Source of the DNA: an uncultured Pseudomonadota bacterium
Lineage (GTDB): Bacteria; Oederibacteriota; Muellerivitia; Muellerivitales; Muellerivitaceae
DNA length: 64,000 nt
NCBI GenBank assembly: GCA_963770835.1
Contig: CAVYRH010000004.1
Span: 644,764 to 708,763 of the forward strand
Reading direction: 5' to 3'
The notes below the pieces were generated by a model. That model was given only the letters and a program-made list of their open reading frames with translations. It was not told where the DNA came from and searched no databases. Position numbers and translations under genes: made by a program. Below are positions 1 to 64,000 of this stretch, in pieces. How positions within the stretch are numbered: position 1 is the first letter of the stretch; each line of letters begins with the position of its first letter.

Positions 1-129
1 ATCGCCCAACGAACGTCCCGGAAGTCCCAACTTAAAATTTTATCCGGGCTCAATCCCAAGGAACAAAAAACCCTGATTCATTTGCTCCGGAAACTTGTCC
101 TCGCCCGCTTCGACGCCCAAAAAGAATAA
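1..129 (+). CDS. Partial CDS (3' end only), probable MarR-family transcriptional regulator C-terminus
   Basis: Frame open from base 1: IAQRTSRKSQLKILSGLNPKEQKTLIHLLRKLVLARFDAQKE* (TAA 127-129); the LSGLxxxEQxTLxxLLRKL helix is typical of MarR C-termini. Not in the ORF track (no start codon in window). Confidence 0.5.
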   Translation: MAQRTSRKSQLKILSGLNPKEQKTLIHLLRKLVLARFDAQKE

Positions 130-192
130 TACCTTTTGAGAGGGCGGGATCCCCGCAAGGAGGCCCATGCGGGGATTCGCTTTGACAGGTTG

Positions 193-223
193 ATGAAAAA
201 GTCCAAACGACGGACTTTTTCAT
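193..223. terminator. Bidirectional intrinsic terminator-like hairpin
   Basis: Perfect inverted repeat ATGAAAAAGTCC (193-204) / GGACTTTTTCAT (212-223), 7-nt loop, A/T runs on both sides, between convergent genes. Confidence 0.6.
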
Positions 224-344
224 ATTTGCGTCGCGAATCACCCCTTGAAAAAGAAGGGGTTTAAGACGATTCGCTCCTAGCCCATGGCTGCAGACAGGGT
301 GTAAAAATAATTTTTCAGCACCCTGTTAGAGGGAAATTTTGGGG

Positions 345-578
345 CTATTTCGCTGCGGGGGTCGTTGAAGCAACGGGCGTCGTGGAAGCCGCCATCGCCT
401 TCCTTTCCACCTTGGCCTTTACGGCCTTTTTCTTCCCGGCTTTCTTCACCGGCGTAACGACGGGGGTAACGGCGGCGGTAACCGTGGGGGTCCCGCTCAC
501 TTTCGCTGTATCCGCCCCGGCCAATCCGATTCCTCCCAAAAATGAAACGGCCAACACCGCGACAATGAAACGCTTCAT
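345..578 (-). CDS. Small secreted Lys/Ala/Thr/Pro-rich low-complexity protein
   Basis: 77 aa; signal peptide MKRFIVAVLAVSFLGGIGLAGA, GGGAGG RBS upstream, disordered KKAGKKKAVKAK segment. Confidence 0.7.
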   Translation of the reverse strand: MKRFIVAVLAVSFLGGIGLAGADTAKVSGTPTVTAAVTPVVTPVKKAGKKKAVKAKVERKAMAASTTPVASTTPAAK

Positions 579-680
579 GAAATCCTCCCAAGTAAATTTT
601 TAAAAACCGGCGCCCAAAACCAAATTCCGGTCTTTGGGCCGCATAGCCCGTTGAATTTAGGGGGGAAAGAATAATTGCGG

Positions 681-696
681 TATGACCGCCCGCATA
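681..696. promoter_or_regulatory. TATGA-N6-TCATA palindrome (putative Crp/Fnr site)
   Basis: TATGA CCGCCC GCATA; on the minus strand TAAATT (659-654) lies 21 nt away, facing the 345-578 gene. Confidence 0.6.
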
Positions 697-865
697 ATGG
701 ACCGTCCCGCCGCAAGAAACGATTTCAGAAAAGATTGTGATTTAGCTTTAAATAGGCCTGTAATTCATTTTTCAAAAATATTTTTTTGCGGGAAGTTTTT
801 CGGGAAATATTGGCTAGGGTGACTCCACCCAAGGCGGACGCCGCACTCCACCGCGCGGGCTGGAA

Positions 866-1441
866 TTATTGAATGTTGATGTTGATCGTACTGAAAATGT
901 ATTGGGTGATCTTGTCGTATTTTTGCTTGGATGAATCAATAATCAGGACCATCCACATGATGTTCCGTTTGATGAAGATTTCCGTTTGGAATGTCGCTTT
1001 TTGGTTGTCAGCCATGAAATCACCCCACAACATCACCCCGTCCATGTTGAACCGTTGTATCTTTTTTTGGGCGACCCTGAAATTGGTCACCCCGGTTTGG
1101 CCCTTCATGTTATCGATCGCGCCCTGCGCGGCCCCGTCCAAGTCCCCCATGATCCCCTTGTTGTAAATTACGTTGGTCACCAGGCATTGGTACTCATCTG
1201 AGTTGGTGTTATCGAGGACGTAGGATTCCATCACGTCGATTTTCTTGCGGATTTCCTCTGAAAGATCGACGCTGGAAACCATGAACTTGCCGGGAATGGT
1301 GACCGTCATGTAGTCGCCCACCTGGGCTTTTTGCCAGGGCCCGAAAACCGGCTTGGCTGCGTCATCCGCGCAGAGACTACCGGGGGAAAGGATCAAAGTT
1401 CCTAGGAAGAGGGCTGGAAGCAGGGATTTCATAACTCGCAT
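866..1441 (-). CDS. Secreted hypothetical protein (PsbP/DcrB-like size and pattern, uncertain)
   Basis: Start moved to ATG 1441 (MRVMKSLLPALFLG..., AAGGA upstream); signal peptide then ~165-aa alpha/beta domain. Confidence 0.6.
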   Translation of the reverse strand: MRVMKSLLPALFLGTLILSPGSLCADDAAKPVFGPWQKAQVGDYMTVTIPGKFMVSSVDLSEEIRKKIDVMESYVLDNTNSDEYQCLVTNVIYNKGIMGDLDGAAQGAIDNMKGQTGVTNFRVAQKKIQRFNMDGVMLWGDFMADNQKATFQTEIFIKRNIMWMVLIIDSSKQKYDKITQYIFSTININIQ

Positions 1442-1812
1442 AGAAGGTTCCTTTAAAATAATTTCATTTAACAGAAAAACCACCGTGGATTCGCGGATCA
1501 TTATAGGAGCCGATCTCGGACCTTCAAAATAAATTTTCTTAGACTGGAAGTTTCCAGAAATACAAGTAAAGTTTTGGTAACCACCGAATGGACAAGGGAT
1601 GAAAATCGCCATTCCGTTAAAGCCCAAGATTTGAAAGCCACCAAACTTAAAATCCTCTGACCACTTTCATACGTTTAATCGTCCGTTGAAGATAAAAAAC
1701 AGGCCGATTGGGAATTCCTTCCCCCTTTTATTTCGGGTTGCAGTACCTTTTATTTAAAGCGGGTAAATCCAACGGGAAAATTGGATAATTGCGGCAAAAG
1801 GCGGTTCCGCGA

Positions 1813-2421
1813 ATGATTCGAAAAAAGATCATCATTGTCCTTTTAGCTTCCCTCTTCCTGGCGCGGCCCTTGTTGGCCGATGAAGCGCCCGATCCCAAGG
1901 CAAAACCGAAAACCGACCCACCTCCAGCGGCCATGTCCTTGGAGGATTTGGGCTTCTCATCGGATGACCTGAAAAGCGACCCCCAATTCCAAAAGGACCT
2001 CCAAACAAGGTCCGACATGCTGCAAATCCACCAGACCTTGGGGCTGATTACGGCGGTCCCGATGACCACCGAGTTTGTCCTGGGCATCGTGACCGCCGGG
2101 AACGTTGCCAACGGAAGCACGAACACGGGCCTCCACGAAGGCCTGGGGCTCGCCACCGCCGGGTTATACGTCACCACCGCCATGTTCGCGATTTTGGCCC
2201 CGAAGCCCAAGGGCTTGAAACCCAGCGGCAACACGAAAACCCACGTGGATTTGGTTTGGGTCCATGCGCCTTTGATGGTCGCCGTGCCCATTTTGGGGGA
2301 AATCGTCGACGACCGGGTGCAGAACCACCAACCCTTAGGGGACCTGGGGACGATTCACGGCATCCTGGCGACGGCCCTAGTGGTTTCCTATTTGACATCC
2401 TTAACGGTCATTACTTTTTAG
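1813..2421 (+). CDS. Signal peptide plus 4-TM His-rich membrane protein, possible di-haem cytochrome b (b561-like)
   Basis: Four hydrophobic helices, each with a His (QIHQ, GLHE, WVHA, TIHG); 8 nt upstream of a YceI gene. Confidence 0.5.
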   Translation: MIRKKIIIVLLASLFLARPLLADEAPDPKAKPKTDPPPAAMSLEDLGFSSDDLKSDPQFQKDLQTRSDMLQIHQTLGLITAVPMTTEFVLGIVTAGNVANGSTNTGLHEGLGLATAGLYVTTAMFAILAPKPKGLKPSGNTKTHVDLVWVHAPLMVAVPILGEIVDDRVQNHQPLGDLGTIHGILATALVVSYLTSLTVITF

Positions 2422-2429
2422 GGGGGGAC

Positions 2430-2996
2430 ATGAAAAAAACCTTAGCCTACTCCTTTCTTTTCCTGCTTCCGGCCTTGGCGTTTTCGGCGGATTCCAAAGT
2501 GAATTGGAAGCTTGAGAAGTCCGAATTGACCTATACGGTGACCCATCCCCTCCACGTGGTCCATGGGACCAGCATGGCGGCGCGGGGGGAGGGACTCCGT
2601 AACCCGGACGGCACCTGGCAGTTTTTGGTGGCGGTTCCGGTCCAATCCTTCGACTCCGGGGACAGCAACCGCGACCTCCACATGCAGGAAGTGACCCGGT
2701 CCGGCCTTTATCCCTTGATCAAAGTGACCGCGGTCGTCGCCAAGCTGGCCGAGGGGGAAGCCCCCCAGACCATCACCGCGGACGTTGACATTGAGTTCGC
2801 GGGTAAAAAGGCCCACGACCCCGGGCAGGTATTGGAAGTTTTGGAGTGGAAACCGGGAGAAGTCCACCTCCAAGGCATAATTATCCTGAGCTTGAAAGCC
2901 TTTAATATCACGCCGCCCAGCCTGTTGGCGATGCCGGTCCAGGACGCCGTTCCAGTAAAGCTGGACATGTTTTGGAAGATGGCCGATTTGAAGTGA
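2430..2996 (+). CDS. YceI-family lipid/polyisoprenoid-binding protein
   Basis: ATG 2430 after GGGGGG RBS; signal peptide, SELTYTVTHPLHVVHG, VPVQSFDSGDSNRDLHM, LSLKAFNITPP are YceI-type motifs. Confidence 0.8.
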   Translation: MKKTLAYSFLFLLPALAFSADSKVNWKLEKSELTYTVTHPLHVVHGTSMAARGEGLRNPDGTWQFLVAVPVQSFDSGDSNRDLHMQEVTRSGLYPLIKVTAVVAKLAEGEAPQTITADVDIEFAGKKAHDPGQVLEVLEWKPGEVHLQGIIILSLKAFNITPPSLLAMPVQDAVPVKLDMFWKMADLK

Positions 2997-3045
2997 AATT
3001 TTAGGATTGTTCGGTATACGCAGTTGACCGCCAAAGGGGCTTCAT

Positions 3046-3945
3046 ATGAACGTGGGACTTTGGATTCAAAAACAGCCAAAAATTAATATATTTATCCTCG
3101 CCACATTCCTGTTCCTAGCGGATGAATTTATCGACTACCGCACCGGGCCGGAACTGAACATGTCGTTCTTTCACCTTGTGCCCCTCTTTTTAATCGTTTG
3201 GAACGCGGGGTTCCTTCCCGGGCTCGCCTATTCCTTCTTTTGCGCCATCGTCATGCTCTTCGTGACGATCCACCCCTTGCTCACCCTCCCGACGGCCGTC
3301 CAGGCTTTCAACGTCCTCGCCAACCTCGTCTTCTACCTCGCCTTCATCGCCGTTTTGGCCCAGCTGAAAAAATACCTGGAAAAGGTGACCTTTATGGCCG
3401 AGGTTGACGGCCTCACGAACCTCCTCAACCCGCGCACTTTTTTACAGCGCGCGGAGCGGGAAATCCGGGGAGCCGCCAAGGCCTGGGAGCCGGTCACGGT
3501 CCTCTTCATCGACGTGGACGACTTCAAAAGGCTGAACGATACCTTCGGCCATGGGGCGGGGGACGAAGTCTTGAAATCCATTGGAAAAACCCTGAACGCC
3601 CATTTCCGGAAAAGGGACCTGCGCGCCAGGATGGGCGGGGATGAGTTCGCGGTCCTGTTGCCGGGCTTCCCGGTGGAAGCGGCGAAGGCGGAGATCCCAA
3701 GGTTCCACGAAAATTTGAACCGGTCGCTGGCGGGAACTAAAGGGGCCCCGACTTGCAGCATCGGGGCGGTTTCATTCCTCAAAACCCCCGCCTCCGCCCA
3801 GGCGGCCCTAGCCGAGGCGGACAGCCTGATGTACCAAGTGAAGTTGAGCGGGAAAAACAGCTGGATCTGGAAGGCAACCCCTTCCCAAGGGTCCGGCCCC
3901 GGCGTCTTGTTGGAAAAACCAGTGGCAACCGGCGTCACGAAGTAA
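3046..3945 (+). CDS. Membrane-anchored diguanylate cyclase (GGDEF)
   Basis: N-terminal TM helices; DGLTNLLN, FIDVDDFKRLNDTFGHGAGD, RKRD I-site 5 aa before MGGDEF. Confidence 0.9.
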   Translation: MNVGLWIQKQPKINIFILATFLFLADEFIDYRTGPELNMSFFHLVPLFLIVWNAGFLPGLAYSFFCAIVMLFVTIHPLLTLPTAVQAFNVLANLVFYLAFIAVLAQLKKYLEKVTFMAEVDGLTNLLNPRTFLQRAEREIRGAAKAWEPVTVLFIDVDDFKRLNDTFGHGAGDEVLKSIGKTLNAHFRKRDLRARMGGDEFAVLLPGFPVEAAKAEIPRFHENLNRSLAGTKGAPTCSIGAVSFLKTPASAQAALAEADSLMYQVKLSGKNSWIWKATPSQGSGPGVLLEKPVATGVTK

Positions 3946-3970
3946 ACCATTTAGAAGCGGTGGCCCACCT

Positions 3971-5602
3971 TTATTTCTTTCCCTGCTGGTACAGATAGTT
4001 CGCCAAGTCCTGGATTTGCGCGGGAGTCAGCTGGTCCGTGAAGCCCGACATGGCCGCGTCCTTGTTGAGCGAAAGCGGGTTCTTGATATAAGCCGCGATG
4101 TAATCCGCGTCACGGCCCTGCCCGATGTGGGACAGGTCGGGGCCGATATCCTCGCCTACGCCGTGGAACTTGTGGCAGGAGGCGCAATTGTCCTCATAAA
4201 GTTTGGGCGCCTGGGCTGAGAAAGCCCCTCCCCCCAAACTGCTCATATAAGCCACCAGGGCCTCCACTTCTCCGTCCAATAGGTTGAAATTGGGCATCTT
4301 GGTGCTGGGTGTGACCTTTTTGGGGTCGCGGAAATGGGCGGCCAACCAGTCCCGGTTGCGCCGCAAACCCACTTCGTCCAAGGCCGGGCCCACGGTTCCG
4401 CCGCGCCCGTTGAGGCTATGGCAATACTGGCAATGGAGGTCCGTGAAAAGCCTTTTCCCTTCCATGATGAGCGGATCTTTCTGGGTAATAGGGTTGGTCA
4501 AGGGCGTGCGGGCGCCCTGGACGGTCAAAATGATGACCCCCAGGACCGCCATCCATCCCGCGGCCACTAGCCATTTGCGGTCCGCCGGGTGGCGCTTGGG
4601 TCCCTTGTCCAAGAAGGGCAGGGCCAGGAGGGCCAGGATTACCAGGGTGGGGAGCAGGACGATGGCGAAAGCCTCGGATTTCCCCGGGAAATATTTCAGA
4701 AGCTGAAATACGGAAAGGAAATACCATTCGGGCCGGGGGTTATAGGTGGTATCGGTGGGATTGGCCAAATCCTCAAGTTCGGCGCCCCTCCACAATGCCA
4801 CAGCCACCACAATGGCGAAGACGATGAAGACGGCAGTGGTGTCCTTGAAAATGATGTAGGGCCAGAAGGATTTTCCCTGGGCCTTCAGCTCGGCGTAACG
4901 GGCCTTGTAGCGGGCCTTCCAATCGGGTTCCTTGCCGGTCGAGGAAGGATCCCTTTCAGGAGGAGCGGAGATGCCGTGCCAAACCACCAAGAAAAGATGG
5001 ACGCCGATGAAAAGGATAGCCAGGATCGGAAGAACCAGCACGTGAATGGCGTAAAACCGGGCCAGGGTGATGGCGCCCAGGTCCTGGCCGCCTTTCATGA
5101 TCTTGGAAAGGGCGTCCCCAAGAAACGGAACCTGCTCCACCATGTGGGCCCCCACGGTGGTGGCCCAGTAGGCCTTTTGGTCCCAGGGCAAAAGATAACC
5201 GGTGAAACCGAAGCCGATCACCAGGAAGAAAAGGAACACGCCCGTGAACCAGGTGACCTCGCGGGGGTATTTATAGGCGCCCATCATGAAGACGCGTAAA
5301 AGGTGCAGGAAGGCGGCCACCACCATGCCGGTGGCGCCCCATTTATGGAGGCTCCTTAAAAAAGACCCCATGGGGACTTCGTTGGTAATGTACCGGACCG
5401 AATCATAGGCGTGGTCGGGCGAGGGGGAGTAATGCATGGCTAAGAGCATGCCCGTGACCACCTGGAGGATGAAAAAGAAAAGGGTGATGCTGCCCAGGGT
5501 GTAACGCCAGCCGACGCCCTTGGGGATGTGGCGGTCGAAGATGACTTCCTTGATCTTGCGCCAGCCGGTGCGCTCATCCAGCCAGTCGAGGATTTTTTTC
5601 AT
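3971..5602 (-). CDS. qcrB: Cytochrome bc complex cytochrome b subunit fused to two c-type haem domains
   Basis: ATG 5602 overlaps the Rieske TGA; cytochrome b motifs (SLHKW, FLHLLR, GYLLPWDQKAYWA, AIHV, GVHL, PEWY) followed by CQYCH and CASCH. Confidence 0.9.
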   Translation of the reverse strand: MKKILDWLDERTGWRKIKEVIFDRHIPKGVGWRYTLGSITLFFFILQVVTGMLLAMHYSPSPDHAYDSVRYITNEVPMGSFLRSLHKWGATGMVVAAFLHLLRVFMMGAYKYPREVTWFTGVFLFFLVIGFGFTGYLLPWDQKAYWATTVGAHMVEQVPFLGDALSKIMKGGQDLGAITLARFYAIHVLVLPILAILFIGVHLFLVVWHGISAPPERDPSSTGKEPDWKARYKARYAELKAQGKSFWPYIIFKDTTAVFIVFAIVVAVALWRGAELEDLANPTDTTYNPRPEWYFLSVFQLLKYFPGKSEAFAIVLLPTLVILALLALPFLDKGPKRHPADRKWLVAAGWMAVLGVIILTVQGARTPLTNPITQKDPLIMEGKRLFTDLHCQYCHSLNGRGGTVGPALDEVGLRRNRDWLAAHFRDPKKVTPSTKMPNFNLLDGEVEALVAYMSSLGGGAFSAQAPKLYEDNCASCHKFHGVGEDIGPDLSHIGQGRDADYIAAYIKNPLSLNKDAAMSGFTDQLTPAQIQDLANYLYQQGKK

Positions 5603-6105
5603 CACGCTTCCCCCTGTGGCAGGATAAACAGGTTGCCGTTTTCTATTTTCACCTGGTAGCGGTTCAGCGGTTTCGGCGGCGGGCCCGAGATGACATGCCC
5701 GTCCTTGGCGAAGGTGCCGCCGTGGCAGGGGCAAAGGAAAGCCTTCTTGGTGGCATCCCAGCGGTAGGGGCAGCCCAGGTGGGTGCAATGGGGGTCATAG
5801 GCTACCCAGTCCTCCCCCTGTTTGACCACCCAGACGGAGCTGCCGCTCTCGATGACCTCCCAGCCGTCCTCCTTGCGGTTGACGTAGTCCACCTTCACCG
5901 GGTCCCCGGCCTGCAGGCCGGCCACAGGGCCCACATTCACCCAGCCTTCCTTTTTGCGGCGCCAAGCGGGGGAAAGAAAATAGGAAACACCCGAACCGCC
6001 GAGGACGAAGGCGATCATCGCCCCCATCAACGTGATCATGCCGATGAGGAAATTCCGGCGTTTGGGGTTTTCCGGGTCCGGGCGCGGGGCGGGGGATTCT
6101 GACAT
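5602..6105 (-). CDS. qcrA: Rieske 2Fe-2S subunit of cytochrome bc complex
   Basis: TAT-like KRRNFL plus TM helix; CTHLGC and CPCHGG boxes; GPPPKPL. Confidence 0.95.
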   Translation of the reverse strand: MSESPAPRPDPENPKRRNFLIGMITLMGAMIAFVLGGSGVSYFLSPAWRRKKEGWVNVGPVAGLQAGDPVKVDYVNRKEDGWEVIESGSSVWVVKQGEDWVAYDPHCTHLGCPYRWDATKKAFLCPCHGGTFAKDGHVISGPPPKPLNRYQVKIENGNLFILPQGEA

Positions 6106-6151
6106 AATTCTCTCCTGAGCGAATTGGGGGCTCTAATTAAAAGTCGGGTTT

Positions 6152-6183
6152 AAAAAAAGGCCGGGTCCAAAGGGCCCGGCCTT
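6152..6183 (-). terminator. Intrinsic terminator between cyc2 and Rieske genes
   Basis: Minus strand AAGGCCGGGCCC-TTT-GGACCCGGCCTT followed by a T run; stem 6157-6168/6172-6183 with one mismatch. Confidence 0.7.
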
Positions 6184-6205
6184 CGCTACGTTAACTGAGG
6201 TTTGG

Positions 6206-7624
6206 TTAAAAAGCGAGCCAGGCCATGGCCATCAAAGTGTTGTTATCCGAGGCTTTCCGTGCGGTGGCCCCGTCATAACCCAGCTCGGTGGTCGGATCCA
6301 CATTGTCCCCGCCGCCGTTGAACTTCCAATAGGCGGTGTACTGCAGGGTGAGCTTGGTGTTAAGCCAGGGCAGGTAATTGATCTCGTAAATCATGCCGTT
6401 GGACGTGGGATCACCCGTGGCGCTGCCGCTATAGGGTGTCGGGGTGTAAATCACGTCATCCGTAGTCCCACCCAGGCCAAAATAAGCCACGGTGAAACCG
6501 ATGGACCTTTGGTAATAAAAGGTCCCGTTGATCCGGAAAAGCTCCAACTGGTCGTCCAGGTTGGCTGACCCGGGGGCGGCTTCGTTGAAAGTGGAATTCA
6601 GCGTCTGGTATTCCCGGATCCAGGAAACCTGGAGGGAAGGCTGGATTTCCTTGGTGATGTACTGGGCTTGGGCATCGATGCCGAAATCCGTGAAGTTGTC
6701 CGCGGTGAACCCGGCCGGAATGCCGGCCGCCGGGGCCACATCCTCGGAAAACACGAAGCCCCCTAATTCGAAGGAGCTGTCGCCCACTTCCTGGTTGAAA
6801 GCCACGCGGGCGTAAGGCGCATAGCCCTGAATGGAGGCCGAACCCACGGCGGCCGGCGCCTGGGGCGCGCTGCGGTAGGCGCTGGCTTCCACGTAAACCA
6901 GCTTGTCCAGGTTGAGGTAAGCGCCCAAGCCGCCCACGCTACCTCCCAGAGTCGTTATTTGGGGGGCGGCGGTGGGCTGGGGGATGTTGGCGGAGGTGGC
7001 GTAGGGGAAGCCCCAGGCCGGAACCGTATTCCAGACGTCCTGGACGGTCGGGTTGTTGTTGAGGGTCAGGCCGAAGATTGCGTCACGCCCGTCCAGTTGG
7101 AAATGGGTGGCGTAGCGCACGTCGGTGTTGTCGGAGTGGAATACCCCCGAGCCGAAATCATAGGTGGCCTGTATAAAAGCCCCGATATTGGGCGAAATCT
7201 CCCCTGCGTAGAAAAGGCTCAATTGCTCGGGGAAAGCCACGTAGCCCTGCAAGTCGGTGTCGGGGCCTGGAACGGCGGTGGTGGGGTTCTTCACGAAGCT
7301 GTCTGAAATCTGCAGCATGGCCGAAAGGGGAGGAGCCTTGTCGATCTCCATCGACACGTCGCCGGTCTTGTCGTCCTTTTCCGTCACTTTGTCCGATTCA
7401 CCCGAAACGTAACCGTTCAATTTGAACCAGCGGCCGTAGGGGGTTAATTCGGGGAAGGCCGTATGACAGGCCATACAAGACATTCCCGTCTGCCGCGAAA
7501 AGCTGGGGACGGCCTGGGCCGGGGCGGAAAAAGAACCCCAAAGGACCGCGGATAAAAGCAGGAAAGACCAGGCGAAGGGGACGCCCATCCCTTTTTTTCT
7601 CACGGCCAGGGAATTCTCGCTCAT
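6206..7624 (-). CDS. cyc2: Cyc2-type fused monohaem cytochrome c - porin outer-membrane protein
   Basis: After the signal peptide: VPSFSRQTGMSCMACHTAFPELTPYGRWFKLNGY, matching the Cyc2 N-terminal signature (A. ferrooxidans LPSFARQTGWSCAACHTSYPQLTPMGRMFKL, recalled from memory); 472 aa, amphipathic beta strands, C-terminal Phe. Confidence 0.85.
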   Translation of the reverse strand: MSENSLAVRKKGMGVPFAWSFLLLSAVLWGSFSAPAQAVPSFSRQTGMSCMACHTAFPELTPYGRWFKLNGYVSGESDKVTEKDDKTGDVSMEIDKAPPLSAMLQISDSFVKNPTTAVPGPDTDLQGYVAFPEQLSLFYAGEISPNIGAFIQATYDFGSGVFHSDNTDVRYATHFQLDGRDAIFGLTLNNNPTVQDVWNTVPAWGFPYATSANIPQPTAAPQITTLGGSVGGLGAYLNLDKLVYVEASAYRSAPQAPAAVGSASIQGYAPYARVAFNQEVGDSSFELGGFVFSEDVAPAAGIPAGFTADNFTDFGIDAQAQYITKEIQPSLQVSWIREYQTLNSTFNEAAPGSANLDDQLELFRINGTFYYQRSIGFTVAYFGLGGTTDDVIYTPTPYSGSATGDPTSNGMIYEINYLPWLNTKLTLQYTAYWKFNGGGDNVDPTTELGYDGATARKASDNNTLMAMAWLAF

Positions 7625-7667
7625 ACAGCCTCCTCAAATCAGTTTATTTTTGCGGCTCCGCCCGGTT

Positions 7668-8102
7668 TTATTTTCCGCCCAGGGTGCGGATGTAATTGAC
7701 CACGTTCCAGCGTTCCTTGTCCGTCAGGTTCTTCGCGAAGGTGGGCATGGGCTTCTGCCCCTTGGTGATCTTCCAGAAAAGGGCTCCGTCGGTTTCGGCC
7801 TTCACTTGGGCGGAGGTCAGGTCGCCCGGTTTTTTCTTGAGCACCTTGCACATGGGGCCGTCGCCCTTGCCCAGGGTTCCGTGGCAGGAGAGGCACTTGC
7901 CGGTGAAGATTTTCTTTCCGGCATCGGTAGAGGTTTTGTCTGCGGCGATTGGGTTTTGGACCTGCGCGGCATCCGCCGGCACCTGCCAGCCCGTGGCGGC
8001 TTCATCGGCCATGGCGCAAGTCAGGGCTAGGCTGAATATCCCCACGGTGGCGAAGAAAGCCAGCAATAGGAAAAAATTTGGGGTGAATCCGATTCGCTTC
8101 AT
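7668..8102 (-). CDS. Periplasmic monohaem class I cytochrome c
   Basis: ATG 8102 after AAGGAGG; signal peptide, NPI...GKKIFTGKCLSCHG, distal Met in KPMPTF. Confidence 0.9.
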   Translation of the reverse strand: MKRIGFTPNFFLLLAFFATVGIFSLALTCAMADEAATGWQVPADAAQVQNPIAADKTSTDAGKKIFTGKCLSCHGTLGKGDGPMCKVLKKKPGDLTSAQVKAETDGALFWKITKGQKPMPTFAKNLTDKERWNVVNYIRTLGGK

Positions 8103-8187
8103 TTGATCCTCCTTGGTTATGACTGACGCGCTAAAGCTTAAGCACCTTAGCACGAAACCAATACTAGAAGGAGGAGGTGGAGTCATA

Positions 8188-8203
8188 TATGAGCTTCGTC
8201 ATA
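8188..8203. promoter_or_regulatory. TATGA-N6-TCATA site upstream of the cytochrome c-cyc2 unit
   Basis: TATGA GCTTCG TCATA; minus-strand TAGTAT (8166-8161) 21 nt away. Confidence 0.75.
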
Positions 8204-8450
8204 GAGGGCCAGACAGTATTTGGGCGATGGTTTTAGAAGTTTTTTAAAAGCTTGGGAAAAATTATCTGAGGATTGGGCTGATATGCCTTTTACCTATCAT
8301 TTTGATAGGTGGTTCCAGTTCCGGTATTTGGTTTACCTAAACCAAGCGCTTTTAAAAAGAGTCGTGGAATTCGGCCAAACCTTTTTGGGTTTTCCTGGGA
8401 CAACGGATAGGTTCCGTTAATGTTTTTCAAACGAAGTCAAGGGCCCGCAT

Positions 8451-8466
8451 TATGACGTTTCTCATA
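8451..8466. promoter_or_regulatory. TATGA-N6-TCATA site
   Basis: TATGA CGTTTC TCATA, 60 nt upstream of the 8527 gene. Confidence 0.7.
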
Positions 8467-8526
8467 CCCTCCCCTTATAAATAGGATCATCCTAAAGGTG
8501 AAATCAGATTCGCAAGGAGGTCCGCC

Positions 8527-9033
8527 ATGGTGTCCGTTGAAGAAAGGCTTGCCAAGCATCCTTTTTTAAAAGGGATTTCGGGCCCGAATATCCTCATGCT
8601 GGCCGAAGACACGGTCCCCATGGTTTTCCAGCCGGGAGAAATGCTGTTCCACCAAGGGCAGAAGGCCCATTACCTTTTCCTGATTGAAAAGGGGATCGTG
8701 GAAGTCGGAATTTTGAAGGGCGACAAATGCGGACCGGTCACCATCACCCACGTGGGGAAGGGCGGAAGCCTGGGATGGTCCTGGGCCTTCGCGCCCTTCA
8801 CGTGGAAGTTCGACGCCCGGGCCAAAGAACGGGTGGAGACCCTGGCCCTGGACGGAAAGCCCGTCATGGCCAAACTGGGGCGCTATCCCATGCTGGGTTA
8901 CGAGTTCATGCGACAGATGTCCCATTCCCTGTCCGAGGCGCTGGATGCCACCCGCCACCAGCTGGTGAAGATCCACCACCACGCGCCGGAAATCGAAAGG
9001 GAAATCCTCTATTTCCCCTCGCCCATCGTTTAA
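8527..9033 (+). CDS. Stand-alone cyclic-nucleotide-binding (Crp-type effector) domain protein without HTH
   Basis: HPFLKG, FQPGEMLFHQGQKAHYLFLIEKGIVEV, GGSLGWSW, WKFDARA; ends after the C-helix with no HTH. Confidence 0.8.
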   Translation: MVSVEERLAKHPFLKGISGPNILMLAEDTVPMVFQPGEMLFHQGQKAHYLFLIEKGIVEVGILKGDKCGPVTITHVGKGGSLGWSWAFAPFTWKFDARAKERVETLALDGKPVMAKLGRYPMLGYEFMRQMSHSLSEALDATRHQLVKIHHHAPEIEREILYFPSPIV

Positions 9034-9053
9034 GCTTTCCCTGGGAGGCGGTC

Positions 9054-9683
9054 ATGGGGAAACTTATGGGGCTTAAAATGCGTACAGGTTTTTTGGTTGT
9101 CGTAGTTATCTTGCTCGTCGGAATTACCGCCGATTCCTCCTGGAAAGAATCGTCCGGTACGGGCCTTCAAGCGGCGGAAAATCCCCTCGTTATCCAAGGC
9201 CGCCGGCTTTACACCCAATTTCATTGCGAGTATTGCCATCGGCTGAAAGGACGCGGCGGCACCGTGGGCCCGGCCCTGGACAATGTGGGCTTCCGAAGGA
9301 CGACCGAATGGCTGTCGGACCATTTCCAGAACCCCCAAAAACTTTCGAAGGGTTCCCAAATGGCCCGCATTCCACTGAAGGACGACCAGGTGAAAGCCTT
9401 GACGGCCTTCATGAACAGCCTGGGCGGGCGGACCTTTACGCCCGAAGCCCCCACACTCTTCGTGCAATATTGCAGTTCCTGCCACCGGATGAACGACATC
9501 GGCGTTCCCACCACGGTCGACCTTTCCAACGAAGGGCAATTCCGTGACATTGATTTCATACAGAACCGCATCAAGGACCCCCTGCAAATGAAACCTACCA
9601 CCACCATGCCGAGTTTCGGCCGGGTGCTCACCGACGCCCAGATCAAGGACCTGGCGGTTTATATCTTCCGTGGGGGGCGTTGA
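9054..9683 (+). CDS. Dihaem cytochrome c, paralogue of the c-domains fused to cytochrome b
   Basis: ATG 9054 after GGGAGG; N-terminal hydrophobic segment, CEYCH and CSSCH; RGGTVGPALD shared with the 3971-5602 protein. Confidence 0.85.
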   Translation: MGKLMGLKMRTGFLVVVVILLVGITADSSWKESSGTGLQAAENPLVIQGRRLYTQFHCEYCHRLKGRGGTVGPALDNVGFRRTTEWLSDHFQNPQKLSKGSQMARIPLKDDQVKALTAFMNSLGGRTFTPEAPTLFVQYCSSCHRMNDIGVPTTVDLSNEGQFRDIDFIQNRIKDPLQMKPTTTMPSFGRVLTDAQIKDLAVYIFRGGR

Positions 9684-9802
9684 TTCTCAATCTTCCCTCA
9701 AAGATAAAATGACCACTTGGTTTCGGATGGGGTCTTGGGTAAAGATGATTTAAAGCCGCTTCATCCAGTAAAAAAATCTAAAAAGCATCCAGGGAGTCTT
9801 TT

Positions 9803-10834
9803 ATGCATTACCGCCGCTTCGGCCGCACCGGCCTTTTCGTTTCCGAGCTTTGTTTCGGCGCCATGACCTTCGGCGGGAGGGGCTTCTGGACCGCTATCGG
9901 AAAATTGGACGCTTCCGAGGCCCAGGCCCTCATCGGCGCCTCGCTGGACGCAGGGATCAACCTTATCGACACCGCCGACGTTTATTCCGAGGGCGAATCC
10001 GAAAGGCTGGTGGGGGAAGCCCTGGCGGCCCTGAACCGGCCGCGCCACGAGATTTTGGTGGCCACCAAATGCCGGGGAAAGGTCGGGAACACTCCCAACG
10101 ACATGGGCCTCTCCCGCGGCCACATCCTGCGTTCCATCGATGGGAGCCTGAAGCGGCTGAAACTCGACTTCGTGGACCTCTACCAAATTCACGGCTTCGA
10201 TCCCGAAACGCCGCTGGAGGAAACCATGCGGGCTCTGGACGACGTGGTGAAATCGGGCAAGGCGCGCTATGTGGGGTTCTGCAATCTTTCCGCCTGGCAG
10301 GCCATGAAGGCCCTGGCCTTCGCGGAGGCCAACGGCCTCAACCGCTTCGTCAGCGCGCAGATTTATTACTCCATCGGGGGCCGGGACATCGAGCGCGAAC
10401 TGGCGCCCCTATGCCAGGACCAGGGGCTGGCCATCCTGCCCTGGAGCCCGCTGGCCGGGGGACTTTTCTCCGGCAAGTACGACCTCGAAAATCCGGGGCC
10501 CGAGGGCGCGCGCCGCACGACCTTCGACTTCCCGCCCGTGGACAAGGTCCGGGCCAAGGAAATCCTGAAGGTTTTGAGGGAAGTCTCCCAGACGGTTGGC
10601 GCGCCCGTTTCACGGGTGGCCTTGGCCTGGATGCTCACCAAGCCCTTCGTCACCAGCATTATCCTGGGGGCCAAGACCCTGGAACAACTGAAGGACAACC
10701 TGCTCGCCACCGACCTGGCGCTTTCGCCGGAACAGACCGCGAAGCTGGACGCCGTCAGCGCCATGCCCGCCGAATACCCGGGTTGGATGCTCTCCCGCCA
10801 GTCCGTGGAACGAGTGCCCAAAACGGCGAGATAA
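9803..10834 (+). CDS. Aldo/keto reductase
   Basis: VSELCFGAMTFG, IDTADVYSEGESE, DLYQIHGFD, LPWSPLAGG, IILGA. Confidence 0.95.
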   Translation: MHYRRFGRTGLFVSELCFGAMTFGGRGFWTAIGKLDASEAQALIGASLDAGINLIDTADVYSEGESERLVGEALAALNRPRHEILVATKCRGKVGNTPNDMGLSRGHILRSIDGSLKRLKLDFVDLYQIHGFDPETPLEETMRALDDVVKSGKARYVGFCNLSAWQAMKALAFAEANGLNRFVSAQIYYSIGGRDIERELAPLCQDQGLAILPWSPLAGGLFSGKYDLENPGPEGARRTTFDFPPVDKVRAKEILKVLREVSQTVGAPVSRVALAWMLTKPFVTSIILGAKTLEQLKDNLLATDLALSPEQTAKLDAVSAMPAEYPGWMLSRQSVERVPKTAR

Positions 10835-10902
10835 GAATTTATGGAAATTTTATGAAATCAACTGAACGAACCAGAACTTTACTTTTGGTTGAAAGCTTCT
10901 TT

Positions 10903-11436
10903 TTAAACTTCGACCGGGCCCGGGTCGCGGCTCGTCTCAGCGACTAGGTCTTTCGGCAGGGAATGGGCACAAAGGTCCGTGGCGCCGCAAAGCTCGTTCA
11001 CGAAGAGGTGCTTGGAAACCTGCGCCGTTAGTTCGCGAAGGAGCATTTTGCTACGGGCCGCCGCGCCGGGGACCCGCCACAAAACCTGTTGGACCAGTTC
11101 ACGCGCGAAGTCGCTGGCGCCGCGGCACAGCACCTGGTAGCGCTCGACCGGAACCAAACCCTCGCCTTCCTGGAACCTTTCGGGATTGTGATTGCGCTCC
11201 ACCGGCTCGCAGGCCTCGTCGCACTGGGCTTGGGCCCCGCAGAACTCAAAAGCCTTCAAGCGGTTCAAGGCCCCCTGCCGCAAAGCCTTGGAAAGGATAA
11301 GGATCCGAACGCCCTTGCTGGGATAAACGACGGGCCAGTCGTGGTCGGGGATTTGGGGTTCCAATTCCAACGCCAGCTTCCGGATCCAGTCTTTCAGGTT
11401 CAGCCCATTCGATAAACGAAGTTGGTATACGGCCAT
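10903..11436 (-). CDS. Hypothetical protein with six Cys
   Basis: ATG 11436 after AGGAGG; 177 aa; no family recognised. Confidence 0.6.
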   Translation of the reverse strand: MAVYQLRLSNGLNLKDWIRKLALELEPQIPDHDWPVVYPSKGVRILILSKALRQGALNRLKAFEFCGAQAQCDEACEPVERNHNPERFQEGEGLVPVERYQVLCRGASDFARELVQQVLWRVPGAAARSKMLLRELTAQVSKHLFVNELCGATDLCAHSLPKDLVAETSRDPGPVEV

Positions 11437-11542
11437 GATGGTCCTCCTAACGCTTCCCGCCGTGGGTTTCAAACGGCGGTTTGGGGCCTTGGGTGTTTCC
11501 GACCCCCCGCAACCCATTCAACCCCCGGATGGAGCGGGCGTC

Positions 11543-11558
11543 TATGACCGACGTCATC
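11543..11558. promoter_or_regulatory. TATGA-N6-TCATA-like site
   Basis: TATGA CCGACG TCATC in the divergent intergenic region 11437-11751. Confidence 0.6.
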
Positions 11559-11751
11559 AAGGGGGAGGCCTACCAACCCGGAAAAAGGGCCGGGCCGACC
11601 GATGGGACCATGTCCGGTTGGTTTAGGGCTTTTCCTAAAAAAAAGGGCCAAAATCTTCATTCGCCCTATTGCGTTGCGCAGGTAAGTAGAATTAAGTTTT
11701 TCATAAGGATTTTAAAGGGATGACCTTTGGAAGTCCGGAAAGGGGAAAGCG

Positions 11752-12219
11752 CTGATACTTTCCACCAAACTCCGCCGAAAATTCGAGATATTGCTTGTGG
11801 AGGACAATCCGGCCGACGCAAGGCTTGTTTCCCTCGCCTTGAAAGGGTTCATGATCGACCACGAACTGAGAGTCGTGTCCGATGGGATGGCCGCCATGGA
11901 TTTCCTCACGAAAAGGAACGCCTACTCGGACGCCCCCCGGCCGGATGTTGTCTTCCTGGACTGGATGCTGCCCCACAAAAGCGGTGACGAGGTTTTGAGG
12001 GAGATGCGGTTTGACCCGAACCTGAAGGACATCCCGGTGGTGGTGGTGAGCGGGTGCGAATCGACCGAAATGATCCGGGAGGCTTATAACGCCGGAAGCA
12101 ATTTGTGCATCGTGAAGCCCATCACCTTAGACCGCTTCCCCTTTATCCTTCGGTTCATGCAGGAAATTTTACAGGAGGAGGGGGATTCCCCGCCGCCTCC
12201 CTTCACCTCGATCAATTAA
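11752..12219 (+). CDS. Single-domain response regulator (CheY-like)
   Basis: ILLVEDNPAD, VVFLDWMLP, IPVVVVSG, CIVKP; start placed at in-frame CTG 11752 after AGGGG (ORF track gives TTG 11791). Confidence 0.85.
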   Translation: MILSTKLRRKFEILLVEDNPADARLVSLALKGFMIDHELRVVSDGMAAMDFLTKRNAYSDAPRPDVVFLDWMLPHKSGDEVLREMRFDPNLKDIPVVVVSGCESTEMIREAYNAGSNLCIVKPITLDRFPFILRFMQEILQEEGDSPPPPFTSIN

Positions 12220-12284
12220 CCTTTCCGCCTTCGCGGCCCATTCCGGTTGTCAATTCAAAAAAGAAGACTGCTTCTGGAGATGAC

Positions 12285-13907
12285 TTACTGCCTTTCGCTT
12301 GTTTCCTGCAGGAGCGACAGGCGGTGCTGGGACAAAACGGAGCGGAACTTCCGGAGGCTTTCGGCCAGGGATTTTTCCGTATTGATCCCCACGGCCTCCC
12401 AAGTGGCGGGCGGTTCCTGCCAGCGCTCCGCCATTTGCTGGTACACGGTGTAGTCGGCGTCCGAGGCGTAACGCTCGGTTTTTTGGAGGCGCTCCCGCAC
12501 AATCCCCTCGTCCGCCTGGCAAGTGAAGAATAAAAAAGGCAGGCGTAGTTTTTGTGCCAAGCGGTAAAAGGGCTCCCGCCGGGCCTGTTCCCAAAGGCTG
12601 GCGTCGATCAAAACCCTTTGTCCCTTCAGGAGTCCTTCCTCCGCTTTTTCCAGCAAATAGGAATAAGTCTTGTCGGTCCATTCGGGGGTGTAAAGGCCCT
12701 GGTTCCAGCCACTGGAGGGCTGGGAGGAAGGCAGGAAACCGGCCAGCTCCTTGCGCACCACATCCGAGGATAAAACCAAAAAGTCCTCGTTCTTTTCCAA
12801 CGCCCGGGAAAGACTGCTCTTGCCCGTACCAGGAAGGCCCGACAAAAGCACCAGGCAGGGCCGGCCCTGGGGCAGGGCCAGCTTCGAAAGCGCCATGCGG
12901 AAGTGGAGGCGGGCCTTCTCCCGGGCTTTCGCCCTTTCCTCCGGGGACATGTCGGCTTCTTGGGCCTGCAGGCCGCGCACCAGGCCGCGGACCAGGTGGC
13001 GGTAGGCGGTGTAAAAAGAAAGCAAGTCGGCGTCCTCATCCCCGCTTTGGGAAACCCACGAATAAGCCAGGAGGTTGGCCTCGTTGGAGAGTCCTTGGGC
13101 CTCCAGGTCCATCACCAGGAAGGCGACGTCGGACATGGGGTCGCCGCAGCGGTAACGGGGGTCGAATTCCACGCAATCGATAAGGAGGATGTCCTGGGGC
13201 GGCGCCGCATTAGGGAAGCAATACACGTGTTCCATCCTCAAATCGCCGTGGCCCTCCCGGGCCCGCCCTATTCGGCCCTCGATCCAAGGCTGGTGCCGGT
13301 TCCACTCGTCCTGGAAACTGGATTCCAGTTTCTCCCACAATTCGGGCGCGAGGATCTCCGCCGGGAAGTTCCGGGTCTGGCTGAGGATCTGGCTCCAATC
13401 CTCCTCCACGGATTCGGGTTCGGCCCAGCGGGAAACCTCGGGGCCTTGGGCGGCCTGTCCATAAAACCGGACCAGCTTCTCCACCAGGCGGGACCAGAAC
13501 CCCTCCGGCAGGCGGCCCGATTCCAGGAGCTTGTTCAGCCGGTTCTCGTCGGGAAGCCGCCGCATCTTGACGGCGTATTCCACGGGATCGCCTTCCCCCT
13601 CGAAGGACAGCACATCCCCTTTGCGGAAGACCGGCACCACCCCCAGGTAAACGTCCGGAGCCAGGCGGCGGTTCAACTCGATTTCCCGCTCGCAGAAATT
13701 CCTGCGCTTTTCCAAGGTGGAATAGTCCACGAAGAGGAACCGGACGGGTTTTTTGATCTTGTAGGCAAAGTCGCCAGCCAGGAACACGATGGAGATGTGG
13801 GTTTGGACGGTCTTGAGTTCGGCCACCGGGTAGGGAAAAGCGATGTTTTCGGCGGCCAAGTGGGGGGGAAGCATTCCTGGTGCCGGGTTCTTCAGGATTT
13901 GTTCCAA
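12285..13907 (-). CDS. Bifunctional aminoglycoside-phosphotransferase-like / AAA_33 kinase protein (Rv2004c-like)
   Basis: QTHISIVFL, AYKIKKPV, REIELNRRLAPDVY, GHGDLRMEH, DCVEF, Walker A GLPGTGKS, SSDVVRK. Confidence 0.9.
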   Translation of the reverse strand: MEQILKNPAPGMLPPHLAAENIAFPYPVAELKTVQTHISIVFLAGDFAYKIKKPVRFLFVDYSTLEKRRNFCEREIELNRRLAPDVYLGVVPVFRKGDVLSFEGEGDPVEYAVKMRRLPDENRLNKLLESGRLPEGFWSRLVEKLVRFYGQAAQGPEVSRWAEPESVEEDWSQILSQTRNFPAEILAPELWEKLESSFQDEWNRHQPWIEGRIGRAREGHGDLRMEHVYCFPNAAPPQDILLIDCVEFDPRYRCGDPMSDVAFLVMDLEAQGLSNEANLLAYSWVSQSGDEDADLLSFYTAYRHLVRGLVRGLQAQEADMSPEERAKAREKARLHFRMALSKLALPQGRPCLVLLSGLPGTGKSSLSRALEKNEDFLVLSSDVVRKELAGFLPSSQPSSGWNQGLYTPEWTDKTYSYLLEKAEEGLLKGQRVLIDASLWEQARREPFYRLAQKLRLPFLFFTCQADEGIVRERLQKTERYASDADYTVYQQMAERWQEPPATWEAVGINTEKSLAESLRKFRSVLSQHRLSLLQETSERQ

Positions 13908-13966
13908 GGTTCCGCCTCTTTGGGACGGCTTTTCACCGTTATTTTAAGCGGCAAGGTTGAGAAACC

Positions 13967-13982
13967 TATGACTCCAGTCATA
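13967..13982. promoter_or_regulatory. Perfect TATGAC-N4-GTCATA site in a divergent promoter
   Basis: cTATGACTCCAGTCATAg; TATAGT at 14005 (gap 22, +) and TAAAAT at 13946-13941 (gap 20, -). Confidence 0.8.
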
Positions 13983-14045
13983 GTCTGGAAGCTGCTGAGG
14001 TTCCTATAGTTAAAGAAAAGGCGAAGCGCCTTCCCGGAGTTCCAA

Positions 14046-15149
14046 ATGAAAAACTCCACTACCATCTTGACCGTTTCGGGCATCCAAATCAAAGTCCATT
14101 TCACCTTTCTCCTCCTCCTTCTATATGTGGCCGTCGAAGGCTGGATGGAGAATGGGGCGTCAGGCGCGGTTTTTGGGTTGGTCTTCACCCTCGCCCTTTT
14201 CGCCTGCGTGGTACTGCACGAGTTGGGACACAGCTTTACCGCCCAGGGTTTCGGCATCCCGGTTGGCCAGATCCTGCTTTTGCCCATCGGCGGCGTGTCA
14301 TCCCTTTCCAAAAAACCGAAAAATCCCTTGCAGGAAATCCTGATCGCCCTAGCCGGGCCCCTGGTCAGCGTGGCTTTGGCAGTTCTCTTTTACCAGGCGT
14401 CCGGCTCGCCAGCCCTGACGGCTAATAGTTTCGCAGGGGTAGGGGAGAAGATGGATTTCACCCTGCCCACGATCCTGTTCTGGCTCTTCCGGACCAACCT
14501 TATCCTGGCGGTCTTCAACCTGATCCCGGCCTTTCCCATGGACGGCGGGCGGGTGTTCCGGGCGGTGCTGCGCCTTTTCTTGAGGGAACCCCGGGCCACC
14601 GCTTTGGCGGCTTCGGTGGGCAAGGTTTTCGCCGTCATCTTTGGCTTGGTGGGGCTCTTGATCGGCAACATGATCCTGGCCCTGGTGGCCTTTTTCCTCT
14701 ACTTCGCGGGGGCGGGCGAGGTGGCGGGTGAGGCCACGGAGGAAATCCTCAGCCACATCCGGGCCGGTGCCGTCTGCGCCCATTTTGGGGCGAGCCTGGA
14801 ATCCACCGATACCCTGCGCCGGGTGATGGAACTGGTCTTGGGAAGCGAGCAAAAGAACTTCCCGGTCCTGGAGGGAGATAACTTGGCAGGAGTCTTGGAA
14901 AGCCGCGCCTTGAGGGACAGGCATGGGGACCTTCGTCCGGATACCCCCGTCACGGACCTGATGCGGCGGAATGTCCCGCGGATCCAGGCGGATGAGAACC
15001 TGGGACAAGCGTTGGGGGAATTGCGTGAGGCCGGGGCCCACAGTTGCGCGGTTTTCGAGGGCAGCCGGTTTTTGGGGCTTTTGGACGAGGACCGGATCCG
15101 ATTGGCCCTGGCCCTTTCGCCGTTTTTGGTAGCCACTAACCGTAGTTAA
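14046..15149 (+). CDS. Site-2 protease (M50) with CBS domain pair
   Basis: LHELGH, IALAGPLVS, FNLIPAFPMDGGRVF, C-terminal CBS repeats. Confidence 0.95.
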   Translation: MKNSTTILTVSGIQIKVHFTFLLLLLYVAVEGWMENGASGAVFGLVFTLALFACVVLHELGHSFTAQGFGIPVGQILLLPIGGVSSLSKKPKNPLQEILIALAGPLVSVALAVLFYQASGSPALTANSFAGVGEKMDFTLPTILFWLFRTNLILAVFNLIPAFPMDGGRVFRAVLRLFLREPRATALAASVGKVFAVIFGLVGLLIGNMILALVAFFLYFAGAGEVAGEATEEILSHIRAGAVCAHFGASLESTDTLRRVMELVLGSEQKNFPVLEGDNLAGVLESRALRDRHGDLRPDTPVTDLMRRNVPRIQADENLGQALGELREAGAHSCAVFEGSRFLGLLDEDRIRLALALSPFLVATNRS

Positions 15150-15159
15150 AGGGGGAAGC

Positions 15160-15354
15160 ATGGTTAAGGAAAAGAAAAGATCAATTCCAAAAATCAAGGC
15201 GATGACAGGCGGCCAAAAGAAAAACACCATCGAGGAAGCGGCTTATTTCCGCTGGCTGGCCCGCGACCAGGAGCACGGGAAGGACCTGAACGACTGGCTG
15301 GGCGCCGAACAGGAACTGATGGAAAACATCTTTGAGCGCGACGCGGAGGGTTGA
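15160..15354 (+). CDS. DUF2934-family small protein
   Basis: IEEAAYFRWLARDQEHGKDLNDWLGAEQEL; GGGGG RBS. Confidence 0.8.
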   Translation: MVKEKKRSIPKIKAMTGGQKKNTIEEAAYFRWLARDQEHGKDLNDWLGAEQELMENIFERDAEG

Positions 15355-15458
15355 TTTCAAGCCCAGGGGAAGCTAGTCCTGAGCGCCAACCACTTTTTTG
15401 TCACGCTTGGCCCGCCCTATCCCGGCATTGACAAACCTGATGTCGTCCTAATAAAGTT

Positions 15459-16213
15459 ATGAAATTCCCTATGAAAATAACTCGAAACCGGAATTGGATC
15501 ATTCTACTTGCTTTCCTATGCCTTGAGGGGCAGGCATGGGCCGGGAACCCTTTTATGACCGACGACCCGGAGCCCGTGAACCTGGGCCACGGGGAAGTTT
15601 TCGTGGCCGGAAGTTATTTCCAAAATTCAGGTGGAACCAACGGCACGGGCCAGTTCGAAGTGAATTATGGAGCTTTTCCCGAAACCCAGCTCCATCTCAT
15701 TATCACCGGTGCTTTCAACGCCCCCAACGGCCAGCCCGCCTCCTCCGGCGTGGGCGACACGGTGTTGGGTGTTAAGTACCGCTTCTTAAGGGAAAGCCCC
15801 GGAGTCCCCCAAATGGGGGTTTATCCCTGGGTCGTACTTCCCACCGGCAATGCTTCCCAGGGCCTGGGCACCGGCCAAACGCATGTTTTCCTCCCACTTT
15901 GGATCCAAAAAAGCTGGGGGCCCTGGACCACTTACGGCGGGGGAGGATATTGGATTAATCCTGGGACAGGAAACCAAAACTGGGTTTACTTGGGATGGGA
16001 AGCGCAACGGGACCTTTCACCGGTGGTCACCTTGGGGGGGAACTTTTCTACCAAACCCCGGCCACCGTGGAAGGCCTGGAAACCCTCTCGGGCGATCTCG
16101 GCTTGATTGTCAACTTGAATGATCAAAACCATCCCATGATCTCGATCGGCCGGGACCTGGTGAACCCTGTCAACACCCTCTTCGGTTACGCCGCTTACTT
16201 GTGGACATACTAA
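15459..16213 (+). pseudogene. Outer-membrane beta-barrel (transporter-like) split by a frameshift in a G7 tract
   Basis: Frame 1 (AGNPFMTDDPEPV...VTLGG) loses barrel character after TTGGGGGGG (G at 16034-16040); adding one G restores LGGELFYQT...GYAAYLWTY* (ORF 15995-16213). Confidence 0.75.
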
Positions 16214-16220
16214 ACCCCGC

Positions 16221-17117
16221 TCACCGGCCCGCGACGGCCCTATCGTAAAAGACGGCCTGGACGGTGCGGTTGGGGCCCTCTGATCTGGACTTGCGTAGCA
16301 TTTCTTGGAGGTCACGGACGGCTTTTTGATATTCCTTCCAGGTTTTTCGTCTGCGGTTTTTCAACTCTCTTATCCAAGACTGGGTTTCGGGGAACAAACC
16401 GTTACCGGCTTTGCCTAAAAGGGCTAAGGCGTTGTCCAGGTCCCGCCAATCCCCCAAAACGGTTTGGGCTTTCTTGCATAGCGTCGCCAGCTCCCGGCCC
16501 CCACGGGACAGGAGGAACCCGAACTCCTCCAGGCTGTAACGCATTCGCTTGGCCTGCACCCGGAGCTTATGAAGAAGAGACCGGCTGGTTTTAGCGGTCT
16601 TCGTTTTCTTGAGGAGGTTCTCTAGACGCCGTTTTTCGTGTTCAAAGGCCTCCATCGCTTCCGAGGTGATTTTTTGGCGGTTGGCCCTTAAGACTAATTT
16701 CTTTCCAAGTCTGGAAAATCCGCGGACAAACGGGGGTGAAACCAAATGATTCCGGATTTCCTTTTCGCGCATTTGCCGAACTTCCTCCTGGATTTTTAAC
16801 CATGCTTGCAAGCCTGGGGATGGGGAGGGAATGGGAGGTAGGGATTTTAAAAGGGAGTCGAAAACCTCCTTGTCCCTTAGGACATTGGTTTCCTGGCCGA
16901 TGCCCTTGAGGAAGCCGAAGACGGCTACGAGGGTCCGGGGTAAGTAGCAACCCTTCAATAATCGCAGGCAAGTGCGAAGGCGGCGAAGGGAGACTCGGAA
17001 ATCATGGAGGGCCTCCGGATCCCTCCCTTTCAGGACCCGAAAACGGTTGCGTTCCAGCCGGGACAGGATCAGGTTCAGGCGCTTGGAAAAAAATTCCTTC
17101 TTGGGAAGAGGTTTCAT
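16221..17117 (-). CDS. CHAD-domain (polyphosphate-binding) protein
   Basis: EALHDFRVSLRRLRT, LRDKEV, LHKLRVQAKRMRYSLE, QTVLGDWRD; ATG 17117. Confidence 0.85.
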   Translation of the reverse strand: MKPLPKKEFFSKRLNLILSRLERNRFRVLKGRDPEALHDFRVSLRRLRTCLRLLKGCYLPRTLVAVFGFLKGIGQETNVLRDKEVFDSLLKSLPPIPSPSPGLQAWLKIQEEVRQMREKEIRNHLVSPPFVRGFSRLGKKLVLRANRQKITSEAMEAFEHEKRRLENLLKKTKTAKTSRSLLHKLRVQAKRMRYSLEEFGFLLSRGGRELATLCKKAQTVLGDWRDLDNALALLGKAGNGLFPETQSWIRELKNRRRKTWKEYQKAVRDLQEMLRKSRSEGPNRTVQAVFYDRAVAGR

Positions 17118-17134
17118 TGGATACGCCCTTGGAA

Positions 17135-17950
17135 CTATTTTTTCCGTTCGGATTCCATTTGTTTGAGGGATTTTTCCAGTTCCGCCGCTTCCCGGTGGAG
17201 GGCTTTTTCCTCCATCCAATCCGAGTGGTGTTTTAGGCCCGAGGCGACGATTTCCAGAGCGCGGCGCCGGGCATAATGCTTATGGTCTGCCGGGATGAGG
17301 TGCCAGGGAGCGGCCTTCGTATGGGTCTTTTCCAGCATTTCCTCCGCCGCATCCACGTAGTCGTCCCAGCGCGCGCGGGCCTGGATGTCCTCCGGCGTGA
17401 TCTTCCACTGCTTATAGGGATCCTTGATCCTGGCCTCAAACCTTTTCAACTGCTCCTGCGGCGAGATGGCCAGGAAAATCTTGATGAGGTCGATCCCGTC
17501 GTCCACCAACATTTTTTCAACCTGGTTGATTTCGTCGTAGGCCTGGGCCAGGCGGTCCTTGGGCGCGAGTTTTTCCACCTTTTCCACCAGCACTCGGCCG
17601 TACCAGGACCGGTCGAAGACGGCCCATTCACCGGGCGGGGGGAAAGCTTCCCAAAAGCGGTGGAGGTAATGCCGGCCTTGCTCTTCCACCGAGGGAGGGC
17701 CGAAGGAATGGACCTTCACGCCCCGGGGGTCCAGCCGCTCGGTCAAGCGGCGGATGGTGCCGCCCTTCCCGGAGGCGTCGAATCCTTCGAATAGAACCAG
17801 CGCCCTCCGCTTGCCGTGCCAAATGCCCTGTTGGATGCGCACCATCTGGAGTTGTAATTTTTTAACGACCTCGTCGTAATCTTTTGAATCCTCGGAGGGG
17901 AAGTCCCCTTCCTTCAGGAGTTTCCTCAAACTCAGCCGGTCGGATGACAT
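17135..17950 (-). CDS. ppk2: Polyphosphate kinase 2 family protein
   Basis: FEGFDASGKGGTIRR, FDRSWYGRVLVE, KIFLAIS, WKITPED, APWHLIPADHK. Confidence 0.95.
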   Translation of the reverse strand: MSSDRLSLRKLLKEGDFPSEDSKDYDEVVKKLQLQMVRIQQGIWHGKRRALVLFEGFDASGKGGTIRRLTERLDPRGVKVHSFGPPSVEEQGRHYLHRFWEAFPPPGEWAVFDRSWYGRVLVEKVEKLAPKDRLAQAYDEINQVEKMLVDDGIDLIKIFLAISPQEQLKRFEARIKDPYKQWKITPEDIQARARWDDYVDAAEEMLEKTHTKAAPWHLIPADHKHYARRRALEIVASGLKHHSDWMEEKALHREAAELEKSLKQMESERKK

Positions 17951-18076
17951 GGCAGCACCTCCTTACACCATTCTAAAGCCCTGTCCCCCCAGTGGGGACC
18001 ATGGGATTGAAATTTCTGAAAAACGAAAGGCGAAATAGGTGCCCCCCAGCTTTCGTTTTTGTTAGGAAAGGTGAAA

Positions 18077-18092
18077 CCTGAGCCGGGTCATA
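18077..18092. promoter_or_regulatory. TATGA-N6-TCATA-like site
   Basis: CCTGA GCCGGG TCATA; TACATT at 18114, 21 nt downstream. Confidence 0.6.
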
Positions 18093-18152
18093 TGCATCCG
18101 GAAAAATTGGAAATACATTAAATTAAAGCCAAAGTTCAAGGAGGAAAGAACC

Positions 18153-18332
18153 ATGGTGAAGACAATCGCCAAGCCAAAAACGGCTAAGGCCAAAGAAGCG
18201 GTTTCAAGGGAAGAACTGGAAGTGGCCGCTTATTACCACTGGCTGAATAGGGGTTGCCCCAACGACGATCCGCTGACCGATTGGGTTGAAGCGGAGGAAA
18301 AGTTAAACAAGGACGGTTCGCCGAGAAAATAA
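18153..18332 (+). CDS. DUF2934-family small protein (59 aa, below ORF-track cutoff)
   Basis: AAGGAGG RBS; MVKTIAKPKTAKAKEAVSREELEVAAYYHWLNRGCPNDDPLTDWVEAEEKLNKDGSPRK*. Confidence 0.8.
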   Translation: MVKTIAKPKTAKAKEAVSREELEVAAYYHWLNRGCPNDDPLTDWVEAEEKLNKDGSPRK

Positions 18333-18390
18333 GCGGCCTGGCGAAGAAAAACAAGGAGGCCGCGAAGCCAAGAAGCGAAGGAGGCGGACC

Positions 18391-18711
18391 ATGGAGACGA
18401 CTCTCGACGGGTTCGCGCGGCGCATGGCGGGGTGGCTTTGGGCCCCCCCGCAGGGCATGCCGCTGGAAGAGTTGGAATACGCCGAGTGGATCAAGCCGGA
18501 AGGCAGGCCCGTCAAGCATAAGGGATGGAAGCAACCCCTTGAGGGACGGGGCTCCCGGTCGCCGATTCCCAAGCATATTGAGGAGTTCTACCACCGGGGC
18601 GCTTATGAACAACACGAAATTCACACGCGTTCCCCTAAAAAAGCAGTCCTTCGCTTCCAAGGCAAGGGCTCCAAGATCGAAAGGCGCGAAGGGAAAAGAG
18701 TCAAAAAATAA
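18391..18711 (+). CDS. Hypothetical protein
   Basis: AAGGAGG RBS, 106 aa, followed by a terminator-like hairpin; no family recognised. Confidence 0.55.
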   Translation: METTLDGFARRMAGWLWAPPQGMPLEELEYAEWIKPEGRPVKHKGWKQPLEGRGSRSPIPKHIEEFYHRGAYEQHEIHTRSPKKAVLRFQGKGSKIERREGKRVKK

Positions 18712-18799
18712 AACCTAAGCGGATCTGACGTCCCGCGAAAAGTCTCTGGCAGTTGAAACCTTTGAAGAATCTGGAAATTGTATTAAGAGGTGGCGATAG

Positions 18800-18830
18800 G
18801 CCCCGGGGAATTTCATCTCCGGGGCTTTTT
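18800..18830 (+). terminator. Intrinsic terminator
   Basis: GCCCCGG...CCGGGGC stem followed by TTTTTATTTT. Confidence 0.65.
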
Positions 18831-18833
18831 ATT

Positions 18834-19928
18834 TTAGGAAGACGCTGGCTGGTAAATGCAATAAGGATCGGCAGCCATGACGTTGCCGGCCATGGCGTAG
18901 GCCCGGGCGCGGGAACCGCCGCAGTAATAGCGATAATCGCAACGGCCGCACTTGCCCTGCAGGGAGTCGGCGTCCCGAAGGCGCTGGAACAGCGGGCTGG
19001 TTTGGTAGATATCCGCCAAGGGAAGATCCTTAATATTGCCCCCGGAGACGGGTAGGAAGCCGCTGGGGCAGACTTCGCCGGTGTTGGAGATGAACACGAA
19101 GCCCCGGGCGTCGGATACTCCCCGGGCCACCCGGAGAAGAACCGGGTTGGGGTGGGAGGCCACCACTCCCGGCAATTGATCGGGAGTTACGCCGTAACGC
19201 TGCAGGATGATCCTCCGGAAATGGTGGGCCTCGGTCGTCTTGATGTCAAACCAGCCCAGCTCCAGGAGCTCGAACAACTGGTTCAAAATCTCCTCTGTTT
19301 CCACGGCGGTCAGGGCCTGGTCTTGGTGGGCCCGCCCGGTGGGCACCAGGAAGAAAACCGACCAAAGGTCCACGGAGAAGGATTTGATCAGCCGGGCCAT
19401 ATCCCAAACCTGGTCCCGGTTATGCCGGCCCATGGTGGTGTTGATCTGAAGGTGGATTCCCAATTGGCGGATCCGCTCCGCGGCCTGGATCAGGCGCTCA
19501 AAAGTGCCGGGAACTCCCCGGAAGCTGTCGTGGGTGTAAGGGTCGGCGCCGTCCAGGGAAAGGGAAATACGGTGGACGCCCGCGTCTCGCAGTTTTTTAA
19601 GATTTTCCACCGTCAGCAAGGGTGTGACCGAAGGGGCTAAGGCGAAATTGAGGCCCTTGCGGGAACACTCCCGGACCAGGGCCATCAAGTCCGCCCGCTT
19701 CAAAGGATCCCCCCCCGTCATGACAAAAAGAGGGACCTTCCAGTCGGCGATCTGGTGGATGAGCCGAAGGGCCTGCTCGGTGTCCAATTCCCCCGGGTTT
19801 TGCCCGGCTTGGGCGTCGGCACGGCAATGTACGCAGGCCAAATCACAGGCGCGGGTGACTTCCCAAATGGCGATATAAGGGCGGTCGGCGTAAAGATTTT
19901 TCGGCAGGAGTGGGGAAGCGGAATCCAT
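18834..19928 (-). CDS. Radical SAM/SPASM protein, TIGR04053/NirJ/Ahb-like
   Basis: IWEVTRACDLACVHCRA, MTGGDPL, ISLSLDGA, FFLVPTGRA, SPASM CPSG...GKCGRCDYRYYCGGSRARAYA...DPYC; ATG 19928. Confidence 0.85.
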   Translation of the reverse strand: MDSASPLLPKNLYADRPYIAIWEVTRACDLACVHCRADAQAGQNPGELDTEQALRLIHQIADWKVPLFVMTGGDPLKRADLMALVRECSRKGLNFALAPSVTPLLTVENLKKLRDAGVHRISLSLDGADPYTHDSFRGVPGTFERLIQAAERIRQLGIHLQINTTMGRHNRDQVWDMARLIKSFSVDLWSVFFLVPTGRAHQDQALTAVETEEILNQLFELLELGWFDIKTTEAHHFRRIILQRYGVTPDQLPGVVASHPNPVLLRVARGVSDARGFVFISNTGEVCPSGFLPVSGGNIKDLPLADIYQTSPLFQRLRDADSLQGKCGRCDYRYYCGGSRARAYAMAGNVMAADPYCIYQPASS

Positions 19929-19986
19929 GGTCACACCTCGCTGGAATTTGTACGAGTCCAACTTACGATGCGGTGCGGGACTCATT

Positions 19987-20002
19987 TATGACTTAAATCA
20001 TT
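19987..20002. promoter_or_regulatory. TATGA-N6-TCATA-like site
   Basis: TATGA CTTAAA TCATT; minus-strand TAAGTT (19965-19960) 21 nt away, facing the radical SAM gene. Confidence 0.7.
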
Positions 20003-20191
20003 AAATTATAATGAGGAAATTCCAGCCGGTTGAAGCGGCCCTATGGCTGTGGCGCCATGGCTTCACTGCCAGAATTTCCTAAACGCTCCAGGATGACGCG
20101 CTAAGACCCTCCCTAAATCCCTTCGATTTCTTCCATCCATGCCGGGCATGCCAATTGCCTTAACTCTCAGTGAAGGCGGATCTTTAACTGA

Positions 20192-20207
20192 TATGACCAA
20201 TGTCATA
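20192..20207. promoter_or_regulatory. Perfect TATGAC-N4-GTCATA site
   Basis: aTATGACCAATGTCATAt; TAAAGT at 20228 (gap 20). Confidence 0.8.
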
Positions 20208-20272
20208 TTGAATTTGTGGAATTTTAATAAAGTGTCGCCAAGTTCTGCTCCAGAGGCCTAAAGGAAAAAAAC

Positions 20273-20779
20273 GTGACCCGCAAAATCAGTGAACTTTCAC
20301 CCAAAGAGGTTCTCGCCTTGGCCATCAGCATTGAACAGGCCAATGGCCGTTTCCTAAGACAGTTTGCCGATGCCTTTGAGGGCAAGGACCCCCAAGTTTC
20401 CCGGCGGTTCCGGGAACTGGCGGAAGAAGAAGCCGTCCATGAGGAATGGCTGACGGAAAAATTTAAGCGGCGTTTTGAGGGACCGGTCCCGGCCGTCCCC
20501 TGGGTGAATGTGCAGGGCTTGGAGGACGCCGTGGAATGGGCCCACCCCGGAATCCCGGTTTCCGAAGACCTGGAGGAGGAAGAAGTGTTCATCCTGGCTT
20601 TGGCGGCTGAAAAGAGGGCTAGTGAATTCTACCGGCGCGCGGGGTTGGCAACGATGGATAAGTCCCTCTTCCTACTTTTTCGCCAGCTCGTCGCGATGGA
20701 AAAAGGCCACGCGGACTGGCTCAAGGAACAGATTCAAGGCATGGGCGCGAAAAACGAAGCGGTGGGGGGCAAGTCATGA
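20273..20779 (+). CDS. Ferritin-like (rubrerythrin-type) di-iron protein, copy 1
   Basis: LAISIEQ, EEAVH, AEKRASEFY, MEKGH: two E...ExxH sets; GTG start. Confidence 0.85.
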   Translation: MTRKISELSPKEVLALAISIEQANGRFLRQFADAFEGKDPQVSRRFRELAEEEAVHEEWLTEKFKRRFEGPVPAVPWVNVQGLEDAVEWAHPGIPVSEDLEEEEVFILALAAEKRASEFYRRAGLATMDKSLFLLFRQLVAMEKGHADWLKEQIQGMGAKNEAVGGKS

Positions 20780-21249
20780 CCCGCAAAATCAGCGAACTTT
20801 CACCCAAAGAAGTCCTTGCGCTCGCCGTCCGAATTGAACAGGCCAACGGCAAACTCATGCGGAATTTCGCCGGAGCCTTCCTAAGTTACGATAAAAACGC
20901 GGCCGAGAAATTTCTGGAACTGGCGGAGGAAGAAGACCTGCATGAGGCATGGCTGACGGAGAAATTCAAAAGAAGGTTCAAAGGGCTTATCCCCCCGATC
21001 AATGAGTTTGACGTCGAGGGCGTGAAGGAAGTCATCGAATGGGATGAGCCCAAAAGCCTCATCGTCGACGGCGTCGAGGCCGATAAAGTCTACCAATTGG
21101 CCTTGGAAGCCGAGAACCGGGCAAGATTGTTCTATCAGGAAGCGGGCACCGTCGCGGCGGACAAGTCCTTGATGCTGCTTTTCCGGCAGCTCGCCAAGAT
21201 GGAGAACGACCATGCGGGCTGGCTGGAAGAAAAGATCCAAACGGCCTAG
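20776..21249 (+). CDS. Ferritin-like (rubrerythrin-type) di-iron protein, copy 2
   Basis: Same N-terminus MTRKISELSPKEVLALA; EEDLH, AENRARLFY, MENDH; ATGA overlap with copy 1. Confidence 0.85.
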   Translation: MTRKISELSPKEVLALAVRIEQANGKLMRNFAGAFLSYDKNAAEKFLELAEEEDLHEAWLTEKFKRRFKGLIPPINEFDVEGVKEVIEWDEPKSLIVDGVEADKVYQLALEAENRARLFYQEAGTVAADKSLMLLFRQLAKMENDHAGWLEEKIQTA

Positions 21250-21605
21250 TGGGTGTAATCCTAAAAACTAAATGGATGGAGCTGGCGGCTCCATGGTCCT
21301 CACCACTGGCTGTAAAACGCCCGGCTAAAGCCCCCTCCAAGTTTGTTTAAAAATTGTAAATTGTGCCTTCCGCCAGCCCCTACCCCCAAGAATGCTTAAA
21401 AACTTCCTTACAATTGTGTTGTTTCCGCAAGGTTAGGAAGCCCCTAATGCCATTTTTTTCCTGCACAATCTTTAACTTACGAATAAAGATTGAAGTGAGA
21501 AACGGGAAAAATGTAAGATCGTGACAAGTTTTGAGGGTTCATCCACGCCAACCCAGGAACATTTTTACGCTCTAACTTTTAAGTTTTTTTAAGGAGGCAA
21601 TACCC

Positions 21606-21839
21606 ATGTCTAAAAAATCGTTTACCGCTGTGGTGGGGGCTCTCGTAATGGCCCTTCTCCCACTCGCTTCGCACGCCCAATCCACCGGCGGCAACGCTCC
21701 CCTGGGAAGCAAACAAAACCCCATCAAACCAACGTCGATCAATCCTGCGCCTGCCAACGGGAATTCCTCGGCCAAGGGAAAGCGCGGTTCCAAAACCAAT
21801 CCCATCGCCGGAAGCGTTCATCCCAGGACAACGAATTAA
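21606..21839 (+). CDS. Small secreted protein with internal GSKxNPI repeat
   Basis: AAGGAGG RBS, signal peptide ending ASHA, GSKQNPI / GSKTNPI. Confidence 0.65.
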   Translation: MSKKSFTAVVGALVMALLPLASHAQSTGGNAPLGSKQNPIKPTSINPAPANGNSSAKGKRGSKTNPIAGSVHPRTTN

Positions 21840-21958
21840 ATCTTCGGCCTCCTATCCAAATAAGGAATAAGAGGCTTCGTCGAAAAGAAAATTTATTTCC
21901 GCCTTTGATTTTTTAAAACTCAACCTCGCCTCTTCAAATGAAATAAACGTTTGAATCC

Positions 21959-22948
21959 GTGAAGGATGTATCGCAAGTGACCCTAAAATTCGGAGCCCTT
22001 CTTTTACTTTTTATATCCACCCTGGGGTGGGTGTCGCCCGGATGGGGGGACGCGAAAAACCCTGAATCGCATTTTTCCCTTGTCCAGGGTTCAGTGAAGG
22101 TGGTCAGCGGCGGCGGTACGGTCCGTAAGGTCGCGGTCGGCGACACGGTTTATCCCGGGGAGACTGTCCAGGTTGGGAGCAAGTCCCAAGCCCAAGTCAC
22201 CCTGTTCGACAGCTCCACCCTTGATTTGTCGGCCGACACCAAAATCACCCTTAGCAAACTCCAACAGCCTTCCTCGAACGACAAAGTAATCTCCATGAAA
22301 CTCGCCTTGGGAAGGGTCTTCGCTCAGGTCAAAAAACTGTTTTCCGCCAAGTCCACCTTCGAGATCGAGGCCGGAGGCGTGGTCTGTGGCGTCAGGGGCA
22401 CGGCCTTTTCCATGGACTTCGATCCGAAGTCGAACAAGCTGGACCTGAATGTCTTCAATGGAAAAGTGTCCGCCACGAACGGGGGGAATACCCTGTTTTT
22501 CGGCGCCGGACAGCACTGCCATTTCTTGAACGGCCAGGCGACGGGGACCGGCGGCGGATCCAACAACAATGGCACGAAGAACAGCGGGAAGGGTGGAACC
22601 AACGGAGGGAATTCCAACGGGACTGGGGGAAATAATTCTGGATCAAATTCCAACGGTGGCACTTCGAGCTCCAATTCCAACGGCGGGAACGGTACGGGCT
22701 CCAATGAAAACAACGGCGGGACAAACGGAAACGGGAACAACACCCAGGAAGGGAGCAACTCCGCGGCGGGGAACAATCCTCCCAATCCCGGCAATCCATC
22801 TCCCGGTTTGGACACCAACACCTGCCTGGGCGATCTCAACAACCAGTTCACCCAGGGCATCCTGATCAACGGGGATAACAACCTAAGTTCTGCCCAGCAA
22901 ACCGTGAACATCCACTTGGTGGTTCCGGCCCGGGAGGCTGTTCCATGA
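21959..22948 (+). CDS. Secreted FecR-domain protein with Gly/Asn/Ser-rich linker
   Basis: Signal peptide; VYPGETVQVG, LFDSSTLDLSADT, LALGRVF, CGVRGTAF, VFNGKV; low-complexity tail. Confidence 0.8.
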   Translation: MKDVSQVTLKFGALLLLFISTLGWVSPGWGDAKNPESHFSLVQGSVKVVSGGGTVRKVAVGDTVYPGETVQVGSKSQAQVTLFDSSTLDLSADTKITLSKLQQPSSNDKVISMKLALGRVFAQVKKLFSAKSTFEIEAGGVVCGVRGTAFSMDFDPKSNKLDLNVFNGKVSATNGGNTLFFGAGQHCHFLNGQATGTGGGSNNNGTKNSGKGGTNGGNSNGTGGNNSGSNSNGGTSSSNSNGGNGTGSNENNGGTNGNGNNTQEGSNSAAGNNPPNPGNPSPGLDTNTCLGDLNNQFTQGILINGDNNLSSAQQTVNIHLVVPAREAVP

Positions 22949-24072
22949 ACCGGGAGCAAAGACCCCTATGTTTCATCGTCATCTTTTTGTCAGCTGTTTC
23001 GATGGCTTCGGCCCAAAGTTCCGCACCCACCCCCGTCGGAAAAATCGACGTAGGAGCCGAATACGTGGGGTGGGGAACGAATAACACCGGTTCCACAGGA
23101 TCGGAAATCCTGGTGCCCCTGACCCTTTCGGCAATCCCTTGGGGCGGCGCCAAGATCTACGCCCAAACCGAATTCGCCAACGGTAGTTATAGCGATTCGG
23201 TCGTTGCCCCGGAAACCATAAACCTAAGCAACCTTTCAGATACTGTCCTTGGATTTGAAACCAACTTTAACAGCTTTTCTGTCCCTTCCATTCTGAACGT
23301 GGGTCTCAACATTCCCACGGGGGACCCGACTTGGGAATTCAAACAGACAAACTCGATCGTTCCCACTTATTTCATCGATAGCGATTACCGGGGAAGGGGA
23401 TTGGGTTTGAGCTGCCTTTATGGAATTTCCATGTCCGCTGGCAGCGAGCAGTACGGCCTAGCCGCCGGCTATCTTTACTCGGGAGCCTTCAATCCAGGCT
23501 ACAGCTCGGCGGAGGCCGAGCAACTGAAACTGGGTGATTCGGCCTTTCTTTCCATGAACCGGGTTGCCGACCGCGGCAACGGACAGACGGATGTCATCCG
23601 CCTCTCCGTTTTCTATTTCCTGGACACCCAAATTAACGGCTCCAACCTGCTGCAAATGGGGCCCAACCTCAACGCCTCCTATGGCTGGCAGAACCCCAAG
23701 GCCCTGTCGTTTGAGGTGGGGGGGCAGTATTTCTTTCCGGCCCAACAGGCCGGCCAGTCGGTGAACCTGCTGGGAAGCCGTTTCTACGCCACCCCCAGTT
23801 ACGCCTTTGGGGATTTCACCATTACCGGACAGTTTAAATACGTCCTGTCCAACGGTTATTCCTCCAGCGATATCGGCCAGTACGTCGGCGGAGGCTGGCT
23901 GGCGGGGCTGGAACCTTCCTACAAATTCCAGCTGGATAAATCCTCCTCGTTGCGGGTTTCGGCCTCATATGATTACGTCCACGCCACCGGCGGCGGCCTT
24001 TTTGACGGGAGCGTAGTGGACGTCGATTACGGGCACTGGACTTTCGGCACGCATTACGAGGTGAACCTATGA
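22945..24072 (+). CDS. Putative outer-membrane beta-barrel protein
   Basis: Signal peptide, aromatic/Gly-rich amphipathic strands, C-terminal FGTHYEVNL; ATGA overlaps on both sides. Confidence 0.65.
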   Translation: MNREQRPLCFIVIFLSAVSMASAQSSAPTPVGKIDVGAEYVGWGTNNTGSTGSEILVPLTLSAIPWGGAKIYAQTEFANGSYSDSVVAPETINLSNLSDTVLGFETNFNSFSVPSILNVGLNIPTGDPTWEFKQTNSIVPTYFIDSDYRGRGLGLSCLYGISMSAGSEQYGLAAGYLYSGAFNPGYSSAEAEQLKLGDSAFLSMNRVADRGNGQTDVIRLSVFYFLDTQINGSNLLQMGPNLNASYGWQNPKALSFEVGGQYFFPAQQAGQSVNLLGSRFYATPSYAFGDFTITGQFKYVLSNGYSSSDIGQYVGGGWLAGLEPSYKFQLDKSSSLRVSASYDYVHATGGGLFDGSVVDVDYGHWTFGTHYEVNL

Positions 24073-27000
24073 CATCTCGAAAGGCAGCCGTCAGCCGTCA
24101 GTCCTCAGTCCTCATCAAGAACTTAAAACGAAAACTGCGGACATGGCTGGGACTTATCCCCACGGGGATTGTGTTGGCTGCCGGCACCTTGGCCCTCCTG
24201 GCCCACTGGGGATGCCATGGACCCGCCTCCAACCCCACCTCACCCGGGGTAACGCCGCTAAGGGGATTTACTCTTAACTTCTCCGTGCCCCTGACCAATG
24301 AAATCAAGGCCAGCCTGCTCAACGTCTCCAGCAACGAGGTCCTCTACAACGTTACCGGCCCCAACATGTCGCCGGTCACGGGCGTGGCCGGTCCCTTTGG
24401 CACGAGTTCCAGTGTCGGCGCGGGGGAACTGGATTTTCCTATTGCTGTTCCCCAAGGTTCCGCCCGCCTGATCGCTTTTGAACTCACCAACGCCGCCAAC
24501 GGCCAGCCTCTAGCCCTGGGCGCAGTCCAGACCGACATCAGCGCCGGAGGCGTTAGCGATATCTGGGTGACAATGGGTTCGGTCATCCGCAACTGCTACG
24601 CGGTGGATACTTCGGCTTTCTTCCCCCCGGGGCCCGATTCCGGAGCCGTCAGCAATGTTTATTTCACATTCAATAGCGACACCTTGTCCACAACGCCGAC
24701 GGGAGATATGGCGGTGACCACCGTCCCTGGCGGCTTCAGCTTCGTGGCCCAATCCCCCAACCAGATCGCCTACATGGGGAACGGCCCCCTGGTCAATTTC
24801 ACCTCAGCCCCCGGGACCTTCACCGGTTCCGGTCCCACCCAGCTTCTCAAGACAGGGGACGTTTATTGTGTCAGCTTGGGGGCGGGTGCGGCAAACGGGT
24901 ACGCCTGGGTGCAAGTCACAAACGCCAACGAAATCTTTAATATCAACAACATCACTTCGGTTTATTCCGCGGGACCGAAGTTCCTTTACCGGATCAACCA
25001 CAGCCTGCCCTATTTCGCCTACGACGAGACTTCGGCGGACCAGAACTCCACCTGCTCCACGCCGGTTCCTACTTATACTTACATTCCCACCAATACCTTC
25101 ACACCCACCCCCAGCCCAACCGTTACCAACACGCCCACGATCACCGCCACCCCCACCGACACCGCGACGGCCACCATCACCGACACCCCCAGCTCACCCA
25201 CCGCCACCTTCACCTACACTGTTTCCGACACCCCCACCAACACCTCCTCGCCCACCAACTCCCCCGCTGTGGGGTCCCCGACCGCAACCTTTACTCCTTC
25301 CCCCACCGTTACCTCAACCTTCACTTTCACGCCCAGCCCCACCTTTGTGGCGGGCTATTTCGTCACGAGTTCCGCCACACCCCTGATAACGGACCCCAAC
25401 AACGGGGCTTGGGAGAGTTTTGTTTTGACCATCAACGCCACTTCCAACGGAAACCCGGCCGTCAGTTACGCCTTGGTGACGGATTCGGCAAACAGCGAAT
25501 ACGCCTGGGTGGGTCCCTGGACCTACACAGGGAGCGGGACCAACTTCTCGGTGACCCTTACCGGAGGGGATTTCAACCTTTCCAATCCCGTGTCCACCTC
25601 CTTCTCGGTGGCCCTTTACAACGCCGCCCAGAACCAGCTTTTGGCTTCCTGTGTTCCAACGGGCGTCCCCGCCACCCTGGAGGCGCCGGAAGAGTATTTC
25701 TATTATGACTACGAGTACGAAAACGGCTATTACAACGTCATGGGCTGCGCGGCCACAGCGGAGGACGGGAACTGCCAGGGAGTAAGCTTCTATTCCTACC
25801 TGGAAGTCCACGGTTCGAACCCGGTGACGAGCTTGATCGAGCTCATCGACACCTCCAGCAGCGTGACCGCTTTCCTGGGCCCGGTCACGGCTAGCAGTTA
25901 CTTTAACGGTAACTGGTATCTTTCCCCGGCGCAGTTCGGAGTGACGGAAGTGGGGCAGCAGGCCCTGGCCCAGACGATCGTGGCCCAGCTGGTAGACGCT
26001 AATACGGACGCGGTTTTGGACGAGAAATCCTTAGGGACTTTCAGCCTGGAATCTTCCTCCTCAGCCTATATCGCTTCCAGCGGCATTTCCATCCTGCAAA
26101 CGGACCCGAACAACGGGGCCTGCCAGAGGTTTGTGTTGACCATCAACGCCGACGCGCCCACGGGCGTGTTGGAGACCAGCTACGCGGCCGTGACGGACAT
26201 GGCCAACGGCCAGTACGCCTGGGTGGGCCCTTGGACCTACACGGGGAACGGCAACAGCTTCACGGTGACGATGACGGGCGGGGATTGGGACATCACCACC
26301 CCGACCCTGTCCTCGCTGAAGGTGCTCCTTTACGCCGATAACCAGACCCAGTTCCTGGACAGCAATACCCCCGCGGGATCGCCCCTGACGCTGGAGTCAC
26401 CGGAGGAGTATTTCTACAGTGACGACAGCTACTACGAGTACAACGCCCTGGGATGTGCGGTTACGGCGGAGGATGGGAACTGCCAGGGAGTCAGTTTTTA
26501 TTCCTATCTGACAACCCCCAACGACGTACCCGTGACGAGCCTAATCGAGCTCATTGATACTTCTAACAGCGTGACGGCCTTCCTGGGCCCGGTGACGGGA
26601 ACAGGCAGCGGCGATACCTGGTACCTTTCGCCGGCCCAGTTTGGTGTAACAGTAGTGGGGCAGCAGGCCCTGGGCCAGACGATCCTGGCACAGCTGGTGG
26701 ACGCCAATACCCAGGCGGTCCTGGATGAGAAGCCCCTGGGAAGCCTGAACCTGGAATATCCTTCCTCGGCCTATATTGCCTCCAGTGCCATTTCCGTCCT
26801 GCAGACGGACCCGAACAACGGGGACTGCCAAAGGTTCGTGCTGACCATCGATGCCGACGCGCCCACAGGCGTGTCGGAGACCAGTTACGCGGCTGTGACA
26901 AATACGGCCAGCGGCCAGTACGTATGGGTGGGCCCCTGGACCTATACGGGGAACGGCAACAGTTTCACAGTGACGATGTCGGGTGGAGATTTGGACATCA

Positions 27001-30000
27001 CCTCCCCGACCGACGTTTCGCTGAAGGTGCTCCTCTACTCCGACAACCAGACCCAGCTCCTGGACAGCAATACGCCCGCGGGATCGCCCCTGACCCTGGA
27101 GGCGCCGGAGGAATATTTCTATAACGACGACGAGTACGAAAACGGCTATTACAACGTCATGGGCTGCGCGGCCACCGCGGAGGATGGGAACTGCCAGGGG
27201 GTGAGTTTCTATTCCTACGTGCTTACCCCCAACGATGTCCCCGTGACGAGCCTGATCGAGCTTATCGATACTTCCAACAGCGTGACGGCCTTCCTGGGCC
27301 CGGTGACGGGAACGGGCCAGGAAAACACCTGGTACCTCTCGTCGGCGCAGTTCGGTGTAACGGAGGTGGGGCAGCAAGCCCTGGGACAGACGATCCTGGC
27401 GCAGCTGGTGGACGCCAATACCCAGGCGGTCCTGGACGAGAAGCCCATGGGAAGCCTGAACCTGGAATACCCCTCGCGGGCCTATATCGCCTCTAGCTCT
27501 CTTTCCTGCCTGCAATCCAACGCCAACGGCTGCCAGAGTTTCGTGGTGACTATCACGGCTAATGCTCCCACGAGCGTGACGGAGACCAACTACGCCATCC
27601 TGACCGACATGGCGAATAACGAGCTCGTGACCGTAGGCCCCTGGAACTCCGTGGGGGGCACGGGCACTACCTCGGTGACTTTGTCGGCCGGGGCTTTCGA
27701 GGCAACCTCCCCCGCTTATACATCCTTCCGTGTGGCATTGCTCAATTCCGCCAATGCAATACAGGACGTTGCCACACCCACCGGGTCGCCCCTGACGCTG
27801 GCCACCGCCCAGGAATACATGTATTCAAGCTCCCTTTCCTGCCTGACGCAGTCGGAAGACGGCAATTGCGTGACCTTTGTTTATAACGCCTACCTGGAAG
27901 ACCCCTCTGCCTCCCCGGTGACGGGCTATATCAAGCTGGTGGATGAGACCAATGGCAATTCCATAACGCTGGGGCCGGTGACCAACACCGGTACGTACAC
28001 GAACTACCCGGCTACCCTCACGGGCGCCAATTTTGGCCTGGCTGCAAACCAGGGAGCCGTCAGCCAAGTCTTCCAGGCCCAGTTGTACGATTCCACCCAA
28101 ACCCAGCTTTGGGACATCCGGGGGGCCGGAACCCTCAGCATCGAAAACAGCGGCGGAGCTTCCATCATCCTGGCTGGGGCGTCGGTTTCCGCCGGGGTGA
28201 CGGACGCCAGCGGGAACTGGGAGAGTTTCGTTTTGACCATCGATGCGAATACCTCCGGCGGGCCGGCGGAAAGTTACGCAAAGGTGGCGGATACGACGAA
28301 CGGCTATTTCGTGTGGGTGGGCCCTTGGAGCTATACGGGGAGCGGAACCAGCTTCTCGGTGACCTTGACGGGTGGGGATTTTAACCTGTCCTCCAGCCCG
28401 GTATCCGCCTCTTTGGCGGTCACCCTTTACGATCCGACCCAAACCCAGGCTTATGGCAACATCGTTCCCACGGGATCCCCCGTGTCGCTGGAGGCACCGA
28501 AAGAGTATTTTTACAGTGATGACGGTTACTACGGCTACAACGACCTGGGTTGCGCAACCACAGCGGAGGACGGAAACTGCCAGGGGGTGAGCTTCTATTC
28601 CTACCTGCAAACCTCTTCCGGTTCGGGCCCGGTGACGAGCCTGATCCAGCTCATCAACCTCTCCAGCAGCGTGACCGCCTTCCTAGGCCCGGTCACGACC
28701 AGCAGTTACGCCTATGGAACCTGGTATCTCACGCCGGCGCAGTTCGGGGTGACGGAAGTGGGGCAACAGGCCATGGGCCAGACGATAATGGCCCAATTGG
28801 TGGACGCCAATACGGACGCGGTTTTGGATGAGAAATCCGTGGGGAGCCTGAACCTGGAATCTCCCTCCTCGGCCTATATTTCCTCCAGCTCGGTCTCGGC
28901 GGCGGTCACCAATGCCACTGGTTGCGAGCAATTCGTGCTGACCATCGACGCCGACGCGCCCCCAGGCGTGTCGGAAACCAGCTACGCGGCCGTGACTGAC
29001 ATGGCCAACGGCTATTACGCCTGGGTGGGCCCCTGGACCTACACGGGGAGCGGGAGCAGCTTCTCGGTGACCTTGGTGGGAGGGGATTTGGGCATCACAA
29101 ACCCGACGGTGTCCTCACTTAAAGTGCTTCTCTATGCCGACAACCAGACCCAGATCCTGGACAACAATACGCCCGCGGGATCGCCCCTGACGCTGGAGTC
29201 GCCGGAGGAGTATTTCTATTATGACGACGGGTACGACAACGGCTATTACAACAACCTGAGTTGCGCGACCACGGCGACGGATGGGAATTGCAAGTCGGTG
29301 AGTTTCTATTCCTACCTGGAAACCCCCAACGACGTCCCCGTGACGAGCCTGATCGAGCTGATCAATCTTTCCAACAGCGTGACGGCCTTCCTGGGCCCGG
29401 TAACGGGTACGGGCGGTAGTGATGTTTGGTACCTTTCACCGGCGCAGTTTGGGGTGACGGAAGTGGGGCAGCAGGCCTTGGGGCAGACGATCCTGGCGCA
29501 GCTGGTGGACGCCAATACCCAGGCGGTCCTGGACGAGAAGCCCCAGGGAACTTTAAACCTGGAATATCCTTCCTCAGCCTACATCGCCTCCAGCTCGGTC
29601 TCGGCGGCGGTCACCACTGCCACCGGTTGCGAACAATTCGTGCTGACCGTCGACGCCAATGCGCCGGCGGGGGTGGAACAGACCAGTTACGCGGCTGTGA
29701 CGGACACGGCCAGCGGCTATTACGCCTGGGTGGGCCCCTGGACCTACACGGGGAGCGGGAGCAGTTTCTCGGTGACCCTGACGGGTGGGGATTTGGGCAT
29801 TACCACCCCGACGGCGGCCTCATTGAAGGTGCTGCTCTATGGTGACAGCCAGGGTGGGACAGTTTTGGACAGCGCTACGCCGGCGGGATCGCCCCTGACG
29901 CTGGAGGTCCCGAAGGAGTATTTCTACTATGACGACGGTTATTACGGCTACAACGACCTGGGTTGCGCGGCCACGGCGGAGAACGGGAACTGCCAGTCGG

Positions 30001-30974
30001 TGAGCTTCTACTCCTACCTGCAAACCTCCGGTTCGGGCCCGGTGACCAGCCTGATCGAGCTCATCGACACTTCCAGCGGTGTGACAGCGTTCCTGGGCCC
30101 GGTCACGACAAGTAGTTACGCCTACGAAACCTGGTACCTTTCCCCGGCGCAATTCGGGGTGACGATAGTGGGAGAACAGGCCCCGGCCCAGACGATCCTG
30201 GCACAGCTGGTGGACGCCAATACCCAGGCGGTCCTGGACCAGAAACCCCTGGGGAGCCTGAACCTGGAATATCCTTCGCAGGCCTATATCGCTTCCAGCG
30301 CCGTCTCCGTCCTGCAGACGGACCCGAACAACCAGGCCTGCCAGCAATTCGAACTGACCATCAACGCGAACTCGCCGGCGGGGGTGAATGAAACGAGTTA
30401 CGCCGTCTTGGCCAACATGGCCAACAGCCAACTCGTGACCCTGGGCCCCTGGAATTACGAAGGGAATGGAGGCAGCTTCTCGGCAACCCTCACGGGAGGG
30501 GATTTGGGACTAACCTCGGCCGTTACCACCTCCCTGAAGGTAATGCTATATAACAAGACGATGAGCCAAATCCTGGACAGCTCCACGCCCGCAGGGTCGC
30601 CCCTGGCGTTGGAACCGACAGCGGTATCCTTCTATTCCGGTTATCCTTTCATTGAATGCCAGACCACAGGGGAAGACGGTAACTGCGAGACGTTCGAACT
30701 TTATACCTATCTTTACAATTCCCAGTCGGCCCCGGAAACCGTCTACGTGGAAGTCACCAATGCTTCCAACAGCGTTTCGCAAATCATGGGTCCGGTCACC
30801 TTGACTGGCCAGGGATACGTCTCGGCCCAATATCCCCTGTCGGCCTCGGAATTTGGGGTCAACGCCGGACAAGCGGCCTCCAACCAGGTATTCCAGGCCA
30901 AGATCCTTAACTTGAGCCAAACCGTGATTTACGATACAAAACAGGCGGGAATCTTGAACCTGGAATCGCCTTAA
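24069..30974 (+). CDS. 2301-aa surface lipoprotein with Thr/Pro linker and 16 tandem domains
   Basis: Lipobox-like LLAHWG|C; Thr/Pro linker ~25060-25350; eight A-B repeat units to the C-terminus. Confidence 0.85.
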   Translation: MTSRKAAVSRQSSVLIKNLKRKLRTWLGLIPTGIVLAAGTLALLAHWGCHGPASNPTSPGVTPLRGFTLNFSVPLTNEIKASLLNVSSNEVLYNVTGPNMSPVTGVAGPFGTSSSVGAGELDFPIAVPQGSARLIAFELTNAANGQPLALGAVQTDISAGGVSDIWVTMGSVIRNCYAVDTSAFFPPGPDSGAVSNVYFTFNSDTLSTTPTGDMAVTTVPGGFSFVAQSPNQIAYMGNGPLVNFTSAPGTFTGSGPTQLLKTGDVYCVSLGAGAANGYAWVQVTNANEIFNINNITSVYSAGPKFLYRINHSLPYFAYDETSADQNSTCSTPVPTYTYIPTNTFTPTPSPTVTNTPTITATPTDTATATITDTPSSPTATFTYTVSDTPTNTSSPTNSPAVGSPTATFTPSPTVTSTFTFTPSPTFVAGYFVTSSATPLITDPNNGAWESFVLTINATSNGNPAVSYALVTDSANSEYAWVGPWTYTGSGTNFSVTLTGGDFNLSNPVSTSFSVALYNAAQNQLLASCVPTGVPATLEAPEEYFYYDYEYENGYYNVMGCAATAEDGNCQGVSFYSYLEVHGSNPVTSLIELIDTSSSVTAFLGPVTASSYFNGNWYLSPAQFGVTEVGQQALAQTIVAQLVDANTDAVLDEKSLGTFSLESSSSAYIASSGISILQTDPNNGACQRFVLTINADAPTGVLETSYAAVTDMANGQYAWVGPWTYTGNGNSFTVTMTGGDWDITTPTLSSLKVLLYADNQTQFLDSNTPAGSPLTLESPEEYFYSDDSYYEYNALGCAVTAEDGNCQGVSFYSYLTTPNDVPVTSLIELIDTSNSVTAFLGPVTGTGSGDTWYLSPAQFGVTVVGQQALGQTILAQLVDANTQAVLDEKPLGSLNLEYPSSAYIASSAISVLQTDPNNGDCQRFVLTIDADAPTGVSETSYAAVTNTASGQYVWVGPWTYTGNGNSFTVTMSGGDLDITSPTDVSLKVLLYSDNQTQLLDSNTPAGSPLTLEAPEEYFYNDDEYENGYYNVMGCAATAEDGNCQGVSFYSYVLTPNDVPVTSLIELIDTSNSVTAFLGPVTGTGQENTWYLSSAQFGVTEVGQQALGQTILAQLVDANTQAVLDEKPMGSLNLEYPSRAYIASSSLSCLQSNANGCQSFVVTITANAPTSVTETNYAILTDMANNELVTVGPWNSVGGTGTTSVTLSAGAFEATSPAYTSFRVALLNSANAIQDVATPTGSPLTLATAQEYMYSSSLSCLTQSEDGNCVTFVYNAYLEDPSASPVTGYIKLVDETNGNSITLGPVTNTGTYTNYPATLTGANFGLAANQGAVSQVFQAQLYDSTQTQLWDIRGAGTLSIENSGGASIILAGASVSAGVTDASGNWESFVLTIDANTSGGPAESYAKVADTTNGYFVWVGPWSYTGSGTSFSVTLTGGDFNLSSSPVSASLAVTLYDPTQTQAYGNIVPTGSPVSLEAPKEYFYSDDGYYGYNDLGCATTAEDGNCQGVSFYSYLQTSSGSGPVTSLIQLINLSSSVTAFLGPVTTSSYAYGTWYLTPAQFGVTEVGQQAMGQTIMAQLVDANTDAVLDEKSVGSLNLESPSSAYISSSSVSAAVTNATGCEQFVLTIDADAPPGVSETSYAAVTDMANGYYAWVGPWTYTGSGSSFSVTLVGGDLGITNPTVSSLKVLLYADNQTQILDNNTPAGSPLTLESPEEYFYYDDGYDNGYYNNLSCATTATDGNCKSVSFYSYLETPNDVPVTSLIELINLSNSVTAFLGPVTGTGGSDVWYLSPAQFGVTEVGQQALGQTILAQLVDANTQAVLDEKPQGTLNLEYPSSAYIASSSVSAAVTTATGCEQFVLTVDANAPAGVEQTSYAAVTDTASGYYAWVGPWTYTGSGSSFSVTLTGGDLGITTPTAASLKVLLYGDSQGGTVLDSATPAGSPLTLEVPKEYFYYDDGYYGYNDLGCAATAENGNCQSVSFYSYLQTSGSGPVTSLIELIDTSSGVTAFLGPVTTSSYAYETWYLSPAQFGVTIVGEQAPAQTILAQLVDANTQAVLDQKPLGSLNLEYPSQAYIASSAVSVLQTDPNNQACQQFELTINANSPAGVNETSYAVLANMANSQLVTLGPWNYEGNGGSFSATLTGGDLGLTSAVTTSLKVMLYNKTMSQILDSSTPAGSPLALEPTAVSFYSGYPFIECQTTGEDGNCETFELYTYLYNSQSAPETVYVEVTNASNSVSQIMGPVTLTGQGYVSAQYPLSASEFGVNAGQAASNQVFQAKILNLSQTVIYDTKQAGILNLESP
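25353..30971 (+). repeat. Coding tandem repeat, ~700-nt period, 8 units
   Basis: EEYFY/KEYFY-type anchors at ~25689, 26403, 27108, 27810, 28500, 29205, 29913 and a divergent eighth near 30620. Confidence 0.9.
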
Positions 30975-31013
30975 AAAGCCCCCTTTAAAGGCCCTTTTTC
31001 CAGTCTCGCCCTG

Positions 31014-31029
31014 AATGATTTAGGTCATA
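31014..31029. promoter_or_regulatory. TATGA-N6-TCATA-like site
   Basis: AATGA TTTAGG TCATA, 63 nt upstream of the first RIC-like gene. Confidence 0.65.
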
Positions 31030-31092
31030 ATTGCGCCCACCCTTTTCACTTATACCCAATTAGAAGAATATCCCTTTATCGAGGAGGGCTTC

Positions 31093-31833
31093 ATGGTTCC
31101 ACTGACCCCTGAAAAAACCATCGATCAACTGGTCCTCGAAAACCCCGGTTTCGGCCCTCTCTTCGACCGGTTACAGCTCAACTACGAAATCGAAAGGGAC
31201 CTCACCCTGGGGGAAGTGTGTTTCGTCCACGGCTGGAATTACCGTGACGTCCTCCACCAGCTGGAAATTTGCTCGCGGGAAGGGAAGATGAAGAACGAGG
31301 CCGAACTCGCGGCCTACGACATACCCCAACTGATCGGCTATATCCTTTTCAACCACCATGACTACGCGGAAAAAGAGTTTCCCCGGCTGGAGAAGCTCCT
31401 GGCGGAGGCTATCCAGGAGGGGAGCGGCCATCCGGACCTATTGGATCTCCAGGAAGACTTCCGCCGTTTCCAGGCGCTTTTCCAGATCCATATGCGGGAG
31501 GAAGAAAGGCATTTCTTCCCCTTTTTCCTGATGCTGGCCACCGACCGGAACCCGCCTTCCTTGAGCGGCGAGAGCATCGAGCGCCTTGTCCAAATCATGG
31601 AATCAGAGGACACCCAAACGGCCCGGGGCTTGGGCCGCTTGCGGGAAAGAACGAGGGGGTACCACGCGCCGGCGGAAGCCGGGCCTTGTTACCACCGGAT
31701 GATGGAGCGCCTGAAATTCCTCGACGCCGAACTGGAACGGCATTCCCGCGTGGAGAGCCGCATCCTTTTTCCCAAAGTGGTGGCGCTGGAGGCGGAACGG
31801 GTGAACCGCGAAGGGAAAGATACCTCCGGCTGA
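31093..31833 (+). CDS. RIC/YtfE-like hemerythrin-domain protein, variant 1
   Basis: DUF542-like N-terminus; LIGYILFNHHDY, HMREEERHFFP, HSRVESRILFP. Confidence 0.8.
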   Translation: MVPLTPEKTIDQLVLENPGFGPLFDRLQLNYEIERDLTLGEVCFVHGWNYRDVLHQLEICSREGKMKNEAELAAYDIPQLIGYILFNHHDYAEKEFPRLEKLLAEAIQEGSGHPDLLDLQEDFRRFQALFQIHMREEERHFFPFFLMLATDRNPPSLSGESIERLVQIMESEDTQTARGLGRLRERTRGYHAPAEAGPCYHRMMERLKFLDAELERHSRVESRILFPKVVALEAERVNREGKDTSG

Positions 31834-31866
31834 AGGACCCATCCCGCCCCCACGAAACTGGGCCAC

Positions 31867-31882
31867 TATGACTTAAGTCATA
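31867..31882. promoter_or_regulatory. Perfect TATGACTTAAGTCATA palindrome
   Basis: acTATGACTTAAGTCATAgt; TAAAAT at 31905 (gap 22). Confidence 0.8.
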
Positions 31883-32057
31883 GTTCCTCCACCCCCCCCG
31901 GGGTTAAAATCAGGAAATTTTAGATTCTGAAGGTGGCATCGCGCCGGACAAGCCCCATCTAATGGCCATCGGCAGCGGGTCCTCGCGTCCCTGGAAACCC
32001 CAGGGGCCCAGGAGGGATGAAAGTGACTTTACCCCTTTCCTTTAAAAGGAGTTTTTC

Positions 32058-33509
32058 ATGTCTGAACCGGTCGTTATACAGGGTGGCATGGGCACCGCAG
32101 TTTCCAATTGGAAGCTGGCCCAGGCTGTCGCCAAGACGGGCCAGTTGGGTGTTGTTTCGGGGACCGCGCTTGACAACGTGATGGCAAGGCGCCTCCAGGA
32201 GGGGGACCCGGACGGCTCCATGCGCAGGGCCTTGCGCTATTTTCCCGATCCCGTTATCGCCCAAAGGGTGCTGGACCGTTACTACATACCGGGCGGAAAA
32301 AAGGACGACGCGCTTTTCAAAGCCGTGCCCATGTTCTCCATGAACCCGCCCCGTGAGCTGGTGGAACTGACGGTGGCGGCCAACTTCGCCGAGGTCTTCC
32401 TGGCCAAGGAAGGGCACCACGGACGGGTGGGCATCAATTTCCTGGAAAAAATCCAAATGCCGACTTTGCCCTCCATTTACGGGGCCATGTTGGCGGGGGT
32501 GGATTACATCCTCATGGGCGCCGGGATACCCCGCGCCATTCCGGCCATCCTGGACAAGCTGGCCTCCCACGAGGAAGTGTCGCTGAAGCTCAACGTGGAG
32601 GGAGCCGCAGCCGGGGACGATTACCGGATGGTTTTCAACCCCCGGGAGCTGATGGGGCCGCGCCTGAAACCCATTCAACGGCCCAAATTCATAGCCATCG
32701 TCGCCTCCGCCGTCTTAGCCGCCACGCTGGCCAAAAAGTCAACCGGCCGGGTGGACGGGTTCGTCGTCGAAGGGCCCACCGCGGGCGGCCATAACGCGCC
32801 CCCGCGGGGACCGCTCCAACTCAACGCCAAGGGCGAGCCGCTCTACGGCCCTCGGGATGAGGTGGACCCGGCGGAGCTGAAAAAGCTGGGACTCCCCTTT
32901 TGGCTGGCGGGGTCCTATGCCGCCCCTGAAAAATTGAAACAAGCGCTGGGAGTGGGAGCCGCAGGCATCCAGGTGGGAACGGTCTTCGCCTATTGCGAGG
33001 AATCAGGACTGGCGGAGAAGATCAAAGAGTGGGTAATCCTCAAGGTTTTAGGGGGGCGGGGCGAGATTTTCACCGATGCCGTGGCCTCCCCGACGGGTTT
33101 TCCCTTCAAGGTCGTTCAGTTGGAAGGCACCCTCTCCGATCCCGCGGAATACGCTGTGCGCCCCCGCATCTGCGATTTGGGGTACCTGCGCAGCCTCTTC
33201 AAACGCAAGGATGGATCGGTTGGCTACCGCTGTCCCGGCGAACCGGTGGAAACCTACCGCCAAAAAGAGGGCCAGGAGGAGGACACCCGGGGCCGAAAAT
33301 GCCTCTGCAACGGGCTCATGGCCAATATCGGGCTGGGGCAATCCCAAAAAAGCGGCTACGAGGAAAAGCCCCTTGTGACTTCGGGGGATGACCTGGCCAG
33401 GATCGCCCATTTCCTCGGGGCCTCCAAACTTTCTTATACTGCGGCGGAGGTCGTTTATTACCTGGTTGGAAAAATGATGCCGGCCGTCCCCATGGCGTCG
33501 GGGAGTTAA
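32058..33509 (+). CDS. Nitronate monooxygenase / FabK-like flavoenzyme
   Basis: VIQGGMG, ILMGAGIP, VVEGPTAGGHNAP, LAGSYA, GIQVGTVFAYCEESG, KCLCNGL. Confidence 0.85.
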   Translation: MSEPVVIQGGMGTAVSNWKLAQAVAKTGQLGVVSGTALDNVMARRLQEGDPDGSMRRALRYFPDPVIAQRVLDRYYIPGGKKDDALFKAVPMFSMNPPRELVELTVAANFAEVFLAKEGHHGRVGINFLEKIQMPTLPSIYGAMLAGVDYILMGAGIPRAIPAILDKLASHEEVSLKLNVEGAAAGDDYRMVFNPRELMGPRLKPIQRPKFIAIVASAVLAATLAKKSTGRVDGFVVEGPTAGGHNAPPRGPLQLNAKGEPLYGPRDEVDPAELKKLGLPFWLAGSYAAPEKLKQALGVGAAGIQVGTVFAYCEESGLAEKIKEWVILKVLGGRGEIFTDAVASPTGFPFKVVQLEGTLSDPAEYAVRPRICDLGYLRSLFKRKDGSVGYRCPGEPVETYRQKEGQEEDTRGRKCLCNGLMANIGLGQSQKSGYEEKPLVTSGDDLARIAHFLGASKLSYTAAEVVYYLVGKMMPAVPMASGS

Positions 33510-33556
33510 AGAGTCCTTCCACCGCAGTTTCGACGATTTCCCTATAAAAGCTCTTT

Positions 33557-33572
33557 TATGACCACAGTCATG
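33557..33572. promoter_or_regulatory. TATGA-N6-TCATA-like site
   Basis: TATGA CCACAG TCATG; CATAAT at 33594 (gap 21). Confidence 0.75.
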
Positions 33573-33761
33573 TGGCCCTACCGGAATTCTTTTCATAATG
33601 TTTATGGAAGTCGAAATGCGGTTGGTGTCTGAAGTGTGCTTGCGCTCCCGTAAATGAAGATGCGGAGGAGGACACCATGTCCCAATGGTCCATAAAAATA
33701 GCCTCCTAGGACATTGGGACAATACCAATCACATTGTGAATATATAAAAAGGGGGATTGGC

Positions 33762-34541
33762 ATGAAATTACATTCCTCCCAGACCGTGGGGCAAATCGCG
33801 GTCATCCTCAAAGAGTCCGTACCGGTCTTTAACAAATACAAGATCGACTACTATTCGGAGGGCGGCCGAAGCCTCGAAAACGCATGCTACCTGGCGGGCG
33901 CGCCCCTGGAACAGGTGACGCGGGAACTGGAAGAAGCGCCGCCGGCGTCGGAAGAGTGGTACGCCGGGGAACCGGACTGGCCCAACGCGCCCATGTGCGA
34001 ACTGGCGGATCACATCGTCAAAACCCACCATGTTTACACCCGGCAGCAAATGGACCGAATAGAAAAGATGCTGGAGGACCTGGCCGGAGTGGACGGCAAC
34101 CGTAGCCAGGCGCTGGAAATGGTCCGGGAGATTTTCCTTAAGATGTCCAAGGATCTCCGGGACCACATGGTTGAGGAAGAGGAAGTGGTCTTTCCTTACC
34201 TCGTCGAGGGGGAAAGGAATATTCAACGGGGGCGCCCCATCCGCCGTCTCTTCGAGGGATACACCTCCTACACCCACCCGTTGAGGATCCTCCAGAGCGA
34301 GCACGGGATGATGGGCCGGGAGTGGAAGACCATCCTGGAATTGACCCAAGACCTCCAACCCCCGCACGGCGCGAGCCAAGCCTTGACGGATCTTTACAAG
34401 GCTTTTGAGGAACTCCTGAAAGACAATAAAAAACACATCCACCTGGAAAATAACATTCTTTTCCACCGCGCCGAACAATTGGGGCTTTTGAATGATGAAG
34501 GAACCAAGGAACTACACGGGCCCCAAGCCCATCTTCTTTAG
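33762..34541 (+). CDS. ric: Repair-of-iron-centres (RIC/YtfE/ScdA) protein, variant 2
   Basis: TVGQIA, LADHIVKTHHVY, HMVEEEEVVFP, SEHG, HIHLENNILF; ATG 33762. Confidence 0.85.
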   Translation: MKLHSSQTVGQIAVILKESVPVFNKYKIDYYSEGGRSLENACYLAGAPLEQVTRELEEAPPASEEWYAGEPDWPNAPMCELADHIVKTHHVYTRQQMDRIEKMLEDLAGVDGNRSQALEMVREIFLKMSKDLRDHMVEEEEVVFPYLVEGERNIQRGRPIRRLFEGYTSYTHPLRILQSEHGMMGREWKTILELTQDLQPPHGASQALTDLYKAFEELLKDNKKHIHLENNILFHRAEQLGLLNDEGTKELHGPQAHLL

Positions 34542-34696
34542 CGGGACCGGGAAAAACCGTCGATGGAGTTATTTCTTCCACGACTTCAGGAAAGAACCAC
34601 TACCATGTTCAAGGACGCAGGTTGAATTGTTGGATTACTGAATTGAAAGAAAGTTTTTCCAAAAACCCAACCTGCCGCAATCTTGACGGTTGAAAA

Positions 34697-35209
34697 CTAG
34701 GAACTGGCGATGGAACTTTTGCGCCAGCCTTCCACCCGGGCCTCCGGCATCTTCTTATAAAGATTGTTGAGGTGGGTTTTCAACGTGGCCTTGGAAATGA
34801 AGAGCTCCTTCGCGATGCCCGCGTTGGTGAAGCCCTGGATGCAAAGGTTCGCGATTTCCATCTCCCGGCGGCTCAAACTGCGCTCCTGGAAGCGCTTGAC
34901 CCAGGCCTCGTATTTCTGCCGCAAGGGATAAAGCACGATCATCCGCCGGGCATTCTCAGTGAAAAAAAGAACGTCGTAATGCTGTTTGCCAACCTTCCGG
35001 TTGGACAAAAACTGGAACCCCTCCGGGGGGATGGTCCGTCCCAAGTATTTTTCGCAGTCCGAAACGCAAGTCCGGGGGCACTCCGCCCCCACGTAATCGC
35101 CGCAGGACTTGCGACAGGCGGGGTTCTGGTAAAAAACTTCCCCCCCTTCTTTTTGCATGCAAATCACCGCCCGGCTTCCATCCAAAGATTCCGCAAATTC
35201 CGTGATCAT
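34697..35209 (-). CDS. LuxR-type HTH regulator with Cys-rich PAS-like N-terminus
   Basis: LSRREMEIANLCIQGFTNAGIAKELFISKATLKTHLNNLYKK; N-terminal CRKSC...CPRTC...C. Confidence 0.8.
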   Translation of the reverse strand: MITEFAESLDGSRAVICMQKEGGEVFYQNPACRKSCGDYVGAECPRTCVSDCEKYLGRTIPPEGFQFLSNRKVGKQHYDVLFFTENARRMIVLYPLRQKYEAWVKRFQERSLSRREMEIANLCIQGFTNAGIAKELFISKATLKTHLNNLYKKMPEARVEGWRKSSIASS

Positions 35210-35298
35210 TTTTTCCACCCTCCCCGTCGATTGTCGGCTTGGTGTCGACAAAGGACAATGATGCCCATTCATTAAACGAAATTTGTCCGGGAGGGAGT

Positions 35299-36576
35299 AT
35301 GACCCAGATCAGCGAAAACACGGTTCTTGACCCCCAAAAGTACTACCGCATGCCATGGTCCTTATCGGACAACGGCATTTTCTGGCTGGAAGTGACTTCC
35401 CAGTGCAACCTGACCTGCGAGGGCTGCTACCACGAGAACATCCTGGGCGGGCACAAGAGCCTGGCCGACATCGAGGAAGAGTTCAAGGTCATCAAGCGCT
35501 TGCGCAAGGTGGACAGCGTCTCCATCGCCGGGGGGGACCCGCTTCTCCACCCCCAGATCCTGGACATCGTGAAGATGGTCCGCCGGTACGGCTGGAAACC
35601 CATCATGAACACCAACGGCCTGGCCCTGACGCCGGAGCTGTTGAAAGACCTCAAGAAAGCGGGCGTGTTTGGCTTCACCTTCCATATAGATACCACCCAA
35701 AAGCGGAGGGATTCCCAGGCCGGCAACGAGCTGGAGCATATCGCCCTGCGCCAAAGCCTGGCCGAGTTGGTGGCCAAGGAGGGGGGCATGGTCTGCGGAT
35801 TCAACCAGACCGTCTCCGAACAAACATTGGACCAAATCCCCGCCATCGTGCGCTGGGCCGAGAAATACCCGGACCTCATCAACACCATGGTGTTTATCCT
35901 CTTCCGCACCCCCGGCATGAGCGCCAATTACGACTTTTACGCCTTCGGCAAGAAAGTGAATTTATATGAGACCTATATCAAGACCTCCTGGGGCGGGGAG
36001 AAGAACCTCAAGGCGGGCGACATCGTGGCCAAGATCCGGGAGGCGGACCCACAATACGAGCCCGCGGGCTACTTGAGCGGGACGATCGAGGCGGGCGAAA
36101 TGAAGTGGACGCTGGCCACGCGCATCGCCAGTGGAAGCAAGACCTTCGGCTACACCAGCCCCAAGTTCATGGAATTCGTCCAAAATTTCCACCACCGTTT
36201 CTACGGAACCTGGCTGAGCTACGCCTCGAAGGCCCTGCAGGGCGCCGGGCGGTCCACCCTGCTGTTCCTGGGATGGGGGGACAAGCAGATGCGCAAGGCC
36301 TTGTTCCGGTTCCTGTTTTCTCCCTTATCCTGGCTCAAGCGGGTTCACCTGCAGAATTTCGCCATCATCCAGCCTGTGGACCTCTTGGCCGACGGCCGCA
36401 TGAGCATGTGCGACGGCTGCCCCGACATCACCGTGCACGAGGGCAAGCTTTACTGGAGCTGCCGCCTGGAGGAAATCAAGAAGTTTGGCACATTCGTGAC
36501 AGCCGTTCCCAAAGCCGGTGCGCAGGTAGAAAAGAAACAAGAGGCCAAGGCCATGGCCCATTCGGGGAAGGCGTGA
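35299..36576 (+). CDS. Radical SAM protein of unknown function
   Basis: LEVTSQCNLTCEGCY, IAGGDPLLHP, NTNG, C-terminal CDGCPD...CRLEE; ATG 35299 after GGAGGGAG. Confidence 0.85.
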   Translation: MTQISENTVLDPQKYYRMPWSLSDNGIFWLEVTSQCNLTCEGCYHENILGGHKSLADIEEEFKVIKRLRKVDSVSIAGGDPLLHPQILDIVKMVRRYGWKPIMNTNGLALTPELLKDLKKAGVFGFTFHIDTTQKRRDSQAGNELEHIALRQSLAELVAKEGGMVCGFNQTVSEQTLDQIPAIVRWAEKYPDLINTMVFILFRTPGMSANYDFYAFGKKVNLYETYIKTSWGGEKNLKAGDIVAKIREADPQYEPAGYLSGTIEAGEMKWTLATRIASGSKTFGYTSPKFMEFVQNFHHRFYGTWLSYASKALQGAGRSTLLFLGWGDKQMRKALFRFLFSPLSWLKRVHLQNFAIIQPVDLLADGRMSMCDGCPDITVHEGKLYWSCRLEEIKKFGTFVTAVPKAGAQVEKKQEAKAMAHSGKA

Positions 36577-36607
36577 AAAAGGCGCATTCCAGGAAGGGGG
36601 GTAACCA

Positions 36608-37273
36608 ATGCATTCAACGGCGACTCTTGCTTTAAAACACTACACCCGCGAACAAGAAATGGCCAACGGCATGACCGCCGGCACCGGCGCGGTGCTGGCC
36701 GCCGCCGGGACGGCCCTCTTGGTCACGATGGCCTGCCTTAAAGGCAACGCCTGGCACATCGTGAGCTTTAGCGTCTACGGCGGGACGCTTTGCCTGCTCC
36801 ATCTCATCTCCACCCTTTACCACAGCCTTCCGCTGTCGAAAGCCAAGCGGGTTTTCGAGGTTTTCGACCATTCCTCCATTTTTCTCCTCATTGCCGGAAC
36901 CTATACGCCTTTCATGCTGGTGACGCTGCATGGGGCCTGGGGCTGGTCCCTGTTCGGCGTTGTTTGGGGGCTGGGGGTCGCCGGCATTCTATACAAGATT
37001 TTTTTTACCGGGCGGCACCAGCTTTTTTCCACAGCCCTCTATATAGGATTGGGTTGGATGGCGGTGGTGGCCTTCAAGCCCCTGTTGGCGGCCCTGCCGG
37101 TGGGCGGCGTTGTTTTGCTCGTGTTGGGCGGGGTCAGCTATAGCTTCGGGACTTTTTTTTACCACGCGAAAAAGCCTTATTACAGCCACGCTATTTGGCA
37201 CGTGTTCGTGCTGGCGGGAAGCCTTTTTCACTACTTCGCCATATTGATTTATGTGTTGCCCGAGAAGCCTTGA
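36608..37273 (+). CDS. Hemolysin III / PAQR family membrane protein
   Basis: EMANGMT, STLYHS, FDHSSIFLLIAGTYTPF, HAIWHVFVLAGSLFHY. Confidence 0.95.
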   Translation: MHSTATLALKHYTREQEMANGMTAGTGAVLAAAGTALLVTMACLKGNAWHIVSFSVYGGTLCLLHLISTLYHSLPLSKAKRVFEVFDHSSIFLLIAGTYTPFMLVTLHGAWGWSLFGVVWGLGVAGILYKIFFTGRHQLFSTALYIGLGWMAVVAFKPLLAALPVGGVVLLVLGGVSYSFGTFFYHAKKPYYSHAIWHVFVLAGSLFHYFAILIYVLPEKP

Positions 37274-37311
37274 GACAACTCCTCCTGTCCGTCTTTTAAG
37301 GTTTAGGCTTC

Positions 37312-37327
37312 TATGAGCCAGGTCATG
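37312..37327. promoter_or_regulatory. TATGA-N6-TCATA-like site
   Basis: TATGA GCCAGG TCATG; TAAGGT at 37350 (gap 22). Confidence 0.65.
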
Positions 37328-37595
37328 CTGACTCCACCCCCCCATGCCATAAGGTGGGGTGCGGTCAAGCATCGCCGGGGAAGATTTTTCCGGCTGCAGG
37401 GGCCCCGGGCTTTGCCCAGGGGCCTGCTTTTTACCCGGTCAGGGTTGCCACCCTGCCGCTGAAATGAAAGTCCGCTGAAGGTTCGCGGTGTTTGCCCGTT
37501 TCCTCCGGCCCATCCTTGAAGGGATTTGGGACGACTTTCCCGCCGAAGAAAATGCTTCCACCGTATCCGTGTCCATGATTTGAAAGGAAAGCTTC

Positions 37596-39224
37596 GTGCA
37601 AAATGCGCGCCTCCGTTGTTTGTTCGTTTATCCCCACTTTACATCCCAATCCTTCTGGAATTACCGGGCCACCTGCGAGGTGGTGGGCGCCAAGTACCCT
37701 GCCGCGCCCTTGGGGCTCATCACGGTGGCCGCCATGCTTCCCCCCGGCTGGGAGGTGAGGCTCGCCGATTTGAACGCCGAGGAATTGGATAGCCGGGACG
37801 TGGAATGGGCGGACATGGTTTTCCTGGGCGGCATGATCGCCCAACAGCCCGACCACCTGCACCTCATCGATTATTTCCGGTCCCTGGGAAAGACGGTGGT
37901 TGTCGGCGGCCCGGACGCCACTTCCAGCCCCCATCTTTACGACAAGGCGGATTACCTGGTGTTGGGCGAGGCGGAGATCACCATGTCCCAGTTCCTGGCC
38001 GATTATGAAAGGGGAACGGCCCGCCACCGTTACGACGCCGGGGAAGTGAAAGCCGCGATGGCCGACAGCCCCACGCCGCGGTTCGACCTTCTCAAATTCG
38101 AAAACTACCTCCATGTGGGCATCCAGTGGAACCGTGGCTGTCCCTTCATGTGCGAGTTCTGCGACATCATCGAACTGTTCGGCCGGGTTCCCCGCGGCAA
38201 AAGCGTCGAGCAGGTCCTCAATGAACTCCAGGCGCTTTACGACCTGGGGTACCGGGGCCACATCGACATCGTGGACGATAACTTTATCGGGAACAAAAAA
38301 GCGGTCAAGTTATTGCTGCCCCACCTCATCCAGTGGCTGAAGGACCACCGTTGGCCGTTTGAGTTCAGCACCGAAGCCTCCATGAACCTGGCCGACGACG
38401 AGGAGCTGATGGGGATGATGCAGGAAGCGGGGTTCAACTGGCTCTTCGTGGGCATCGAGAACCCCGACGAGGACACCCTGAAAGCCACCCAGAAGCGGCA
38501 GAACACCCACCGCTCCATCGCCGACAGCATCCACAAGATCATGAAGCACGGCATGATCGTGAACGCCGGCTACATCATGGGTTTCGACGGGGAAAAGGAG
38601 AATGTGGCCCAGTCCATCCTGGATAACATCGAGGCCACGGCCATCCCGGTCAACATGATCGGCCTTCTTTTCGCGCTGCCCAACACCCAGTTGACCCGGC
38701 GCCTGGAAAAGGAAGGGCGCCTGGACGCGAATTTCGAGGTCCCGCCGGACAAGACCGCCTGCCAGTGCGTGGCCGGGTTGAATTTCGCCACCATGCGTCC
38801 GCGGTTCAATATCCTCAAGGATTTCCGCCGCGTGGTCGAGGAAGCCTTCCGGCCCGAGAAATATTTCGGCAGGACCCTCCGGCTGGCCCTGATGCAGGAT
38901 TGCTCCCTCAAGCGGCTCAAGATTCCATTGAGGAACCAATTGCGGGATATCCGGTCCTTGTTCCGCCTGACCGGGCGGCTGGGGTTCAAGAAAAACATCC
39001 GCCTTCACTATTGGAAGGTCCTGCTAGTTTGCCTGTTCCGGAATCCCCGGGCGCTCCGTAACGCCGTGTCCTTGATCGCCCTCTACCTGCACTTCGAGAC
39101 TTTCCGGGACTTCGTGCTGGGTCGACTGGACGATGAGATGATCATATTAGAAAAAGAAGGGGATCCTCGCCGGTGGAAGCCAATTATTCAGGGATTTCCC
39201 GCGTTGGGGCCTCCCCCGATTTAA
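37596..39224 (+). CDS. B12-binding class B radical SAM protein (DUF4070 type)
   Basis: PLGLITVAAMLP, VVVGGPDAT, RGCPFMCEFCDI, VDDNFIGN, GIENPD, C-terminal DUF4070-like region; GTG start. Confidence 0.9.
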   Translation: MQNARLRCLFVYPHFTSQSFWNYRATCEVVGAKYPAAPLGLITVAAMLPPGWEVRLADLNAEELDSRDVEWADMVFLGGMIAQQPDHLHLIDYFRSLGKTVVVGGPDATSSPHLYDKADYLVLGEAEITMSQFLADYERGTARHRYDAGEVKAAMADSPTPRFDLLKFENYLHVGIQWNRGCPFMCEFCDIIELFGRVPRGKSVEQVLNELQALYDLGYRGHIDIVDDNFIGNKKAVKLLLPHLIQWLKDHRWPFEFSTEASMNLADDEELMGMMQEAGFNWLFVGIENPDEDTLKATQKRQNTHRSIADSIHKIMKHGMIVNAGYIMGFDGEKENVAQSILDNIEATAIPVNMIGLLFALPNTQLTRRLEKEGRLDANFEVPPDKTACQCVAGLNFATMRPRFNILKDFRRVVEEAFRPEKYFGRTLRLALMQDCSLKRLKIPLRNQLRDIRSLFRLTGRLGFKKNIRLHYWKVLLVCLFRNPRALRNAVSLIALYLHFETFRDFVLGRLDDEMIILEKEGDPRRWKPIIQGFPALGPPPI

Positions 39225-39266
39225 GAAGTCCACTTCAGACCGGTGGATTGACCAAGGAGAACCGGA

Positions 39267-39461
39267 ATGTCCAGTTGGTCTTGTCCTCATCAAACCGGCG
39301 ATTATTACTGCCAAAGGGTGAAAAGGGATTGCGAACCCGGCATGAAGGGCTGTGTCCTGCGCGGCAAGGTGCGGTTCGCTAAAGACGAGGACCTTTTTTC
39401 GGATGGCAAAAGAATGGAATCGGAAGTAAAAAACACCCGAAAAAGAAGCAAAGCTTCCTAA
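39267..39461 (+). CDS. 64-aa four-cysteine microprotein
   Basis: AAGGAG RBS; MSSWSCPHQTGDYYCQRVKRDCEPGMKGCVLRGKVRF; stop 1 nt before the next ATG. Confidence 0.7.
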   Translation: MSSWSCPHQTGDYYCQRVKRDCEPGMKGCVLRGKVRFAKDEDLFSDGKRMESEVKNTRKRSKAS

Positions 39462-39462
39462 A

Positions 39463-40179
39463 ATGTCGTTTGTGAAAAGCACCCAAAACCAAGAATATCA
39501 AAAACTCGCGGCTGCGGCGGTCTTCGCGGCGGCCATGGGCTTCCTCGAAAGCGCCGTGGTGGTCTACCTGCGGCGGTTGTATTACCCGGGCGGTTTCGCC
39601 TTTCCGTTGAACCCGCTCATGGACCCCAAGATCATGGCCGTTGAGGGCGCGAGGGAAATTTCGACCCTCATCATGCTCCTGGCCGTGGCTTATTTGGCCG
39701 GCGTCAACTGGAAGGACCGTTTCGCCTATTTCCTGCTGACTTTCGCGGTCTGGGACATCTTCTACTATATCGGGCTGAAAGCCGTATTGAATTGGCCGGA
39801 TTCCTTCCAAACCTTCGACATCCTGTTCCTGATTCCTTGGCCCTGGGTGAGCCCGGTACTGGCTCCCGTTATGGCGTCCCTGACGATGATCCTCCTCGCG
39901 CTCTGCCTCCTTAATTCCAAAAGCAATCCCAATTCCACCGAATGGACTTTATGGATCGCGGGCAGTTTTGTGATATTGGCGACGTTCCTCTCCGATTACG
40001 GGCGGCTGATCGCGGAAGGGCATTACCTCAAGGATTTTCTCAACCTGGCCGCCAACCCGGAATTCCAAAAGGCGCTTTCCAACCATGTACCGGGGAATTA
40101 CAACTGGATCTTGTTTATCGTTGGAGAAACCGTGATTTTGGCTGGCATTTACGTATTCCACCGAAGGACAAGAGAATAA
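39463..40179 (+). CDS. Conserved hypothetical membrane protein
   Basis: Six to seven TM helices; MGFLESAVVVYLR, EGAREISTLIML, WDIFYY, ILFLIPWPW. Confidence 0.75.
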   Translation: MSFVKSTQNQEYQKLAAAAVFAAAMGFLESAVVVYLRRLYYPGGFAFPLNPLMDPKIMAVEGAREISTLIMLLAVAYLAGVNWKDRFAYFLLTFAVWDIFYYIGLKAVLNWPDSFQTFDILFLIPWPWVSPVLAPVMASLTMILLALCLLNSKSNPNSTEWTLWIAGSFVILATFLSDYGRLIAEGHYLKDFLNLAANPEFQKALSNHVPGNYNWILFIVGETVILAGIYVFHRRTRE

Positions 40180-40393
40180 ACTTTTGTCGTTCAGCAAGTT
40201 TTTCACGCTCTTTCATTTCCTTTTTTAAAAATTCGAGTAATTGTCCGTTCATTCGAAAGCTTTTGTTTGTCTTGATGGTTGGGAATGGGCGGATGAATTC
40301 GTACTTGAAAAGGTTCCCTTCCTTTTATACGCTACCTTGGTTGCCTTCCCCCAGCCTGGGGGGTGGAGAACCCGTTTTTTTGAAAGGATTTTT

Positions 40394-41077
40394 ATGTTTG
40401 ATAACATGCCCGAGGCCATTTCCTCTTTCGCGCCGGACATCGACTATCTTCTTAAGTTAATCTATGTCTTGACCGGCATCTTTTTTGTCGGCCTGGAAGG
40501 CTATCTGGTCTACCTCGTTTTCAGGTACCGCTACAAAAAAGGGCAGGCGGCAAAATACGAGCATGGCAGCCGGGCGCAGATCCAATGGATACTGGCCTTC
40601 ACGCTGATCATCATTGTCCTGGATTTTTTCATCGACTACAAAGGAGCACATGTTTGGGCGACGGTGAAGGAGGAACTGCCCGCCTGCGATTTGACGGTCA
40701 AGGTCCAAGCCAAGCAGTTCGACTGGACCTTTTTCTACCCCGATAAGGACGGGACTTTCGGGCCCAACGCCATTTCCTCCTACCGGGAGTTCCACGTGCC
40801 CGTCGGGAAGAAGATCCACGTGATCCTGACCTCCCTGGACGTCATCCACGATTTTTTCCTGCCGGAAGTCCGCCTGAAGCAGGATGTGATGCCCCAGCGG
40901 TTCATCAATGAATGGTTCGACACCCAGAAGGTAGGGACTTACAACATCGTTTGCGATGAGCTGTGCGGTTACGGTCATACCCGCATGACGGCGGTGCTGC
41001 ACGTGGATGACCAGCAAACCTTCGACGATTGGTTGGCCGCGAAACAAAAAGAACAGCAGGGAGGGACAGCCCAATGA
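40394..41077 (+). CDS. coxB: Cytochrome c oxidase subunit II (CuA), no fused cytochrome c
   Basis: ATG 40394 after AAAGGA; QFDWTF, DVIHDF, CDELCGYGHTRM. Confidence 0.95.
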   Translation: MFDNMPEAISSFAPDIDYLLKLIYVLTGIFFVGLEGYLVYLVFRYRYKKGQAAKYEHGSRAQIQWILAFTLIIIVLDFFIDYKGAHVWATVKEELPACDLTVKVQAKQFDWTFFYPDKDGTFGPNAISSYREFHVPVGKKIHVILTSLDVIHDFFLPEVRLKQDVMPQRFINEWFDTQKVGTYNIVCDELCGYGHTRMTAVLHVDDQQTFDDWLAAKQKEQQGGTAQ

Positions 41078-42789
41078 GCCAGGAAGAGCACGCGCAAGGG
41101 GAACACGGATATGAGGAGCACGCACACGGGCACCAGCAAAGCTTCCTAAGCCATTACATTTTCTCGACGGACCATAAGATGATCGGGAAGCAGTTCCTCC
41201 TGCTTGCCGCCTTCATGGCCTGTTTCGGCGGGTTCATGGCCTATCTCATCCGCTGGGAAGTGGCTTTCCCCAACACCCCGGCCCCCTTCTTCGGGCTGGT
41301 GACCCCCGACAAGTTCAACGCCATCATCACCCTGCACGGGACCATCATGATCTTCTTCGTGGGAATGCCCTTCCTTTCGGCCTTTCCCTCCAATTTCCTG
41401 GTGCCGCTCATGCTGGGGGCGAGGGACATGGCTTTCCCCAAACTGAACATGGCTTCCTTCTGGCTGACCTTTACGGGAGCCGTCCTTATCATTTCTTCCA
41501 TATTTGTTCCCGGGGGCCCTGTGGCAGGCGGTTGGGTGGGTTATCCCCCCCTCTCGGCCAGTTCGGAATTCACCGGCGTCAAAGACGGGGCGATCCTCTG
41601 GATCCTGGCCCTCGCCTGCGCCTTGATCTCCTCCAGCATCGGGGGCTTGAACTACCTGGTGACGGCCGCCACCTTGAGGGCGCCGGGTATGACGGTAGAC
41701 CGGATTCCCATGACCGTCTGGTTCCTTTTGGCCTCGGCCATCACCTTTTTCTTCTCCGCAGGGCCCATCATCGCGGGCGCCTTCATGATGTTCATGGACA
41801 ACGCCTTCGGCACGGGTTTTTTCCTTCCGCAGAAGGGCGGGGAACCCATGCTGTGGGAGCACTTGTTCTGGTTTTTCGGGCACCCTGAGGTTTACGTGCT
41901 CTTTTTCCCGGCCCTGGGGTTTGGATTGGACATCATGGCCACCTTCACCCGGAAGCCCGTCTTCGGCTACAAGCTCATCCTTTGGTGCACGGGCATCGCG
42001 GTGGCCTTGAGCTACATCGTTTGGGCCCACCATATGTTCATGTCGGGGTTGAACCCTTTCCTGGCCACGCCTTTTTCCATCACCACGATCCTCATTTCAG
42101 TGCCTTTCGCCATCATCATCTTCTGCATGTTCGCGACCCTGCGGCACGGGTCCATCCGGCTGGAACTTCCCATGCTGTGGATTTTGGGCTTCCTGGCGAC
42201 ATTCCTCGTCGGCGGTTTGACGGGCATCTTTTTGGGTTCGGCCACGGCGGACATTTACCTCCATGGGACTTATTTCGTCATCGCCCATTTCCATTACACC
42301 CTTTTTCCCTCGGTGTTCTTCGGGGGGTTCGGGGCCGTTTATTACTGGTTCCCCAAGATCTACGGCCGCAAAATGAACGAAAAGCTGGGCTTCCTGCACC
42401 TGGCCCTGACTTTCATCTTTTTCAACGGGACTTTCTGGCCCTTATTCAGGGTCGGGATGGGAGGGATGATCCGCCGCATCGCGGACCCGTCCTTTTATCC
42501 CCAATACCACCAGTTCCAGGGCCTGAACGCCTTCTCAACCGTTTCCGCCATTTGCCTGATCATGAGCCAGGTGATTTTCCTTTGGAACATGGTCTTGAGC
42601 CTGGCCCATGGGCCGAAAGCCGAGAAAAACCCCTACCAATCCAACACCCTGGAATGGATAGCCGATTCACCCCCGCCCCACGGCAATTGGGGGGACACCC
42701 TGCCGGTGGTGACCTGTGGGCCCTATGAGTACAGCAAGCCCGGGGAAGCGGATGATTGGCACCCCCAGGCCACCAATCTTCCCGTTTAA
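41074..42789 (+). CDS. coxA: Cytochrome c oxidase subunit I, family A1
   Basis: TDHKMIG, TLHGTIM, WFFGHPEVY, WAHHM, AHFHY; ATG 41074. Confidence 0.97.
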   Translation: MSQEEHAQGEHGYEEHAHGHQQSFLSHYIFSTDHKMIGKQFLLLAAFMACFGGFMAYLIRWEVAFPNTPAPFFGLVTPDKFNAIITLHGTIMIFFVGMPFLSAFPSNFLVPLMLGARDMAFPKLNMASFWLTFTGAVLIISSIFVPGGPVAGGWVGYPPLSASSEFTGVKDGAILWILALACALISSSIGGLNYLVTAATLRAPGMTVDRIPMTVWFLLASAITFFFSAGPIIAGAFMMFMDNAFGTGFFLPQKGGEPMLWEHLFWFFGHPEVYVLFFPALGFGLDIMATFTRKPVFGYKLILWCTGIAVALSYIVWAHHMFMSGLNPFLATPFSITTILISVPFAIIIFCMFATLRHGSIRLELPMLWILGFLATFLVGGLTGIFLGSATADIYLHGTYFVIAHFHYTLFPSVFFGGFGAVYYWFPKIYGRKMNEKLGFLHLALTFIFFNGTFWPLFRVGMGGMIRRIADPSFYPQYHQFQGLNAFSTVSAICLIMSQVIFLWNMVLSLAHGPKAEKNPYQSNTLEWIADSPPPHGNWGDTLPVVTCGPYEYSKPGEADDWHPQATNLPV

Positions 42790-42798
42790 GGAGCCCTT

Positions 42799-43425
42799 AT
42801 GGAAAAGAACGCCGCTGTGCCGGTCGTTGGTTTTCAACCCGGTGACCAATTGCCCACGGGCAATTATTCCGGCCCTGTGGGGCTGACCCCCGGGCGCTTG
42901 GGCATCTGGGTCCTGATCGCTTCCGAAATCGTGCTCTTCGCGGGGCTGCTGGGTTCCTTCATCCTCATGCGGCTGATCAACCCTGCCTGGGCGGAAGAGG
43001 CCCGACATTTGAACCTTTACGCCGGGACGCTCAACTCGCTGGTCCTCATCACCAGCAATTTTTTCATGATGAAATCTTCCAAATCTGTCGCTGAGGAAAG
43101 AACGGACGATGCCAAGAAATTCATGGTGTTCACCATGGTTTTAGGAATTGTCTTTTTGGGGATAAAAGCTTTCGAGTATTCGGGCGAGTTCGCCCATGGG
43201 GAGTTCCCCACGAGCGGGGGGTTTTGGTCCTTTTATTTCTTAATGACGGGAATCCATGCGCTTCATATCATCGGAGGGCTCATCGCCATCCTCCTGCTGT
43301 GGTTTAAAACCCGGCACGAGCCCCTTCTTTCCTTGAGCAGCCGGGCCAATATTACGGGTATCTATTGGTCTTTCGTGGAAGTGGTCTGGATTTTCCTATT
43401 CCCCCTGCTTTATTTACTGGCTTAA
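42799..43425 (+). CDS. coxC: Cytochrome c oxidase subunit III (first copy)
   Basis: GIWVLIASEIVLF, NSLVLITS, FLGIKAFEY, TGIHALH, YWSFVEVVW. Confidence 0.9.
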   Translation: MEKNAAVPVVGFQPGDQLPTGNYSGPVGLTPGRLGIWVLIASEIVLFAGLLGSFILMRLINPAWAEEARHLNLYAGTLNSLVLITSNFFMMKSSKSVAEERTDDAKKFMVFTMVLGIVFLGIKAFEYSGEFAHGEFPTSGGFWSFYFLMTGIHALHIIGGLIAILLLWFKTRHEPLLSLSSRANITGIYWSFVEVVWIFLFPLLYLLA

Positions 43426-43435
43426 GGAGGCCGAC

Positions 43436-43732
43436 ATGAGTTCCAAGGCATCGACGAATCACGCCGCTATTTTTTCCAGTTTGTTGGTTCTTTCCCTCTG
43501 CGCGGTGGGGATCACCTTCCTGCACCTTTCGATCATGGCCAATAACCTCGCCATTTTCGGCGTGGCGGCGGTGATGGCGGGCTTGGTCCTGTTCCAATAC
43601 ATGAACCTTAAAGGGGAGGGGGGATTGATTTATTGGGTCCTCATCGTCCCCTTGGCGCTATTCGCCATCCTCCTATTTTTGCTCATGCCTGATGTTTGCC
43701 ATTTCTCCGTTGATTTCTTGCGGGGCCTTTGA
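43436..43732 (+). CDS. Cytochrome c oxidase subunit IV-like
   Basis: Three TM helices with FQYMNLKGEG (FMHLK-type motif). Confidence 0.75.
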   Translation: MSSKASTNHAAIFSSLLVLSLCAVGITFLHLSIMANNLAIFGVAAVMAGLVLFQYMNLKGEGGLIYWVLIVPLALFAILLFLLMPDVCHFSVDFLRGL

Positions 43733-43777
43733 TTTCCTTAGGGGATCAATCAGCTTTATTTTTAAAAGGCTGGTGAA

Positions 43778-44356
43778 ATGACGGTTACCACCATGGATTC
43801 CAACCAACGAAATTTGATTTCCGCCAAACTGGGGATTTTGCTTTTCATTACCGCCGAAGTCATGTTTTTCTCCGGCCTGATCAGCGCCTTTGTCGTGTTC
43901 CGCTTCAGCCCCGTTTCGTGGCCCCCGCCGGGCCAGCCCCGGCTTCCCCTTGGGGTCACAGCCTTTAATACCCTGGTGCTTCTCTTAAGCGGGGTGACCT
44001 TTCAACTGGCTTTCCGGGCCCTGAAATCCGTACGGTATCAGGCATTTAAAAAGCTCCTGACCTGGACGGGAGCCCTGGGGGCACTTTTTCTTTGCGTTCA
44101 AGGATTTGAGTGGATTCGATTACTTCATTATGGGTTGACCTTGCACTCCAGCATTTTTGGAGGGTTTTTCTATTGCCTCGTTGGGACCCATGGCCTTCAC
44201 GTCTTGGGGGGGCTTATCGCCTTGCTATGGGTCTTGAAGCGGGCATGGGCGGATGCTTATGATTCTACCCAGGCCCTCGGCGTGGAAATCTGCAGGATCT
44301 ACTGGTTTTTCGTCGTGGGTCTTTGGCCCATTATCTTCTTCCTGGTTTATTTATAA
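43778..44356 (+). CDS. Cytochrome c oxidase subunit III (second copy)
   Basis: GILLFITAEVMFF, NTLVLLLSG, FLCVQGFEW, GTHGLHV, YWFFVVGLW. Confidence 0.9.
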   Translation: MTVTTMDSNQRNLISAKLGILLFITAEVMFFSGLISAFVVFRFSPVSWPPPGQPRLPLGVTAFNTLVLLLSGVTFQLAFRALKSVRYQAFKKLLTWTGALGALFLCVQGFEWIRLLHYGLTLHSSIFGGFFYCLVGTHGLHVLGGLIALLWVLKRAWADAYDSTQALGVEICRIYWFFVVGLWPIIFFLVYL

Positions 44357-44596
44357 ATGGACGCCCTGATGACTAAAAAGAGTAATTTTTTTATTTTGAC
44401 TTTGATCCGCCGATGGATGCCCGTGGTTTTATGGGGCATGCCTTGGTTCGCACGAGCTTGTCCCCGATGCGTGGATGCAACCCCCTACCGTTCAGGCCTT
44501 CAACTGGCCGTTGCCGTCCTTCTTCCATTGCCTTTTGCCTTAGGATTTTTTCTATACCGGTTCCTTCGCCGCGCCTTGGCTTCGGAACCGAAATAA
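44357..44596 (+). CDS. Small membrane protein with ACPRC motif, oxidase-operon associated
   Basis: Directly abuts coxC copy 2; ARA|CPRC then one TM helix. Confidence 0.6.
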   Translation: MDALMTKKSNFFILTLIRRWMPVVLWGMPWFARACPRCVDATPYRSGLQLAVAVLLPLPFALGFFLYRFLRRALASEPK

Positions 44597-44809
44597 ACCT
44601 TCATATTTTTTGGTCCCCCCGGCTCATTTCCAGTAAACCCTTATTCCGCATGCCTTGGCAAATCCGCCGCGTTACAGGCCTTGTTTTTCCTCCCGAATAA
44701 AACCTAGCTTTAAAATTAGTTCATATTGGGCCTGATTTCACCCGAATCAACAAATTTTCACACCCGCGGTCCGGGGGTGGGAGGGCCCAAGATGAGGAGG
44801 GAGGAGGCC

Positions 44810-45100
44810 ATGGCCCCTAAAAATAGTCCCAGTTCCCATGAAATAACCTTCGGCTTGCTGTTCCTATTGGTGTTTTGTTCGGTGGGGGCAAGGTTGATCG
44901 ATTTTCCGCCACTGACGAATAACCTAATTATCTTTGCTTCGGCGTTTTCGATGGCGGTCTTGGTTATTACCCAGTATATGGGCCTCAAGATCGAGGGAAT
45001 GGTGGTGAGATTGACGGTGGCGGTACCTTTAATTCTTTTCGCCGTCCTAGTGGGAATCTTATTAATGGATATCGCCCATGTGCCACTGCCCCATCTTTGA
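44810..45100 (+). CDS. Second cytochrome c oxidase subunit IV-like protein
   Basis: GAGGAGG RBS; NNLIIF...TQYMGLKIEG parallels NNLAIF...FQYMNLKGEG of 43436-43732. Confidence 0.7.
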   Translation: MAPKNSPSSHEITFGLLFLLVFCSVGARLIDFPPLTNNLIIFASAFSMAVLVITQYMGLKIEGMVVRLTVAVPLILFAVLVGILLMDIAHVPLPHL

Positions 45101-45197
45101 TCCACCCGTACTCCGGGTAAGACCTTTCTCGAGCTTCGTGGAGTCCCCGGGCAAGGCCGGGGGTGAAAGGCGGCGTCTTTAAAGCCTCCGTCATCAA

Positions 45198-45213
45198 TAT
45201 GACCCGGATCATA
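45198..45213. promoter_or_regulatory. TATGA-N6-TCATA site
   Basis: caaTATGACCCGGATCATAttg; TAAACT at 45235 (gap 21). Confidence 0.8.
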
Positions 45214-45277
45214 TTGGGCCCTGTTTTGTCCTCTTAAACTAGGACGCTACCTCCAACACGGGGGTGGAGGAGGCTTT

Positions 45278-46099
45278 ATGATCGCTGTCCAGTCAAAACC
45301 CGAGGAGACCACCCCGGAAACGTTCGAGAAATTTGACAAGCCAAACGCCAAGAATTGGGATGGCCTTTCCCGCATGGCCTTCGCGGCCAATTGGGACCCG
45401 GAGTCCGCCATCAACTGGGACCTGCCGATTGAATTGGGCCAGGTGAGGGAAGGATGGATCAATATCCTGCATTACTTCTATGAGGGGGAATGGCAGGGGC
45501 TGGAAATCATCCAACGGCTGATGAACAAGGCATCGCACTTATTCAAAAATCCGGAGATGGTGACTTACTATTCCACCCAATGCAGTGATGAGGCAAAACA
45601 CCTGTTCGTCTTCCGCCGGTACCTCCAAAAACTTAATTCGCCTCCCTCCAAGCAAAAGGCCTTCGACCTCCTGGTCTGGTTGGCGACTTCCGGGCCCATG
45701 GCAGTGGAACGCTGGATTCTCGGGACTTTCTTCACTGAAACCATGGCGGGAGCCATATTCCAGAAAACCCTGGAACTCCCGGCGATCGACCCCACGGGCA
45801 AGGAAATGATCCGCTGGCAGTTGAAGGACGAATCCCGGCATATCGCGGGCACCAAATTAGGGGTTCAAACCCTCATGAATCATTGTGGGCCCGTGAAAAC
45901 CCGGATCCTGAAACTTTGGTGGAAGCTATTCGTGAAGCTGGCGATTAAGGAAGTGCGGGCTTTAAAGCCTTATGGCGACCAAGTTGGCATGGATCCGGAG
46001 TACATATTGAGGCGGTCCTTCGCCAAAATGGCGGAGCTCAAGGAATTCCAAGAAAAGTTCCTCGATAATCCCCAAGCCCGGTTTTTTCTGAGGGGTTGA
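45278..46099 (+). CDS. Ferritin-like di-iron enzyme (AurF/acyl-ACP-desaturase-like fold)
   Basis: NWDPESAINWD, YEGEWQG, QCSDEAKH, FTETMA, KDESRHI. Confidence 0.8.
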   Translation: MIAVQSKPEETTPETFEKFDKPNAKNWDGLSRMAFAANWDPESAINWDLPIELGQVREGWINILHYFYEGEWQGLEIIQRLMNKASHLFKNPEMVTYYSTQCSDEAKHLFVFRRYLQKLNSPPSKQKAFDLLVWLATSGPMAVERWILGTFFTETMAGAIFQKTLELPAIDPTGKEMIRWQLKDESRHIAGTKLGVQTLMNHCGPVKTRILKLWWKLFVKLAIKEVRALKPYGDQVGMDPEYILRRSFAKMAELKEFQEKFLDNPQARFFLRG

Positions 46100-47376
46100 T
46101 GATGGAATCCAACTCGTTTCAGGGTTCTTTTTTCCGGTTCACTAGCCGGTTTACCCAATGGTTCCCCCATGGGGGGGCGAAACTCTTGGACGGCCTTTTT
46201 TTCCCAATTTTGAGCAACGGATTCCTATTGCGCCATTTTCAAGGCAGGAATTTGAAAATGTTGAAGGGCATTCGTTCCTTTCGCCGCCTGCTCGTCATTG
46301 CGGACATCCATATCGGCGACGCCGTCCTGGCCCAGACGGCCGTGCCGGCCTTAAAGGATTTTTTCCCCGAAGCCCAAGTGGATTTCGCGGTCAAGAAGTC
46401 CGTGGGGAGCCTTGTGGGGGGCCATCCCGACCTCTCACAGGTCTGGCCCATCTTCACAGGCGGGCAATTTCCCAATGCGGGGGATATCCTTGGCATCCAG
46501 GAACTATCGGCGGAGTACGACGCCGTTTTCAATTTTTGCCCCTTCTTCGGGGAGAATCATTTCCCCAAGGAAAGCAGGGTTTTCCACGTTACGAGCCATG
46601 TCTCCGTTTTTGCCCGCAATGAACGGAGGCCGGACCCGCCGAACCATATCACTTACCAAGTCCATCGGTTTATTTATGACCTGTTATCATCCTTGTTTCC
46701 GATCCGCCGGGCCCGCCTTTTCGAGAGCCCGCAAGTTTCCCTGTCGCCGGAAGCGATACGGGAAGCGAACGATTTCATGCAATCCTTCACCCCGCCGGAT
46801 GGGGACGCCGTTGTGTTCCTCAACCCCGATACCGCCTCGCCCTTTACCCAGATTCCTTTCCGGTTCCAAGCGGAGATTCTGAAAGGCCTCGCCGACTTAC
46901 CCTGCCGAATTCTTTTGGGCGAGGGGCACACCGACAGGGGAATCGGCGAAAAATTATTATGGACCCTCCCGCTCCTAAAACGCGGCCGGGTTCAACTGGT
47001 TCCCGCCAGGCTTTCCCTGGAAACCTACACGGCTTTAATCGACCACAGCGATTTATTTCTTTCGGGCGATACGGGGCCCCTCCACCTGGCGGCTGCCCGC
47101 AAAACGGACAAGAGTGGAAAAAGTCAACTGCACAACCGCACGACGGTTTTCAGCGTATTCGGGGCCACCCCTCCCCGTTTTTCGGGATATGACTCCGGCC
47201 CGGGGTTCTTGGAGAGTGGACAGGATGCACCCGCCAAAGCCTACCAATCGGAAAGCGCTTGTCGGAACATCACTTGCATTCACAAGATGGGAAAGGTTTG
47301 TGACGCGAAGGGTTGCTTTGAGGATCTTGACTCAAAAAAAATACTAGCCGATATCCGAACCCGGATAGGGGGTTGA
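46096..47376 (+). CDS. Glycosyltransferase family 9 protein
   Basis: HIGDAVL, LKDFFPEAQVDF, LETYTALIDHSDLFLSGDTGPLHLAAA, VFGAT. Confidence 0.85.
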   Translation: MMMESNSFQGSFFRFTSRFTQWFPHGGAKLLDGLFFPILSNGFLLRHFQGRNLKMLKGIRSFRRLLVIADIHIGDAVLAQTAVPALKDFFPEAQVDFAVKKSVGSLVGGHPDLSQVWPIFTGGQFPNAGDILGIQELSAEYDAVFNFCPFFGENHFPKESRVFHVTSHVSVFARNERRPDPPNHITYQVHRFIYDLLSSLFPIRRARLFESPQVSLSPEAIREANDFMQSFTPPDGDAVVFLNPDTASPFTQIPFRFQAEILKGLADLPCRILLGEGHTDRGIGEKLLWTLPLLKRGRVQLVPARLSLETYTALIDHSDLFLSGDTGPLHLAAARKTDKSGKSQLHNRTTVFSVFGATPPRFSGYDSGPGFLESGQDAPAKAYQSESACRNITCIHKMGKVCDAKGCFEDLDSKKILADIRTRIGG

Positions 47377-47401
47377 AGGCTTTCTGCACTGGAAGCGGTT
47401 C

Positions 47402-47590
47402 TTAACAACTGGGCTTTTTGCCCGCCCGATGCCGCGCCGCTCCCTCCGTATTCCTTCGCCTGAGCCATTCACCATAGTCGGAAGTGTGGGGGCAACTTTG
47501 GCAGGTGGAGTGGATGAAGGTATAAGCCCTTCGCTTCCACCGGCGATGCTGTTCCTCAAAAAACAACTCCAAAATCCTGGAATCCTTCAT
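47402..47590 (-). CDS. Candidate 62-aa protein with HSTCQSCPH motif
   Basis: AAGGAG RBS before ATG 47590; faces a palindrome plus -10; no family recognised. Confidence 0.45.
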   Translation of the reverse strand: MKDSRILELFFEEQHRRWKRRAYTFIHSTCQSCPHTSDYGEWLRRRNTEGAARHRAGKKPSC

Positions 47591-47656
47591 GATGGACTCC
47601 TTTTTTAAAGGACTTTCTTGCCATGATTATCATAAGGGATTGAAGATTTCGGCCTT

Positions 47657-47672
47657 TATGACTCTCGTCATT
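47657..47672. promoter_or_regulatory. TATGA-N6-TCATA-like site
   Basis: TATGA CTCTCG TCATT; minus-strand TATGAT (47634-47629) 22 nt away. Confidence 0.7.
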
Positions 47673-47743
47673 CTGCGTTGGCTCAAAATTGGAAATATTT
47701 CCTCATGAAAAGGCCATAAAAACGAACTTCCACAAAAAAGAGG

Positions 47744-47774
47744 TATGACTTGGATCATTATGACCAAGGTCATA
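47744..47774. promoter_or_regulatory. Two abutting TATGA-N6-TCATA sites upstream of the Crp/Fnr gene
   Basis: TATGACTTGGATCATT (47744-47759) and TATGACCAAGGTCATA (47759-47774); TACCAT at 47796 (gap 21). Confidence 0.8.
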
Positions 47775-47879
47775 CTGCGGGCAAGGGTACCCTCCTACCA
47801 TGAGTTGGACAGGTTCGAACCGCTCCAAAGGAGCCGCACCATGTTTCATATACAACCCGCCGCCGGCAGGAGGCCTTTT

Positions 47880-48539
47880 ATGCCAGCCAAGTCTTTTATC
47901 TCCAATCTTGATATCTTCAAAAAGATACCCGCTCCCCAATTGGCCGAGATTGAAAAAAAGATGGTGGAGAAAAAATACGCCAAGGGCGAATCGCTGTTCC
48001 TGGAAGGGGACCCGGCTGAAAACGTTTGGTTCGTCAAGGAAGGCCACGTGAAGGCCGTCATCCATACCACCGGGGGGAAAGATTTGACCCTGTGCATGGT
48101 CGGCGCCAACAGCCTGTTCGGCACCTGTTGTTGTTTTGGAGGCGGACAATATCCCTGCCATACCGTTGCGGAGACGGAAGTGACGGTGGTTTCCTATCCC
48201 ATGCAGGAATTTTTGGCCCTCATTGAAAAGTACCCCGAAATGTCCAAGGTGGTTATCCTCCAGCTTTCCAACCGGCTGCGCCAGTCCAAGGACATGCAGA
48301 CTTTCGACAAAGAAAGCGTTGAGAAAAGAATCCTGCACGTCCTGGTCAATCTCGTATCCGAATTTGGAAACACCATTCCCCTCACCCGCCGGGAGATTTC
48401 CGAAATGACTGGCACTACCGTGGAGACCTGTATCCGGACTTTTTCAATCCTTGAGAAGGACGGATTGGTTTCCAGCGCAAGGGGGAAGATCACAGTGAAG
48501 AACATCCAGGACCTGACAACGCGCCTGGAAGAACTCTGA
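47880..48539 (+). CDS. Crp/Fnr-family transcriptional regulator with Cys-rich effector domain
   Basis: LFLEGDPAENVWFVKEGHVK, SLFGTCCCFGGGQYPCH, HTH LTRREISEMTGTTVETCIRTFS; start ATG 47880 (CAGGAGG), alternative ATG 47841. Confidence 0.92.
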   Translation: MPAKSFISNLDIFKKIPAPQLAEIEKKMVEKKYAKGESLFLEGDPAENVWFVKEGHVKAVIHTTGGKDLTLCMVGANSLFGTCCCFGGGQYPCHTVAETEVTVVSYPMQEFLALIEKYPEMSKVVILQLSNRLRQSKDMQTFDKESVEKRILHVLVNLVSEFGNTIPLTRREISEMTGTTVETCIRTFSILEKDGLVSSARGKITVKNIQDLTTRLEEL

Positions 48540-48622
48540 CAACCCCGGAATCACTTCGGCGCTAACAAACTAAAATCCCTCAGTAAAACGGAATCCGTCG
48601 GTGTTTCAGGAAGGGTTAGGTC

Positions 48623-48841
48623 TTAAAGGATGCCGCGGAAAACCTCAGAGGGTTTGCAAGCAAGAGCCCGCACGATGTTGAAAATTTTGGTGATGGAGGG
48701 GTTCCGAGAGCCTTTTTCAATGTAACTAACATAGACAGGATGGATTTCGGCATACCCTGCCAATTTCTCTTGGGTCCAACCGCGTCTCTTACGAATAGCC
48801 CTGACGTTTTTTCCTAACTTCTTCAAATTAATTTGATCCAT
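48623..48841 (-). CDS. XRE-family HTH regulator
   Basis: LGKNVRAIRKRRGWTQEKLAGYAEIHPVYVSYIEKGSRNPSI. Confidence 0.9.
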   Translation of the reverse strand: MDQINLKKLGKNVRAIRKRRGWTQEKLAGYAEIHPVYVSYIEKGSRNPSITKIFNIVRALACKPSEVFRGIL

Positions 48842-48953
48842 TAGTTCTCTCCAAATTTGAGAACCGTTTCAGGATTTATCCTTTAACGATCCGTTAATTA
48901 GCCGTCCGTCAAGTTTGGCTAACTCAAAGTTAAGACAAGTTGAGGAAAGTCCT

Positions 48954-48969
48954 TATGATTTGGGTCATA
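48954..48969. promoter_or_regulatory. TATGA-N6-TCATA site
   Basis: TATGA TTTGGG TCATA; minus-strand TAACTT (48932-48927) 21 nt away, facing the XRE gene. Confidence 0.75.
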
Positions 48970-49086
48970 GTGGCGCCGCGGAAGAATTAATTTAGAAGGA
49001 AAGAAAAAGGGAAACCATTCCGGCTGGAACGAAATTTTATTCCTAAACAAGTCCCAGATTAAAATTTAAGATGGATCAGAGTAATT

Positions 49087-49313
49087 TCAGCTTAATCGAC
49101 CGGTTTGATAATCGGAAAAGGCTTGTTTCAGTTCGCCAAGCGTATTCATGACAAAAGGGCCGCCCCGGACAACGGGCTCATTCAATTTTGGGCCGACGCG
49201 AAAAGAAGATGGACTGGTTTTTCGCCCCCGGGCTGCAAACGAACGGAGTCGCCATCCCCAAAAACACCAAGGTGGCCCCCGGCAACGTCAGTTGGGAGGG
49301 GTCGGAATCCTCC
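49087..49313 (-). pseudogene. Pirin C-terminal remnant (5'-truncated, frameshifted)
   Basis: Minus strand VAGGHLGVFGDGDSVRLQPGGEKPVHLLFASAQ, frameshift near 49186-49190, then KLNEPVVRGGPFVMNTLGELKQAFSDYQTGRLS*; GPFVMNT is the pirin C-terminal signature; in-frame TAA at 49316-49314, no start. Confidence 0.75.
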
Positions 49314-49744
49314 TTAATTTAATTCGGAATTTCCATAGAAAATCAACAAAGTGATCGCGCCAATGGCGCTTGCAATAAGAGCGAGATTATTTTGGAATTT
49401 AGGACAGAAAAACAACAGAAAATTATTTTTTGATAAAAAATAAAATTAATTAGAATTTTGGCAACAATAATCTATTTAACTGGGGGTTTAACAGCCCTAA
49501 AGGCCTATTTCGTCATTGTTTTACCCTTTAATTGTTTCTAAATTATTAAAGCAAAACTGATTTTAGTCATCTTTCGTTTGTTGTCTTCGGTTTAAGGTTA
49601 ATCAGTTAACAAAATCGGGGCCGACATGTTCATTTCAATAGATGAAGATATATTCTTTGTGCACGGAAAAAGCCAGGACGTTAAATTCTCTATCATCATT
49701 TTTTGCCCAAATTGTTGCAGAATCGATTCCAAGGGGTGGTTGCC

Positions 49745-50965
49745 ATGAGAAGAGTGGCTGTTACAGGCTTGGGAGTCATCTCCCCACTTGGAGGGGACGT
49801 TGAAACGACCTGGAAAGCCATGGTGGAGGGAAAAATCGGGGTGGAAAAACTCCGACTCATCGATCCAACCCCTTACCGGGTGAAAGTCGGGGGGGAAATC
49901 AAGGATCGCAGCCGGATCGAGGTTTTTGAAAGAGAGCATGCCGGCAAGTATGAACGGTCGGCTGTTCTCTCCATCCTGGCGACGCAAGAAGCACTGGCTA
50001 AGGGAGGTTTGGCGCCCGCCGACCTGGAAAGCCAACGGTTAGGCAGCTTTTTTGGAACCACCATGGGGGAAGTCCAACTAGCCGAACGATTGTCCGCCGG
50101 CCAGGTTCAAAGCCCACCCGCGAAAATCGATCCCGGTAGTTTCCACAAAGTCCAGGGATCCCACATCGCTTTCTCCGTTTTGGATTACTTGGGCCTCGCG
50201 GGTCAAACCATGGTTTTCTGCAACGCCTGTGCCTCAGGCAATTACGCCATCGGGTGGGGTTTCGATCAGATCCGGCAAGGCTATTTGGACGTCGCTATTT
50301 GCGGCGGGGTCGATGCCTTCTCACGAGTGGCCTTCACGGGTTTTAACCGGCTGCTTTCCTTGACACCGGACAAATGTAAGCCTTTTTCCGCCAACCGAAA
50401 GGGGCTGGCAGTTAGCGAGGGCGTGGGTGTCCTTTTATTGGAGGATTTTGAAAAGGCCGAGGCGCGGGGCGTCCATGTTTACTGCGAGATCGCCGGTTAC
50501 GGCCTTGGAATGGACGCTTTCCACATGACTTCTCCCCATCCAGAGGGCATGGGTGCCTTTGAAAGCATCCAACGGGCCATGGCCCAGGCCAATATCAATC
50601 CCCAGGAAGTGGATTTCATTTCCGCCCACGGCACGGGAACCCCCGCCAACGATAAAACCGAATCCATCGCCATCAAAAAAATTTTCGGCCCAGACTGCCG
50701 GATCCCTGTTGATTCTATTAAGTCCATGATCGGCCATACCATGGGAGCCGCCAGCGCCATTGAGGCGGCCATGACCTCTCTTACCCTCGACCGCGGAATC
50801 CTTCTGCCAACCATGAACTGGGAGGTCGCCGATGAAAATTGCATCGCTGATTGCGTGCCGAACCAGTCCCGGCCGTTCAAAGGGCATTTGGCCCTGTCCA
50901 ATTCATTTGCTTTCGGCGGAAACACGTCCTGCCTGGTAATGACCAAGAAGGAAGAAACCCCATGA
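49745..50965 (+). CDS. fabF: Beta-ketoacyl-ACP synthase (FabF / KS-alpha type)
   Basis: RRVAVTGLG, catalytic Cys NACASG, AHGTGT, GHTMG, NSFAFGGN. Confidence 0.92.
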   Translation: MRRVAVTGLGVISPLGGDVETTWKAMVEGKIGVEKLRLIDPTPYRVKVGGEIKDRSRIEVFEREHAGKYERSAVLSILATQEALAKGGLAPADLESQRLGSFFGTTMGEVQLAERLSAGQVQSPPAKIDPGSFHKVQGSHIAFSVLDYLGLAGQTMVFCNACASGNYAIGWGFDQIRQGYLDVAICGGVDAFSRVAFTGFNRLLSLTPDKCKPFSANRKGLAVSEGVGVLLLEDFEKAEARGVHVYCEIAGYGLGMDAFHMTSPHPEGMGAFESIQRAMAQANINPQEVDFISAHGTGTPANDKTESIAIKKIFGPDCRIPVDSIKSMIGHTMGAASAIEAAMTSLTLDRGILLPTMNWEVADENCIADCVPNQSRPFKGHLALSNSFAFGGNTSCLVMTKKEETP

Positions 50966-51861
50966 GGCCCCTATTCCTCCTGCGAAAGGGAGAAGCCCTT
51001 CTGGGCCGGGACGGATTGACCCTGGATGTGCTGTCGGCGGAATTCAAAAAAACCTTCCCGCAGGAAGACCCACGGTACATCGACAACGTTTCCAAACTAG
51101 CCGGGATCGCGGCGAGCCGGGCTTGGGAAGGTGGGGACGAAGGGCTTAGCGGTGAATTCCGGAAGGATTTCGCAGTTATCGTGGGAAGCGCTTTTGGGGC
51201 TATCGACAGCACGGTGGATTTCGACGCTCTGGCCCTCCAAAAAGGCCCCAATGCGGTGAATCCCATGGATTTTCCCAATACGGTCGCGAACGCAGCGGGA
51301 AGCCGGATCGGGATATGGATGCAGCTCAAAGGGCCCAACGTGACCCTGACCAATGGAAGCACATCGTTCCTGGACGCAATCGGGTTCGGGCTCCAAGGAT
51401 ACAACAACGGACTTTTCCAGTATTGTTTAGTGGGAGCTGTAGATAAAATGCCGACTTTTCTCAAGCCTTTGGCGATTCGGGATTCCAAACTTCCCGAATT
51501 CTTGGAAGGGTCCTGTTTTTTCCTAGCCTCGGGTTCGGCGGAAGGGGAGACCCTGGGCCAAGTCACCGACTATTTCACACTCCAATTGAAGGCCGACCTC
51601 AGTCTTCCGCCAGCTTTTCTCCATCATTTTGAGGAACTCGGGGAAGGGGTAGAATGGCTAGGTTGTCCGGAGGGAACTCCGCTGGAATCCCATTTTCCTC
51701 AAAGAGTTATTCGTCACTTTCTGCCTTCGTCGTTCATGGAATTGGGATTGGGGGGCATGCAGTCCTTGAATACTTTTCTTAAATCCTCTTCTTCCTGTGG
51801 GGTGATTGCTGCTTTTTCAAAACCAGAAAGAAAAATGTCTTTCGTTAAAATTAAAAAATAA
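50962..51861 (+). CDS. Catalytically inactive KS / chain-length-factor-like protein
   Basis: FPNTVANAAGSRIGI...GPNVTLTNGSTSF (no Cys at the ACxS position); no catalytic His motifs; ATGA overlap with KS. Confidence 0.8.
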   Translation: MRPLFLLRKGEALLGRDGLTLDVLSAEFKKTFPQEDPRYIDNVSKLAGIAASRAWEGGDEGLSGEFRKDFAVIVGSAFGAIDSTVDFDALALQKGPNAVNPMDFPNTVANAAGSRIGIWMQLKGPNVTLTNGSTSFLDAIGFGLQGYNNGLFQYCLVGAVDKMPTFLKPLAIRDSKLPEFLEGSCFFLASGSAEGETLGQVTDYFTLQLKADLSLPPAFLHHFEELGEGVEWLGCPEGTPLESHFPQRVIRHFLPSSFMELGLGGMQSLNTFLKSSSSCGVIAAFSKPERKMSFVKIKK

Positions 51862-51877
51862 AAAGGAGTCTTTGAAA

Positions 51878-52123
51878 ATGGAAACCATCGAAATCAAATC
51901 AAAAATCAAGGAAATCATTGGAGAAATGTTCGAGGTCAAGCCGGTGGATATTCGAGATGACAATCCTTTCAACCAAATGGCCAATTACAATTCCATGCGA
52001 GCCTTGGAATTCTTAGCGAAACTGGAAACAGAATTCAACATCCTCATTGACCCGGATATGTTACCGAAGATGGTGTCGGTGGGAAAATCTACTCAGGTCG
52101 TCGAGGAACTTCTACGTGGCTAG
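51878..52123 (+). CDS. Acyl carrier protein
   Basis: AAGGAG RBS; 81 aa; NYNSMRALE (Ser attachment site), LETEFNI. Confidence 0.85.
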   Translation: METIEIKSKIKEIIGEMFEVKPVDIRDDNPFNQMANYNSMRALEFLAKLETEFNILIDPDMLPKMVSVGKSTQVVEELLRG

Positions 52124-52565
52124 TTCTTCTCCCGCGCCCGAAGTCCCGGTTTTAGACTTCTTAAAACAGCGGTTCCCCATCCTCATGGTGGATCGAGTCT
52201 TGTCCTATGAGAAGGGCCGGAAGATTCAGACCTTGAAAAACATTTCGGCAGATGAAATCCATTTCCAGGGGCATTTTCCAGGCTATCCTGTGTTTCCAGG
52301 AGTTTTAACCATCGAATGTTTTGCTCAAACGGCGGCTATTTTAATCCGTATGATTGACGGAGAATCACCCGGCGTGTTCGACGTGATCGGCTCGGTGATG
52401 GATTTCCGGTTTCTTCGACCACTTTTTCCCGGGGACCGGCTGGAAGTCTGGATGGAAATCACCAAGGCCGCCGGGACCAACCGTATCATCGAAGGAAAAG
52501 GTTTTGTGGGTGAAGAGATGGTGGCCTCCGGTAAATTCACATTTGGAAAGTTGGCGTTGCCATGA
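52116..52565 (+). CDS. fabZ: FabZ-type 3-hydroxyacyl-ACP dehydratase
   Basis: QRFPILMVDRV, FQGHFPGYPVFPGVLTIECFAQ, FLRPLFPGD; GTG 52116. Confidence 0.88.
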   Translation: MASSSPAPEVPVLDFLKQRFPILMVDRVLSYEKGRKIQTLKNISADEIHFQGHFPGYPVFPGVLTIECFAQTAAILIRMIDGESPGVFDVIGSVMDFRFLRPLFPGDRLEVWMEITKAAGTNRIIEGKGFVGEEMVASGKFTFGKLALP

Positions 52566-53281
52566 AAAAAGTCGTCGTCTCCGGGGGCTCTTCTGGAATC
52601 GGCAAAAGTCTGGTGACAATCTTCGCGGAGGCCGGGTGGAAGGTCCATTTTACCTTCCATTCCAACGAATCCGCGGCGCGGGAGATCGAAAAGAGTTTTG
52701 AGGGAAAGGCTAAGGCCCACCAGCTGGACGTCGGCGATCGGGAGGCTTGCGACGTATTCTGCAAGGAAGTTCTGGGCGAGGAAAAAAGCATCGACGTTCT
52801 TATAAATAATGCCGGCATTACCAGGGACAAGCCGCTGTTTTCCATGCAAGATTCAGACTGGTCCGACGTGCTCCAAACGAATCTTTCGGGGGTTTTCCAT
52901 CTCACCCGGCGGTTCGCCCTGGATATGTTGAAAAAGAAGAAAGGGCGCATTATCAATATCTCCTCCATCTCCGGTATCCATGGACTCCCGGGTCAAACCA
53001 ATTACTCCGCCTCCAAAGCCGGAATCATTGGTTTTACCAAAGCCCTCGCTAAGGAAACGGGGCCCTTCGGCGTAACAGCCAACGTTGTTGCGCCTGGCGG
53101 GGTTATGACGCCCATGATTGAGATACTGGCACCGCAAGCCAGGGAAGTCCTCCTGCGAACCGTTCCCGTGCACCGCTTTTGCGAACCTCGCGAAGTGGCT
53201 CAGGTTGTTTTTTTTCTAGCTGAGGGGGCCCCGGATTATTTAAACGGAAGTGTTATTGTCCTCGACGGTGGGGCAGGTTGA
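52562..53281 (+). CDS. fabG: FabG-type 3-oxoacyl-ACP reductase
   Basis: SGGSSGIG, LINNAGITRD, YSASKAG, NVVAPG. Confidence 0.92.
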   Translation: MKKVVVSGGSSGIGKSLVTIFAEAGWKVHFTFHSNESAAREIEKSFEGKAKAHQLDVGDREACDVFCKEVLGEEKSIDVLINNAGITRDKPLFSMQDSDWSDVLQTNLSGVFHLTRRFALDMLKKKKGRIINISSISGIHGLPGQTNYSASKAGIIGFTKALAKETGPFGVTANVVAPGGVMTPMIEILAPQAREVLLRTVPVHRFCEPREVAQVVFFLAEGAPDYLNGSVIVLDGGAG

Positions 53282-54096
53282 GGATGGGAAAAAACAGAAA
53301 GACTTGGCCATGGAAAGCGGGAGAAGGATTTGGACGGTTGGAACCGGATGAAATCCACATCCACCTTCTTCGAGCCGGATGCGGGAATTCGCGGTCTTTA
53401 GTTAAGGCCCTCCTTTCTTTTTTGCCGGCCGCGGAACGATGGCGTTACGCGCAGTTTGACTTTGAAGACCAACGGCGGCAGTTTTTGTGGTCCCGGTTAT
53501 TGGCGCGCCTTGTTTTGTCTTCTTCTTTGGACAAGGATATGCGGGATATAACCTTTAGCCATTTGGACAACGGGAAGCCCTTCCTGGAAGATTCGGAAGT
53601 CCAATTCAACCTTTCCCATACGGAAGGTCTTATCGCCTGTTCCGTGGCCCGGCGGAGATTGGGGATCGACGTCGAAAAGATGGCAGGAGGGGAGAAAGAA
53701 GAAAAGCGTTGGAACCTTTTGGCCGAACGTTATTTTTCAGAGGCCGAAAGGGAATTCCTCTTTTCGCGGGATCAAGCTTCGCAATCAGACGCTTTTTTCC
53801 GGATTTTTACAATGAAGGAGGCCAGGGTCAAGGCAAGTGGGGAGGGTTTATCCCTTCTCCGCGCGGATCTTTCAGTCCCTTTACCAACACGGGAAAAATC
53901 GGCTGTTGACTCTTGGGAATACCTCACGAAACGCCTAGAACCGGGCGACATCTTTTTGGCCCATGCCGTGGAAAACCCGAACCTGACGCCGTTGGACTAT
54001 CGGTTTTGGGAATGGGACGAAGTTTCCCTGGGAAACTTTTTAAACAATCGAATTTCGGGTCCATTTGAAGGAATTCATGGCAATCTCTACAGGTAA
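53278..54096 (+). CDS. Sfp-type 4'-phosphopantetheinyl transferase
   Basis: NGKPFL, FNLSHT, LGIDVE, FFRIFTMKEARVKASGEGL. Confidence 0.9.
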   Translation: MRMGKNRKTWPWKAGEGFGRLEPDEIHIHLLRAGCGNSRSLVKALLSFLPAAERWRYAQFDFEDQRRQFLWSRLLARLVLSSSLDKDMRDITFSHLDNGKPFLEDSEVQFNLSHTEGLIACSVARRRLGIDVEKMAGGEKEEKRWNLLAERYFSEAEREFLFSRDQASQSDAFFRIFTMKEARVKASGEGLSLLRADLSVPLPTREKSAVDSWEYLTKRLEPGDIFLAHAVENPNLTPLDYRFWEWDEVSLGNFLNNRISGPFEGIHGNLYR

Positions 54097-55492
54097 AGAT
54101 ACTTTTATCCTCTGTCGTAACAGCCAAGGCACGGAGTTCCGCGCCACGCTTCTTCGATTGACGCGGTACACGGTAGTTTTCGAGGTTTACAACCCCTACA
54201 GCATTCTCCAGCTGTCCGAGGTTTTAACCGACTTCCGCATGATTATGAACGACCGCATGGTTTATTCCGGACGGGCTGTCGTCAGTAACCTCGTTAACAC
54301 CGGTATATTATTGGTTTGCGAATGCACTTTGGAGGACAGCTGGCTGGACGTAGATTTATTTACTTCCATCCACCAAAAAGACAAACTTAAGAACGAATTC
54401 GTAGAATTTTTAAAGGAATGGGATAAGATCCATTTCGTGACCGACAAGTTCAAGGTGGTTACGGCGGATATGCAAACCTTCCTCATGGACATGCGGCGCT
54501 GGCTGGAACAAGTGGAACTCAGTATCCGATCCGAACCCTCGGGCGACCGGAATGAAATCGAACGAGACGCCATTCAGGAATTGAAAAATCCCGTTACGCC
54601 GGCTGTGAGTTCCTTGTTCGAGCGGTTCGAGGAAATATCCATCCATGTGCCAGACGATTTGCAATCAATCCATCGCAACTACAGCCGGCGGCAGATACAT
54701 CCCATTATTCTTTGTTCGCCATTCGTTTACCGTAGTTTCCAAAAGCCATTGGGATACGCCGGGGATTATGAAATGGTGAACATGATGCTGGGGGACCCAT
54801 TGCAGGGAGGCTCCCTCTTCGCCAAGATTGTCAATTTTTGGTTTGTCAACGCCCCGCCTTGCGAGGCTCACCGTAACCGCATTAAGCACTTGGTAGGAAG
54901 GCTGGTGGAGGAAACCGAAAGAGTGGCCAGGGATAAAAAAATTGCCCGCGTTTTAGACATGGCCTGTGGGCCAGCCCGGGAAGTTCAGGAATTCCTGACC
55001 CACGAGGAGATTTGCAACAAAGCCCAATTTGAATTATTGGATTTCAACGATGAAACGCTGGAATTCACCGGAAAGACGCTGGAAGATTTAAAAAAACGAC
55101 ACCACCGGATTACTCCGATCTTCATGAACAAAAAATCAGTTAATCACATCCTCAAGGAAACATTTAAGCCATCGAACCCCTTGCCGGAAGACGCTTATGA
55201 TTTTATTTACTGTGCTGGCCTGTTTGACTACTTGGAAGACCGTATTTGCAAGAAACTCATGGATTATTTTTACGAGCGTTTGGCGCCGGGAGGGCTTTTG
55301 CTGGCCACCAACGTGACCCCTTCCAACCCTTTCAAGAATGTCATGGAAAGCTTCATGGAATGGCATTTGATCTACCGGAATGAACAGCAGATGACAGTTA
55401 TTCAGCCCCAAGCTGCGCCGGAGGAGGCCTGTACAATTCGGACCGAAGTCACAGGCATTAATGTTTTTCTTGAGGTGCGGAAACCCAAATGA
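54077..55492 (+). CDS. phcB: PhcB-like SAM-dependent methyltransferase (fatty-acid methyl-ester signal synthase family)
   Basis: SPFVYRSFQKPLGYAGDYEMVN, EAHRNRI, VLDMACGPAREV, IYCAGLFDYL, FMEWHLIYR; immediately followed by two kinase genes; ATG 54077. Confidence 0.8.
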   Translation: MAISTGKDTFILCRNSQGTEFRATLLRLTRYTVVFEVYNPYSILQLSEVLTDFRMIMNDRMVYSGRAVVSNLVNTGILLVCECTLEDSWLDVDLFTSIHQKDKLKNEFVEFLKEWDKIHFVTDKFKVVTADMQTFLMDMRRWLEQVELSIRSEPSGDRNEIERDAIQELKNPVTPAVSSLFERFEEISIHVPDDLQSIHRNYSRRQIHPIILCSPFVYRSFQKPLGYAGDYEMVNMMLGDPLQGGSLFAKIVNFWFVNAPPCEAHRNRIKHLVGRLVEETERVARDKKIARVLDMACGPAREVQEFLTHEEICNKAQFELLDFNDETLEFTGKTLEDLKKRHHRITPIFMNKKSVNHILKETFKPSNPLPEDAYDFIYCAGLFDYLEDRICKKLMDYFYERLAPGGLLLATNVTPSNPFKNVMESFMEWHLIYRNEQQMTVIQPQAAPEEACTIRTEVTGINVFLEVRKPK

Positions 55493-58161
55493 GCCTAGAT
55501 CTTTTAAAGAGTCAACTCGACATTAAAACGGCCTTCCAGAAATACGATAAAGAGCAAAAATTGCGTCTTTACAAGCTGGCCTGTTGGTTCACGGCCTTCG
55601 GAATGCCAGGGGGGATGTCCCTGGACATGAATATTTATCCCGCTGACGTCCCCCACTTTTTAAAACTTCGCCTTCTTTCTTCAGTGTTGGCGCTTATTCT
55701 CCTGGGATTTTTTTATACTTCACTGGGATTGAGGTATTACCGGATTCTTTGTTTTATCCTTCCCCTGATCCCCCAGGGTTTTATCAGCTGGATGATTTAC
55801 ACCACAGAAGGGTCGGTTTCACCTTATTACGCGGGTTTAAGCCTGATACTTCTGGCTTTTTGCCTGTTGTTACCCTGGAGTTTCCAAGAGACCCTTTTCT
55901 TGTCCCTTGCCACAATCGGTTTTTACCTGGCCGCCTGCTTGGCTCATGGAAACATCTCTTTCCACGGTATCTTTTTCAGCAACCTATATTTCCTGAGCAT
56001 GACCGCCCTTTTCGCCACTATTGGCAGTTATTTCACCAGCCGCCTACGCGTGCGGGAATTCATCGCGCGATTTGAATTGGATCAGAATAAAAGAATGCTC
56101 GAAGAGTCAAATCGTAAATTGGTAGAACTGGACAAAATGAAAAGCCGGTTTTTCGCCAACATCAGCCATGAACTTCGTACTCCCCTCACCCTCCTCATTG
56201 CCCCCTTGGAAACGCTCCAAAGGGAAAAAGGCCATTTGTTCGACGAGGAAACAAGAAACACTTTCAAAATCATGCAGGACAATGCTATGCGGTTATTGAA
56301 GCTCATCAACGACCTTTTGGACTTGGTGAAACTGGAGTCAGGACGCATGGAGGTGCGGAAGGAACCATTAAAGGTGAGAGAATTCATCAAGGGGCTGACC
56401 CTAGCCGTGCAAGGCGCGGCGAAGGACAAGAAAGTCTTGCTTTCCACCCACGTGGACGAAAAGTTGGAGACCATCTTGGCCGATCGGGACAAGTTGGAGA
56501 AGATCATTTTGAACCTGCTTTTTAATTCCGTGAAATTCACTCCGTCAGGGGGAAGAATAGATATTTCGGCTAAAGGGGAGAATGGGTGGTTTTTCCTTCA
56601 GGTGAAGGATACGGGTATGGGCATTTCCGAGGAAAACCTGCCCCACATTTTCGACCGATTCTGGCAGGCGGACTCTTCCGCCCAGCGCAAATACCAGGGA
56701 ACGGGTATCGGTCTTTCCTTGGTCCGGGAACTGGTCGAAGTCCAGGGCGGGACGGTGATGGTCGAAAGCCAGTTGGGGAAGGGCACGACGATGACCGTGA
56801 AAATCCCGCTGGAGAGGGTTCTAGAAGTCCCTCGGGAGAAGGTGGATTCGACCGGCTCACCGGTGGTTGAAGAACCCGCCAAGGCGCAGGTGGCCGAATG
56901 GCTGGAAAAACTCTACCGGAGGGCCGAGCTTTTCCCGGCCATGACGCCAGTGGCCGCCACGTTGCACCAAGATCAGTTTGGAAGAGGCAAAAAACCAAAG
57001 GTTCTTGTTGCGGATGACGAGCCGGACATGCTGAAGTTCTTAAAGTCCCAATTGGAGAAATACTACGAGGTTGTGGAAGCCGTCGATGGAAACCAAGCGG
57101 TTGAAAAAGCCAAACAATTTCTCCCGGACCTCGTTTTACTCGACATGATGATGCCAGGTAAGGACGGCATCCAGGCCTGCCGGGAATTGAAGGAACAGGT
57201 TTCCACAAAATCCATACCCGTCATTCTTTTGACGGCCCGGGCCGATGAGGATACCAAGTTTTCCGCCCTCGATGCAGGGGCAAGCGATTTCTTGACAAAA
57301 CCCTTTTCCACCACCGAATTGCATGTCCGGATTAAAAACTTGATGGAGTCCCACCAATTTCAACGGGATTTGGCCCGTCAAAAAAGTGCACTAGAATCGA
57401 CACTCGAGCAGTTGAAGGAAACGGAAGGACAACTGGTTCAAAACGAAAAGATGGCTTCCCTTGGGCGGCTCAGTGCGGGTATCATCCACGAAATCAACAA
57501 TCCCCTGAATTATGCGGCCCAGGCCCTCTATCTGCTCAAAACTAAAAAAGACCGTATACCGGAAGAGGACCGGGCCAAATACGTTGAAATCGTTTCGGAT
57601 ATCGAAGAGGGAGTGGGAAGGGTCCAACGGATCGTTTCCGACCTTCGAACATTCAGCCACCCGCACATGGGCGGGGGGACGGATCTCATCGAGTTGGAAG
57701 AGGTTGTTTCCACGGCCCTGCGTCTCTTGGGGCATGAGTTGAACGACGGAATTCAATTGGAAGTGAACGTGCCGAAAGAGGAACAGGTTCAAGCGGACCG
57801 GAACAAACTGATCCATGTTCTCGTGAACCTCCTCCAAAACTCGATGGATGCACTCAAAGAAAAAAAATTCGAGGACGGGGAAAAGCCCCTTTTGTCCATC
57901 CGAAGCCAAGCGGACGAAAGCAAGGTATGGGTGAGCATCCAGGACAACGGCACTGGCATCGACCCGGAGAACATGAACAAGATTTTCGATCCCTTCTTTA
58001 CCACCAAGGACGTGGGGCAAGGAATGGGGTTGGGCTTGAGCATCTGCTACCGAATCATGAACGAGCAAGGCGGCAACATCTCGGTCAAGAGTGAAAAAGG
58101 TAAATTCACCGAATTTACCTTGGAATTGCCGGTGAAGGATCCGCCACAAAAGCGTTTTTAA
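55489..58161 (+). CDS. Membrane hybrid histidine kinase TM-HK-REC-HK (PhcS plus PhcR-like fusion)
   Basis: ~6 N-terminal TM helices; FANISHELRTPL, DTGMGI, GTGIGL; VLVADDEPD...LLDMMMP; GIIHEINNPL, DNGTGI, GMGLGL. Confidence 0.9.
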   Translation: MSLDLLKSQLDIKTAFQKYDKEQKLRLYKLACWFTAFGMPGGMSLDMNIYPADVPHFLKLRLLSSVLALILLGFFYTSLGLRYYRILCFILPLIPQGFISWMIYTTEGSVSPYYAGLSLILLAFCLLLPWSFQETLFLSLATIGFYLAACLAHGNISFHGIFFSNLYFLSMTALFATIGSYFTSRLRVREFIARFELDQNKRMLEESNRKLVELDKMKSRFFANISHELRTPLTLLIAPLETLQREKGHLFDEETRNTFKIMQDNAMRLLKLINDLLDLVKLESGRMEVRKEPLKVREFIKGLTLAVQGAAKDKKVLLSTHVDEKLETILADRDKLEKIILNLLFNSVKFTPSGGRIDISAKGENGWFFLQVKDTGMGISEENLPHIFDRFWQADSSAQRKYQGTGIGLSLVRELVEVQGGTVMVESQLGKGTTMTVKIPLERVLEVPREKVDSTGSPVVEEPAKAQVAEWLEKLYRRAELFPAMTPVAATLHQDQFGRGKKPKVLVADDEPDMLKFLKSQLEKYYEVVEAVDGNQAVEKAKQFLPDLVLLDMMMPGKDGIQACRELKEQVSTKSIPVILLTARADEDTKFSALDAGASDFLTKPFSTTELHVRIKNLMESHQFQRDLARQKSALESTLEQLKETEGQLVQNEKMASLGRLSAGIIHEINNPLNYAAQALYLLKTKKDRIPEEDRAKYVEIVSDIEEGVGRVQRIVSDLRTFSHPHMGGGTDLIELEEVVSTALRLLGHELNDGIQLEVNVPKEEQVQADRNKLIHVLVNLLQNSMDALKEKKFEDGEKPLLSIRSQADESKVWVSIQDNGTGIDPENMNKIFDPFFTTKDVGQGMGLGLSICYRIMNEQGGNISVKSEKGKFTEFTLELPVKDPPQKRF

Positions 58162-58171
58162 GGAGACTGTC

Positions 58172-59434
58172 ATGGAATCTTTTTATGACTATAAAAAGTT
58201 TTATATCCTTTACGTGGATGACGAGGAAAAATCCCTTAAGTATTTCCGGGAGACCTTCGGGGAAAAATTCGCTATTTTAACGGCTTCCAACGCGGAGGAA
58301 GGGTTCCGGATTTTAAAGGAACATCAAGACAGGACTGCCGTTTTGCTCACAGACCAGCGCATGCCAGGAGAGAAGGGAATCCAACTCTTAGAAAAGGCAA
58401 GGCAATTGAAACCCCGGATCCTCAGGATTTTGGTAACCGCTTATTCGGACCTGGACACCGCCATCGACTCCGTCAATACGGGTGCCATTTACAAATACGT
58501 GACCAAACCTTGGGACGTGCCCCAGTTGGAAGTTACCTTAAAAAGGGCCGTGGAGTTTTTTATTGTTCAATCCGAGAGGGACCATCTGCTGATGGAAAAA
58601 ATGTCCGTTCTTTATAATGTCATGCTAACCGACCGTATCTTGAGCTTGGGAATCTTGGCAATGGGCCTAAGCCACCATATCCGTAATTCCATGGTAGCGG
58701 TCAAAACTTTCCTCGACTTGACGCCTAAAAAAATGGAAGAAGAAAATCTTAATTTGGAGCAGCTCCGGAATCCTGATTTCTGGAAGGATTACTACCAAAA
58801 GGTTCAGGCCCAGATGGATAAGGTAGTTAACCTCTTGAGCGATTTATGGGGATCCTCAGAAAAACCTATGGTTGATCTTTCCGATAAGGTCCAATTGCGT
58901 CAAGTCGTTGAGGAAGCTCTCGGACAAGTGAGAGAGGATTTGGAAAAAAAGGGAATTACCGCGGAAAATCTCATACCAGCGGCCCTTCCCGAATTAAAGG
59001 TCGAGCGAAAGAAATTCCAACGTTTATTCGAGATGTTGTTAAGGGATGAAGCGGCCACTCTTTCCAAGGGCGGAAAATTGAAGTTTACTGCGGCCACCAT
59101 TGGGCCCAAGGAAGGGCCTGCCGAAATCCAAGTGGAATTGGAGGACAATGGGCCTGAATTGCAACAAGACGCCTTGCGAGCCCTTTTTGACCCGTTTTTT
59201 ACGCGGAGCGGAAGCCCTCAGGAATTCGGTATTTATTTGATGACTTGTTTTTTCATCGTTTATCACCATGGGGGCCGAATCTCCGCCAAAAGTCTAGGAG
59301 GCCGAGGCAACGTTTTCACCCTCACTTTTCCTTTGAATCCCCAGATCAAGACCTCGTTGGCCGAAGAAAAAGATTTTATGAGTAAAATATTGATCAACGA
59401 ATCCTTGTGGGAAAAATTGCTGGCCGGAAGCTAA
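58172..59434 (+). CDS. REC plus degenerate histidine-kinase domain protein (PhcQ-like)
   Basis: ILYVDDE, LLTDQRMPG, VTKPWD; GLSHHIRNSM, DNGPEL, LFDPFFT, G2 box degenerate (EFGIYL). Confidence 0.85.
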   Translation: MESFYDYKKFYILYVDDEEKSLKYFRETFGEKFAILTASNAEEGFRILKEHQDRTAVLLTDQRMPGEKGIQLLEKARQLKPRILRILVTAYSDLDTAIDSVNTGAIYKYVTKPWDVPQLEVTLKRAVEFFIVQSERDHLLMEKMSVLYNVMLTDRILSLGILAMGLSHHIRNSMVAVKTFLDLTPKKMEEENLNLEQLRNPDFWKDYYQKVQAQMDKVVNLLSDLWGSSEKPMVDLSDKVQLRQVVEEALGQVREDLEKKGITAENLIPAALPELKVERKKFQRLFEMLLRDEAATLSKGGKLKFTAATIGPKEGPAEIQVELEDNGPELQQDALRALFDPFFTRSGSPQEFGIYLMTCFFIVYHHGGRISAKSLGGRGNVFTLTFPLNPQIKTSLAEEKDFMSKILINESLWEKLLAGS

Positions 59435-59571
59435 GGATGCTTTGATGTTCCTAGCAGCAGGTCGCGAAACAAACCGTTCGACGGCCTCCTCCATCTTCGC
59501 CACTATTTTCCCGTTTAACCAAATCGATATTCCGGCAATCTTTCGCCTCCAATGGGAATTTTGGTGCGATC

Positions 59572-60705
59572 ATGAATAGGATCAAAATACTTCAAAGCCT
59601 TTACCAGCTGTTTCCGGATAAGGCCCAGGACGATTTTAATTTTTCCTCCGTTGAAAAATTCCTTCAACAAAGTTTTGGTTTGCGAAAGGCATTGTTCCTC
59701 TTTCGAGAAACGGACGGCTTAAAAACGCCGGATGGCAAGAATCCTTTCAAGCCACTAGTGCAAAAAGAAATCTTGAAGCATTTCAAACGGGCTCCCATTC
59801 CGTGGGTTTGCCCACGCACGACACATTTCCCATGGCTTGGTTTCTGGCCAGTGAAGACGGGAGGGAAGTGGATTGGTTGTTACGCTTTGGGAGAAAAGCT
59901 CAATGAGAACGGTTTGAGCGAGGAGGATGCACAATTAATGGAGCTTTTGGCAGACCGGACAGGGTTATACCTGGAGGCGAATCGCCTTTGGGGATTCTTG
60001 GAAAGGGTTGACCGTCAATCCACGCTTGGTTTTCTGTCCGCCGCGATGATCCACGAAATCCGAAATCCCCTTACGGCTTTAAGCGCGCTTGCTCAGTTGT
60101 TGCCTCGCAAGAAAACCGATAGTGTTTTCTTGGAATCCTTTGAAAGGTTGATGCTGCGGGAAACAGCGCGGTTGACCGACTTAACGGAAAATTTTTTGGG
60201 ATTTTTAAAACCCACCGGAAAAGATGCTGTCCGAATCGACTTTACAGGGATGGTGGGACAAACAACGGATCTTTTGAGGCCCCTCTTCGTCATGAAGCGG
60301 GTTCGGTTGAAGGTGAATAATTCGGCGGGACTTTATTTAATGGGCGATGTGAATCAAATCAAAAGCTTGATTTTGAATTTGTCCCAAAATGCTTTTGAGT
60401 CCGCAGGTTCACGGGGAACCGTGGATATTTCAACAACTTGGATGCCCCATTCGGTCCGCGGGTCCGGGCCATGGGTTGAATTTAAAGTAAAAAACAGCGG
60501 AACCGGCATTTTGAAGGAAGACTTGGATAAAGTTTTTACCCCTTACTTTTCAACAAAGGAGAGAGGGACGGGATTGGGGTTGGCCATCTGTCAAAAAATT
60601 GTGGACAATCACCAGGGTGTCATTAAGCCATCCTCCTCAAACCGAAGCACGGTATTTCAAGTGTTTCTTCCCGCCCTTTCCAAAAACATGGGAAAAAGCC
60701 TTTAG
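59572..60705 (+). CDS. Cytoplasmic sensor histidine kinase
   Basis: GAF-like N-terminus; MIHEIRNPL, NLSQNA, NSGTGI, FTPYFSTK, GTGLGL. Confidence 0.88.
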   Translation: MNRIKILQSLYQLFPDKAQDDFNFSSVEKFLQQSFGLRKALFLFRETDGLKTPDGKNPFKPLVQKEILKHFKRAPIPWVCPRTTHFPWLGFWPVKTGGKWIGCYALGEKLNENGLSEEDAQLMELLADRTGLYLEANRLWGFLERVDRQSTLGFLSAAMIHEIRNPLTALSALAQLLPRKKTDSVFLESFERLMLRETARLTDLTENFLGFLKPTGKDAVRIDFTGMVGQTTDLLRPLFVMKRVRLKVNNSAGLYLMGDVNQIKSLILNLSQNAFESAGSRGTVDISTTWMPHSVRGSGPWVEFKVKNSGTGILKEDLDKVFTPYFSTKERGTGLGLAICQKIVDNHQGVIKPSSSNRSTVFQVFLPALSKNMGKSL

Positions 60706-60796
60706 AATCAATACTAAATTCAATTAGAATTTTTCGTACGATTCCTGGTTTTTTGGTATTTTATTAGTGTCCAAGTCGTTAACTTTGGAAGGTTAT

Positions 60797-61381
60797 ATGC
60801 CATTTAAAACCGGTTCAATCCTCATCATGGAGGACGACGTTCCTTTTCGCGACCACTTAAAAGGTATTTGCGCTGGAATTGGCAAACCATGGGTCGTCGG
60901 AAAAACCGAGGATGCCTTGGCCCTGCTCCTCCAGCAGCCTTTTCAACTTTTACTTTTGAACTGGAATTTGATCCAATTGGATCCTTCCGCTTTTGAAATG
61001 GCCATCAACAATTTCCAATCAGGCGCCAACCGAATGGCTTTGTTTAAGTTTCCCAAATTAGTCCCGGTTATTGCGGCTATGAAATCCGGAATGAGTGATG
61101 TCCTTTGGCCGGGTCAGGATACGGAGGCTTTAAAAGAGAAAATTATGGATTCCCTTAATCAAACAAAACCGGCATTGATTACACATTCATTTGTTTCCCA
61201 GTTGGCGGAATCCGTAACCGATAAGGCCATCGAGGAAAAAATTTCCTTTTTCAAAGCCCGGAAAGAATTTTCTAAAACTTTTCTTTATCAAATCATCGGC
61301 CGTCGAAAAATGCGCCGTTCACAATTAGCCGGCCTGATGGGCGTCAGTACCCGCACCTTGCACCGCTATTTGTCGGCCTAA
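60797..61381 (+). CDS. Atypical (pseudo-)receiver with C-terminal Fis-like HTH
   Basis: ILIMEDD; phospho-acceptor position reads LLLLNWN (Asn); C-terminal RSQLAGLMGVSTRTLHRYL. Confidence 0.7.
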   Translation: MPFKTGSILIMEDDVPFRDHLKGICAGIGKPWVVGKTEDALALLLQQPFQLLLLNWNLIQLDPSAFEMAINNFQSGANRMALFKFPKLVPVIAAMKSGMSDVLWPGQDTEALKEKIMDSLNQTKPALITHSFVSQLAESVTDKAIEEKISFFKARKEFSKTFLYQIIGRRKMRRSQLAGLMGVSTRTLHRYLSA

Positions 61382-61570
61382 AACAAAAATAATAGTTCGT
61401 AAAAAATCACTCCAGCCTTCCGTCCCCGTTAAAAAATTTCCTTTTGGGACTTCAAATATTGCTAAATGGTTGGTCTTGAAGAGCGATTGCCTTAATGTTG
61501 CCCATTGTTGGCTGGAAGTCATGGATGGGTTACCGGGTGAAAAAGGTTTGTGGGAAGAAATTTAAAATTT

Positions 61571-62419
61571 TCAACGCAGCAGCCATACGACCACCGAAGC
61601 CGCCAGACAGTAAATGCCAAACCAACCCCAACGACCGCGCGACAACCAGTCGGAAAGCCAGCGAAGCGCCAAGAGGCCAGCCAGAAAACTAAAAAACATT
61701 CCCAAGATCCCCGGCAGGAAGAGACTAGCCGTCTCTCCGAAGGAAAGGCTGAAAAAAGGGTGGGCTTTGAGAAACCGTAGAATTTCCACGCCGAGCGCGA
61801 AGGGCGTCAAGGACACGGCTAGGGCGAAACTGAATTCTTCCGATTTTACTTTTTCCAGTCCCAAGAGAAGACCGGTGGAAATCGTGGCGCCGGAACGGGA
61901 AAAGCCCCGGAAGGGAAGGCAAAGCCCCTGAATAAGGCCGATCAGAATCGATTCCAAAGGGGCTAGGCCCTTCTTCCCATCTGCATTTTTTTCACGGGTG
62001 GAGGCGAATAGGATTAAGAGGCCAACCACACCCAAGGAAAGCGAAATCAAACGCAAGTTTCCGAAGAGAGATTCCACTTCGGCTTTGGGGCCTCCCCTAA
62101 GGACGACTTTTTCTATTAAAAGTTTCAAAACGTAGCCTAGAACAAGCGTCACGACCGTGGCCAAGGCTACCTGGGTCAAGAAAGCCCGGCCTTTGGAAGC
62201 CGATTGGAAATAATGCGCAGTCCAACCATTCCAAAAATAAAAAATCACCGCCAGCATGGTGCCCGTGTGAAGCATGACGAGCAAGAGGGTCATTTCCGGC
62301 AGGGTGGGGTCCAGGCCCATGAGTTTTTCAGCTAGGATGACATGGGCGGAACTGGAAATAGGCAGGAGTTCGGCAAAGCCTTGAACGAGAGCCAAAACAA
62401 CGATTTGCAGAAAGTTCAT
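61571..62419 (-). CDS. uppP: Undecaprenyl-diphosphate phosphatase
   Basis: VQGFAELLPISSSAH, LHTGT, GLIQGLCLPFRGFSRSGATIS, EEFSFALA. Confidence 0.92.
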   Translation of the reverse strand: MNFLQIVVLALVQGFAELLPISSSAHVILAEKLMGLDPTLPEMTLLLVMLHTGTMLAVIFYFWNGWTAHYFQSASKGRAFLTQVALATVVTLVLGYVLKLLIEKVVLRGGPKAEVESLFGNLRLISLSLGVVGLLILFASTREKNADGKKGLAPLESILIGLIQGLCLPFRGFSRSGATISTGLLLGLEKVKSEEFSFALAVSLTPFALGVEILRFLKAHPFFSLSFGETASLFLPGILGMFFSFLAGLLALRWLSDWLSRGRWGWFGIYCLAASVVVWLLR

Positions 62420-62503
62420 AAGCAATCCTTTGGAAGGCCAGAGTAATTTTCGAGGATAAGATAAACCAATGATCCGGGAAAGATCAAAAAAAATTCGGGT
62501 GAA

Positions 62504-62836
62504 TTATTTGTTGTTTTTCTTGCTCGTGGATTTCAGGTAGGCCAGGATGAAATCGCATGTGGCTTCGTCAATTTTGCCCTTTTCCCCCATTCTCGGGACG
62601 ATTTTTTCCCATACCTGTGGTGTTCTTTCGGAGGGGAGGTGTAACTGGTGACAACTGGCGCAATGAGCGGCGTAAAGATGACGCCCCGTCTGCAAGTCCA
62701 TCAAGGTGAGGCCGGGTTGATCGGCTTGAATCCTCGATAAACTCTCATTGGTGGGGCTAGGCAAAAAAGGCACGCAAGCCAAAGGGAGGGCAAGGATTAA
62801 GAACCCTGCCAAGATCGCCTTCCCAAAGAGGTTCAT
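62504..62836 (-). CDS. Lipoprotein monohaem cytochrome c
   Basis: Lipobox LPLA|C; GRHLYAAHCASCHQL, WEKIVPRM; ATG 62836. Confidence 0.8.
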   Translation of the reverse strand: MNLFGKAILAGFLILALPLACVPFLPSPTNESLSRIQADQPGLTLMDLQTGRHLYAAHCASCHQLHLPSERTPQVWEKIVPRMGEKGKIDEATCDFILAYLKSTSKKNNK

Positions 62837-62858
62837 CGAATTTCCTTTTTTAGTTTTC

Positions 62859-63632
62859 TTAAAGGTCGAAGGAAGTGGCAATGGCGATTTGGTCCCTCTG
62901 ACTATCCGTAAAATCCAAAGTTGAGCTTCCGAAATTCGTCAATTGAGGCAGGAAACAAAGCTCAACCCACCAGTTCTTGCCGGAGTATTGGATGCAGGGA
63001 CCGGCTGAAAAAACGGACCGCATAGGATGGTCATCGTAAAAATTCTCATCCATGGCCTCAAACCCAACGAAAACCGAGTCAGAAAGAAACAATCCCGCGC
63101 CAAGGGAAGGGCGCAAAAGGAGGGATTGGTTAGTGTCCGTGTAATCAAAGGCTGGAGCGGCCAACAGGTTAAAAGTCCAAAGCCAGGAACCCATGTTTTT
63201 ATCTACAATCACCTTAGTTTCCAGTTCGAAATCATCCGGTTCAAATTCCGGCTCCAGGTATAAACCCAGGCCAAAGGTGTCGGCCGAGCTGTCCATCAAC
63301 TTGAATTTCCATTCGTTGGAAATCCCGTCCAAAACGGGCCCAACTAATTGGGGACCGTTCCCTGGGTCTGCGAATTGCTGGGTGAAATTAAGGTAAAGCG
63401 AGGTTTGGACGCCCAGATCTAAACCGGTTTCAAATTCGATGCTTTGATTCATGGCAGAGTAAAAGCTGTTGCGGCCAAAAAGGTACCAGGTATAAGTCTC
63501 CAAGTCCCGTTCTCCCGGCCCGAGGTTATTCGACTCGTAGTTAAAAATGAAATGCCGGTCGGCCGCGGGGGACAGCCCGGGAAGGGTCAGCAAAATAAGT
63601 CCTAATATGAATTTCCAGTAACATTTTTTCAT
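62859..63632 (-). CDS. Outer-membrane beta-barrel, putative porin (DUF6662-like)
   Basis: Signal peptide; FIFNYESNNLGPGERDLETY, SNEWKFKL, GLYLEPE, ELETKVIVDK; C-terminal ATSFDL. Confidence 0.7.
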   Translation of the reverse strand: MKKCYWKFILGLILLTLPGLSPAADRHFIFNYESNNLGPGERDLETYTWYLFGRNSFYSAMNQSIEFETGLDLGVQTSLYLNFTQQFADPGNGPQLVGPVLDGISNEWKFKLMDSSADTFGLGLYLEPEFEPDDFELETKVIVDKNMGSWLWTFNLLAAPAFDYTDTNQSLLLRPSLGAGLFLSDSVFVGFEAMDENFYDDHPMRSVFSAGPCIQYSGKNWWVELCFLPQLTNFGSSTLDFTDSQRDQIAIATSFDL

Positions 63633-63686
63633 CCGGTTCTCCCTGTTTTAAACGACCCAGCCAATAAAAAATGGCCGAGTCATTAA

Positions 63687-63718
63687 TGATAACAAATTTC
63701 AATTGAAAGTAATTATCA
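63687..63718. promoter_or_regulatory. Two tandem Fur/PerR-like 7-1-7 boxes
   Basis: TGATAAC-A-AATTTCA (63687-63701) and TGAAAGT-A-ATTATCA (63704-63718) versus consensus TGATAAT-N-ATTATCA; 54 nt upstream of the porin start. Confidence 0.6.
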
Positions 63719-63754
63719 ATAACAAAAATTAATTGTCAAGCGAGAAAAAGAAAC

Positions 63755-64000
63755 TCAGTAAAAGGCGCCCGCGGATTTGCGCCAAAGGTCCAGGACTTTC
63801 ATGTTGCCAAGGCTGTCGGCCCAACCCATCGCAGGACATTCCTCCCAACCTTTGCGGATGGAAAGGGCCACGGCATCCGCTTCCGCGGTATATAAATTGC
63901 GGTCGCAATGAATTGAAATTTTTCGTTGTTTCTTTTCGTCTTTTTTTTGTAGTAATAAATAAGACGTGCCGGCGTTCCATGTTGCGAACCATGGGGAGGG
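63755..64000 (-). CDS. Partial CDS (3' end), Gfo/Idh/MocA-family oxidoreductase
   Basis: Frame open to the window edge: PSPWF...DRNLYTAEADAVA...CPAMGWADSLGNMKVLDLWRKSAGAFY*; not in the ORF track. Confidence 0.7.
   Translation of the reverse strand, partial: PSPWFATWNAGTSYLLLQKKDEKKQRKISIHCDRNLYTAEADAVALSIRKGWEECPAMGWADSLGNMKVLDLWRKSAGAFY

Follow-up and report, generated by a model that had tools for sequence, protein, structure and literature searches.

In this part of a genome from the uncultured candidate phylum FCPU426, a 16-base palindrome fronts some fifteen operons; what recognises it, and how might that factor act on them? Across the window, by which we mean the whole 64,000-nt stretch analysed, the exact form TATGANNNNNNTCATA (TATGA-N6-TCATA) was observed 8 times against 0.01 expected from dinucleotide shuffles. 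The count rises to 17 versus 0.40 expected with at most one mismatch and to 36 versus 8.5 with at most two. When the spacer was varied from 0 to 20, all 8 matches fell at 6 and none at any other length. The core ATGA-N6-TCAT has 16 matches in the window, compared with 3 for TTGA, 1 for GTGA and 1 for CTGA in the same N6 form; the half-site reads A-TGA-C and the full form TATGAC-N4-GTCATA. A first-pass annotation had listed 17 such palindromes (Table 1). Sixteen of them are boxes with at most one mismatch; the one at 18077 has two, a level at which 8.5 chance matches are expected, and is a weak candidate, and a box at 1656 had been overlooked. The excess over shuffled controls agrees with that annotation, and the cluster ends where the annotation placed its end: no box with at most one mismatch lies after 48969 in the window, and past 49 kb the 2-mismatch matches are about as many as chance would give.

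Table 1 Boxes in the window, nearby -10-like hexamers and downstream genes
Position	Box	Faces	-10-like hexamer	Downstream gene(s)
681..696	TATGACCGCCCGCATA, 1 mismatch	minus	TAAATT, 654-659	345-578 (-), 77-aa secreted protein
1656..1671	TCTGACCACTTTCATA, 1 mismatch		none at canonical spacing	866-1441 (-), putative lipoprotein
8188..8203	exact	minus	TAGTAT, 8161-8166	operon: 7668-8102 (-), cytochrome c; 6206-7624 (-), Cyc2-like monohaem barrel protein; 5602-6105 (-), Rieske protein; 3971-5788 (-), cytochrome b/dihaem c fusion
8451..8466	exact		TAGGAT, gap 15	8527-9033, stand-alone cNMP-binding protein; a dihaem cytochrome c
11543..11558	TATGACCGACGTCATC, 1 mismatch	minus	TTGAAT (weak), 11516-11521	10903-11436 (-), 177-aa protein, no assigned function
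13967..13982	exact, divergent promoter region	plus and minus	TATAGT, 14005-14010 (plus side); TAAAAT, 13941-13946 (minus side)	14046-15149 (+), M50 protease-CBS; 12285-13907 (-), AAA_33 protein
18077..18092	CCTGAGCCGGGTCATA, 2 mismatches, weak candidate		none at expected spacing	PPK2-CHAD (-)
19987..20002	TATGACTTAAATCATT, 1 mismatch	minus	TAAGTT, 19960-19965	18834-19928 (-), TIGR04053 radical SAM/SPASM protein
20192..20207	exact		TAAAGT, 20228-20233	20273-20779 and 20776-21249, two rubrerythrin/ferritin-like proteins
31014..31029	AATGATTTAGGTCATA, 1 mismatch		TATACC, 31051-31056	31093-31833, hemerythrin/RIC-like
31867..31882	exact		TAAAAT, 31905-31910	32058-33509, 483-aa protein with NMO-like domain
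33557..33572	TATGACCACAGTCATG, 1 mismatch		CATAAT, 33594-33599	33762 (real start)-34541, RIC-like (ScdA_N + hemerythrin)
37312..37327	TATGAGCCAGGTCATG, 1 mismatch		TAAGGT, 37350-37355	37596-39224, B12-binding radical SAM
45198..45213	exact		TAAACT, 45235-45240	45278-46099, AurF-like di-iron protein; 46096-47376, GT9 glycosyltransferase
47657..47672	TATGACTCTCGTCATT, 1 mismatch, distal; centre about -143.5 from predicted regulator TSS			regulator
47744..47759	TATGACTTGGATCATT, 1 mismatch, second; centre about -56.5		none at gap 20-22	regulator
47759..47774	TATGACCAAGGTCATA, exact, candidate autoregulatory		TACCAT, 47796-47801; predicted TSS about 47808	47880-48539 (+), CRP/FNR-family regulator, proposed box binder, 219 aa, AGGAGG ribosome-binding site
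48954..48969	exact	minus	TAACTT, 48927-48932	48623-48841 (-), 72-aa XRE-type HTH

The placement of the boxes fits promoter elements. All 17 with at most one mismatch, and the 18077 candidate too, are intergenic as first described, in a region (bases 1-49000) where a rough gene map makes about 16% of bases intergenic (P about 4e-14). Eleven of the 17 have a TAnnnT hexamer at a gap of 20-22 nt on one side or both; the 12 hexamers at these gaps compare with about 0.65 expected (P about 7e-12), distributed as 2, 6 and 4 at gaps 20, 21 and 22, with about 0.22 expected at each. Other hexamers occupy gap 21 at 33557 (CATAAT), 31014 (TATACC) and 11543 (TTGAAT), so the earlier count of thirteen boxes with a hexamer at 20-22 nt is about right. 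Five of the 18 (1656, 8451, 18077, 47657 and 47744) have no hexamer at gap 20-22, and 8451 is non-canonical because its TAGGAT lies at gap 15 rather than 21. Ahead of the hexamers no TGn extended -10 was seen, and the -35 position is taken up by the box.

A hexamer 20-22 nt away places the box centre at about -41.5, which is class II activator geometry, on the premise that these are sigma-70-type -10 elements, although the phylum has no mapped promoters. Among 50 boxes at 16 related MAG loci (L001-L016), 16 have a TAnnnT at gap 21 versus 0.64 expected, and the box-to-hexamer spacing is constant to within 1 nt across four phyla. At the regulator gene of four relatives (L005, L008, L011 and L012) the order is box-N21-TAGGAT or TAATTT-N6-ATG, and at an Omnitrophota paralogue (L022) it is box-N21-TATCGT-N6-ATG. 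In these five layouts the box centre and the A of the ATG are exactly 41.5 nt apart, the predicted +1 being that A. The arrangement predicts leaderless mRNAs and offers a built-in control on where transcription begins. As far as sequence can tell, these promoters have the class II form, with a site near -41.5 over the -35 region and a weak or absent -35 element. The spacing proposed in the first pass is thus borne out in the window, in the relatives and in the leaderless layouts, and class II geometry is strongly supported.

The genes behind the boxes largely match those named earlier, with two calls softened. A box does precede the operon said to contain cyc2; the Cyc2-like assignment reflects only the architecture of the protein, which has a signal peptide, a single CxxCH and a C-terminus resembling a barrel and gave no family match. 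The radical SAM protein described as haem-related belongs to TIGR04053 and is related to AhbD and NirJ, scoring below their cut-offs. The RIC-like and ferritin-like genes were found behind boxes as predicted. Beyond the B12-binding radical SAM gene lies a cytochrome oxidase cluster (40241-45100).

The only CRP/FNR gene with an HTH in the window sits within the box cluster, with three boxes upstream, two of which (47744 and 47759) share one base. Its product carries cNMP_binding and HTH_Crp_2 domains, giving the N-terminal beta-roll sensor and C-terminal winged HTH of the CRP/FNR superfamily, as in FNR/FixK-type proteins, and PF00027 and PF13545 (with or without PF00325) are recorded on every close homologue. 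Matches to CRP, NtcA, FNR and FixK models are at superfamily level: against NCBIfam equivalog cut-offs it scores 66 of 266 bits for CRP, 66 of 245 for NtcA and 45 of 228 for FNR, and its closest PDB relatives, CRP-family chains, reach E values of only about 1e-17. With E. coli CRP it shares 28% identity over 184 residues. In the sensor, C72, T82, C83, C84, P92 and C93 align with CRP S62, E72, L73, G74, R82 and S83, such that the E72, R82 and S83 of CRP are T, P and C here. In the recognition helix V181, E182, I185 and R186 align with R180, E181, G184 and R185, replacing R180 by Val and G184 by Ile.

We compared both protein and box with characterised members of the family. CRP shares the 16-bp core TGA-N6-TCA and class II geometry, and its TGTGA half-site is one position off (G to A); TGTGA-N6-TCACA occurs 0 times in the window. 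FNR/FixK-type systems share the palindrome register xTGAy-N4-y'TCAx', the site centre at -41.5 and a hypoxia/redox regulon flavour (cytochromes, radical SAM enzymes, autoregulation), and FNR shares Val, Glu and Arg at its helix positions 208, 209 and 213. FNR differs in its discriminator T (here A), in Ser212 (here Ile) and in its box, TTGAT-N4-ATCAA, which is absent from the window, where TTGA-N6-TCAA has 3 matches against 16 for ATGA-N6-TCAT. It also differs in its N-terminal cysteine cluster, C20, C23 and C29, which with C122 holds [4Fe-4S]; the regulator here has cysteines at 72, 83, 84, 85 and 93 and none at the N-terminus, four of them in the cNMP pocket instead. For NtcA, both the score and the box (GTA-N8-TAC) differ. 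CRP R180/G184 and FNR V208/S212 are reportedly, from work of Spiro et al. in 1990, the discriminating positions. An FNR-like helix with Ile at the Ser212 position fits a preference for A-TGA over T-TGA or G-TGA.

Also close is the box that HcpR1 uses in delta-proteobacteria and cyanobacteria. Given as TTGACnnnnGTCAA by Rodionov et al. 2005 (PMC1274295), it is one base per half-site apart (ATGAC here versus TTGAC). HcpR1 has Ser or Pro at position 180 (PMC1274295), where the regulator here has Val, like FNR; helix residues and motif co-vary within the CRP/FNR family (Rodionov 2005, PMC1274295). RIC/DnrN-type di-iron proteins are typical targets of HcpR1, DNR and NnrR, and RIC/DnrN-like targets occur here too. 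The sequence similarity of the 47880-48539 protein to these regulators is at superfamily level only, and haem binding, a property of DNR and NnrR, is not indicated for it. The motif and gene content are likewise not those of HcpR, DNR or NnrR (TTGAC/TTGAT/TTGCG-N4 or GTAAC-N4-GTTAC; an hcp/nir/nor/nos regulon): among the genes of the window we identified no hcp, nir or nor, and NirK-like neighbours were seen in Omnitrophota only. Assignment of the protein as CRP, FNR, NtcA or HcpR was rejected: scores for the first three lie below the cut-offs, and the boxes of all four differ. The consensus boxes of CRP, FNR, HcpR1 and DNR occur 0 times in the window, the TATGA-N6-TCATA string had no match in the literature searched, and it is missing from the catalogue of HcpR, DNR and NnrR motifs in Rodionov 2005 (PMC1274295). 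These comparisons support a CRP/FNR-type TGA-N6-TCA palindrome with A as its discriminator base, versus G in CRP and T in FNR, HcpR1 and DNR, and uphold the distinct specificity proposed in the first-pass annotation. Most likely, the box is the site of the locally encoded regulator, with a specificity that we did not find described elsewhere.

The association between box and regulator extends to other genomes. Of 16 FCPU426 and Firestonebacteria loci, 15 have a box of this TGA-N6-TCA form ahead of the regulator orthologue, which supports a conserved autoregulation, as the first pass had suggested. Target orthologues retain it as well: one box precedes the cytochrome c gene in L015 (68% identity), two precede the cNMP-binding protein gene in L012 (59% identity), the 177-aa protein has a box in L015 and L014 (Firestonebacteria), and the RIC-like gene in L021 (60% identity) has an identical box-N21-CATAAT layout. 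Omnitrophota regulators at 36-38% identity have the helix TVETAIR or TTESAIR with the same box and spacing; their loci contain 7 boxes versus 0.47 expected, and 3 of 3 have a box and gap-21 TAnnnT ahead of a hemerythrin gene. These homologues adjoin NirK-like and NIR_SIR genes. Some homologues carry the JGI label 'nitrogen oxide reductase regulator'. The helix E-T/S-x-I-R hardly varies among 30 representatives, which extend to identities as low as 31%. C72, C83, C84 and C93 are conserved in at least 90% of close homologues; only the closer family members have this signature, and distant same-box members have other cysteine patterns, so sensing chemistry may vary from clade to clade. What the sequence itself makes evident is the motif with its enrichment and geometry, and the fact that it is conserved between genomes and phyla.

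The same relatives bear on whether the local protein acts alone. Related MAGs hold same-helix paralogue pairs on one contig (P0008 and P0056 on 44.3 kb; P0050 and P0115 on 32.6 kb), and in Omnitrophota loci two paralogues lie in tandem, each with the E-T/S-x-I-R helix and the second with a box in front. The local gene may accordingly be not the only, or even the main, binder. Boxes are shared in this way by FNR/ANR and DNR, or within FixK cascades. It is possible, if the less probable reading, that another CRP/FNR paralogue encoded outside the window binds the boxes mainly or jointly, the local gene being one tier; the position of the window's sole HTH-bearing family member amid the boxes speaks for the local protein.

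The sign of regulation could also be reversed, with the boxes acting as repressor operators through which the regulator blocks the -35 region and switches genes off. A site at -41.5 overlaps that region and could block RNA polymerase, and the 8451 box and the tandem 47744/47759 pair resemble occlusion or fine-tuning sites. However, promoters with TAnnnT and neither a -35 hexamer nor TGn are typical of activator dependence, and spacing tight to 1 nt in four phyla is needed for activation and not for steric repression, which makes repression unlikely.

Regulators of another family (NikR, Fur/Zur-like, Rrf2/NsrR, RirA, or a local XRE, LuxR or response regulator) are very improbable binders. The half-site TATGA/TCATA is that of E. 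coli NikR, whose box is GTATGA-N16-TCATAC, and the window contains several further HTH genes. Yet matches occur at spacer length 6 alone, with 0 at N16 (NikR) or at N9 (TGA-N9-TCA, as for Rrf2/NsrR or RirA), TGA-N6-TCA centred at -41.5 is a CRP/FNR signature, and the box directly precedes E-x-x-I-R CRP/FNR genes in FCPU426, Firestonebacteria and Omnitrophota. That the boxes are non-regulatory (chance or composition, a REP- or MITE-like repeat, RNA hairpins or a restriction-modification target) is scarcely credible: palindromic form and the chance-level 2-mismatch matches after 49 kb would suit it, but not the enrichment of exact and near-exact boxes at N6 alone, their intergenic placement at a set distance from a -10-like hexamer, spacers and flanks unrelated between copies, a 5-bp stem too weak for structural RNA or an Rfam search that matched no RNA family.

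We put at roughly 0.8 the probability that the boxes are operators of a dimeric CRP/FNR-family factor, most probably the 47880-48539 protein, that activates class II promoters. Which protein binds, in which direction it regulates and what ligand and signal it responds to we infer along the following lines. At most targets the box, centred at about -41.5, would stand in for the -35 element, and from there the regulator would switch on weak promoters whose sole element is a TAnnnT -10, neither a -35 nor an extended -10 being present. Ile at the position of FNR Ser212 and CRP Gly184 would select the A:T pair. With T, P and C in place of E72, R82 and S83, the sensor domain is predicted to be unable to bind cAMP. 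The four conserved pocket cysteines may carry a metal or Fe-S centre through which the signal, probably O2, NO or redox state, would be sensed. The regulon so controlled would include the regulator itself and a periplasmic/outer-membrane electron-transfer operon (cytochrome c, Cyc2-like protein, Rieske protein and cytochrome b). Its other members would be two RIC-like Fe-S repair di-iron proteins, rubrerythrin-like proteins, radical SAM enzymes, a protease and a kinase-like protein.

Matches to the box, a 16-base palindrome TATGA-N6-TCATA proposed as the operator of a CRP/FNR-family activator, were counted in the 64-kb window and in dinucleotide-preserving shuffles. The exact sequence TATGANNNNNNTCATA was present 8 times compared to 0.01 expected, boxes with at most one mismatch 17 times compared to 0.40, and boxes with at most two mismatches 36 times compared to 8.5; the enrichment over shuffled controls anticipated for the motif held for exact and single-mismatch boxes alike. 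Sixteen of the 17 coordinates listed in the first-pass annotation are sites with at most one mismatch; the remaining one, 18077, is a weak site with two, and a box at 1656 with at most one mismatch had been overlooked. Every site of this quality precedes 48,970, in agreement with the earlier statement that none lies beyond 49 kb. When the spacer of TATGA-Nk-TCATA was varied from 0 to 20, 8 matches were found at k=6 and 0 at any other length. The base before TGA was similarly constrained, with 16 matches in the window to ATGA-N6-TCAT compared to 3, 1, and 1 for the TTGA, GTGA, and CTGA forms, and the window contained no consensus box for CRP, FNR, or HcpR1. The copies vary in spacer and flank, their only additional preferences being C at position 6 (~70%) and A/T just outside the palindrome. 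Because spacers and flanks are unlike between copies, the boxes resemble binding sites rather than copies of a repeat. The window also holds ATGAAACGCTTCAT, a core match that overlaps the start codon of a gene for a 77-aa secreted protein and is probably a chance palindrome arising from ATG...CAT.

The candidate regulator is a CRP/FNR superfamily protein that falls short of the NCBIfam equivalog cut-offs for CRP (66 bits vs 266), NtcA (66 vs 245), and FNR (45 vs 228), and its nearest solved structures match with E values of only ~1e-17. Of 1.84 billion cluster representatives searched exhaustively, only 24 clusters matched with E <= 1e-30, indicating that the subfamily is small, and a profile search with alignment A2 recovered close homologues again and nothing else. 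The regulator itself had no exact match in the assembly index. The regulator was aligned to an E. coli CRP sequence that matches PDB chain 1g6n_A from end to end. The CRP cAMP ligands E72, R82, and S83 align with T82, P92, and C93 of the regulator, and CRP S62, L73, and G74 align with C72, C83, and C84. All four cysteines (C72, C83, C84, and C93) are conserved at >=90% in close homologues. From the replaced ligands and the conserved cysteines, the former cAMP pocket appears to have been remodelled into a site of four cysteines.

The recognition helix of the regulator reads V181-E182-T-C-I185-R186, where CRP has R180-E181-x-x-G184-R185 and FNR has V208-E209-x-x-S212-R213. CRP positions 180 and 184 were reportedly described as the CRP/FNR discriminators by Spiro and colleagues in 1990. 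In the classic discriminator code, G goes with Arg/Gly and T with Val/Ser. Recognition helix and motif co-vary in the CRP/FNR family (PMC1274295). Judged from sequence, the pairing of Ile at position 184/212 with A as the discriminating base (TATGACnnnnGTCATA) is new, and Ile at this position would read A-TGA as a third discriminator code. The claim of a distinct specificity was supported, as the motif lies outside the HcpR, DNR, and NnrR set of Rodionov 2005 (PMC1274295) and was not found under variant spellings in the literature searched. The nearest motif of that set, the HcpR1 box TTGACnnnnGTCAA (PMC1274295), differs from it by one base per half-site, and the Matsui 2013 survey contains no motif catalogue useful for comparison. 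RedB (PMC9603854) was ruled out as a relative because its AT-rich ChIP motif is not a palindrome and no cysteines are discussed for it. A second paralogue bearing this recognition helix, as present in related MAGs, may share the boxes with the regulator or own them.

On a gene map of the window compiled from ORFs, Pfam, and NCBIfam, all 17 sites with at most one mismatch are intergenic, as had been proposed, and so is 18077, in a region (bases 1-49,000) where intergenic DNA makes up ~16% (chance ~4e-14). At 11 of the 17 sites, TAnnnT lies 20-22 nt past the box, with 2, 6, and 4 hexamers at gaps of 20, 21, and 22 nt compared to ~0.2 expected per gap (P ~7e-12). Three further sites have CATAAT, TATACC, or TTGAAT at a gap of 21, and the predicted hexamer about 21 nt from the box was in this way recovered. 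Sites 1656, 18077, 47657, and 47744 have no hexamer at gaps of 20-22, and site 8451 has TAGGAT at a gap of 15 in its place. With the hexamer taken as -12 to -7, the box is centred at -41.5 ±1 and fills the -35 position, and no TGn extension precedes the hexamers. This layout is that of a class II promoter which depends on an activator. Class II activation is accordingly the best-supported reading, in which a dimeric CRP/FNR-type factor would activate its target promoters and autoregulate its own gene. Repression is possible at atypical sites, and fits poorly with the weak promoters and with a spacing that is fixed within 1 nt. Chance, a dispersed repeat, and RNA structure were rejected as the origin of the boxes on the basis of enrichment, differing flanks, and Rfam (Rfam and tRNA scans of the window gave no matches), and NikR, Fur/Zur, NsrR, and RirA (Rrf2-type) boxes were rejected on spacer length.

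Related genomes provided an independent replication of the box layout. A search with the regulator gene identified 16 related loci (62-83% identity), 15 from FCPU426 MAGs, some of which carry only the labels 'bacterium' or 'proteobacterium', and 1 from Firestonebacteria. These loci contain 50 boxes with at most one mismatch, and around them TAnnnT is again concentrated at a gap of 21, with 16 hexamers compared to 0.64 expected (P ~2e-17). Autoregulation, already part of the first-pass annotation, gained support from a conserved box 5' of the regulator orthologue in 15 of the 16 loci. In the window, three boxes precede the gene; those at 47744 and 47759 share one base and have centres 15 bp apart on opposite helix faces, and the third lies ~100 bp upstream of the pair, a tandem layout that was not seen at orthologous loci. 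At four orthologous loci (L005, L008, L011, and L012) the regulator gene is preceded by box-N21-TAGGAT or TAATTT-N6-ATG, with exactly 41.5 nt between the box centre and the start-codon A. This distance predicts leaderless mRNAs with +1 on the start codon, and these layouts serve as a natural check on the inferred transcription start. Many database entries annotate the leaderless-type genes 13 codons longer (232 aa), and the box would then fall within the coding sequence.

Several box-preceded genes of the window have box-preceded counterparts elsewhere: the cytochrome c gene in L015 (68% identity), the stand-alone cNMP-binding protein in L012, and a 177-aa protein of unknown function in L015 and in L014, the Firestonebacteria locus. 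A metagenome scan with the RIC-like protein gave a single locus, a contig (L021, 60% identity) whose RIC-like gene retains the box variant of the window gene and its box-N21-CATAAT layout. In other MAGs, boxes close to the regulator gene lie before acetyl-CoA synthetase/hydrolase, GNAT fusion, deacetylase, histidine kinase, and porin genes, indicating that the regulon is broad and differs between genomes. In other FCPU426 MAGs (L002-L008, L015, and L016), boxes 3-6 kb upstream of the regulator orthologue lie before genes encoding ADP-forming acetyl-CoA synthetase-GNAT fusions, acetyl-CoA hydrolase/transferase, AMP-forming acetyl-CoA synthetase, a histone-deacetylase-like protein, and histidine kinases, which hints that acetate metabolism and protein acetylation are controlled through the box.

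Within the window, one box precedes an operon for a cytochrome c, a 472-aa protein, a Rieske protein, and a cytochrome b/dihaem c fusion. Features of the 472-aa protein are a signal peptide, a single CxxCH motif, and a barrel-like C-terminus whose last residue is Phe; the proposed cyc2 target is therefore Cyc2-like, by architecture only. The proposed RIC targets correspond to two RIC-like di-iron proteins, one with ScdA_N and hemerythrin domains, and both score below the NCBIfam RIC cut-off. Other genes downstream of canonical boxes encode two rubrerythrin-like proteins, a TIGR04053 radical SAM/SPASM protein related to AhbD and NirJ, a B12-binding radical SAM protein, a protein with an NMO-like domain, an AurF-like di-iron protein with a GT9 glycosyltransferase, a small secreted protein, an XRE regulator, and the regulator itself, and one canonical box lies between divergent genes for an M50-CBS protease and an AAA_33 protein. 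The conserved cNMP-binding target, whose box at 8451 has its hexamer at a gap of 15, might act as the regulator's partner or antagonist. The sole box upstream of the haem-copper oxidase cluster is at 37312, ~2.9 kb away, before the B12 radical SAM gene. An apparent operon that includes a 2301-aa protein with no Pfam domain has no box upstream. An AT-rich stretch of ~700 bp after the XRE gene, without an evident gene, may be the boundary of the box-rich gene cluster; past it, GC falls from ~55-59% to 47-50%, ketoacyl-synthase-type lipid/polyketide genes appear, and no box is found.

Coordinates of features in the window and in related loci
Feature	Locus	Positions	Content
Core match to the box	window	565-578	ATGAAACGCTTCAT
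YceI-like and GGDEF genes	window	2256-3945	
Stand-alone cNMP-binding protein	window	8451-9033	168 aa, no HTH; range includes the box
Stand-alone cNMP-binding protein	L012	5364-6150	
Apparent operon	window	21959-30974	overlapping stop/start codons; FecR-domain protein (329 aa), barrel-like 375-aa protein, 2301-aa protein
Haem-copper oxidase cluster	window	40241-45100	COX2, COX1, then two COX3-like and two COX4-like genes
Boxes 5' of regulator gene	window	47657-47774	three boxes
Regulator gene	window	47880-48539 (+)	219 aa
AT-rich stretch	window	48970-49700	
Predicted leaderless layout	L005	9952-10003	
Predicted leaderless layout	L008	9952-10003	
Predicted leaderless layout	L011	3021-3072	
Predicted leaderless layout	L012	9952-10003	
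Predicted leaderless layout	L022	10702-10753	
Omnitrophota locus	L022	10001-17865	two tandem CRP/FNR paralogues
Omnitrophota locus	L024	7475-17637	two tandem CRP/FNR paralogues
Omnitrophota locus	L026	8155-12759	one CRP/FNR paralogue
Flammeovirgaceae conserved boxes	L017	5826, 10630	
Flammeovirgaceae conserved boxes	L018	3171, 10627	

Among 30 representatives of the family, the helix E-T/S-x-I-R is nearly invariant down to 31% identity, and the Cys4 signature is confined to closer members. One distant branch belongs to Omnitrophota, and three of its loci (GC 61-65%) contain 7 boxes with at most one mismatch compared to ~0.5 expected. In all three, a hemerythrin gene is preceded by a box with TAnnnT at a gap of 21, and in L022 box-N21-TATCGT-N6-ATG precedes the second, tandem paralogue, a fifth leaderless case. 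Neighbouring genes encode NirK-like, NIR_SIR, YceI, GGDEF, and cytochrome c biogenesis proteins; the paralogues themselves adjoin the genes for the NIR_SIR-type reductase, hemerythrin, NirK-like multicopper protein, YceI, and GGDEF proteins, and YceI-like and GGDEF genes are present in the window as well. In FNR-like regulators of Flammeovirgaceae (Bacteroidota) the helix reads TTESVIR and the N-terminus carries a Cys cluster; exact TATGAT-N4-ATCATA boxes occupy orthologous positions in two genomes, one of these boxes before an 854-aa gene that we take, by eye, to be ribonucleotide-reductase-like. Because counts of boxes with at most one mismatch are at chance level in this AT-rich DNA, box use by these regulators is a mere hint.

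The cysteine pocket, the recurrence of hemerythrin/RIC-type targets across phyla, and the nitrite-reductase neighbourhood in Omnitrophota point to a labile metal or Fe-S centre that would sense O2, NO, or redox state, a possibility to which we give somewhat less than even odds. A further-reaching reading, rather unlikely as a whole, is an unrecognised CRP/FNR clade with the Ile/A-TGA code in several phyla that are mostly uncultured (FCPU426, Firestonebacteria, Omnitrophota, and possibly some Bacteroidota). In its FCPU426 branch, a Cys4-ligated Fe-S or metal centre would have taken over the former cAMP pocket, and through it a Cyc2-type extracellular electron-transfer operon and Fe-S repair genes would respond to O2, NO, or redox state.

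CRP/FNR regulons are well known as a type of system; new here are the specificity, the pocket of the sensor domain, and the phyla involved. The accessible part of the literature on FCPU426 looks like community surveys, and to our knowledge no member of the candidate phyla concerned has been cultured and none of their promoters has been mapped. The analysis provides these phyla with a regulon and a promoter model, comprising a -10 element, class II spacing, and leaderless starts. With A and Ile as a pair, the CRP/FNR discriminator code would gain a third value, a prediction testable by residue swaps, and the Cys4 pocket becomes a candidate for a new type of sensing module. Redox or NO sensing would thereby be linked to a Cyc2-like putative iron-oxidation operon and RIC-type Fe-S repair, which may help when metagenomes are used to infer how these bacteria of soil, peat, and groundwater function physiologically.

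Follow-up and report, generated by a model that had tools for sequence, protein, structure and literature searches.

The window analysed here (the whole stretch of DNA, 64,000 nucleotides) comes from an uncultured soil bacterium related to the candidate phylum FCPU426, from a lineage not known for any iron physiology. Its minus strand carries four co-directional genes in the order and at the coordinates given in the original prediction, running from a small cytochrome c through a Cyc2-like protein and a Rieske subunit to a cytochrome b with fused c haems, while two further genes lie divergently:

7668..8102, minus strand: periplasmic monohaem class I cytochrome c, 144 aa (Pfam Cytochrom_C and Cytochrome_CBB3)
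6206..7624, minus strand: Cyc2-family fused cytochrome-porin, 472 aa, assigned by motif, fold and homology (no Pfam or NCBIfam match)
5602..6105, minus strand: Rieske 2Fe-2S subunit, 167 aa, with an N-terminal membrane anchor (Pfam Rieske, E = 1.2e-13)
3971..5602, minus strand: cytochrome b with a C-terminal dihaem cytochrome c fusion, 543 aa (Pfam Cytochrome_B, Cytochrom_B_C and two Cytochrom_C)
8527..9033, plus strand: divergent cNMP-binding-domain protein, 168 aa (Pfam cNMP_binding alone, without a DNA-binding domain)
9054..9683, plus strand: membrane-anchored dihaem cytochrome c, 209 aa

The intergenic gaps were 43 nt between cytochrome c and the Cyc2-like gene and 100 nt between the latter and the Rieske gene, while the Rieske stop and the cytochrome b start shared 1 nt (ATGA), suggesting translational coupling. 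Judged from the sequence, the Cyc2-type haem-porin, the small periplasmic cytochrome c and the Rieske/cytochrome b complex are probably co-transcribed as a single four-gene operon, and no earlier description of an operon joining these three components was found in the literature consulted. The cNMP-binding-domain gene adjoined the operon in every strain variant.

The regulatory features ahead of the operon, together with those found elsewhere in the window, were the following:

8188..8203, minus strand: regulon palindrome TATGACGAAGCTCATA, a perfect TATGAC-N4-GTCATA and a perfect match to TATGA-N6-TCATA
8161..8166, minus strand: candidate -10 hexamer TAGTAT, exactly 21 nt past the palindrome, with no -35 element
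8451..8466, plus strand: second perfect palindrome TATGACGTTTCTCATA, which serves the divergent operon, at a distance of 68 bp from the cNMP-binding gene start
47745..48539, plus strand: CRP/FNR-family transcription factor, candidate regulator of the palindrome regulon (Pfam cNMP_binding and HTH_Crp_2)

Both the spacing and the regulon that had been proposed from the palindrome were recovered: TATGACGAAGCTCATA occupied positions 8203 to 8188 and was followed, after 21 nt, by TAGTAT at 8166 to 8161, and TATGANNNNNNTCATA with at most one mismatch was present 17 times in the window, where 0.40 occurrences would be expected, and none of 100 shuffles came to 17. A sigma-70 consensus scan detected no complete promoter ahead of the operon, a result in keeping with a promoter that depends on an activator. 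With TAGTAT taken as the -10 box, the palindrome is centred at approximately -41.5 relative to the inferred transcription start, a geometry that would fit a class II CRP/FNR-type site replacing the -35 element. The gene of the CRP/FNR-family regulator, whose product contains a Cys-rich stretch CMVGANSLFGTCCCFGGGQYPC, had three copies of the palindrome at its own 5' end (47657, 47744 and 47759). The regulon included oxidative and nitrosative stress genes (rubrerythrin, hemerythrins, ScdA/RIC and an AurF-like di-iron protein), which suggests induction by O2, NO or a redox signal.

The 472-aa protein, in which both strings quoted in the original prediction (VPSFSRQTGMSCMACH and PELTPYGRWFKLNGY) were present, was compared with the Cyc2 criteria of Keffer et al. 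(2021; PMC8406198), i.e., a signal peptide, a single CXXCH, the motif AXPXFAR[Q/K][T/Y], PXL four residues on, a length of at least 365 aa and a 16-strand OprO/OprP-like barrel. By inspection, its signal peptide consisted of a basic RKK and a hydrophobic VPFAWSFLLLSAVLWGSF, with cleavage between AQA and V directly before the Cyc2 signature. The signature itself read AVPSFSRQT-GMS-CMACH-TAF-PEL, where CMACH at residues 50–54 was the lone CXXCH and its two Cys the only ones in the protein, and the C-terminal residue was Phe. AVPSFSRQT agreed with the published motif at 8 of 9 positions, with S for A before R, and the strict expression was thus unmatched; in the family, whose consensus is PSFARQTGMxCAACH..FPEL, both A and S were seen at this position, giving the alignment-derived pattern [VLI]PSF[AS]RQTG[ML]. 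The PXL motif was present, with P58, E59 and L60 invariant across a 50-sequence alignment, and the length of 472 aa was above the threshold.

The AlphaFold2 model of this protein (pLDDT 82.6, pTM 0.81) had 16 long strands, and a Foldseek comparison with the PDB retrieved 16-strand porins including DcaP, OprP (2o4v, rank 2) and OprO (4rjx, rank 43); OprP and OprO are the templates named for the Cyc2 of strain PV-1 (Keffer et al., 2021; PMC8406198). The structure prediction proposed for barrel plus haem returned the 16-strand porin, with the haem region at low confidence (pLDDT below 50 at residues 35–49). In tblastn, homologues with 36–42% identity over more than 87% of the length were located on replicons of Ralstonia, Caballeronia and Acidiphilium, genera named in the literature as Cyc2 carriers, and a published network study tied the Burkholderiales and Acidiphilium groups to the Cyc2 of A. 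ferrooxidans. The family as a whole comprised more than 5,000 sequence clusters. Motif, modelled fold and homology support the assignment to the Cyc2-family fused cytochrome-porins, in agreement with the published criteria apart from one A-to-S change in the motif, and the barrel protein originally described as Cyc2-like can be retained as such. Fe(II) oxidase activity has been demonstrated for the Cyc2 of PV-1, the Cyc2 of A. ferrooxidans, Cyt572 and a Nitrospirota cluster 3 Cyc2; function outside cluster 1 is considered uncertain by authors in the field, and Cyc2 homologues are found widely outside the organisms known as iron oxidisers, with Mn(II) oxidation as a proposed role.

The monohaem cytochrome c had a single haem site (CLSCH) and a signal peptide ending in AMA directly before DE. 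Its probable true start is ATG 8102, with a ribosome-binding site AAGGAGG 5 nt ahead and the stop at 7668; this start was preferred to a 172-aa ORF from 8186, which was rejected as an over-extension. The best NCBIfam match was cytochrome 579, at a weak 45 bits vs. a cut-off of 280. In 23 of the 82 loci sampled, the gene immediately before that of the Cyc2-like protein encoded a homologous cytochrome c, and at one locus (L087) the cytochrome c gene lay directly ahead of Rieske-cytochrome b with no Cyc2 in between, which suggests that this cytochrome c is a partner common to the Cyc2 and the Rieske/cytochrome b modules.

In the Rieske subunit both cluster-binding boxes were found (CTHLGC at residue 107 and CPCHGGTF at 125), and the NCBIfam models of b6f/bc1 Rieske proteins matched below their cut-offs. 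Ser and Tyr residues in box II raise the potential of the cluster; here box II lacks both of them, suggesting a low-potential, menaquinol-type complex. The cytochrome b was composed of a b6-like N-terminal part followed by a subunit IV-like C-terminal part, with the His pairs H86/H100 and H187/H202, the Qo motif PEWY at 291 and the haem sites CQYCH and CASCH within the C-terminal 160 aa. Its sequence shows both features which give the name to the 'PEWY-cyt c' clade defined by Kao and Hunte (2014), with Leptospirillum ferrooxidans among its members. The dihaem cytochrome c at 9054..9683 was a paralogue of the dihaem domain fused to the cytochrome b, with 47–48% identity.

The terminal oxidase that had been placed 32 kb away was also present:

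40241..43425, plus strand: A1-type haem-copper cytochrome c oxidase, COX2, COX1 and COX3 (Pfam COX2, COX1, COX3)

COX1 contained GHPEV at residue 284, the helix VI motif of the A1 type, and COX2 contained the Cu_A site CDELCGYGHTRM. The best NCBIfam matches were CtaD/CoxA and CoxB, each slightly under the equivalog cut-off. A one-mismatch palindrome was located at 37312, upstream of the gene string on the same strand. The cytochrome c pool may drain downhill into this oxidase, a candidate sink.

Synteny of Cyc2 with Rieske/cytochrome b proved not to be unique to the window. A Rieske gene occurred within 5 kb of the Cyc2-like gene in 8 of the 82 loci sampled, and these eight fell at five or more separate places in a neighbour-joining tree of Cyc2; the linkage was kept in the window's own clade and recurred in at least four other lineages, including other phyla. 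It was nevertheless confined to approximately 10% of the sampled species, with about 90% of the family members sampled having no Rieske/cytochrome b neighbour, and the linkage is thus not intrinsic to Cyc2 function. The operon order was kept in L005 and L086, and also in L085 with four inserted genes, while in L086 a dihaem c gene was located inside the operon between Cyc2 and Rieske; the number of genes between these two therefore varied (0, 1 or 4). In L085, a VIT1 gene (Fe/Mn transporter family) adjoined Cyc2, and perfect palindromes preceded both cytochrome c-Cyc2 and Rieske-cytochrome b, which argues for selected co-expression of the split modules. In L087, whose cytochrome b was the most similar among the relatives, a perfect palindrome stood ahead of a cytochrome c-Rieske-cytochrome b operon without Cyc2, suggesting that Cyc2 was an add-on to a complex III operon via the shared cytochrome c. 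The palindrome was absent at the L005 and L086 operons. Of the electron conduit postulated originally, the physical linkage of Cyc2, cytochrome c and Rieske-cytochrome b stands, while the operon without Cyc2 in L087 suggests that Cyc2 does not belong to an obligate dedicated conduit.

From the parts, their family identities, their linkage and the shared motif we infer the substrate, the direction of flow and the use of cytochrome c as the common shuttle in the most likely, though tentative, working model (probability of roughly 0.45), according to which Cyc2 and complex III would both feed one cytochrome c hub draining to the A1-type oxidase. A CRP/FNR-type activator would switch on the four-gene operon. 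The single Cyc2 haem, presumed to sit at the periplasmic mouth of the 16-strand barrel, would be reduced by a dissolved compound outside the cell or in the periplasm, most probably Fe(II) by family precedent, and pass the electrons on to the 144-aa cytochrome c; the quinol-oxidising Rieske/cytochrome b-cc complex would use the same cytochrome c pool as acceptor, and both streams would run downhill to the oxidase 32 kb off. Electrons might also run backwards from cytochrome c through the Rieske/cytochrome b complex, but the model does not require this. Fe(II) oxidation may in this case serve as supplementary respiration and/or protection where oxygen reaches an anoxic habitat rich in Fe(II). 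Counted against the hub were the S-for-A change in the motif, the doubt about Cyc2 function outside cluster 1, the low model confidence around the haem, the large majority of family members without the linkage, the L087 operon and the missing palindrome in L005 and L086.

The same components might work outwards, from quinol through Rieske/cytochrome b-cc and the monohaem cytochrome c to Cyc2 and a soluble acceptor (chelated Fe(III), Mn(III/IV) or humic quinones), which would make the operon a complete anaerobic respiratory branch needing no oxidase. This we consider unlikely, although an export branch would be expected to have its quinol oxidase co-transcribed with an outer-membrane cytochrome, and many regulators of the CRP/FNR family, to which the control is ascribed, work in anoxia. 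The box II composition favours forward flow from quinol to c: with a low-potential Rieske such downhill flow fits, and hence outward flow to Cyc2 fits equally. In literature models for A. ferrooxidans, moreover, electrons from the quinone pool pass via bc1 and cytochrome c/rusticyanin, and Cyc2 or Cyc2B is the terminal enzyme that reduces Fe(III). On the other hand, no Cyc2 is known from biochemical work to be a reductase at neutral pH. The potential measured for the PV-1 Cyc2, +208 mV, suits taking electrons from Fe(II) (Keffer et al., 2021; PMC8406198). Multihaem conduits are typical of metal reducers, and a regulon rich in O2/NO-defence genes, possibly including the oxidase, better fits oxic or micro-oxic induction.

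Less probable again is a dedicated uphill lithoautotrophic branch, with electrons from Fe(II) passing via Cyc2 and cytochrome c backwards through Rieske/cytochrome b-cc to quinone and NAD(P)H while the A1 oxidase makes the proton-motive force. The conserved and recurrent linkage speaks for it, as do the dedicated bc1 complex (petI) used for uphill flow in A. ferrooxidans and the 'PEWY-cyt c' features, since extra cytochrome b copies were speculated to prefer the reverse reaction (Kao and Hunte, 2014). Genes of carbon fixation or other lithoautotrophy were, however, not found among the approximately 40 window ORFs scanned (mostly at least 200 aa, several at 53–64 kb being outside the scan), so that nothing in the scanned part demands uphill flow; the L087 operon points to an ordinary respiratory complex III, and there was no indication of a second, 'forward' complex III in this organism. 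Were menaquinone the quinone, a hint given by the low-potential type of the Rieske protein, driving Fe(II) electrons uphill would come at a very high cost. A similarly low probability is given to the absence of any dedicated redox coupling, Cyc2 having come to lie beside the cytochrome c by gene-order drift or horizontal insertion and acting independently of the Rieske/cytochrome b complex. It might, for instance, be a porin induced by stress that detoxifies Fe(II) or carries haem, or it might use a non-iron substrate such as Mn(II). The predominance of unlinked family members, the variable number of genes between Cyc2 and Rieske, the L087 operon, and the occurrence of homologues outside known iron oxidisers with the proposed Mn(II) role are all in line with this, but recurrence of the linkage at five or more places on the Cyc2 tree, the same palindrome before both separated modules in L085, and a cytochrome c partner common to both argue against it.

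The reference Cyc2s used for comparison were those of Mariprofundus PV-1 (cluster 1), A. ferrooxidans (cluster 2) and Leptospirillum (Cyt572, cluster 3) (McAllister et al., 2020, PMC7029218; Keffer et al., 2021, PMC8406198). With the Cyc2s of iron oxidisers the window protein shares the signal peptide, the single N-terminal CXXCH flanked by A-x-P-x-F-[A]-R-Q-T and P-x-L, a length of about 470 aa, the 16-strand OprP/OprO-like porin and an adjoining gene of a periplasmic c-type cytochrome; it differs in the S for A of the signature and in its FCPU426-related, uncultured host. Its gene lies within a Rieske/cytochrome b operon, while in known iron oxidisers cyc2 stands alone, with cyc1 or with an oxidase.

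In Leptospirillum, electrons pass from outer-membrane Cyt572 to periplasmic Cyt579 and then to a cytochrome bc complex or a cbb3 oxidase. The window resembles this chain in its three-tier logic, in the 'PEWY-cyt c' features and in the best NCBIfam match of its small cytochrome c, in contrast to the low score of that match, the A1-type rather than cbb3 oxidase and a host which is not evidently an acidophile; no description of an operon linking the three Leptospirillum tiers was found in the literature consulted. In MtoAB, PioAB and MtrCAB, likewise, electrons cross the outer membrane via a barrel-held cytochrome (a prediction for the window protein) and periplasmic partners are often co-encoded. 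These systems, however, combine a barrel of about 26 strands with a separate decahaem cytochrome, and the window protein, with one haem motif fused to a 16-strand barrel, falls outside their class, with dissolved substrates the only ones that it is predicted to use.

The rus operon (cyc2-cyc1-cup-coxBACD-rus) and the separate petI operon (cycA1-sdrA1-petA1B1C1) of A. ferrooxidans together encode the same set of parts, i.e., outer-membrane Cyc2, periplasmic cytochrome c, a bc-type complex and an A-type oxidase; flow through bc1 and Cyc2 has a precedent there in the uphill as well as the outward direction. In A. ferrooxidans, however, cyc2 is placed with the oxidase and bc1 elsewhere, whereas in the window it is placed with Rieske/cytochrome b and the oxidase is distant. 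The rus-type gene order was not found, the window operon having neither cupredoxin nor rusticyanin, and its b6-like cytochrome b with fused dihaem c differs from the three-subunit bc1. The partner cytochrome is monohaem in the window and a dihaem c4 in A. ferrooxidans; a dihaem c4-like gene directly followed the Cyc2-like gene, as in cyc2-cyc1, in 30 of the 82 loci, in Proteobacteria, and in Caballeronia the gene order was HiPIP, Cyc2-like and then cytochrome c.

The original prediction of a gene order running from a monohaem cytochrome c through a Cyc2-like protein and a Rieske protein to a cytochrome b-cc (cytochrome b fused to a C-terminal dihaem cytochrome c) was borne out, with all four genes co-directional on the minus strand:

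8102-7668, minus strand: monohaem class I cytochrome c, 144 aa, one CLSCH
7624-6206, minus strand: Cyc2-like protein, 472 aa
6105-5602, minus strand: Rieske protein with CTHLGC and CPCHGGTF
5602-3971, minus strand: cytochrome b-cc, 543 aa, two CXXCH in the C-terminal 160 residues

The intergenic gaps within the operon were 43 and 100 nt, and an ATGA was shared by the end of the Rieske gene and the beginning of the cytochrome b gene. The ATG at 8102, with an AAGGAGG ribosome-binding site five bases ahead, is probably the real start of the cytochrome c gene. The next gene downstream of cytochrome b-cc, encoding a GGDEF protein, was convergent and, therefore, the operon ends at 3971. The terminator-like hairpins within it were set aside as operon boundaries, being weak (5-8 bp), mostly located in coding sequence and only about twice as frequent as the shuffled expectation. 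The Rfam search of the window returned zero RNA families, leaving the 5' UTR and the 100-nt gap free of known riboswitches and leaders. All four genes were also present on four other metagenome contigs together with an identical Cyc2-like protein. Among strain variants of the window locus, L001 had its Rieske gene broken into two ORFs (11520-12022) and a DDE transposase gene (15207-16145) about 1.5 kb past its cytochrome b-cc gene, while in L004 the cytochrome b gene was split (4938-6646); the differences are due either to indel errors of long-read sequencing or to the operon decaying in some strains.

The Cyc2 family is characterized by a signal peptide, a single CXXCH, the motif AXPXFAR[Q/K][T/Y] just upstream of the haem site, PXL four residues downstream of it, a length above 365 aa and a 16-strand porin fold like that of OprO/OprP (Keffer et al., 2021, PMC8406198). 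The 472-aa protein, with SAPAQA before and VPSFSRQTGMSCMACHTAFPEL after the cleavage site, had all of these sequence elements except for a Ser in place of the Ala before the Arg; the consensus of 50 homologues was PSFARQTGMxCAACH..FPEL, and the relatives carried either A or S at the variant position. Neither Pfam nor NCBIfam, which have no model for the family, gave a match. The AlphaFold2 model, built with a homologue alignment as input (pLDDT 82.6, pTM 0.81), consisted of a short helical haem region followed by 16 long beta-strands, with the chain ending in Phe. The haem region was itself modelled poorly: residues 35-49 had pLDDT below 50, as expected for a model without cofactor, and the model therefore does not fix the haem position in the barrel. 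A sequence search against solved structures produced nothing meaningful (best E = 0.36) and only the fold comparison was informative: Foldseek against the PDB returned 16-strand porins, with OprP (2o4v) at rank 2 and OprO (4rjx) also among the matches, both of which had served as templates for the Cyc2 of PV-1 (Keffer et al., 2021, PMC8406198). With the motif (one A-to-S change), the model and the homologues in agreement, the claimed Cyc2-like protein is, as judged from sequence and predicted structure, a Cyc2-family cytochrome-porin and another member of a known family.

This family proved to be large, with more than 2,500 matches in the 90%-identity collection, 5,321 clusters (50% identity) at E <=0.001 and 757 at E <=1e-30, and it was present in more than 593 species genomes, the best 80 of which included no known iron oxidizer. 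Homologues with 36-42% identity were encoded on replicons of Ralstonia, Caballeronia and Acidiphilium; Ralstonia, related Burkholderia and Acidiphilium are named as Cyc2 carriers in the literature. The neighborhoods in Caballeronia (HiPIP, Cyc2-like, cytochrome c) and Acidiphilium (Cyc2-like, cytochrome c) fit the known Cyc2 module. Among candidate markers of microbial iron oxidation, Cyc2 is the most widespread; it also occurs in many organisms which are not iron oxidizers, while its electron route to the inner membrane has so far been described mostly by inferred models.

The cytochrome b had the His pairs H86/H100 and H187/H202 and the Qo motif PEWY; the 14-residue spacing in the second pair is of the b6 type, and cytochrome b6 was also the top NCBIfam match. 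A b6f-type haem c_i was considered unlikely, given a Thr in place of the conserved Cys of b6 (YTLGSITL). The Rieske box II, CPCHGGTF, was without the Ser and Tyr which raise the potential of bc1 and b6f Rieske proteins and, presumably, hints at a low-potential, menaquinol-type enzyme. The PEWY motif and the fused C-terminal cytochrome c domains are both naming features of the 'PEWY-cyt c' clade, which has a patchy distribution, was probably spread horizontally and takes in Acidobacteria, Planctomycetes, Nitrospira and the iron oxidizer Leptospirillum ferrooxidans (Kao and Hunte, 2014). An assignment of the small cytochrome c to cytochrome 579 was rejected, its score of 45 bits being far short of the cut-off (280).

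The linkage of these genes was followed in four related loci, listed here with the sequence identity of their Cyc2 and the gene order:

L005 (FCPU426 MAG), 61%: cytochrome c, Cyc2, cytochrome c, Rieske, cytochrome b-cc
L086, 57%: cytochrome c, cytochrome c, Cyc2, dihaem c, Rieske, cytochrome b-cc
L085, 62%: same ends; VIT1, two small genes and an MFS gene in between
L087, 46%: cytochrome c directly into Rieske-cytochrome b, Cyc2-like gene 7 kb off

The closest cytochrome b to that of the window came from L087 (85% identity). Clustering of the neighboring ORFs across 82 loci placed a dihaem c4-like gene directly downstream of Cyc2 in 30 of them (Proteobacteria), a pair that echoes cyc2-cyc1, and a monohaem c of the window type directly upstream in 23. 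A Rieske gene was found within 5 kb of Cyc2 in 8 of the 82, which makes the linkage a minority arrangement (about 10% of loci). On a neighbor-joining tree without support values the Rieske-linked Cyc2 occupied at least five places, i.e., the clade of the window, Binatia (L078), two separate Ignavibacteriaceae (L031 and L047) and Lentimicrobiaceae (L018), while the sister loci with full flanks had no Rieske linkage. The motif TATGAC-N4-GTCATA, a candidate CRP/FNR-type site, occurred as perfect palindromes ahead of both the cytochrome c-Cyc2 and the Rieske-cytochrome b parts in L085, and as one perfect palindrome ahead of cytochrome c-Rieske-cytochrome b in L087; it was absent in L005 and L086. 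A perfect copy in a Flavobacteriaceae MAG (L059, 7437-7452), just upstream of a cytochrome c-Cyc2 pair, suggests that the regulatory motif may move with the module across phyla. The synteny from Cyc2 to cytochrome b is thus confined to about 10% of the loci, yet conserved, recurrent and backed by co-regulation, and the two modules, Cyc2 and Rieske/cytochrome b, seem to have the cytochrome c in common.

Two of these relatives had further genes nearby. In L085 a VIT1-family gene (Fe/Mn transporter; 8693-9349) directly followed the Cyc2-like gene and a hemerythrin-like gene followed cytochrome b-cc, neighbors that hint at an iron context. At 6402-11374 in L087 the Cyc2-like gene, located outside the complex III operon, came after genes for a cupredoxin, a rubrerythrin, a 506-aa protein of unknown function and a COX2-like protein carrying a cytochrome c domain, an arrangement which loosely recalls the cyc2-cupredoxin-oxidase link of the rus operon.

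The predicted regulatory site of the operon, TATGACGAAGCTCATA at 8203-8188, was present and followed after exactly 21 nt by TAGTAT, a spacing that places the site center about 41.5 bp ahead of the transcription start deduced from this candidate -10, as in class II CRP/FNR promoters. A sigma-70 consensus scan of 3800-8600 gave no complete promoter, which is consistent with an activator-dependent promoter and is not proof that a promoter is missing. The claim of a wider regulon also held: TATGA-N6-TCATA with at most one mismatch had 17 sites in the 64-kb window, where 0.40 would be expected (at 681, 1656, 8188, 8451, 11543, 13967, 19987, 20192, 31014, 31867, 33557, 37312, 45198, 47657, 47744, 47759 and 48954), several sites being located about 70 bp ahead of gene starts. 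The genes following the sites encoded a divergent cNMP-binding protein, a rubrerythrin (20273), a hemerythrin-domain protein (31093), an NMO-like protein (32058), a ScdA/RIC-type hemerythrin protein (33714), an AurF-like di-iron protein (45278), an M50/CBS protease (14046) and radical-SAM enzymes. By gene content, this looks like an O2/NO/redox-stress regulon, which suggests that the expression of Cyc2 may be tied to oxygen or nitrosative stress responses. The window also contained a possible regulator gene:

47745-48539, plus strand: CRP/FNR-family regulator with three motif copies at its own 5' end

With the copies in this position, the true start of the gene is probably near 47880. The sensor domain had an unusual Cys-rich stretch, CMVGANSLFGTCCCFGGGQYPC, different from the Cys cluster that E. 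coli FNR has at its N-terminus. The divergent unit at 8527-9683 (plus strand) had its own perfect palindrome and consisted of two genes. One encoded a 168-aa protein whose only domain was cNMP-binding, with none for DNA binding, the other a dihaem cytochrome c with a membrane anchor. This cytochrome shared 47-48% identity with the dihaem domain of cytochrome b-cc and may serve the Rieske/cytochrome b complex as an additional or alternative electron-transfer module. Another perfect palindrome in the divergent intergenic region, CTATCATTTTGATAG (8294-8308), was present as a single copy in the window, not above chance, and may be a candidate site for another regulator.

The A1 oxidase predicted some 32 kb away was located as COX2, COX1 and COX3 at 40241-43425, 32.6 kb from the Cyc2 gene, and the one-mismatch site at 37312 headed a same-strand gene string ending in these genes. 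The GHPEV motif of subunit I and the intact Cu_A site of subunit II indicate a putative A1-type, cytochrome c-oxidizing enzyme. In the best-supported model, with the cytochrome c as a common hub, Cyc2 would reduce the 144-aa cytochrome c, the Rieske/cytochrome b-cc complex would reduce the same small cytochrome c and the A1 oxidase would re-oxidize it. Dissolved Fe(II) is proposed as the substrate of Cyc2 from family precedent: the Cyc2 proteins of PV-1 and A. ferrooxidans, Cyt572 and a Nitrospirota cluster 3 protein have all displayed Fe(II) oxidase activity. VIT1 in L085 and the di-iron/oxidative-stress regulon fit a use at the Fe(II)/O2 interface. The direction of flow is not fixed by sequence: in published models of A. 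ferrooxidans bc1, cytochrome c and Cyc2 run in both directions, and outward flow would suit a low-potential-type Rieske protein at least as well. The predicted uphill branch for autotrophy found no support in the window, with no autotrophy genes among about 40 ORFs scanned. A more far-reaching reading would make the four genes a self-contained, horizontally mobile unit from the outside to the quinone pool, with Cyc2, cytochrome c and the complex in stoichiometric trans-envelope association, induced by a redox/O2/NO-sensing CRP/FNR regulator alongside the di-iron stress proteins and assembled repeatedly in FCPU426-like bacteria, Ignavibacteriaceae, Lentimicrobiaceae and Binatia; taken jointly, we consider these claims unlikely. 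If true, Cyc2 and complex III would here be joined for the first time by a direct link with a genetic definition, and the small size of the unit would permit a move to a laboratory host to probe the flow direction.

We found no cyc2-Rieske-cytochrome b operon described in the literature outside subscription journals, which is not proof of its absence; in that literature, the only neighbor noted for Cyc2 is a mono- or dihaem cytochrome c. The operon and regulon layout is a variation on known Cyc2 electron-transfer schemes, itself new. The operon names concrete candidate partners of Cyc2, namely the particular cytochrome c and Rieske/cytochrome b complex encoded with it, and the shared regulatory motif surviving the split of the modules likewise points to them; if the operon merely mirrors a common cytochrome c, it is a useful annotation with no new mechanism. 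The best matches of the window were one FCPU426 MAG and one 'uncultured proteobacterium' MAG. FCPU426 is a candidate phylum seldom recovered and with almost no described physiology, and Cyc2 electron transfer would be extended to a barely known soil/peat candidate phylum (FCPU426-like by best matches).

Elsewhere in the window, a giant 2,301-aa ORF and a 375-aa ORF, neither with a Pfam match, followed a gene for a FecR-domain protein (21959-30974, plus strand), a PPK2 polyphosphate kinase gene adjoined that of a CHAD-domain protein (16221-17950, minus strand), and ketoacyl synthases with a short-chain reductase formed a fatty-acid or polyketide-like cluster (49703-53281, plus strand). The GC content fell from about 58 to about 48% past roughly 44 kb.

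Follow-up and report, generated by a model that had tools for sequence, protein, structure and literature searches.

Does a signalling operon that encodes a PhcB-like methyltransferase also build the acyl chain that this enzyme would methylate? The question is raised by a locus at positions 49745 to 59434 of a 64-kb stretch of DNA (here called the window), where genes of fatty acid synthase type lie on one strand with such a methyltransferase and two kinases. On balance, we lean towards reading the locus as a Phc-type lipid-signal module that may have acquired its own substrate factory.

A nine-gene block with recurring order

Inspection of the open reading frames in the window revealed nine co-directional genes on the plus strand, most of them overlapping. 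In order, they encode a FabF-like beta-ketoacyl-ACP synthase (KS), a CLF-like partner, an acyl carrier protein (ACP), a dehydratase (DH), a ketoreductase (KR), a phosphopantetheinyl transferase (PPTase), a methyltransferase, an 890-aa hybrid kinase, and a 420-aa Rec-controlled histidine kinase (Rec-HK). The KS gene (49745 to 50965; ATG to TGA) shares an ATGA with that of its partner (50962 to 51861), which is separated from the ACP gene (51878 to 52123) by 16 nt. The ACP and DH genes (the latter at 52116 to 52565, with a GTG start) overlap by 8 nt, the DH and KR (52562 to 53281) genes by an ATGA, the KR and PPTase (53278 to 54096; TTG start) genes by 4 nt, the PPTase and methyltransferase (54077 to 55492) genes by 20 nt, and the methyltransferase and hybrid kinase (55489 to 58161) genes by 4 nt; the Rec-HK gene (58172 to 59434) follows after 10 nt. 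This layout is the one that a first-pass annotation had described, and Pfam and NCBIfam returned the same set of domains. Both also agreed with its claim that an enoyl reductase, FabD, and FabH are absent from the nine-gene block, and they found no thioesterase, acyltransferase, or exporter gene there.

The same order was repeated in nine other loci (seven complete and two partial; L002, L003, L005, L006, L031, and L084 to L087) and on contig P0033. Since the flanking genes vary from locus to locus, the arrangement is not a product of chance. The lengths of the homologues (406, 299, ~82, ~150, 239, ~260, 471, ~885, and 420 aa) agree with those of the window genes.

The ketosynthase pair and its partner enzymes

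The first gene was annotated as an active KS, and its 406-aa product carries both KS domains (Pfam) and an intact Cys-His-His triad in its translation (CNACASG, AHGTGT, and IGHTMG). It scores below the FabF equivalog cutoffs of NCBIfam (363 versus 493.75 bits). Among its PDB matches, 9s5h_B ranks first (355 bits), ahead of FabFs (271) and Iga11 (6kxd_A; 256). The 299-aa partner has only a partial KS_N domain (Pfam). As claimed earlier, it lacks the catalytic Cys: the alignment places a Ser there (NGSTS versus NACAS), and because this column varies among 30 homologues (S/G/E/A/D/P), the residue at this position is not catalytic. The AF2 model of the partner is a compact thiolase fold (pLDDT, 86; pTM, 0.86) that aligns with FabFs at a TMq of 0.69 to 0.78 and gives the best target coverage for the CLFs Iga12 and AntE (TMt, 0.63). 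Its best PDB sequence match is 9s5h_C (75 bits). The family is tiny, with ~66 members among 5.8 billion proteins, and was found solely in the cassette-bearing clade.

The ACP (81 aa; PP-binding domain in Pfam) falls under every housekeeping ACP cutoff of NCBIfam (31.7 versus 70.45 bits) and has its Ser within a YNSM motif, as would suit a dedicated carrier. The DH (149 aa; FabA-like domain in Pfam) is of the FabZ type, scoring 116.8 against model NF000582 (cutoff, 113), with the His and Glu motif present in the translation; in the PDB, it matches FabZ entries and entries of the anammox amxFabZ type. The KR (239 aa; adh_short and KR domains in Pfam) is a FabG-type 3-ketoacyl-ACP reductase, scoring 234.8 against the FabG subfamily model NF009466 (cutoff, 222) and 259 against the equivalog TIGR01830 (cutoff, 297.75). 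The PPTase, an Sfp/HetI-type 4'-phosphopantetheinyl transferase of 272 aa (ACPS and AASDHPPT_N in Pfam), is HetI-like but under the NCBIfam cutoff; with 33 to 47% identity between loci, its gene is less conserved than any other in the block.

A PhcB-family methyltransferase with two kinases

The class I domain of the 471-aa SAM-dependent methyltransferase spans only aa 275 to 440 (Pfam), and the AF2 model (pLDDT, 85.5) adds a beta-barrel (9 to 85) and a helical bundle (95 to 285) in front of the Rossmann methyltransferase domain (290 to 468). Comparison with solved structures, by PDB sequence and by fold, matched only generic methyltransferases. The protein shares 39% identity with a Cupriavidus necator protein in an alignment of 467 aa that has 6 gap positions and, over 98% of its length, 39% identity with the methyltransferase encoded by a plasmid-borne phcBSRQ-like operon of Paraburkholderia graminis. 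Identity to the betaproteobacterial PhcB-like clade is 35 to 39% over the full length, with invariant residues in all three domains; relatedness to PhcB was judged on these homologues, the Ralstonia solanacearum PhcB sequence itself not being in the alignment. Many close homologues bear the JGI label "3-hydroxypalmitic acid methyl ester biosynthesis protein." The description of the enzyme as PhcB-like was therefore borne out by full-length homology, with the qualification that it appears not to be an orthologue of the Ralstonia enzyme, because it was placed in a clade separate from the betaproteobacterial proteins. The Phc signal is made "from the cognate fatty acids," the form of the PhcB substrate not being specified further (PMC7912708). 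The window block encodes no thioesterase that could release an acid, which counts against the proposed supply of the methyltransferase by the cassette.

Both genes after the methyltransferase encode the expected kinase and receiver domains. The 890-aa membrane protein combines a MASE8-like transmembrane sensor, HisKA/HATPase, REC, and a second HisKA/HATPase, with the His and Asp phosphorylation sites present in the translation. MASE8 matches aa 46 to 196, falling short of the threshold in this protein but exceeding it in homologues, and the PhcS-like sensor of P. graminis matches MASE8 as well. Relative to the P. graminis PhcS-like kinase, identity is 28% over 446 aa for the sensor including the transmembrane region and 35% over 287 aa for the second kinase core. 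The protein thus appears to be a PhcS-type sensor fused with extra kinase and receiver modules. The 420-aa Rec-HK (REC-DHp-CA in Pfam) is of the PhcR/LvrB type and, across its REC domain and linker, shares 38% identity with the 344-aa regulator encoded in the phc-like operon of P. graminis. This architecture class has been described with PhcR among its named prototypes, and the activation mechanism has been solved for LvrB (PMC13269768).

Two further genes lie downstream. A soluble histidine kinase of 377 aa (59572 to 60705, plus strand; HisKA and HATPase), only tentatively associated, falls outside the conserved block because its downstream position is kept solely in L002 (62% identity); in L006 (44%), it lies upstream. 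A 204-aa protein (60767 to 61381, plus strand) has a weak REC match and several weak C-terminal HTH matches, and Asn replaces Asp at its phospho-acceptor site (LLLLNWN). With homologues in L002 (63%), L006 (32%), and L086 (33%, opposite strand), this pseudo-receiver is a tentative candidate for a DNA-binding output. The open reading frames scanned at 43.8 to 49.3 kb and 59.6 to 63.6 kb included no established DNA-binding output or PhcA-like LysR gene.

Could the circuit serve the cell's own lipids rather than signalling between cells? The methylated lipid, a methyl ester or otherwise, would then be an envelope or metabolic product, with the MASE8 kinase monitoring the membrane or lipid state in a homeostasis or stress circuit. 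MASE8 is a generic membrane sensor domain and weakly matched here, quorum sensing is known only for the 35 to 39% identical betaproteobacterial clade, and the scan near the locus identified no output regulator. Against this, the order of synthase, sensor, and Rec-HK is that of phcBSR, homology links the sensor to a PhcS-like counterpart, and the sensor is the fastest-evolving domain (0.35 to 0.54 identity), as expected of signal-specific receptors. In addition, 41 Verrucomicrobiota-type loci have a gene for a FadL/TodX outer membrane transporter, a channel for hydrophobic compounds, and in most of them it lies near the methyltransferase gene, usually directly upstream, a linkage that argues for a hydrophobic extracellular ligand. 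We consider a purely homeostatic role quite unlikely.

A cassette inserted into an older triad

Whereas phc has been described as limited to Betaproteobacteria (PMC10653808), the phc-like methyltransferase is carried by at least 587 GTDB species genomes, mostly of Verrucomicrobiota. In a neighbor-joining tree, all cassette-linked methyltransferases (27 of 27) fell in one clade with no cassette-less member inside. The methyltransferase gene was in line with the cassette in each of the nine other cassette loci and on P0033, and both kinase genes followed in all six loci that extend far enough downstream (L002, L006, L031, and L084 to L086). The co-occurrence proposed in the first-pass annotation therefore held: no sampled cassette locus was without the methyltransferase.

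The cassette-less sisters that we compared (L088, L089, L090, and contig P0043) have the triad of methyltransferase and two kinase genes, preceded by PAP2, peptidase M3, a 156-aa open reading frame, and PDDEXK and followed by HEAT. The same flanks surround the cassette-bearing loci L084 and P0033. Upstream of the window block, about 150 nt 5' of the first gene, lies the motif TTAAGGTTAA (49592 to 49601, plus strand), a candidate operator or promoter element with a single match within the 64-kb window. The pattern TTAA(N)GG(N)TTAA has 11 matches across 90 loci, and 8 of these sit 37 to 200 nt 5' of the first operon gene, which is the KS gene in L031 and the methyltransferase gene in the cassette-less loci L011, L088, L089, and L090. 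Alignments likewise showed upstream boxes common to both locus types, before the KS gene with the cassette and before the methyltransferase gene without it. As judged from gene order and phylogeny, the triad is ancestral and widespread, and the synthase cassette is a derived insertion that entered once, in one sublineage, between the triad promoter region and the methyltransferase gene. The cassette would seem dispensable for signalling as such, because the triad apparently works without it in sister genomes.

Relatives of the window locus carry tailoring genes for an FAD amine-oxidase/CrtI-like enzyme and a second SDR, located between the PPTase and methyltransferase genes or between the methyltransferase and kinase genes. 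The window version is a reduced form, without the FAD oxidoreductase and second SDR of basal members. Comparing seven cassette-bearing with three sister genomes, identity within the cassette clade exceeded that to the sisters in the sensor transmembrane domain (0.54 versus 0.40) and in the helical and Rossmann domains of the methyltransferase (0.70 versus 0.59 and 0.65 versus 0.56). The cytoplasmic signalling domains had no such gap (0.67 versus 0.67 and 0.78 versus 0.76).

Does the cassette feed the methyltransferase?

Operon linkage alone is no proof that it does, because a signal synthase can be co-transcribed with its regulated output genes, as in luxICDABE. The methyltransferase could make its signal from fatty acids of primary metabolism, and the cassette could make a separate lipid or polyene (for example, a pigment or membrane component) that is merely co-transcribed and autoinduced in the luxICDABE manner. 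Such an arrangement would fit the sister lineages that have the triad without any cassette and the insertion of the cassette downstream of the triad's own promoter region. It would also fit the Iga and APE systems, where KS/CLF, KR, and DH without an enoyl reductase give polyene pigments or lipids, and Iga11 and Iga12 are structural relatives of the KS and its partner. The block, however, has no thioesterase, acyltransferase, glycosyltransferase, or LolA/MMPL-type protein of the kind found in APE clusters, and no cassette was seen apart from the methyltransferase among the loci sampled. Together with the tailoring genes interleaved with the methyltransferase gene in relatives, and with the extra conservation seen in the cassette clade for both the sensor and the catalytic domains of the methyltransferase, the lack of a release or export gene argues for a coupling that is biosynthetic and not merely regulatory. 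We therefore regard a separate output product as unlikely, and the cassette-bearing operon probably makes a new lipid methyl-ester signal.

In the mechanism that we propose for such a signal, the Sfp-type PPTase would activate the dedicated ACP and the housekeeping FabD of the cell would load malonyl groups. The KS and its Cys-less partner would form a KS/CLF-type heterodimer that sets chain length and primes itself by decarboxylation of malonyl-ACP, with no need for FabH. Priming could also involve the methyltransferase, in the way of BioC, a class I methyltransferase acting on malonyl-ACP. It would methylate the free carboxyl of malonyl-ACP, and KS/CLF, KR, and DH would extend the capped primer to an omega-methyl-ester dicarboxylate instead of a C1 methyl ester. 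BioC is a precedent, and the block encodes no FabH, other starter enzyme, or thioesterase. This route is nevertheless very improbable: the methyltransferase is a PhcB-family member without a BioC model match in Pfam or NCBIfam, it is older than the cassette and retained without it in hundreds of genomes, and a heterodimer of active and inactive KS can self-prime.

With a self-primed chain, the FabG-like KR and FabZ-like DH would process every beta-keto group. As the block has no enoyl reductase, the chain would either remain unsaturated and conjugated, like the products of highly reducing type II PKSs, or be saturated by FabI of the host. In the latter case, the final cycle could halt at the 3-hydroxy stage, which would match the Ralstonia signals. 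We tentatively place an unsaturated chain first; a saturated or 3-hydroxy chain is possible at somewhat lower probability, and another chemistry is unlikely. The PhcB-family methyltransferase would be the sole enzyme of the block able to act on the carboxyl end, and it would convert the acyl product to a methyl ester that is volatile or diffusible. The PhcS-homologous kinase may sense this ester through its MASE8-type membrane domain, and phosphate would pass from the internal receiver of that kinase to the PhcR/LvrB-type Rec-HK and on to some further output. The operon probably feeds back on itself via the conserved upstream element.

Comparison with known systems

The two-protein layout of the Lvr phosphorelay in pathogenic Leptospira recurs here: a REC-DHp-CA kinase (LvrB in Leptospira) comes after a hybrid kinase (LvrA) that combines two kinase modules with an internal receiver, and the LvrA model is the top NCBIfam match of the 890-aa protein. 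The window proteins nevertheless score far under the Lvr cutoffs (302 versus 1,200 bits and 41 versus 500), and the LvrA match begins at residue 196, leaving the MASE8-like sensor outside. We know of no linked methyltransferase in Leptospira.

In anammox bacteria, Cluster I (amxFabF2/amxFabFmut-amxACP-amxFabZ) holds putative ladderane lipid genes, and the amxFabF2/amxFabFmut heterodimer primes through malonyl-ACP decarboxylation (bioRxiv 10.64898/2026.05.19.726425). Chains B and C of 9s5h are probably this pair, since they fit its description (two ~412-aa proteins, the inactive one having Val instead of Cys). They are the closest solved relatives of the window KS and its partner, share the motif GPN.VNPMDFPNTV.NA..SR with them, and are joined by DH matches to entries taken to be amxFabZ. 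The anammox partner is full length (~412 aa), unlike the 299-aa window protein, and the anammox cluster has radical SAM genes but no methyltransferase or kinases. Radical SAM genes of the window lie 10 to 14 kb off, past a cytochrome oxidase operon.

The ishigamide (Iga10-16) and aryl-polyene (Ape) systems share with the window an active KS, an inactive KS-like partner, a discrete ACP, KR, and DH, and the lack of an enoyl reductase. The likeness to Iga extends to the KS match to Iga11 and to the partner model, whose best coverage among shortened thiolase folds is of Iga12 and AntE. The window cassette differs from these systems in its short partner (just 299 aa), which constitutes a narrow family of its own, and in a DH and KR whose scores approach those of housekeeping FabZ and FabG. 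In addition, aryl-starter, acyltransferase, LolA/MMPL export, and amide-forming genes are absent from a cassette that sits inside a signalling operon.

The closest parallel in signalling is the Ralstonia-type phc system, whose operon the literature gives simply as phcBSRQ. Signal synthase, membrane sensor kinase, and Rec-controlled kinase follow in the same order; the methyltransferase is a full-length homologue (39%), the membrane sensor is homologous, and the third gene, like that for PhcR, encodes a protein of Rec-HK architecture. The window locus differs in having no PhcQ or PhcA (LysR) gene among the neighborhood open reading frames scanned and in the fusion of its sensor to an extra HisKA/HATPase module and REC in one 890-aa protein. 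Its host, an uncultured soil bacterium, belongs to another phylum, probably FCPU426 (within an FCPU426/Verrucomicrobiota clade), and not to Betaproteobacteria. Finally, whereas the P. graminis phc-like operon has no such genes, the window operon includes the six-gene KS/CLF-ACP-DH-KR-PPTase cassette.

Organization of the operon and its surroundings

Nine plus-strand ORFs occupy positions 49745-59434, with exactly the junctions listed in the first-pass annotation. The ketosynthase (KS) gene (49745-50965) comes first, followed through an ATGA overlap by a gene for a KS-like partner resembling chain-length factors (CLF-like; 50962-51861). After a gap of 16 nt come the genes for an ACP (51878-52123), a dehydratase (DH) with a GTG start (52116-52565; 8-nt overlap with ACP), a ketoreductase (KR; 52562-53281; ATGA overlap with DH) and a PPTase with a TTG start (53278-54096; 4-nt overlap with KR). 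We refer to these six genes as the cassette. The remaining three genes, here called the triad, encode a methyltransferase (MT; 54077-55492; 20-nt overlap with the PPTase gene), a hybrid kinase (55489-58161; 4-nt overlap with the MT stop codon) and a protein with a receiver and a kinase (Rec-HK; 58172-59434; 10-nt gap). Pfam and NCBIfam searches recovered the domain set that had been claimed for the nine proteins. The same searches bore out the claimed absence from the block of an enoyl reductase (ER), FabD (malonyl transacylase) and FabH; the housekeeping fatty acid synthase (FAS) gene FabI is likewise absent, and no thioesterase was found among the nine proteins. Promoter and terminator consensus scans over 48.5-62 kb gave the same counts as shuffled sequence and thus carry no information on the operon limits.

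The GC content of the block is 50.3%, compared with 57.2% over 2-44 kb, and the flanks have 50.1% and 47.0%. From 44 kb to the end of the window, operon included, GC stays at 46-53%. We rejected GC as a sign of horizontal transfer because the low values reach both flanks and are not diagnostic. The AT-rich spacer before the operon contains a minus-strand pirin gene remnant (49093-49295), whose match, in two frames (81% and 57% identity), is confined to the ~70 C-terminal residues of the 281-aa pirin that L002, one of the homologous loci, has intact at this position. Scans for tRNA genes and Rfam families returned none in the whole 64-kb window. At some distance upstream, a FecR-domain ORF (21959-22948) precedes a 375-aa ORF (22945-24072) and a 2301-aa ORF (24069-30974), neither of the latter with a Pfam match at 1e-5. 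The region at 32058-39224 encodes an NMO/FabK-family protein, a radical SAM protein, a TrhA/hemolysin-III protein and a B12-binding radical SAM protein with DUF4070; between this region and the operon lies a set of cytochrome oxidase genes. The NMO/FabK-family ORF (32058-33509) is the only one in the window, lies 16 kb off and scores 36 bits against a FabK cut-off of 453. The B12-binding protein is a weak match to the 'lipid biosynthesis B12/radical SAM' model (73 versus 360 bits).

Proteins of the synthase cassette

The KS matches both ketosynthase domains in Pfam and keeps the Cys-His-His triad. The partner matches part of the KS N-terminal domain only and carries Ser at the KS Cys position. 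Across 30 aligned homologues of the partner this column holds S, G, E, A, D or P, a variability indicating that the position is not catalytic. AlphaFold modelled the partner (pLDDT 86, pTM 0.86) with a complete but compact thiolase fold. In Foldseek this model aligned with FabFs at a TMq of 0.69-0.78, and the targets that it covered best were two shortened chain-length factors, Iga12 and AntE. If they behave like the Iga, Ant and 9s5h pairs, KS and partner would form a heterodimer that sets chain length.

The partner belongs to a small family. Among 5.8 billion proteins we found ~66 relatives at ≥46% identity, then a gap to generic FabFs, and an exhaustive search of 1.84 billion cluster representatives with the partner profile returned one full-length representative plus fragments. 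Next in line were unnamed KS-like proteins of 320-370 aa (100-138 bits), to which NCBIfam gave no specific names. Many of the longer partner-bearing contigs match in size contigs that have an MT match.

The other cassette proteins are a PP-binding ACP, a DH of the FabA/FabZ fold, an SDR/KR and an Sfp/HetI-type PPTase (Pfam, NCBIfam). The KS scores below the FabF equivalog cut-off (363 versus 493.75) and the ACP far below its own (31.7 versus 70.45). The DH and KR are near housekeeping FabZ and FabG, mostly under the equivalog cut-offs: the DH reaches 111.9 against 155 for FabZ TIGR01750 and just passes NF000582 (116.8 versus 113), and the KR reaches 259 against 297.75 for FabG TIGR01830. A housekeeping FAS that merely lies beside an unrelated two-component system was rejected as an explanation, given the missed equivalog cut-offs, the presence of a private PPTase and a CLF, and the retention of the block as a unit in different genomic contexts.

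The methyltransferase and kinases resemble the Phc system

Within the 471-aa MT, Pfam recognizes a class I SAM-methyltransferase domain in residues 275-440 only. More than 5,500 relatives are detectable in a large protein collection, and many of the closest are labelled by JGI 'extracellular factor (EF) 3-hydroxypalmitic acid methyl ester biosynthesis protein', which we take to be the KEGG definition of phcB. The proposed placement of the MT in the PhcB family held up, as the homology extends over the full length: identity to a Cupriavidus necator homologue is 39% over 467 residues with 6 gap positions (E = 2e-116). A tblastn search of plasmids returned one full-length relative, on pPHS1_P of Paraburkholderia graminis (39% identity, 98% coverage). 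This gene heads an operon in which a 445-aa kinase and then response regulators follow, the layout of phcBSRQ; its product is 68-69% identical to C. necator and C. basilensis proteins and shares 89% identity with a P. ribeironis 'Regulatory protein'. The phc cluster is present in Cupriavidus (PMC10653808), and the link from the window's MT to Ralstonia solanacearum PhcB (WP_011002642.1) is an indirect one, through this publication and the P. graminis and Cupriavidus homologues.

In a neighbor-joining (NJ) tree the MT clade is separate from the betaproteobacterial proteins, and 51 MTs of both clades share 79 invariant columns. The AlphaFold model (pLDDT 85.5) places a small beta-barrel at the N-terminus, then a long helical bundle, with a Rossmann methyltransferase domain at the C-terminus, and the invariant columns are spread over all three parts. 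Solved structures resemble the MT in the Rossmann part only: a PDB sequence search gave no match below E = 0.04, and Foldseek returned generic class I methyltransferases only, with 3ocj the best. A PilZ-like reading of the barrel was discarded because its RNSQG motif departs from the (D/N)xSxxG pattern of PilZ.

The 890-aa hybrid kinase contains a HisKA/HATPase module, a REC domain and a second HisKA/HATPase module (Pfam, NCBIfam). Its N-terminus is a multi-pass membrane domain that aligns with the PhcS-like sensor of P. graminis over aa 18-190 (for example, IPQGFISWMIYTTEGSVSPYYAGLSL in the 890-aa kinase and LPQAMISWMIYVTQGEQSLFYAGLTL in the P. graminis protein), and both kinases match the Pfam MASE8 profile in full. 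The core of the P. graminis kinase is nearest to the second kinase module of the 890-aa protein (35%). Together, the sensor homology and the core match indicate a PhcS-type sensor into which an extra kinase module and a receiver have been inserted. As in Phc systems, the gene for this membrane kinase comes directly after that of the MT.

The 420-aa Rec-HK has a REC domain followed by HisKA/HATPase, with the Asp and His present, and its gene holds the PhcR-type position in the operon. Across its REC domain and linker it shares 38% identity with the regulator encoded in the P. graminis operon, and PhcR is cited as the plant-pathogen prototype of the Rec-HK class in a 2026 structural study of Leptospira LvrB (PMC13269768). 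The likeness of the window's proteins to the Lvr system is architectural only, with the 890-aa kinase at 301.6 against the LvrA cut-off of 1200 and the Rec-HK at 40.8 against the LvrB cut-off of 500.

No PhcQ-like or LysR-type (PhcA) gene was present among the ORFs scanned at 43.8-49.3 kb and 59.6-63.6 kb. In Ralstonia, phcA lies outside the phcBSRQ operon, so the absence of a PhcA gene from this neighborhood is weak evidence. Downstream of the operon are a gene for an extra soluble histidine kinase (59572-60705) and one for a 204-aa protein (60767-61381) with a degenerate receiver (LLLLNWN, Asn in place of the phospho-acceptor Asp) and a C-terminal helix-turn-helix. This pair, common to some relatives only (L002, L006, L086), could be the missing DNA-binding output.

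Distribution and history of the triad and the cassette

A scan with the MT alignment, in which a single genome stood for each GTDB species, gave at least 587 relatives, mostly in Verrucomicrobiota, and we fetched the loci of the best 80. The four closest named relatives listed (L004, L006, L011 and L031; 61-76% identity) are 'candidate division FCPU426' MAGs, which makes this phylum the probable origin of the window; the others listed are mostly Verrucomicrobiota (Prosthecobacter, Limisphaerales, Chthoniobacterales and strain DG1235). Among these best 80 of at least 587, 64 loci had enough downstream sequence, and in 58 of them the genes for the 890-aa kinase and the Rec-HK lie directly 3' of the MT gene. 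The other six also have both kinase genes, with an inserted gene or split matches. A gene for a FadL/TodX outer-membrane transporter is present at 41 fetched Verrucomicrobiota loci, mostly directly upstream of the MT gene, a linkage that fits a hydrophobic compound crossing the envelope; about 15 of the 41 also have a LuxR-type (REC+GerE) response regulator. The triad and these accompanying genes were noted across L007-L083 (e.g., L040:8225-9823 and L047:3415-4257). One distribution survey places the phc cluster in Betaproteobacteria only (PMC10653808), against which the spread of the bare triad is of interest in its own right. The open-access literature that we searched yielded no description of a Phc-type system in Verrucomicrobiota and related phyla.

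The cassette is far rarer, being found at 3 of the 54 fetched loci with at least 6.5 kb of upstream sequence, all three FCPU426-like. Its order is KS-partner-ACP-DH-KR-PPTase-(second SDR)-(FAD oxidoreductase)-MT-kinase-Rec-HK, the genes in parentheses being optional. Every cassette locus inspected (L002, L005, L006, L031, L084, L085, L086/L087 and the P0033 contig) shows this order, with differing flanks; in L006 the FAD oxidoreductase gene comes after that of the MT, before the kinase gene. An NJ tree of 126 MTs, with its root at the betaproteobacterial clade, places all 27 cassette-linked MTs in one clade that has no cassette-less members. The nearest outgroups (L088, L089, L090 and the P0043 contig) all lack the cassette. 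They share with the cassette-bearing L084 and P0033 the upstream genes for PAP2, peptidase M3, a 156-aa ORF and a PDDEXK nuclease, as well as a downstream HEAT-repeat gene.

Past the PDDEXK gene, the same boxes stand before the KS gene (L031, L084) or the MT gene (L088-L090). These are CCGACCAACT..CTTTTTTAAG and TTAA(N)GG(N)TTAA, the first accompanying the second at some loci. The window has a single copy of the second, the TTAAGGTTAA element, at 49592-49601, 150 nt before the KS gene. Other copies are at L031:4627-4638, L088:8925-8936, L011:385-396, L089:7052-7063 and 7116-7125, and L090:8904-8915 and 8964-8973. At cassette-bearing and cassette-less loci alike the element lies 37-200 nt 5' of the first operon gene, and it may be an operator. 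The triad is thus old and widespread. The simplest history consistent with these sequences would be that the cassette was inserted once, and recently, between the triad promoter region and the MT gene, after which the whole block would have moved to new genomic sites, including that of the window.

Basal members of the cassette clade have two more genes by the MT gene, encoding an FAD-dependent amine-oxidase/CrtI-like protein (~515 aa) and a second SDR. One or both occur at L084:13108-14655, at L086:13161-13925 and 13950-15491, and at about 7307 in L005, 11437 in L006 and 9181 in L031. The window, L002 and L085 lack both tailoring genes and thus have a reduced version of the cassette; the cassette product probably differs between sublineages. 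At two cassette-less loci another gene follows the Rec-HK gene directly on the same strand, encoding a cytochrome P450 in L089 (12502-13848) and a GT2 glycosyltransferase in L090 (14420-15550); either may serve as an alternative tailoring or output gene.

Does the cassette supply the methyltransferase?

Several observations argue that the cassette feeds the MT. The PPTase-MT-kinase junctions are translationally coupled, and in relatives the tailoring genes are interleaved with that of the MT. The MT and kinases accompany the cassette at every cassette locus sampled, as the first-pass annotation anticipated, and the cassette was never found without the MT. Moreover, no enzyme in the block other than the MT could release or transfer an acyl chain; BioC-like priming, as another reading of the locus, seems to us highly improbable.

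We also compared domain identities in a small sample of 7 cassette-bearing, 3 sister and 12 Verrucomicrobiota loci. The cytoplasmic signaling domains are equally similar within the cassette clade and between the clade and its sisters (first kinase module, 0.67 and 0.67; internal receiver, 0.78 and 0.76; Rec-HK receiver, 0.79 and 0.83). In contrast, conservation within the clade clearly exceeds that against the sisters for the sensor and for the MT catalytic domains (MASE8 sensor, 0.54 versus 0.40; MT helical domain, 0.70 versus 0.59; MT Rossmann domain, 0.65 versus 0.56). One distinct ligand common to the cassette clade would be expected to produce this pattern, which is supporting evidence only. 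That the locus is instead a lipid-homeostasis circuit with no role in quorum sensing appears improbable.

Two considerations count against supply of the MT by the cassette. The triad clearly works without the cassette in sister loci, and a signal-synthase gene may be co-transcribed with the output genes that it controls, as in luxICDABE, so that linkage need not mean supply. The cassette product would then be a co-transcribed, regulated lipid or pigment, which we regard as unlikely, if conceivable. We lean, at slightly better than an even chance, toward the view that a Phc-like synthase-sensor module has taken on a private KS/CLF synthase. The synthase would supply a specialised acyl chain, which would be released as a methyl ester and then sensed by the MASE8 kinase. 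For the chain itself, an unsaturated or polyene structure seems a little likelier than a 3-hydroxy acid reduced by the host FabI.

A broader reading is more tentative, and we would put it well short of an even chance: Phc-type lipid-ester signaling, far from being confined to Betaproteobacteria, may be a major communication system of Verrucomicrobiota and related uncultured phyla, and one FCPU426 sublineage may have coupled it to a KS/CLF that makes a new chemical class of autoinducer (an unsaturated/polyene or otherwise non-FAS acyl methyl ester), with a co-evolved receptor. Should the reading be correct, the locus would offer a clear example from nature of a synthase/receptor pair of the quorum-sensing type gaining a dedicated carbon-chain factory, a route by which a lineage could privatise its signal channel, with the cassette-less sister genomes as a built-in evolutionary control. 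The reach of the Phc paradigm would grow from a handful of plant-pathogen relatives to no fewer than 587 GTDB species genomes, among them those of Verrucomicrobiota abundant in soil and freshwater. The compact nine-gene operon with its own PPTase would suit heterologous expression and the discovery of new lipid methyl esters, and it would give both the MASE8 sensor domain, which is poorly understood, and Rec-controlled kinases a defined ligand.

Comparison with known KS/CLF systems

In composition, the cassette corresponds to a minimal highly reducing type II PKS, with KS, inactive partner, ACP, KR and DH but no ER. Ape clusters have genes for aryl starter activation, acyl/glycosyl-transferases and LolA/MMPL-type export beside the KS/CLF, whereas the stretch 49745-61381 and its counterparts in L002 and L084-L086 showed no starter, transferase or export domains of this type. 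The ApeI-like model matched the window's DH weakly (18.8 against a cut-off of 28.5 bits). A ladderane-type cluster was ruled out because none of the fetched cassette loci has a radical SAM gene in or beside the block.

By PDB sequence search, chains B and C of 9s5h are nearest to the KS and the partner (355 and 75 bits), compared with up to 271 bits for FabFs and 256 for the ishigamide KS Iga11. To judge by its molecule names, its two ~412-aa chains and a Val in place of the Cys, the entry most probably represents the anammox amxFabF2/amxFabFmut heterodimer; a literature search for it gave no paper, nor any text assigning it to that pair. The anammox pair is KS/CLF-like and starts synthesis by decarboxylating malonyl-ACP (bioRxiv 10.64898/2026.05.19.726425). 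If the analogy with 9s5h and the anammox enzymes holds, it would explain how the cassette does without FabH.
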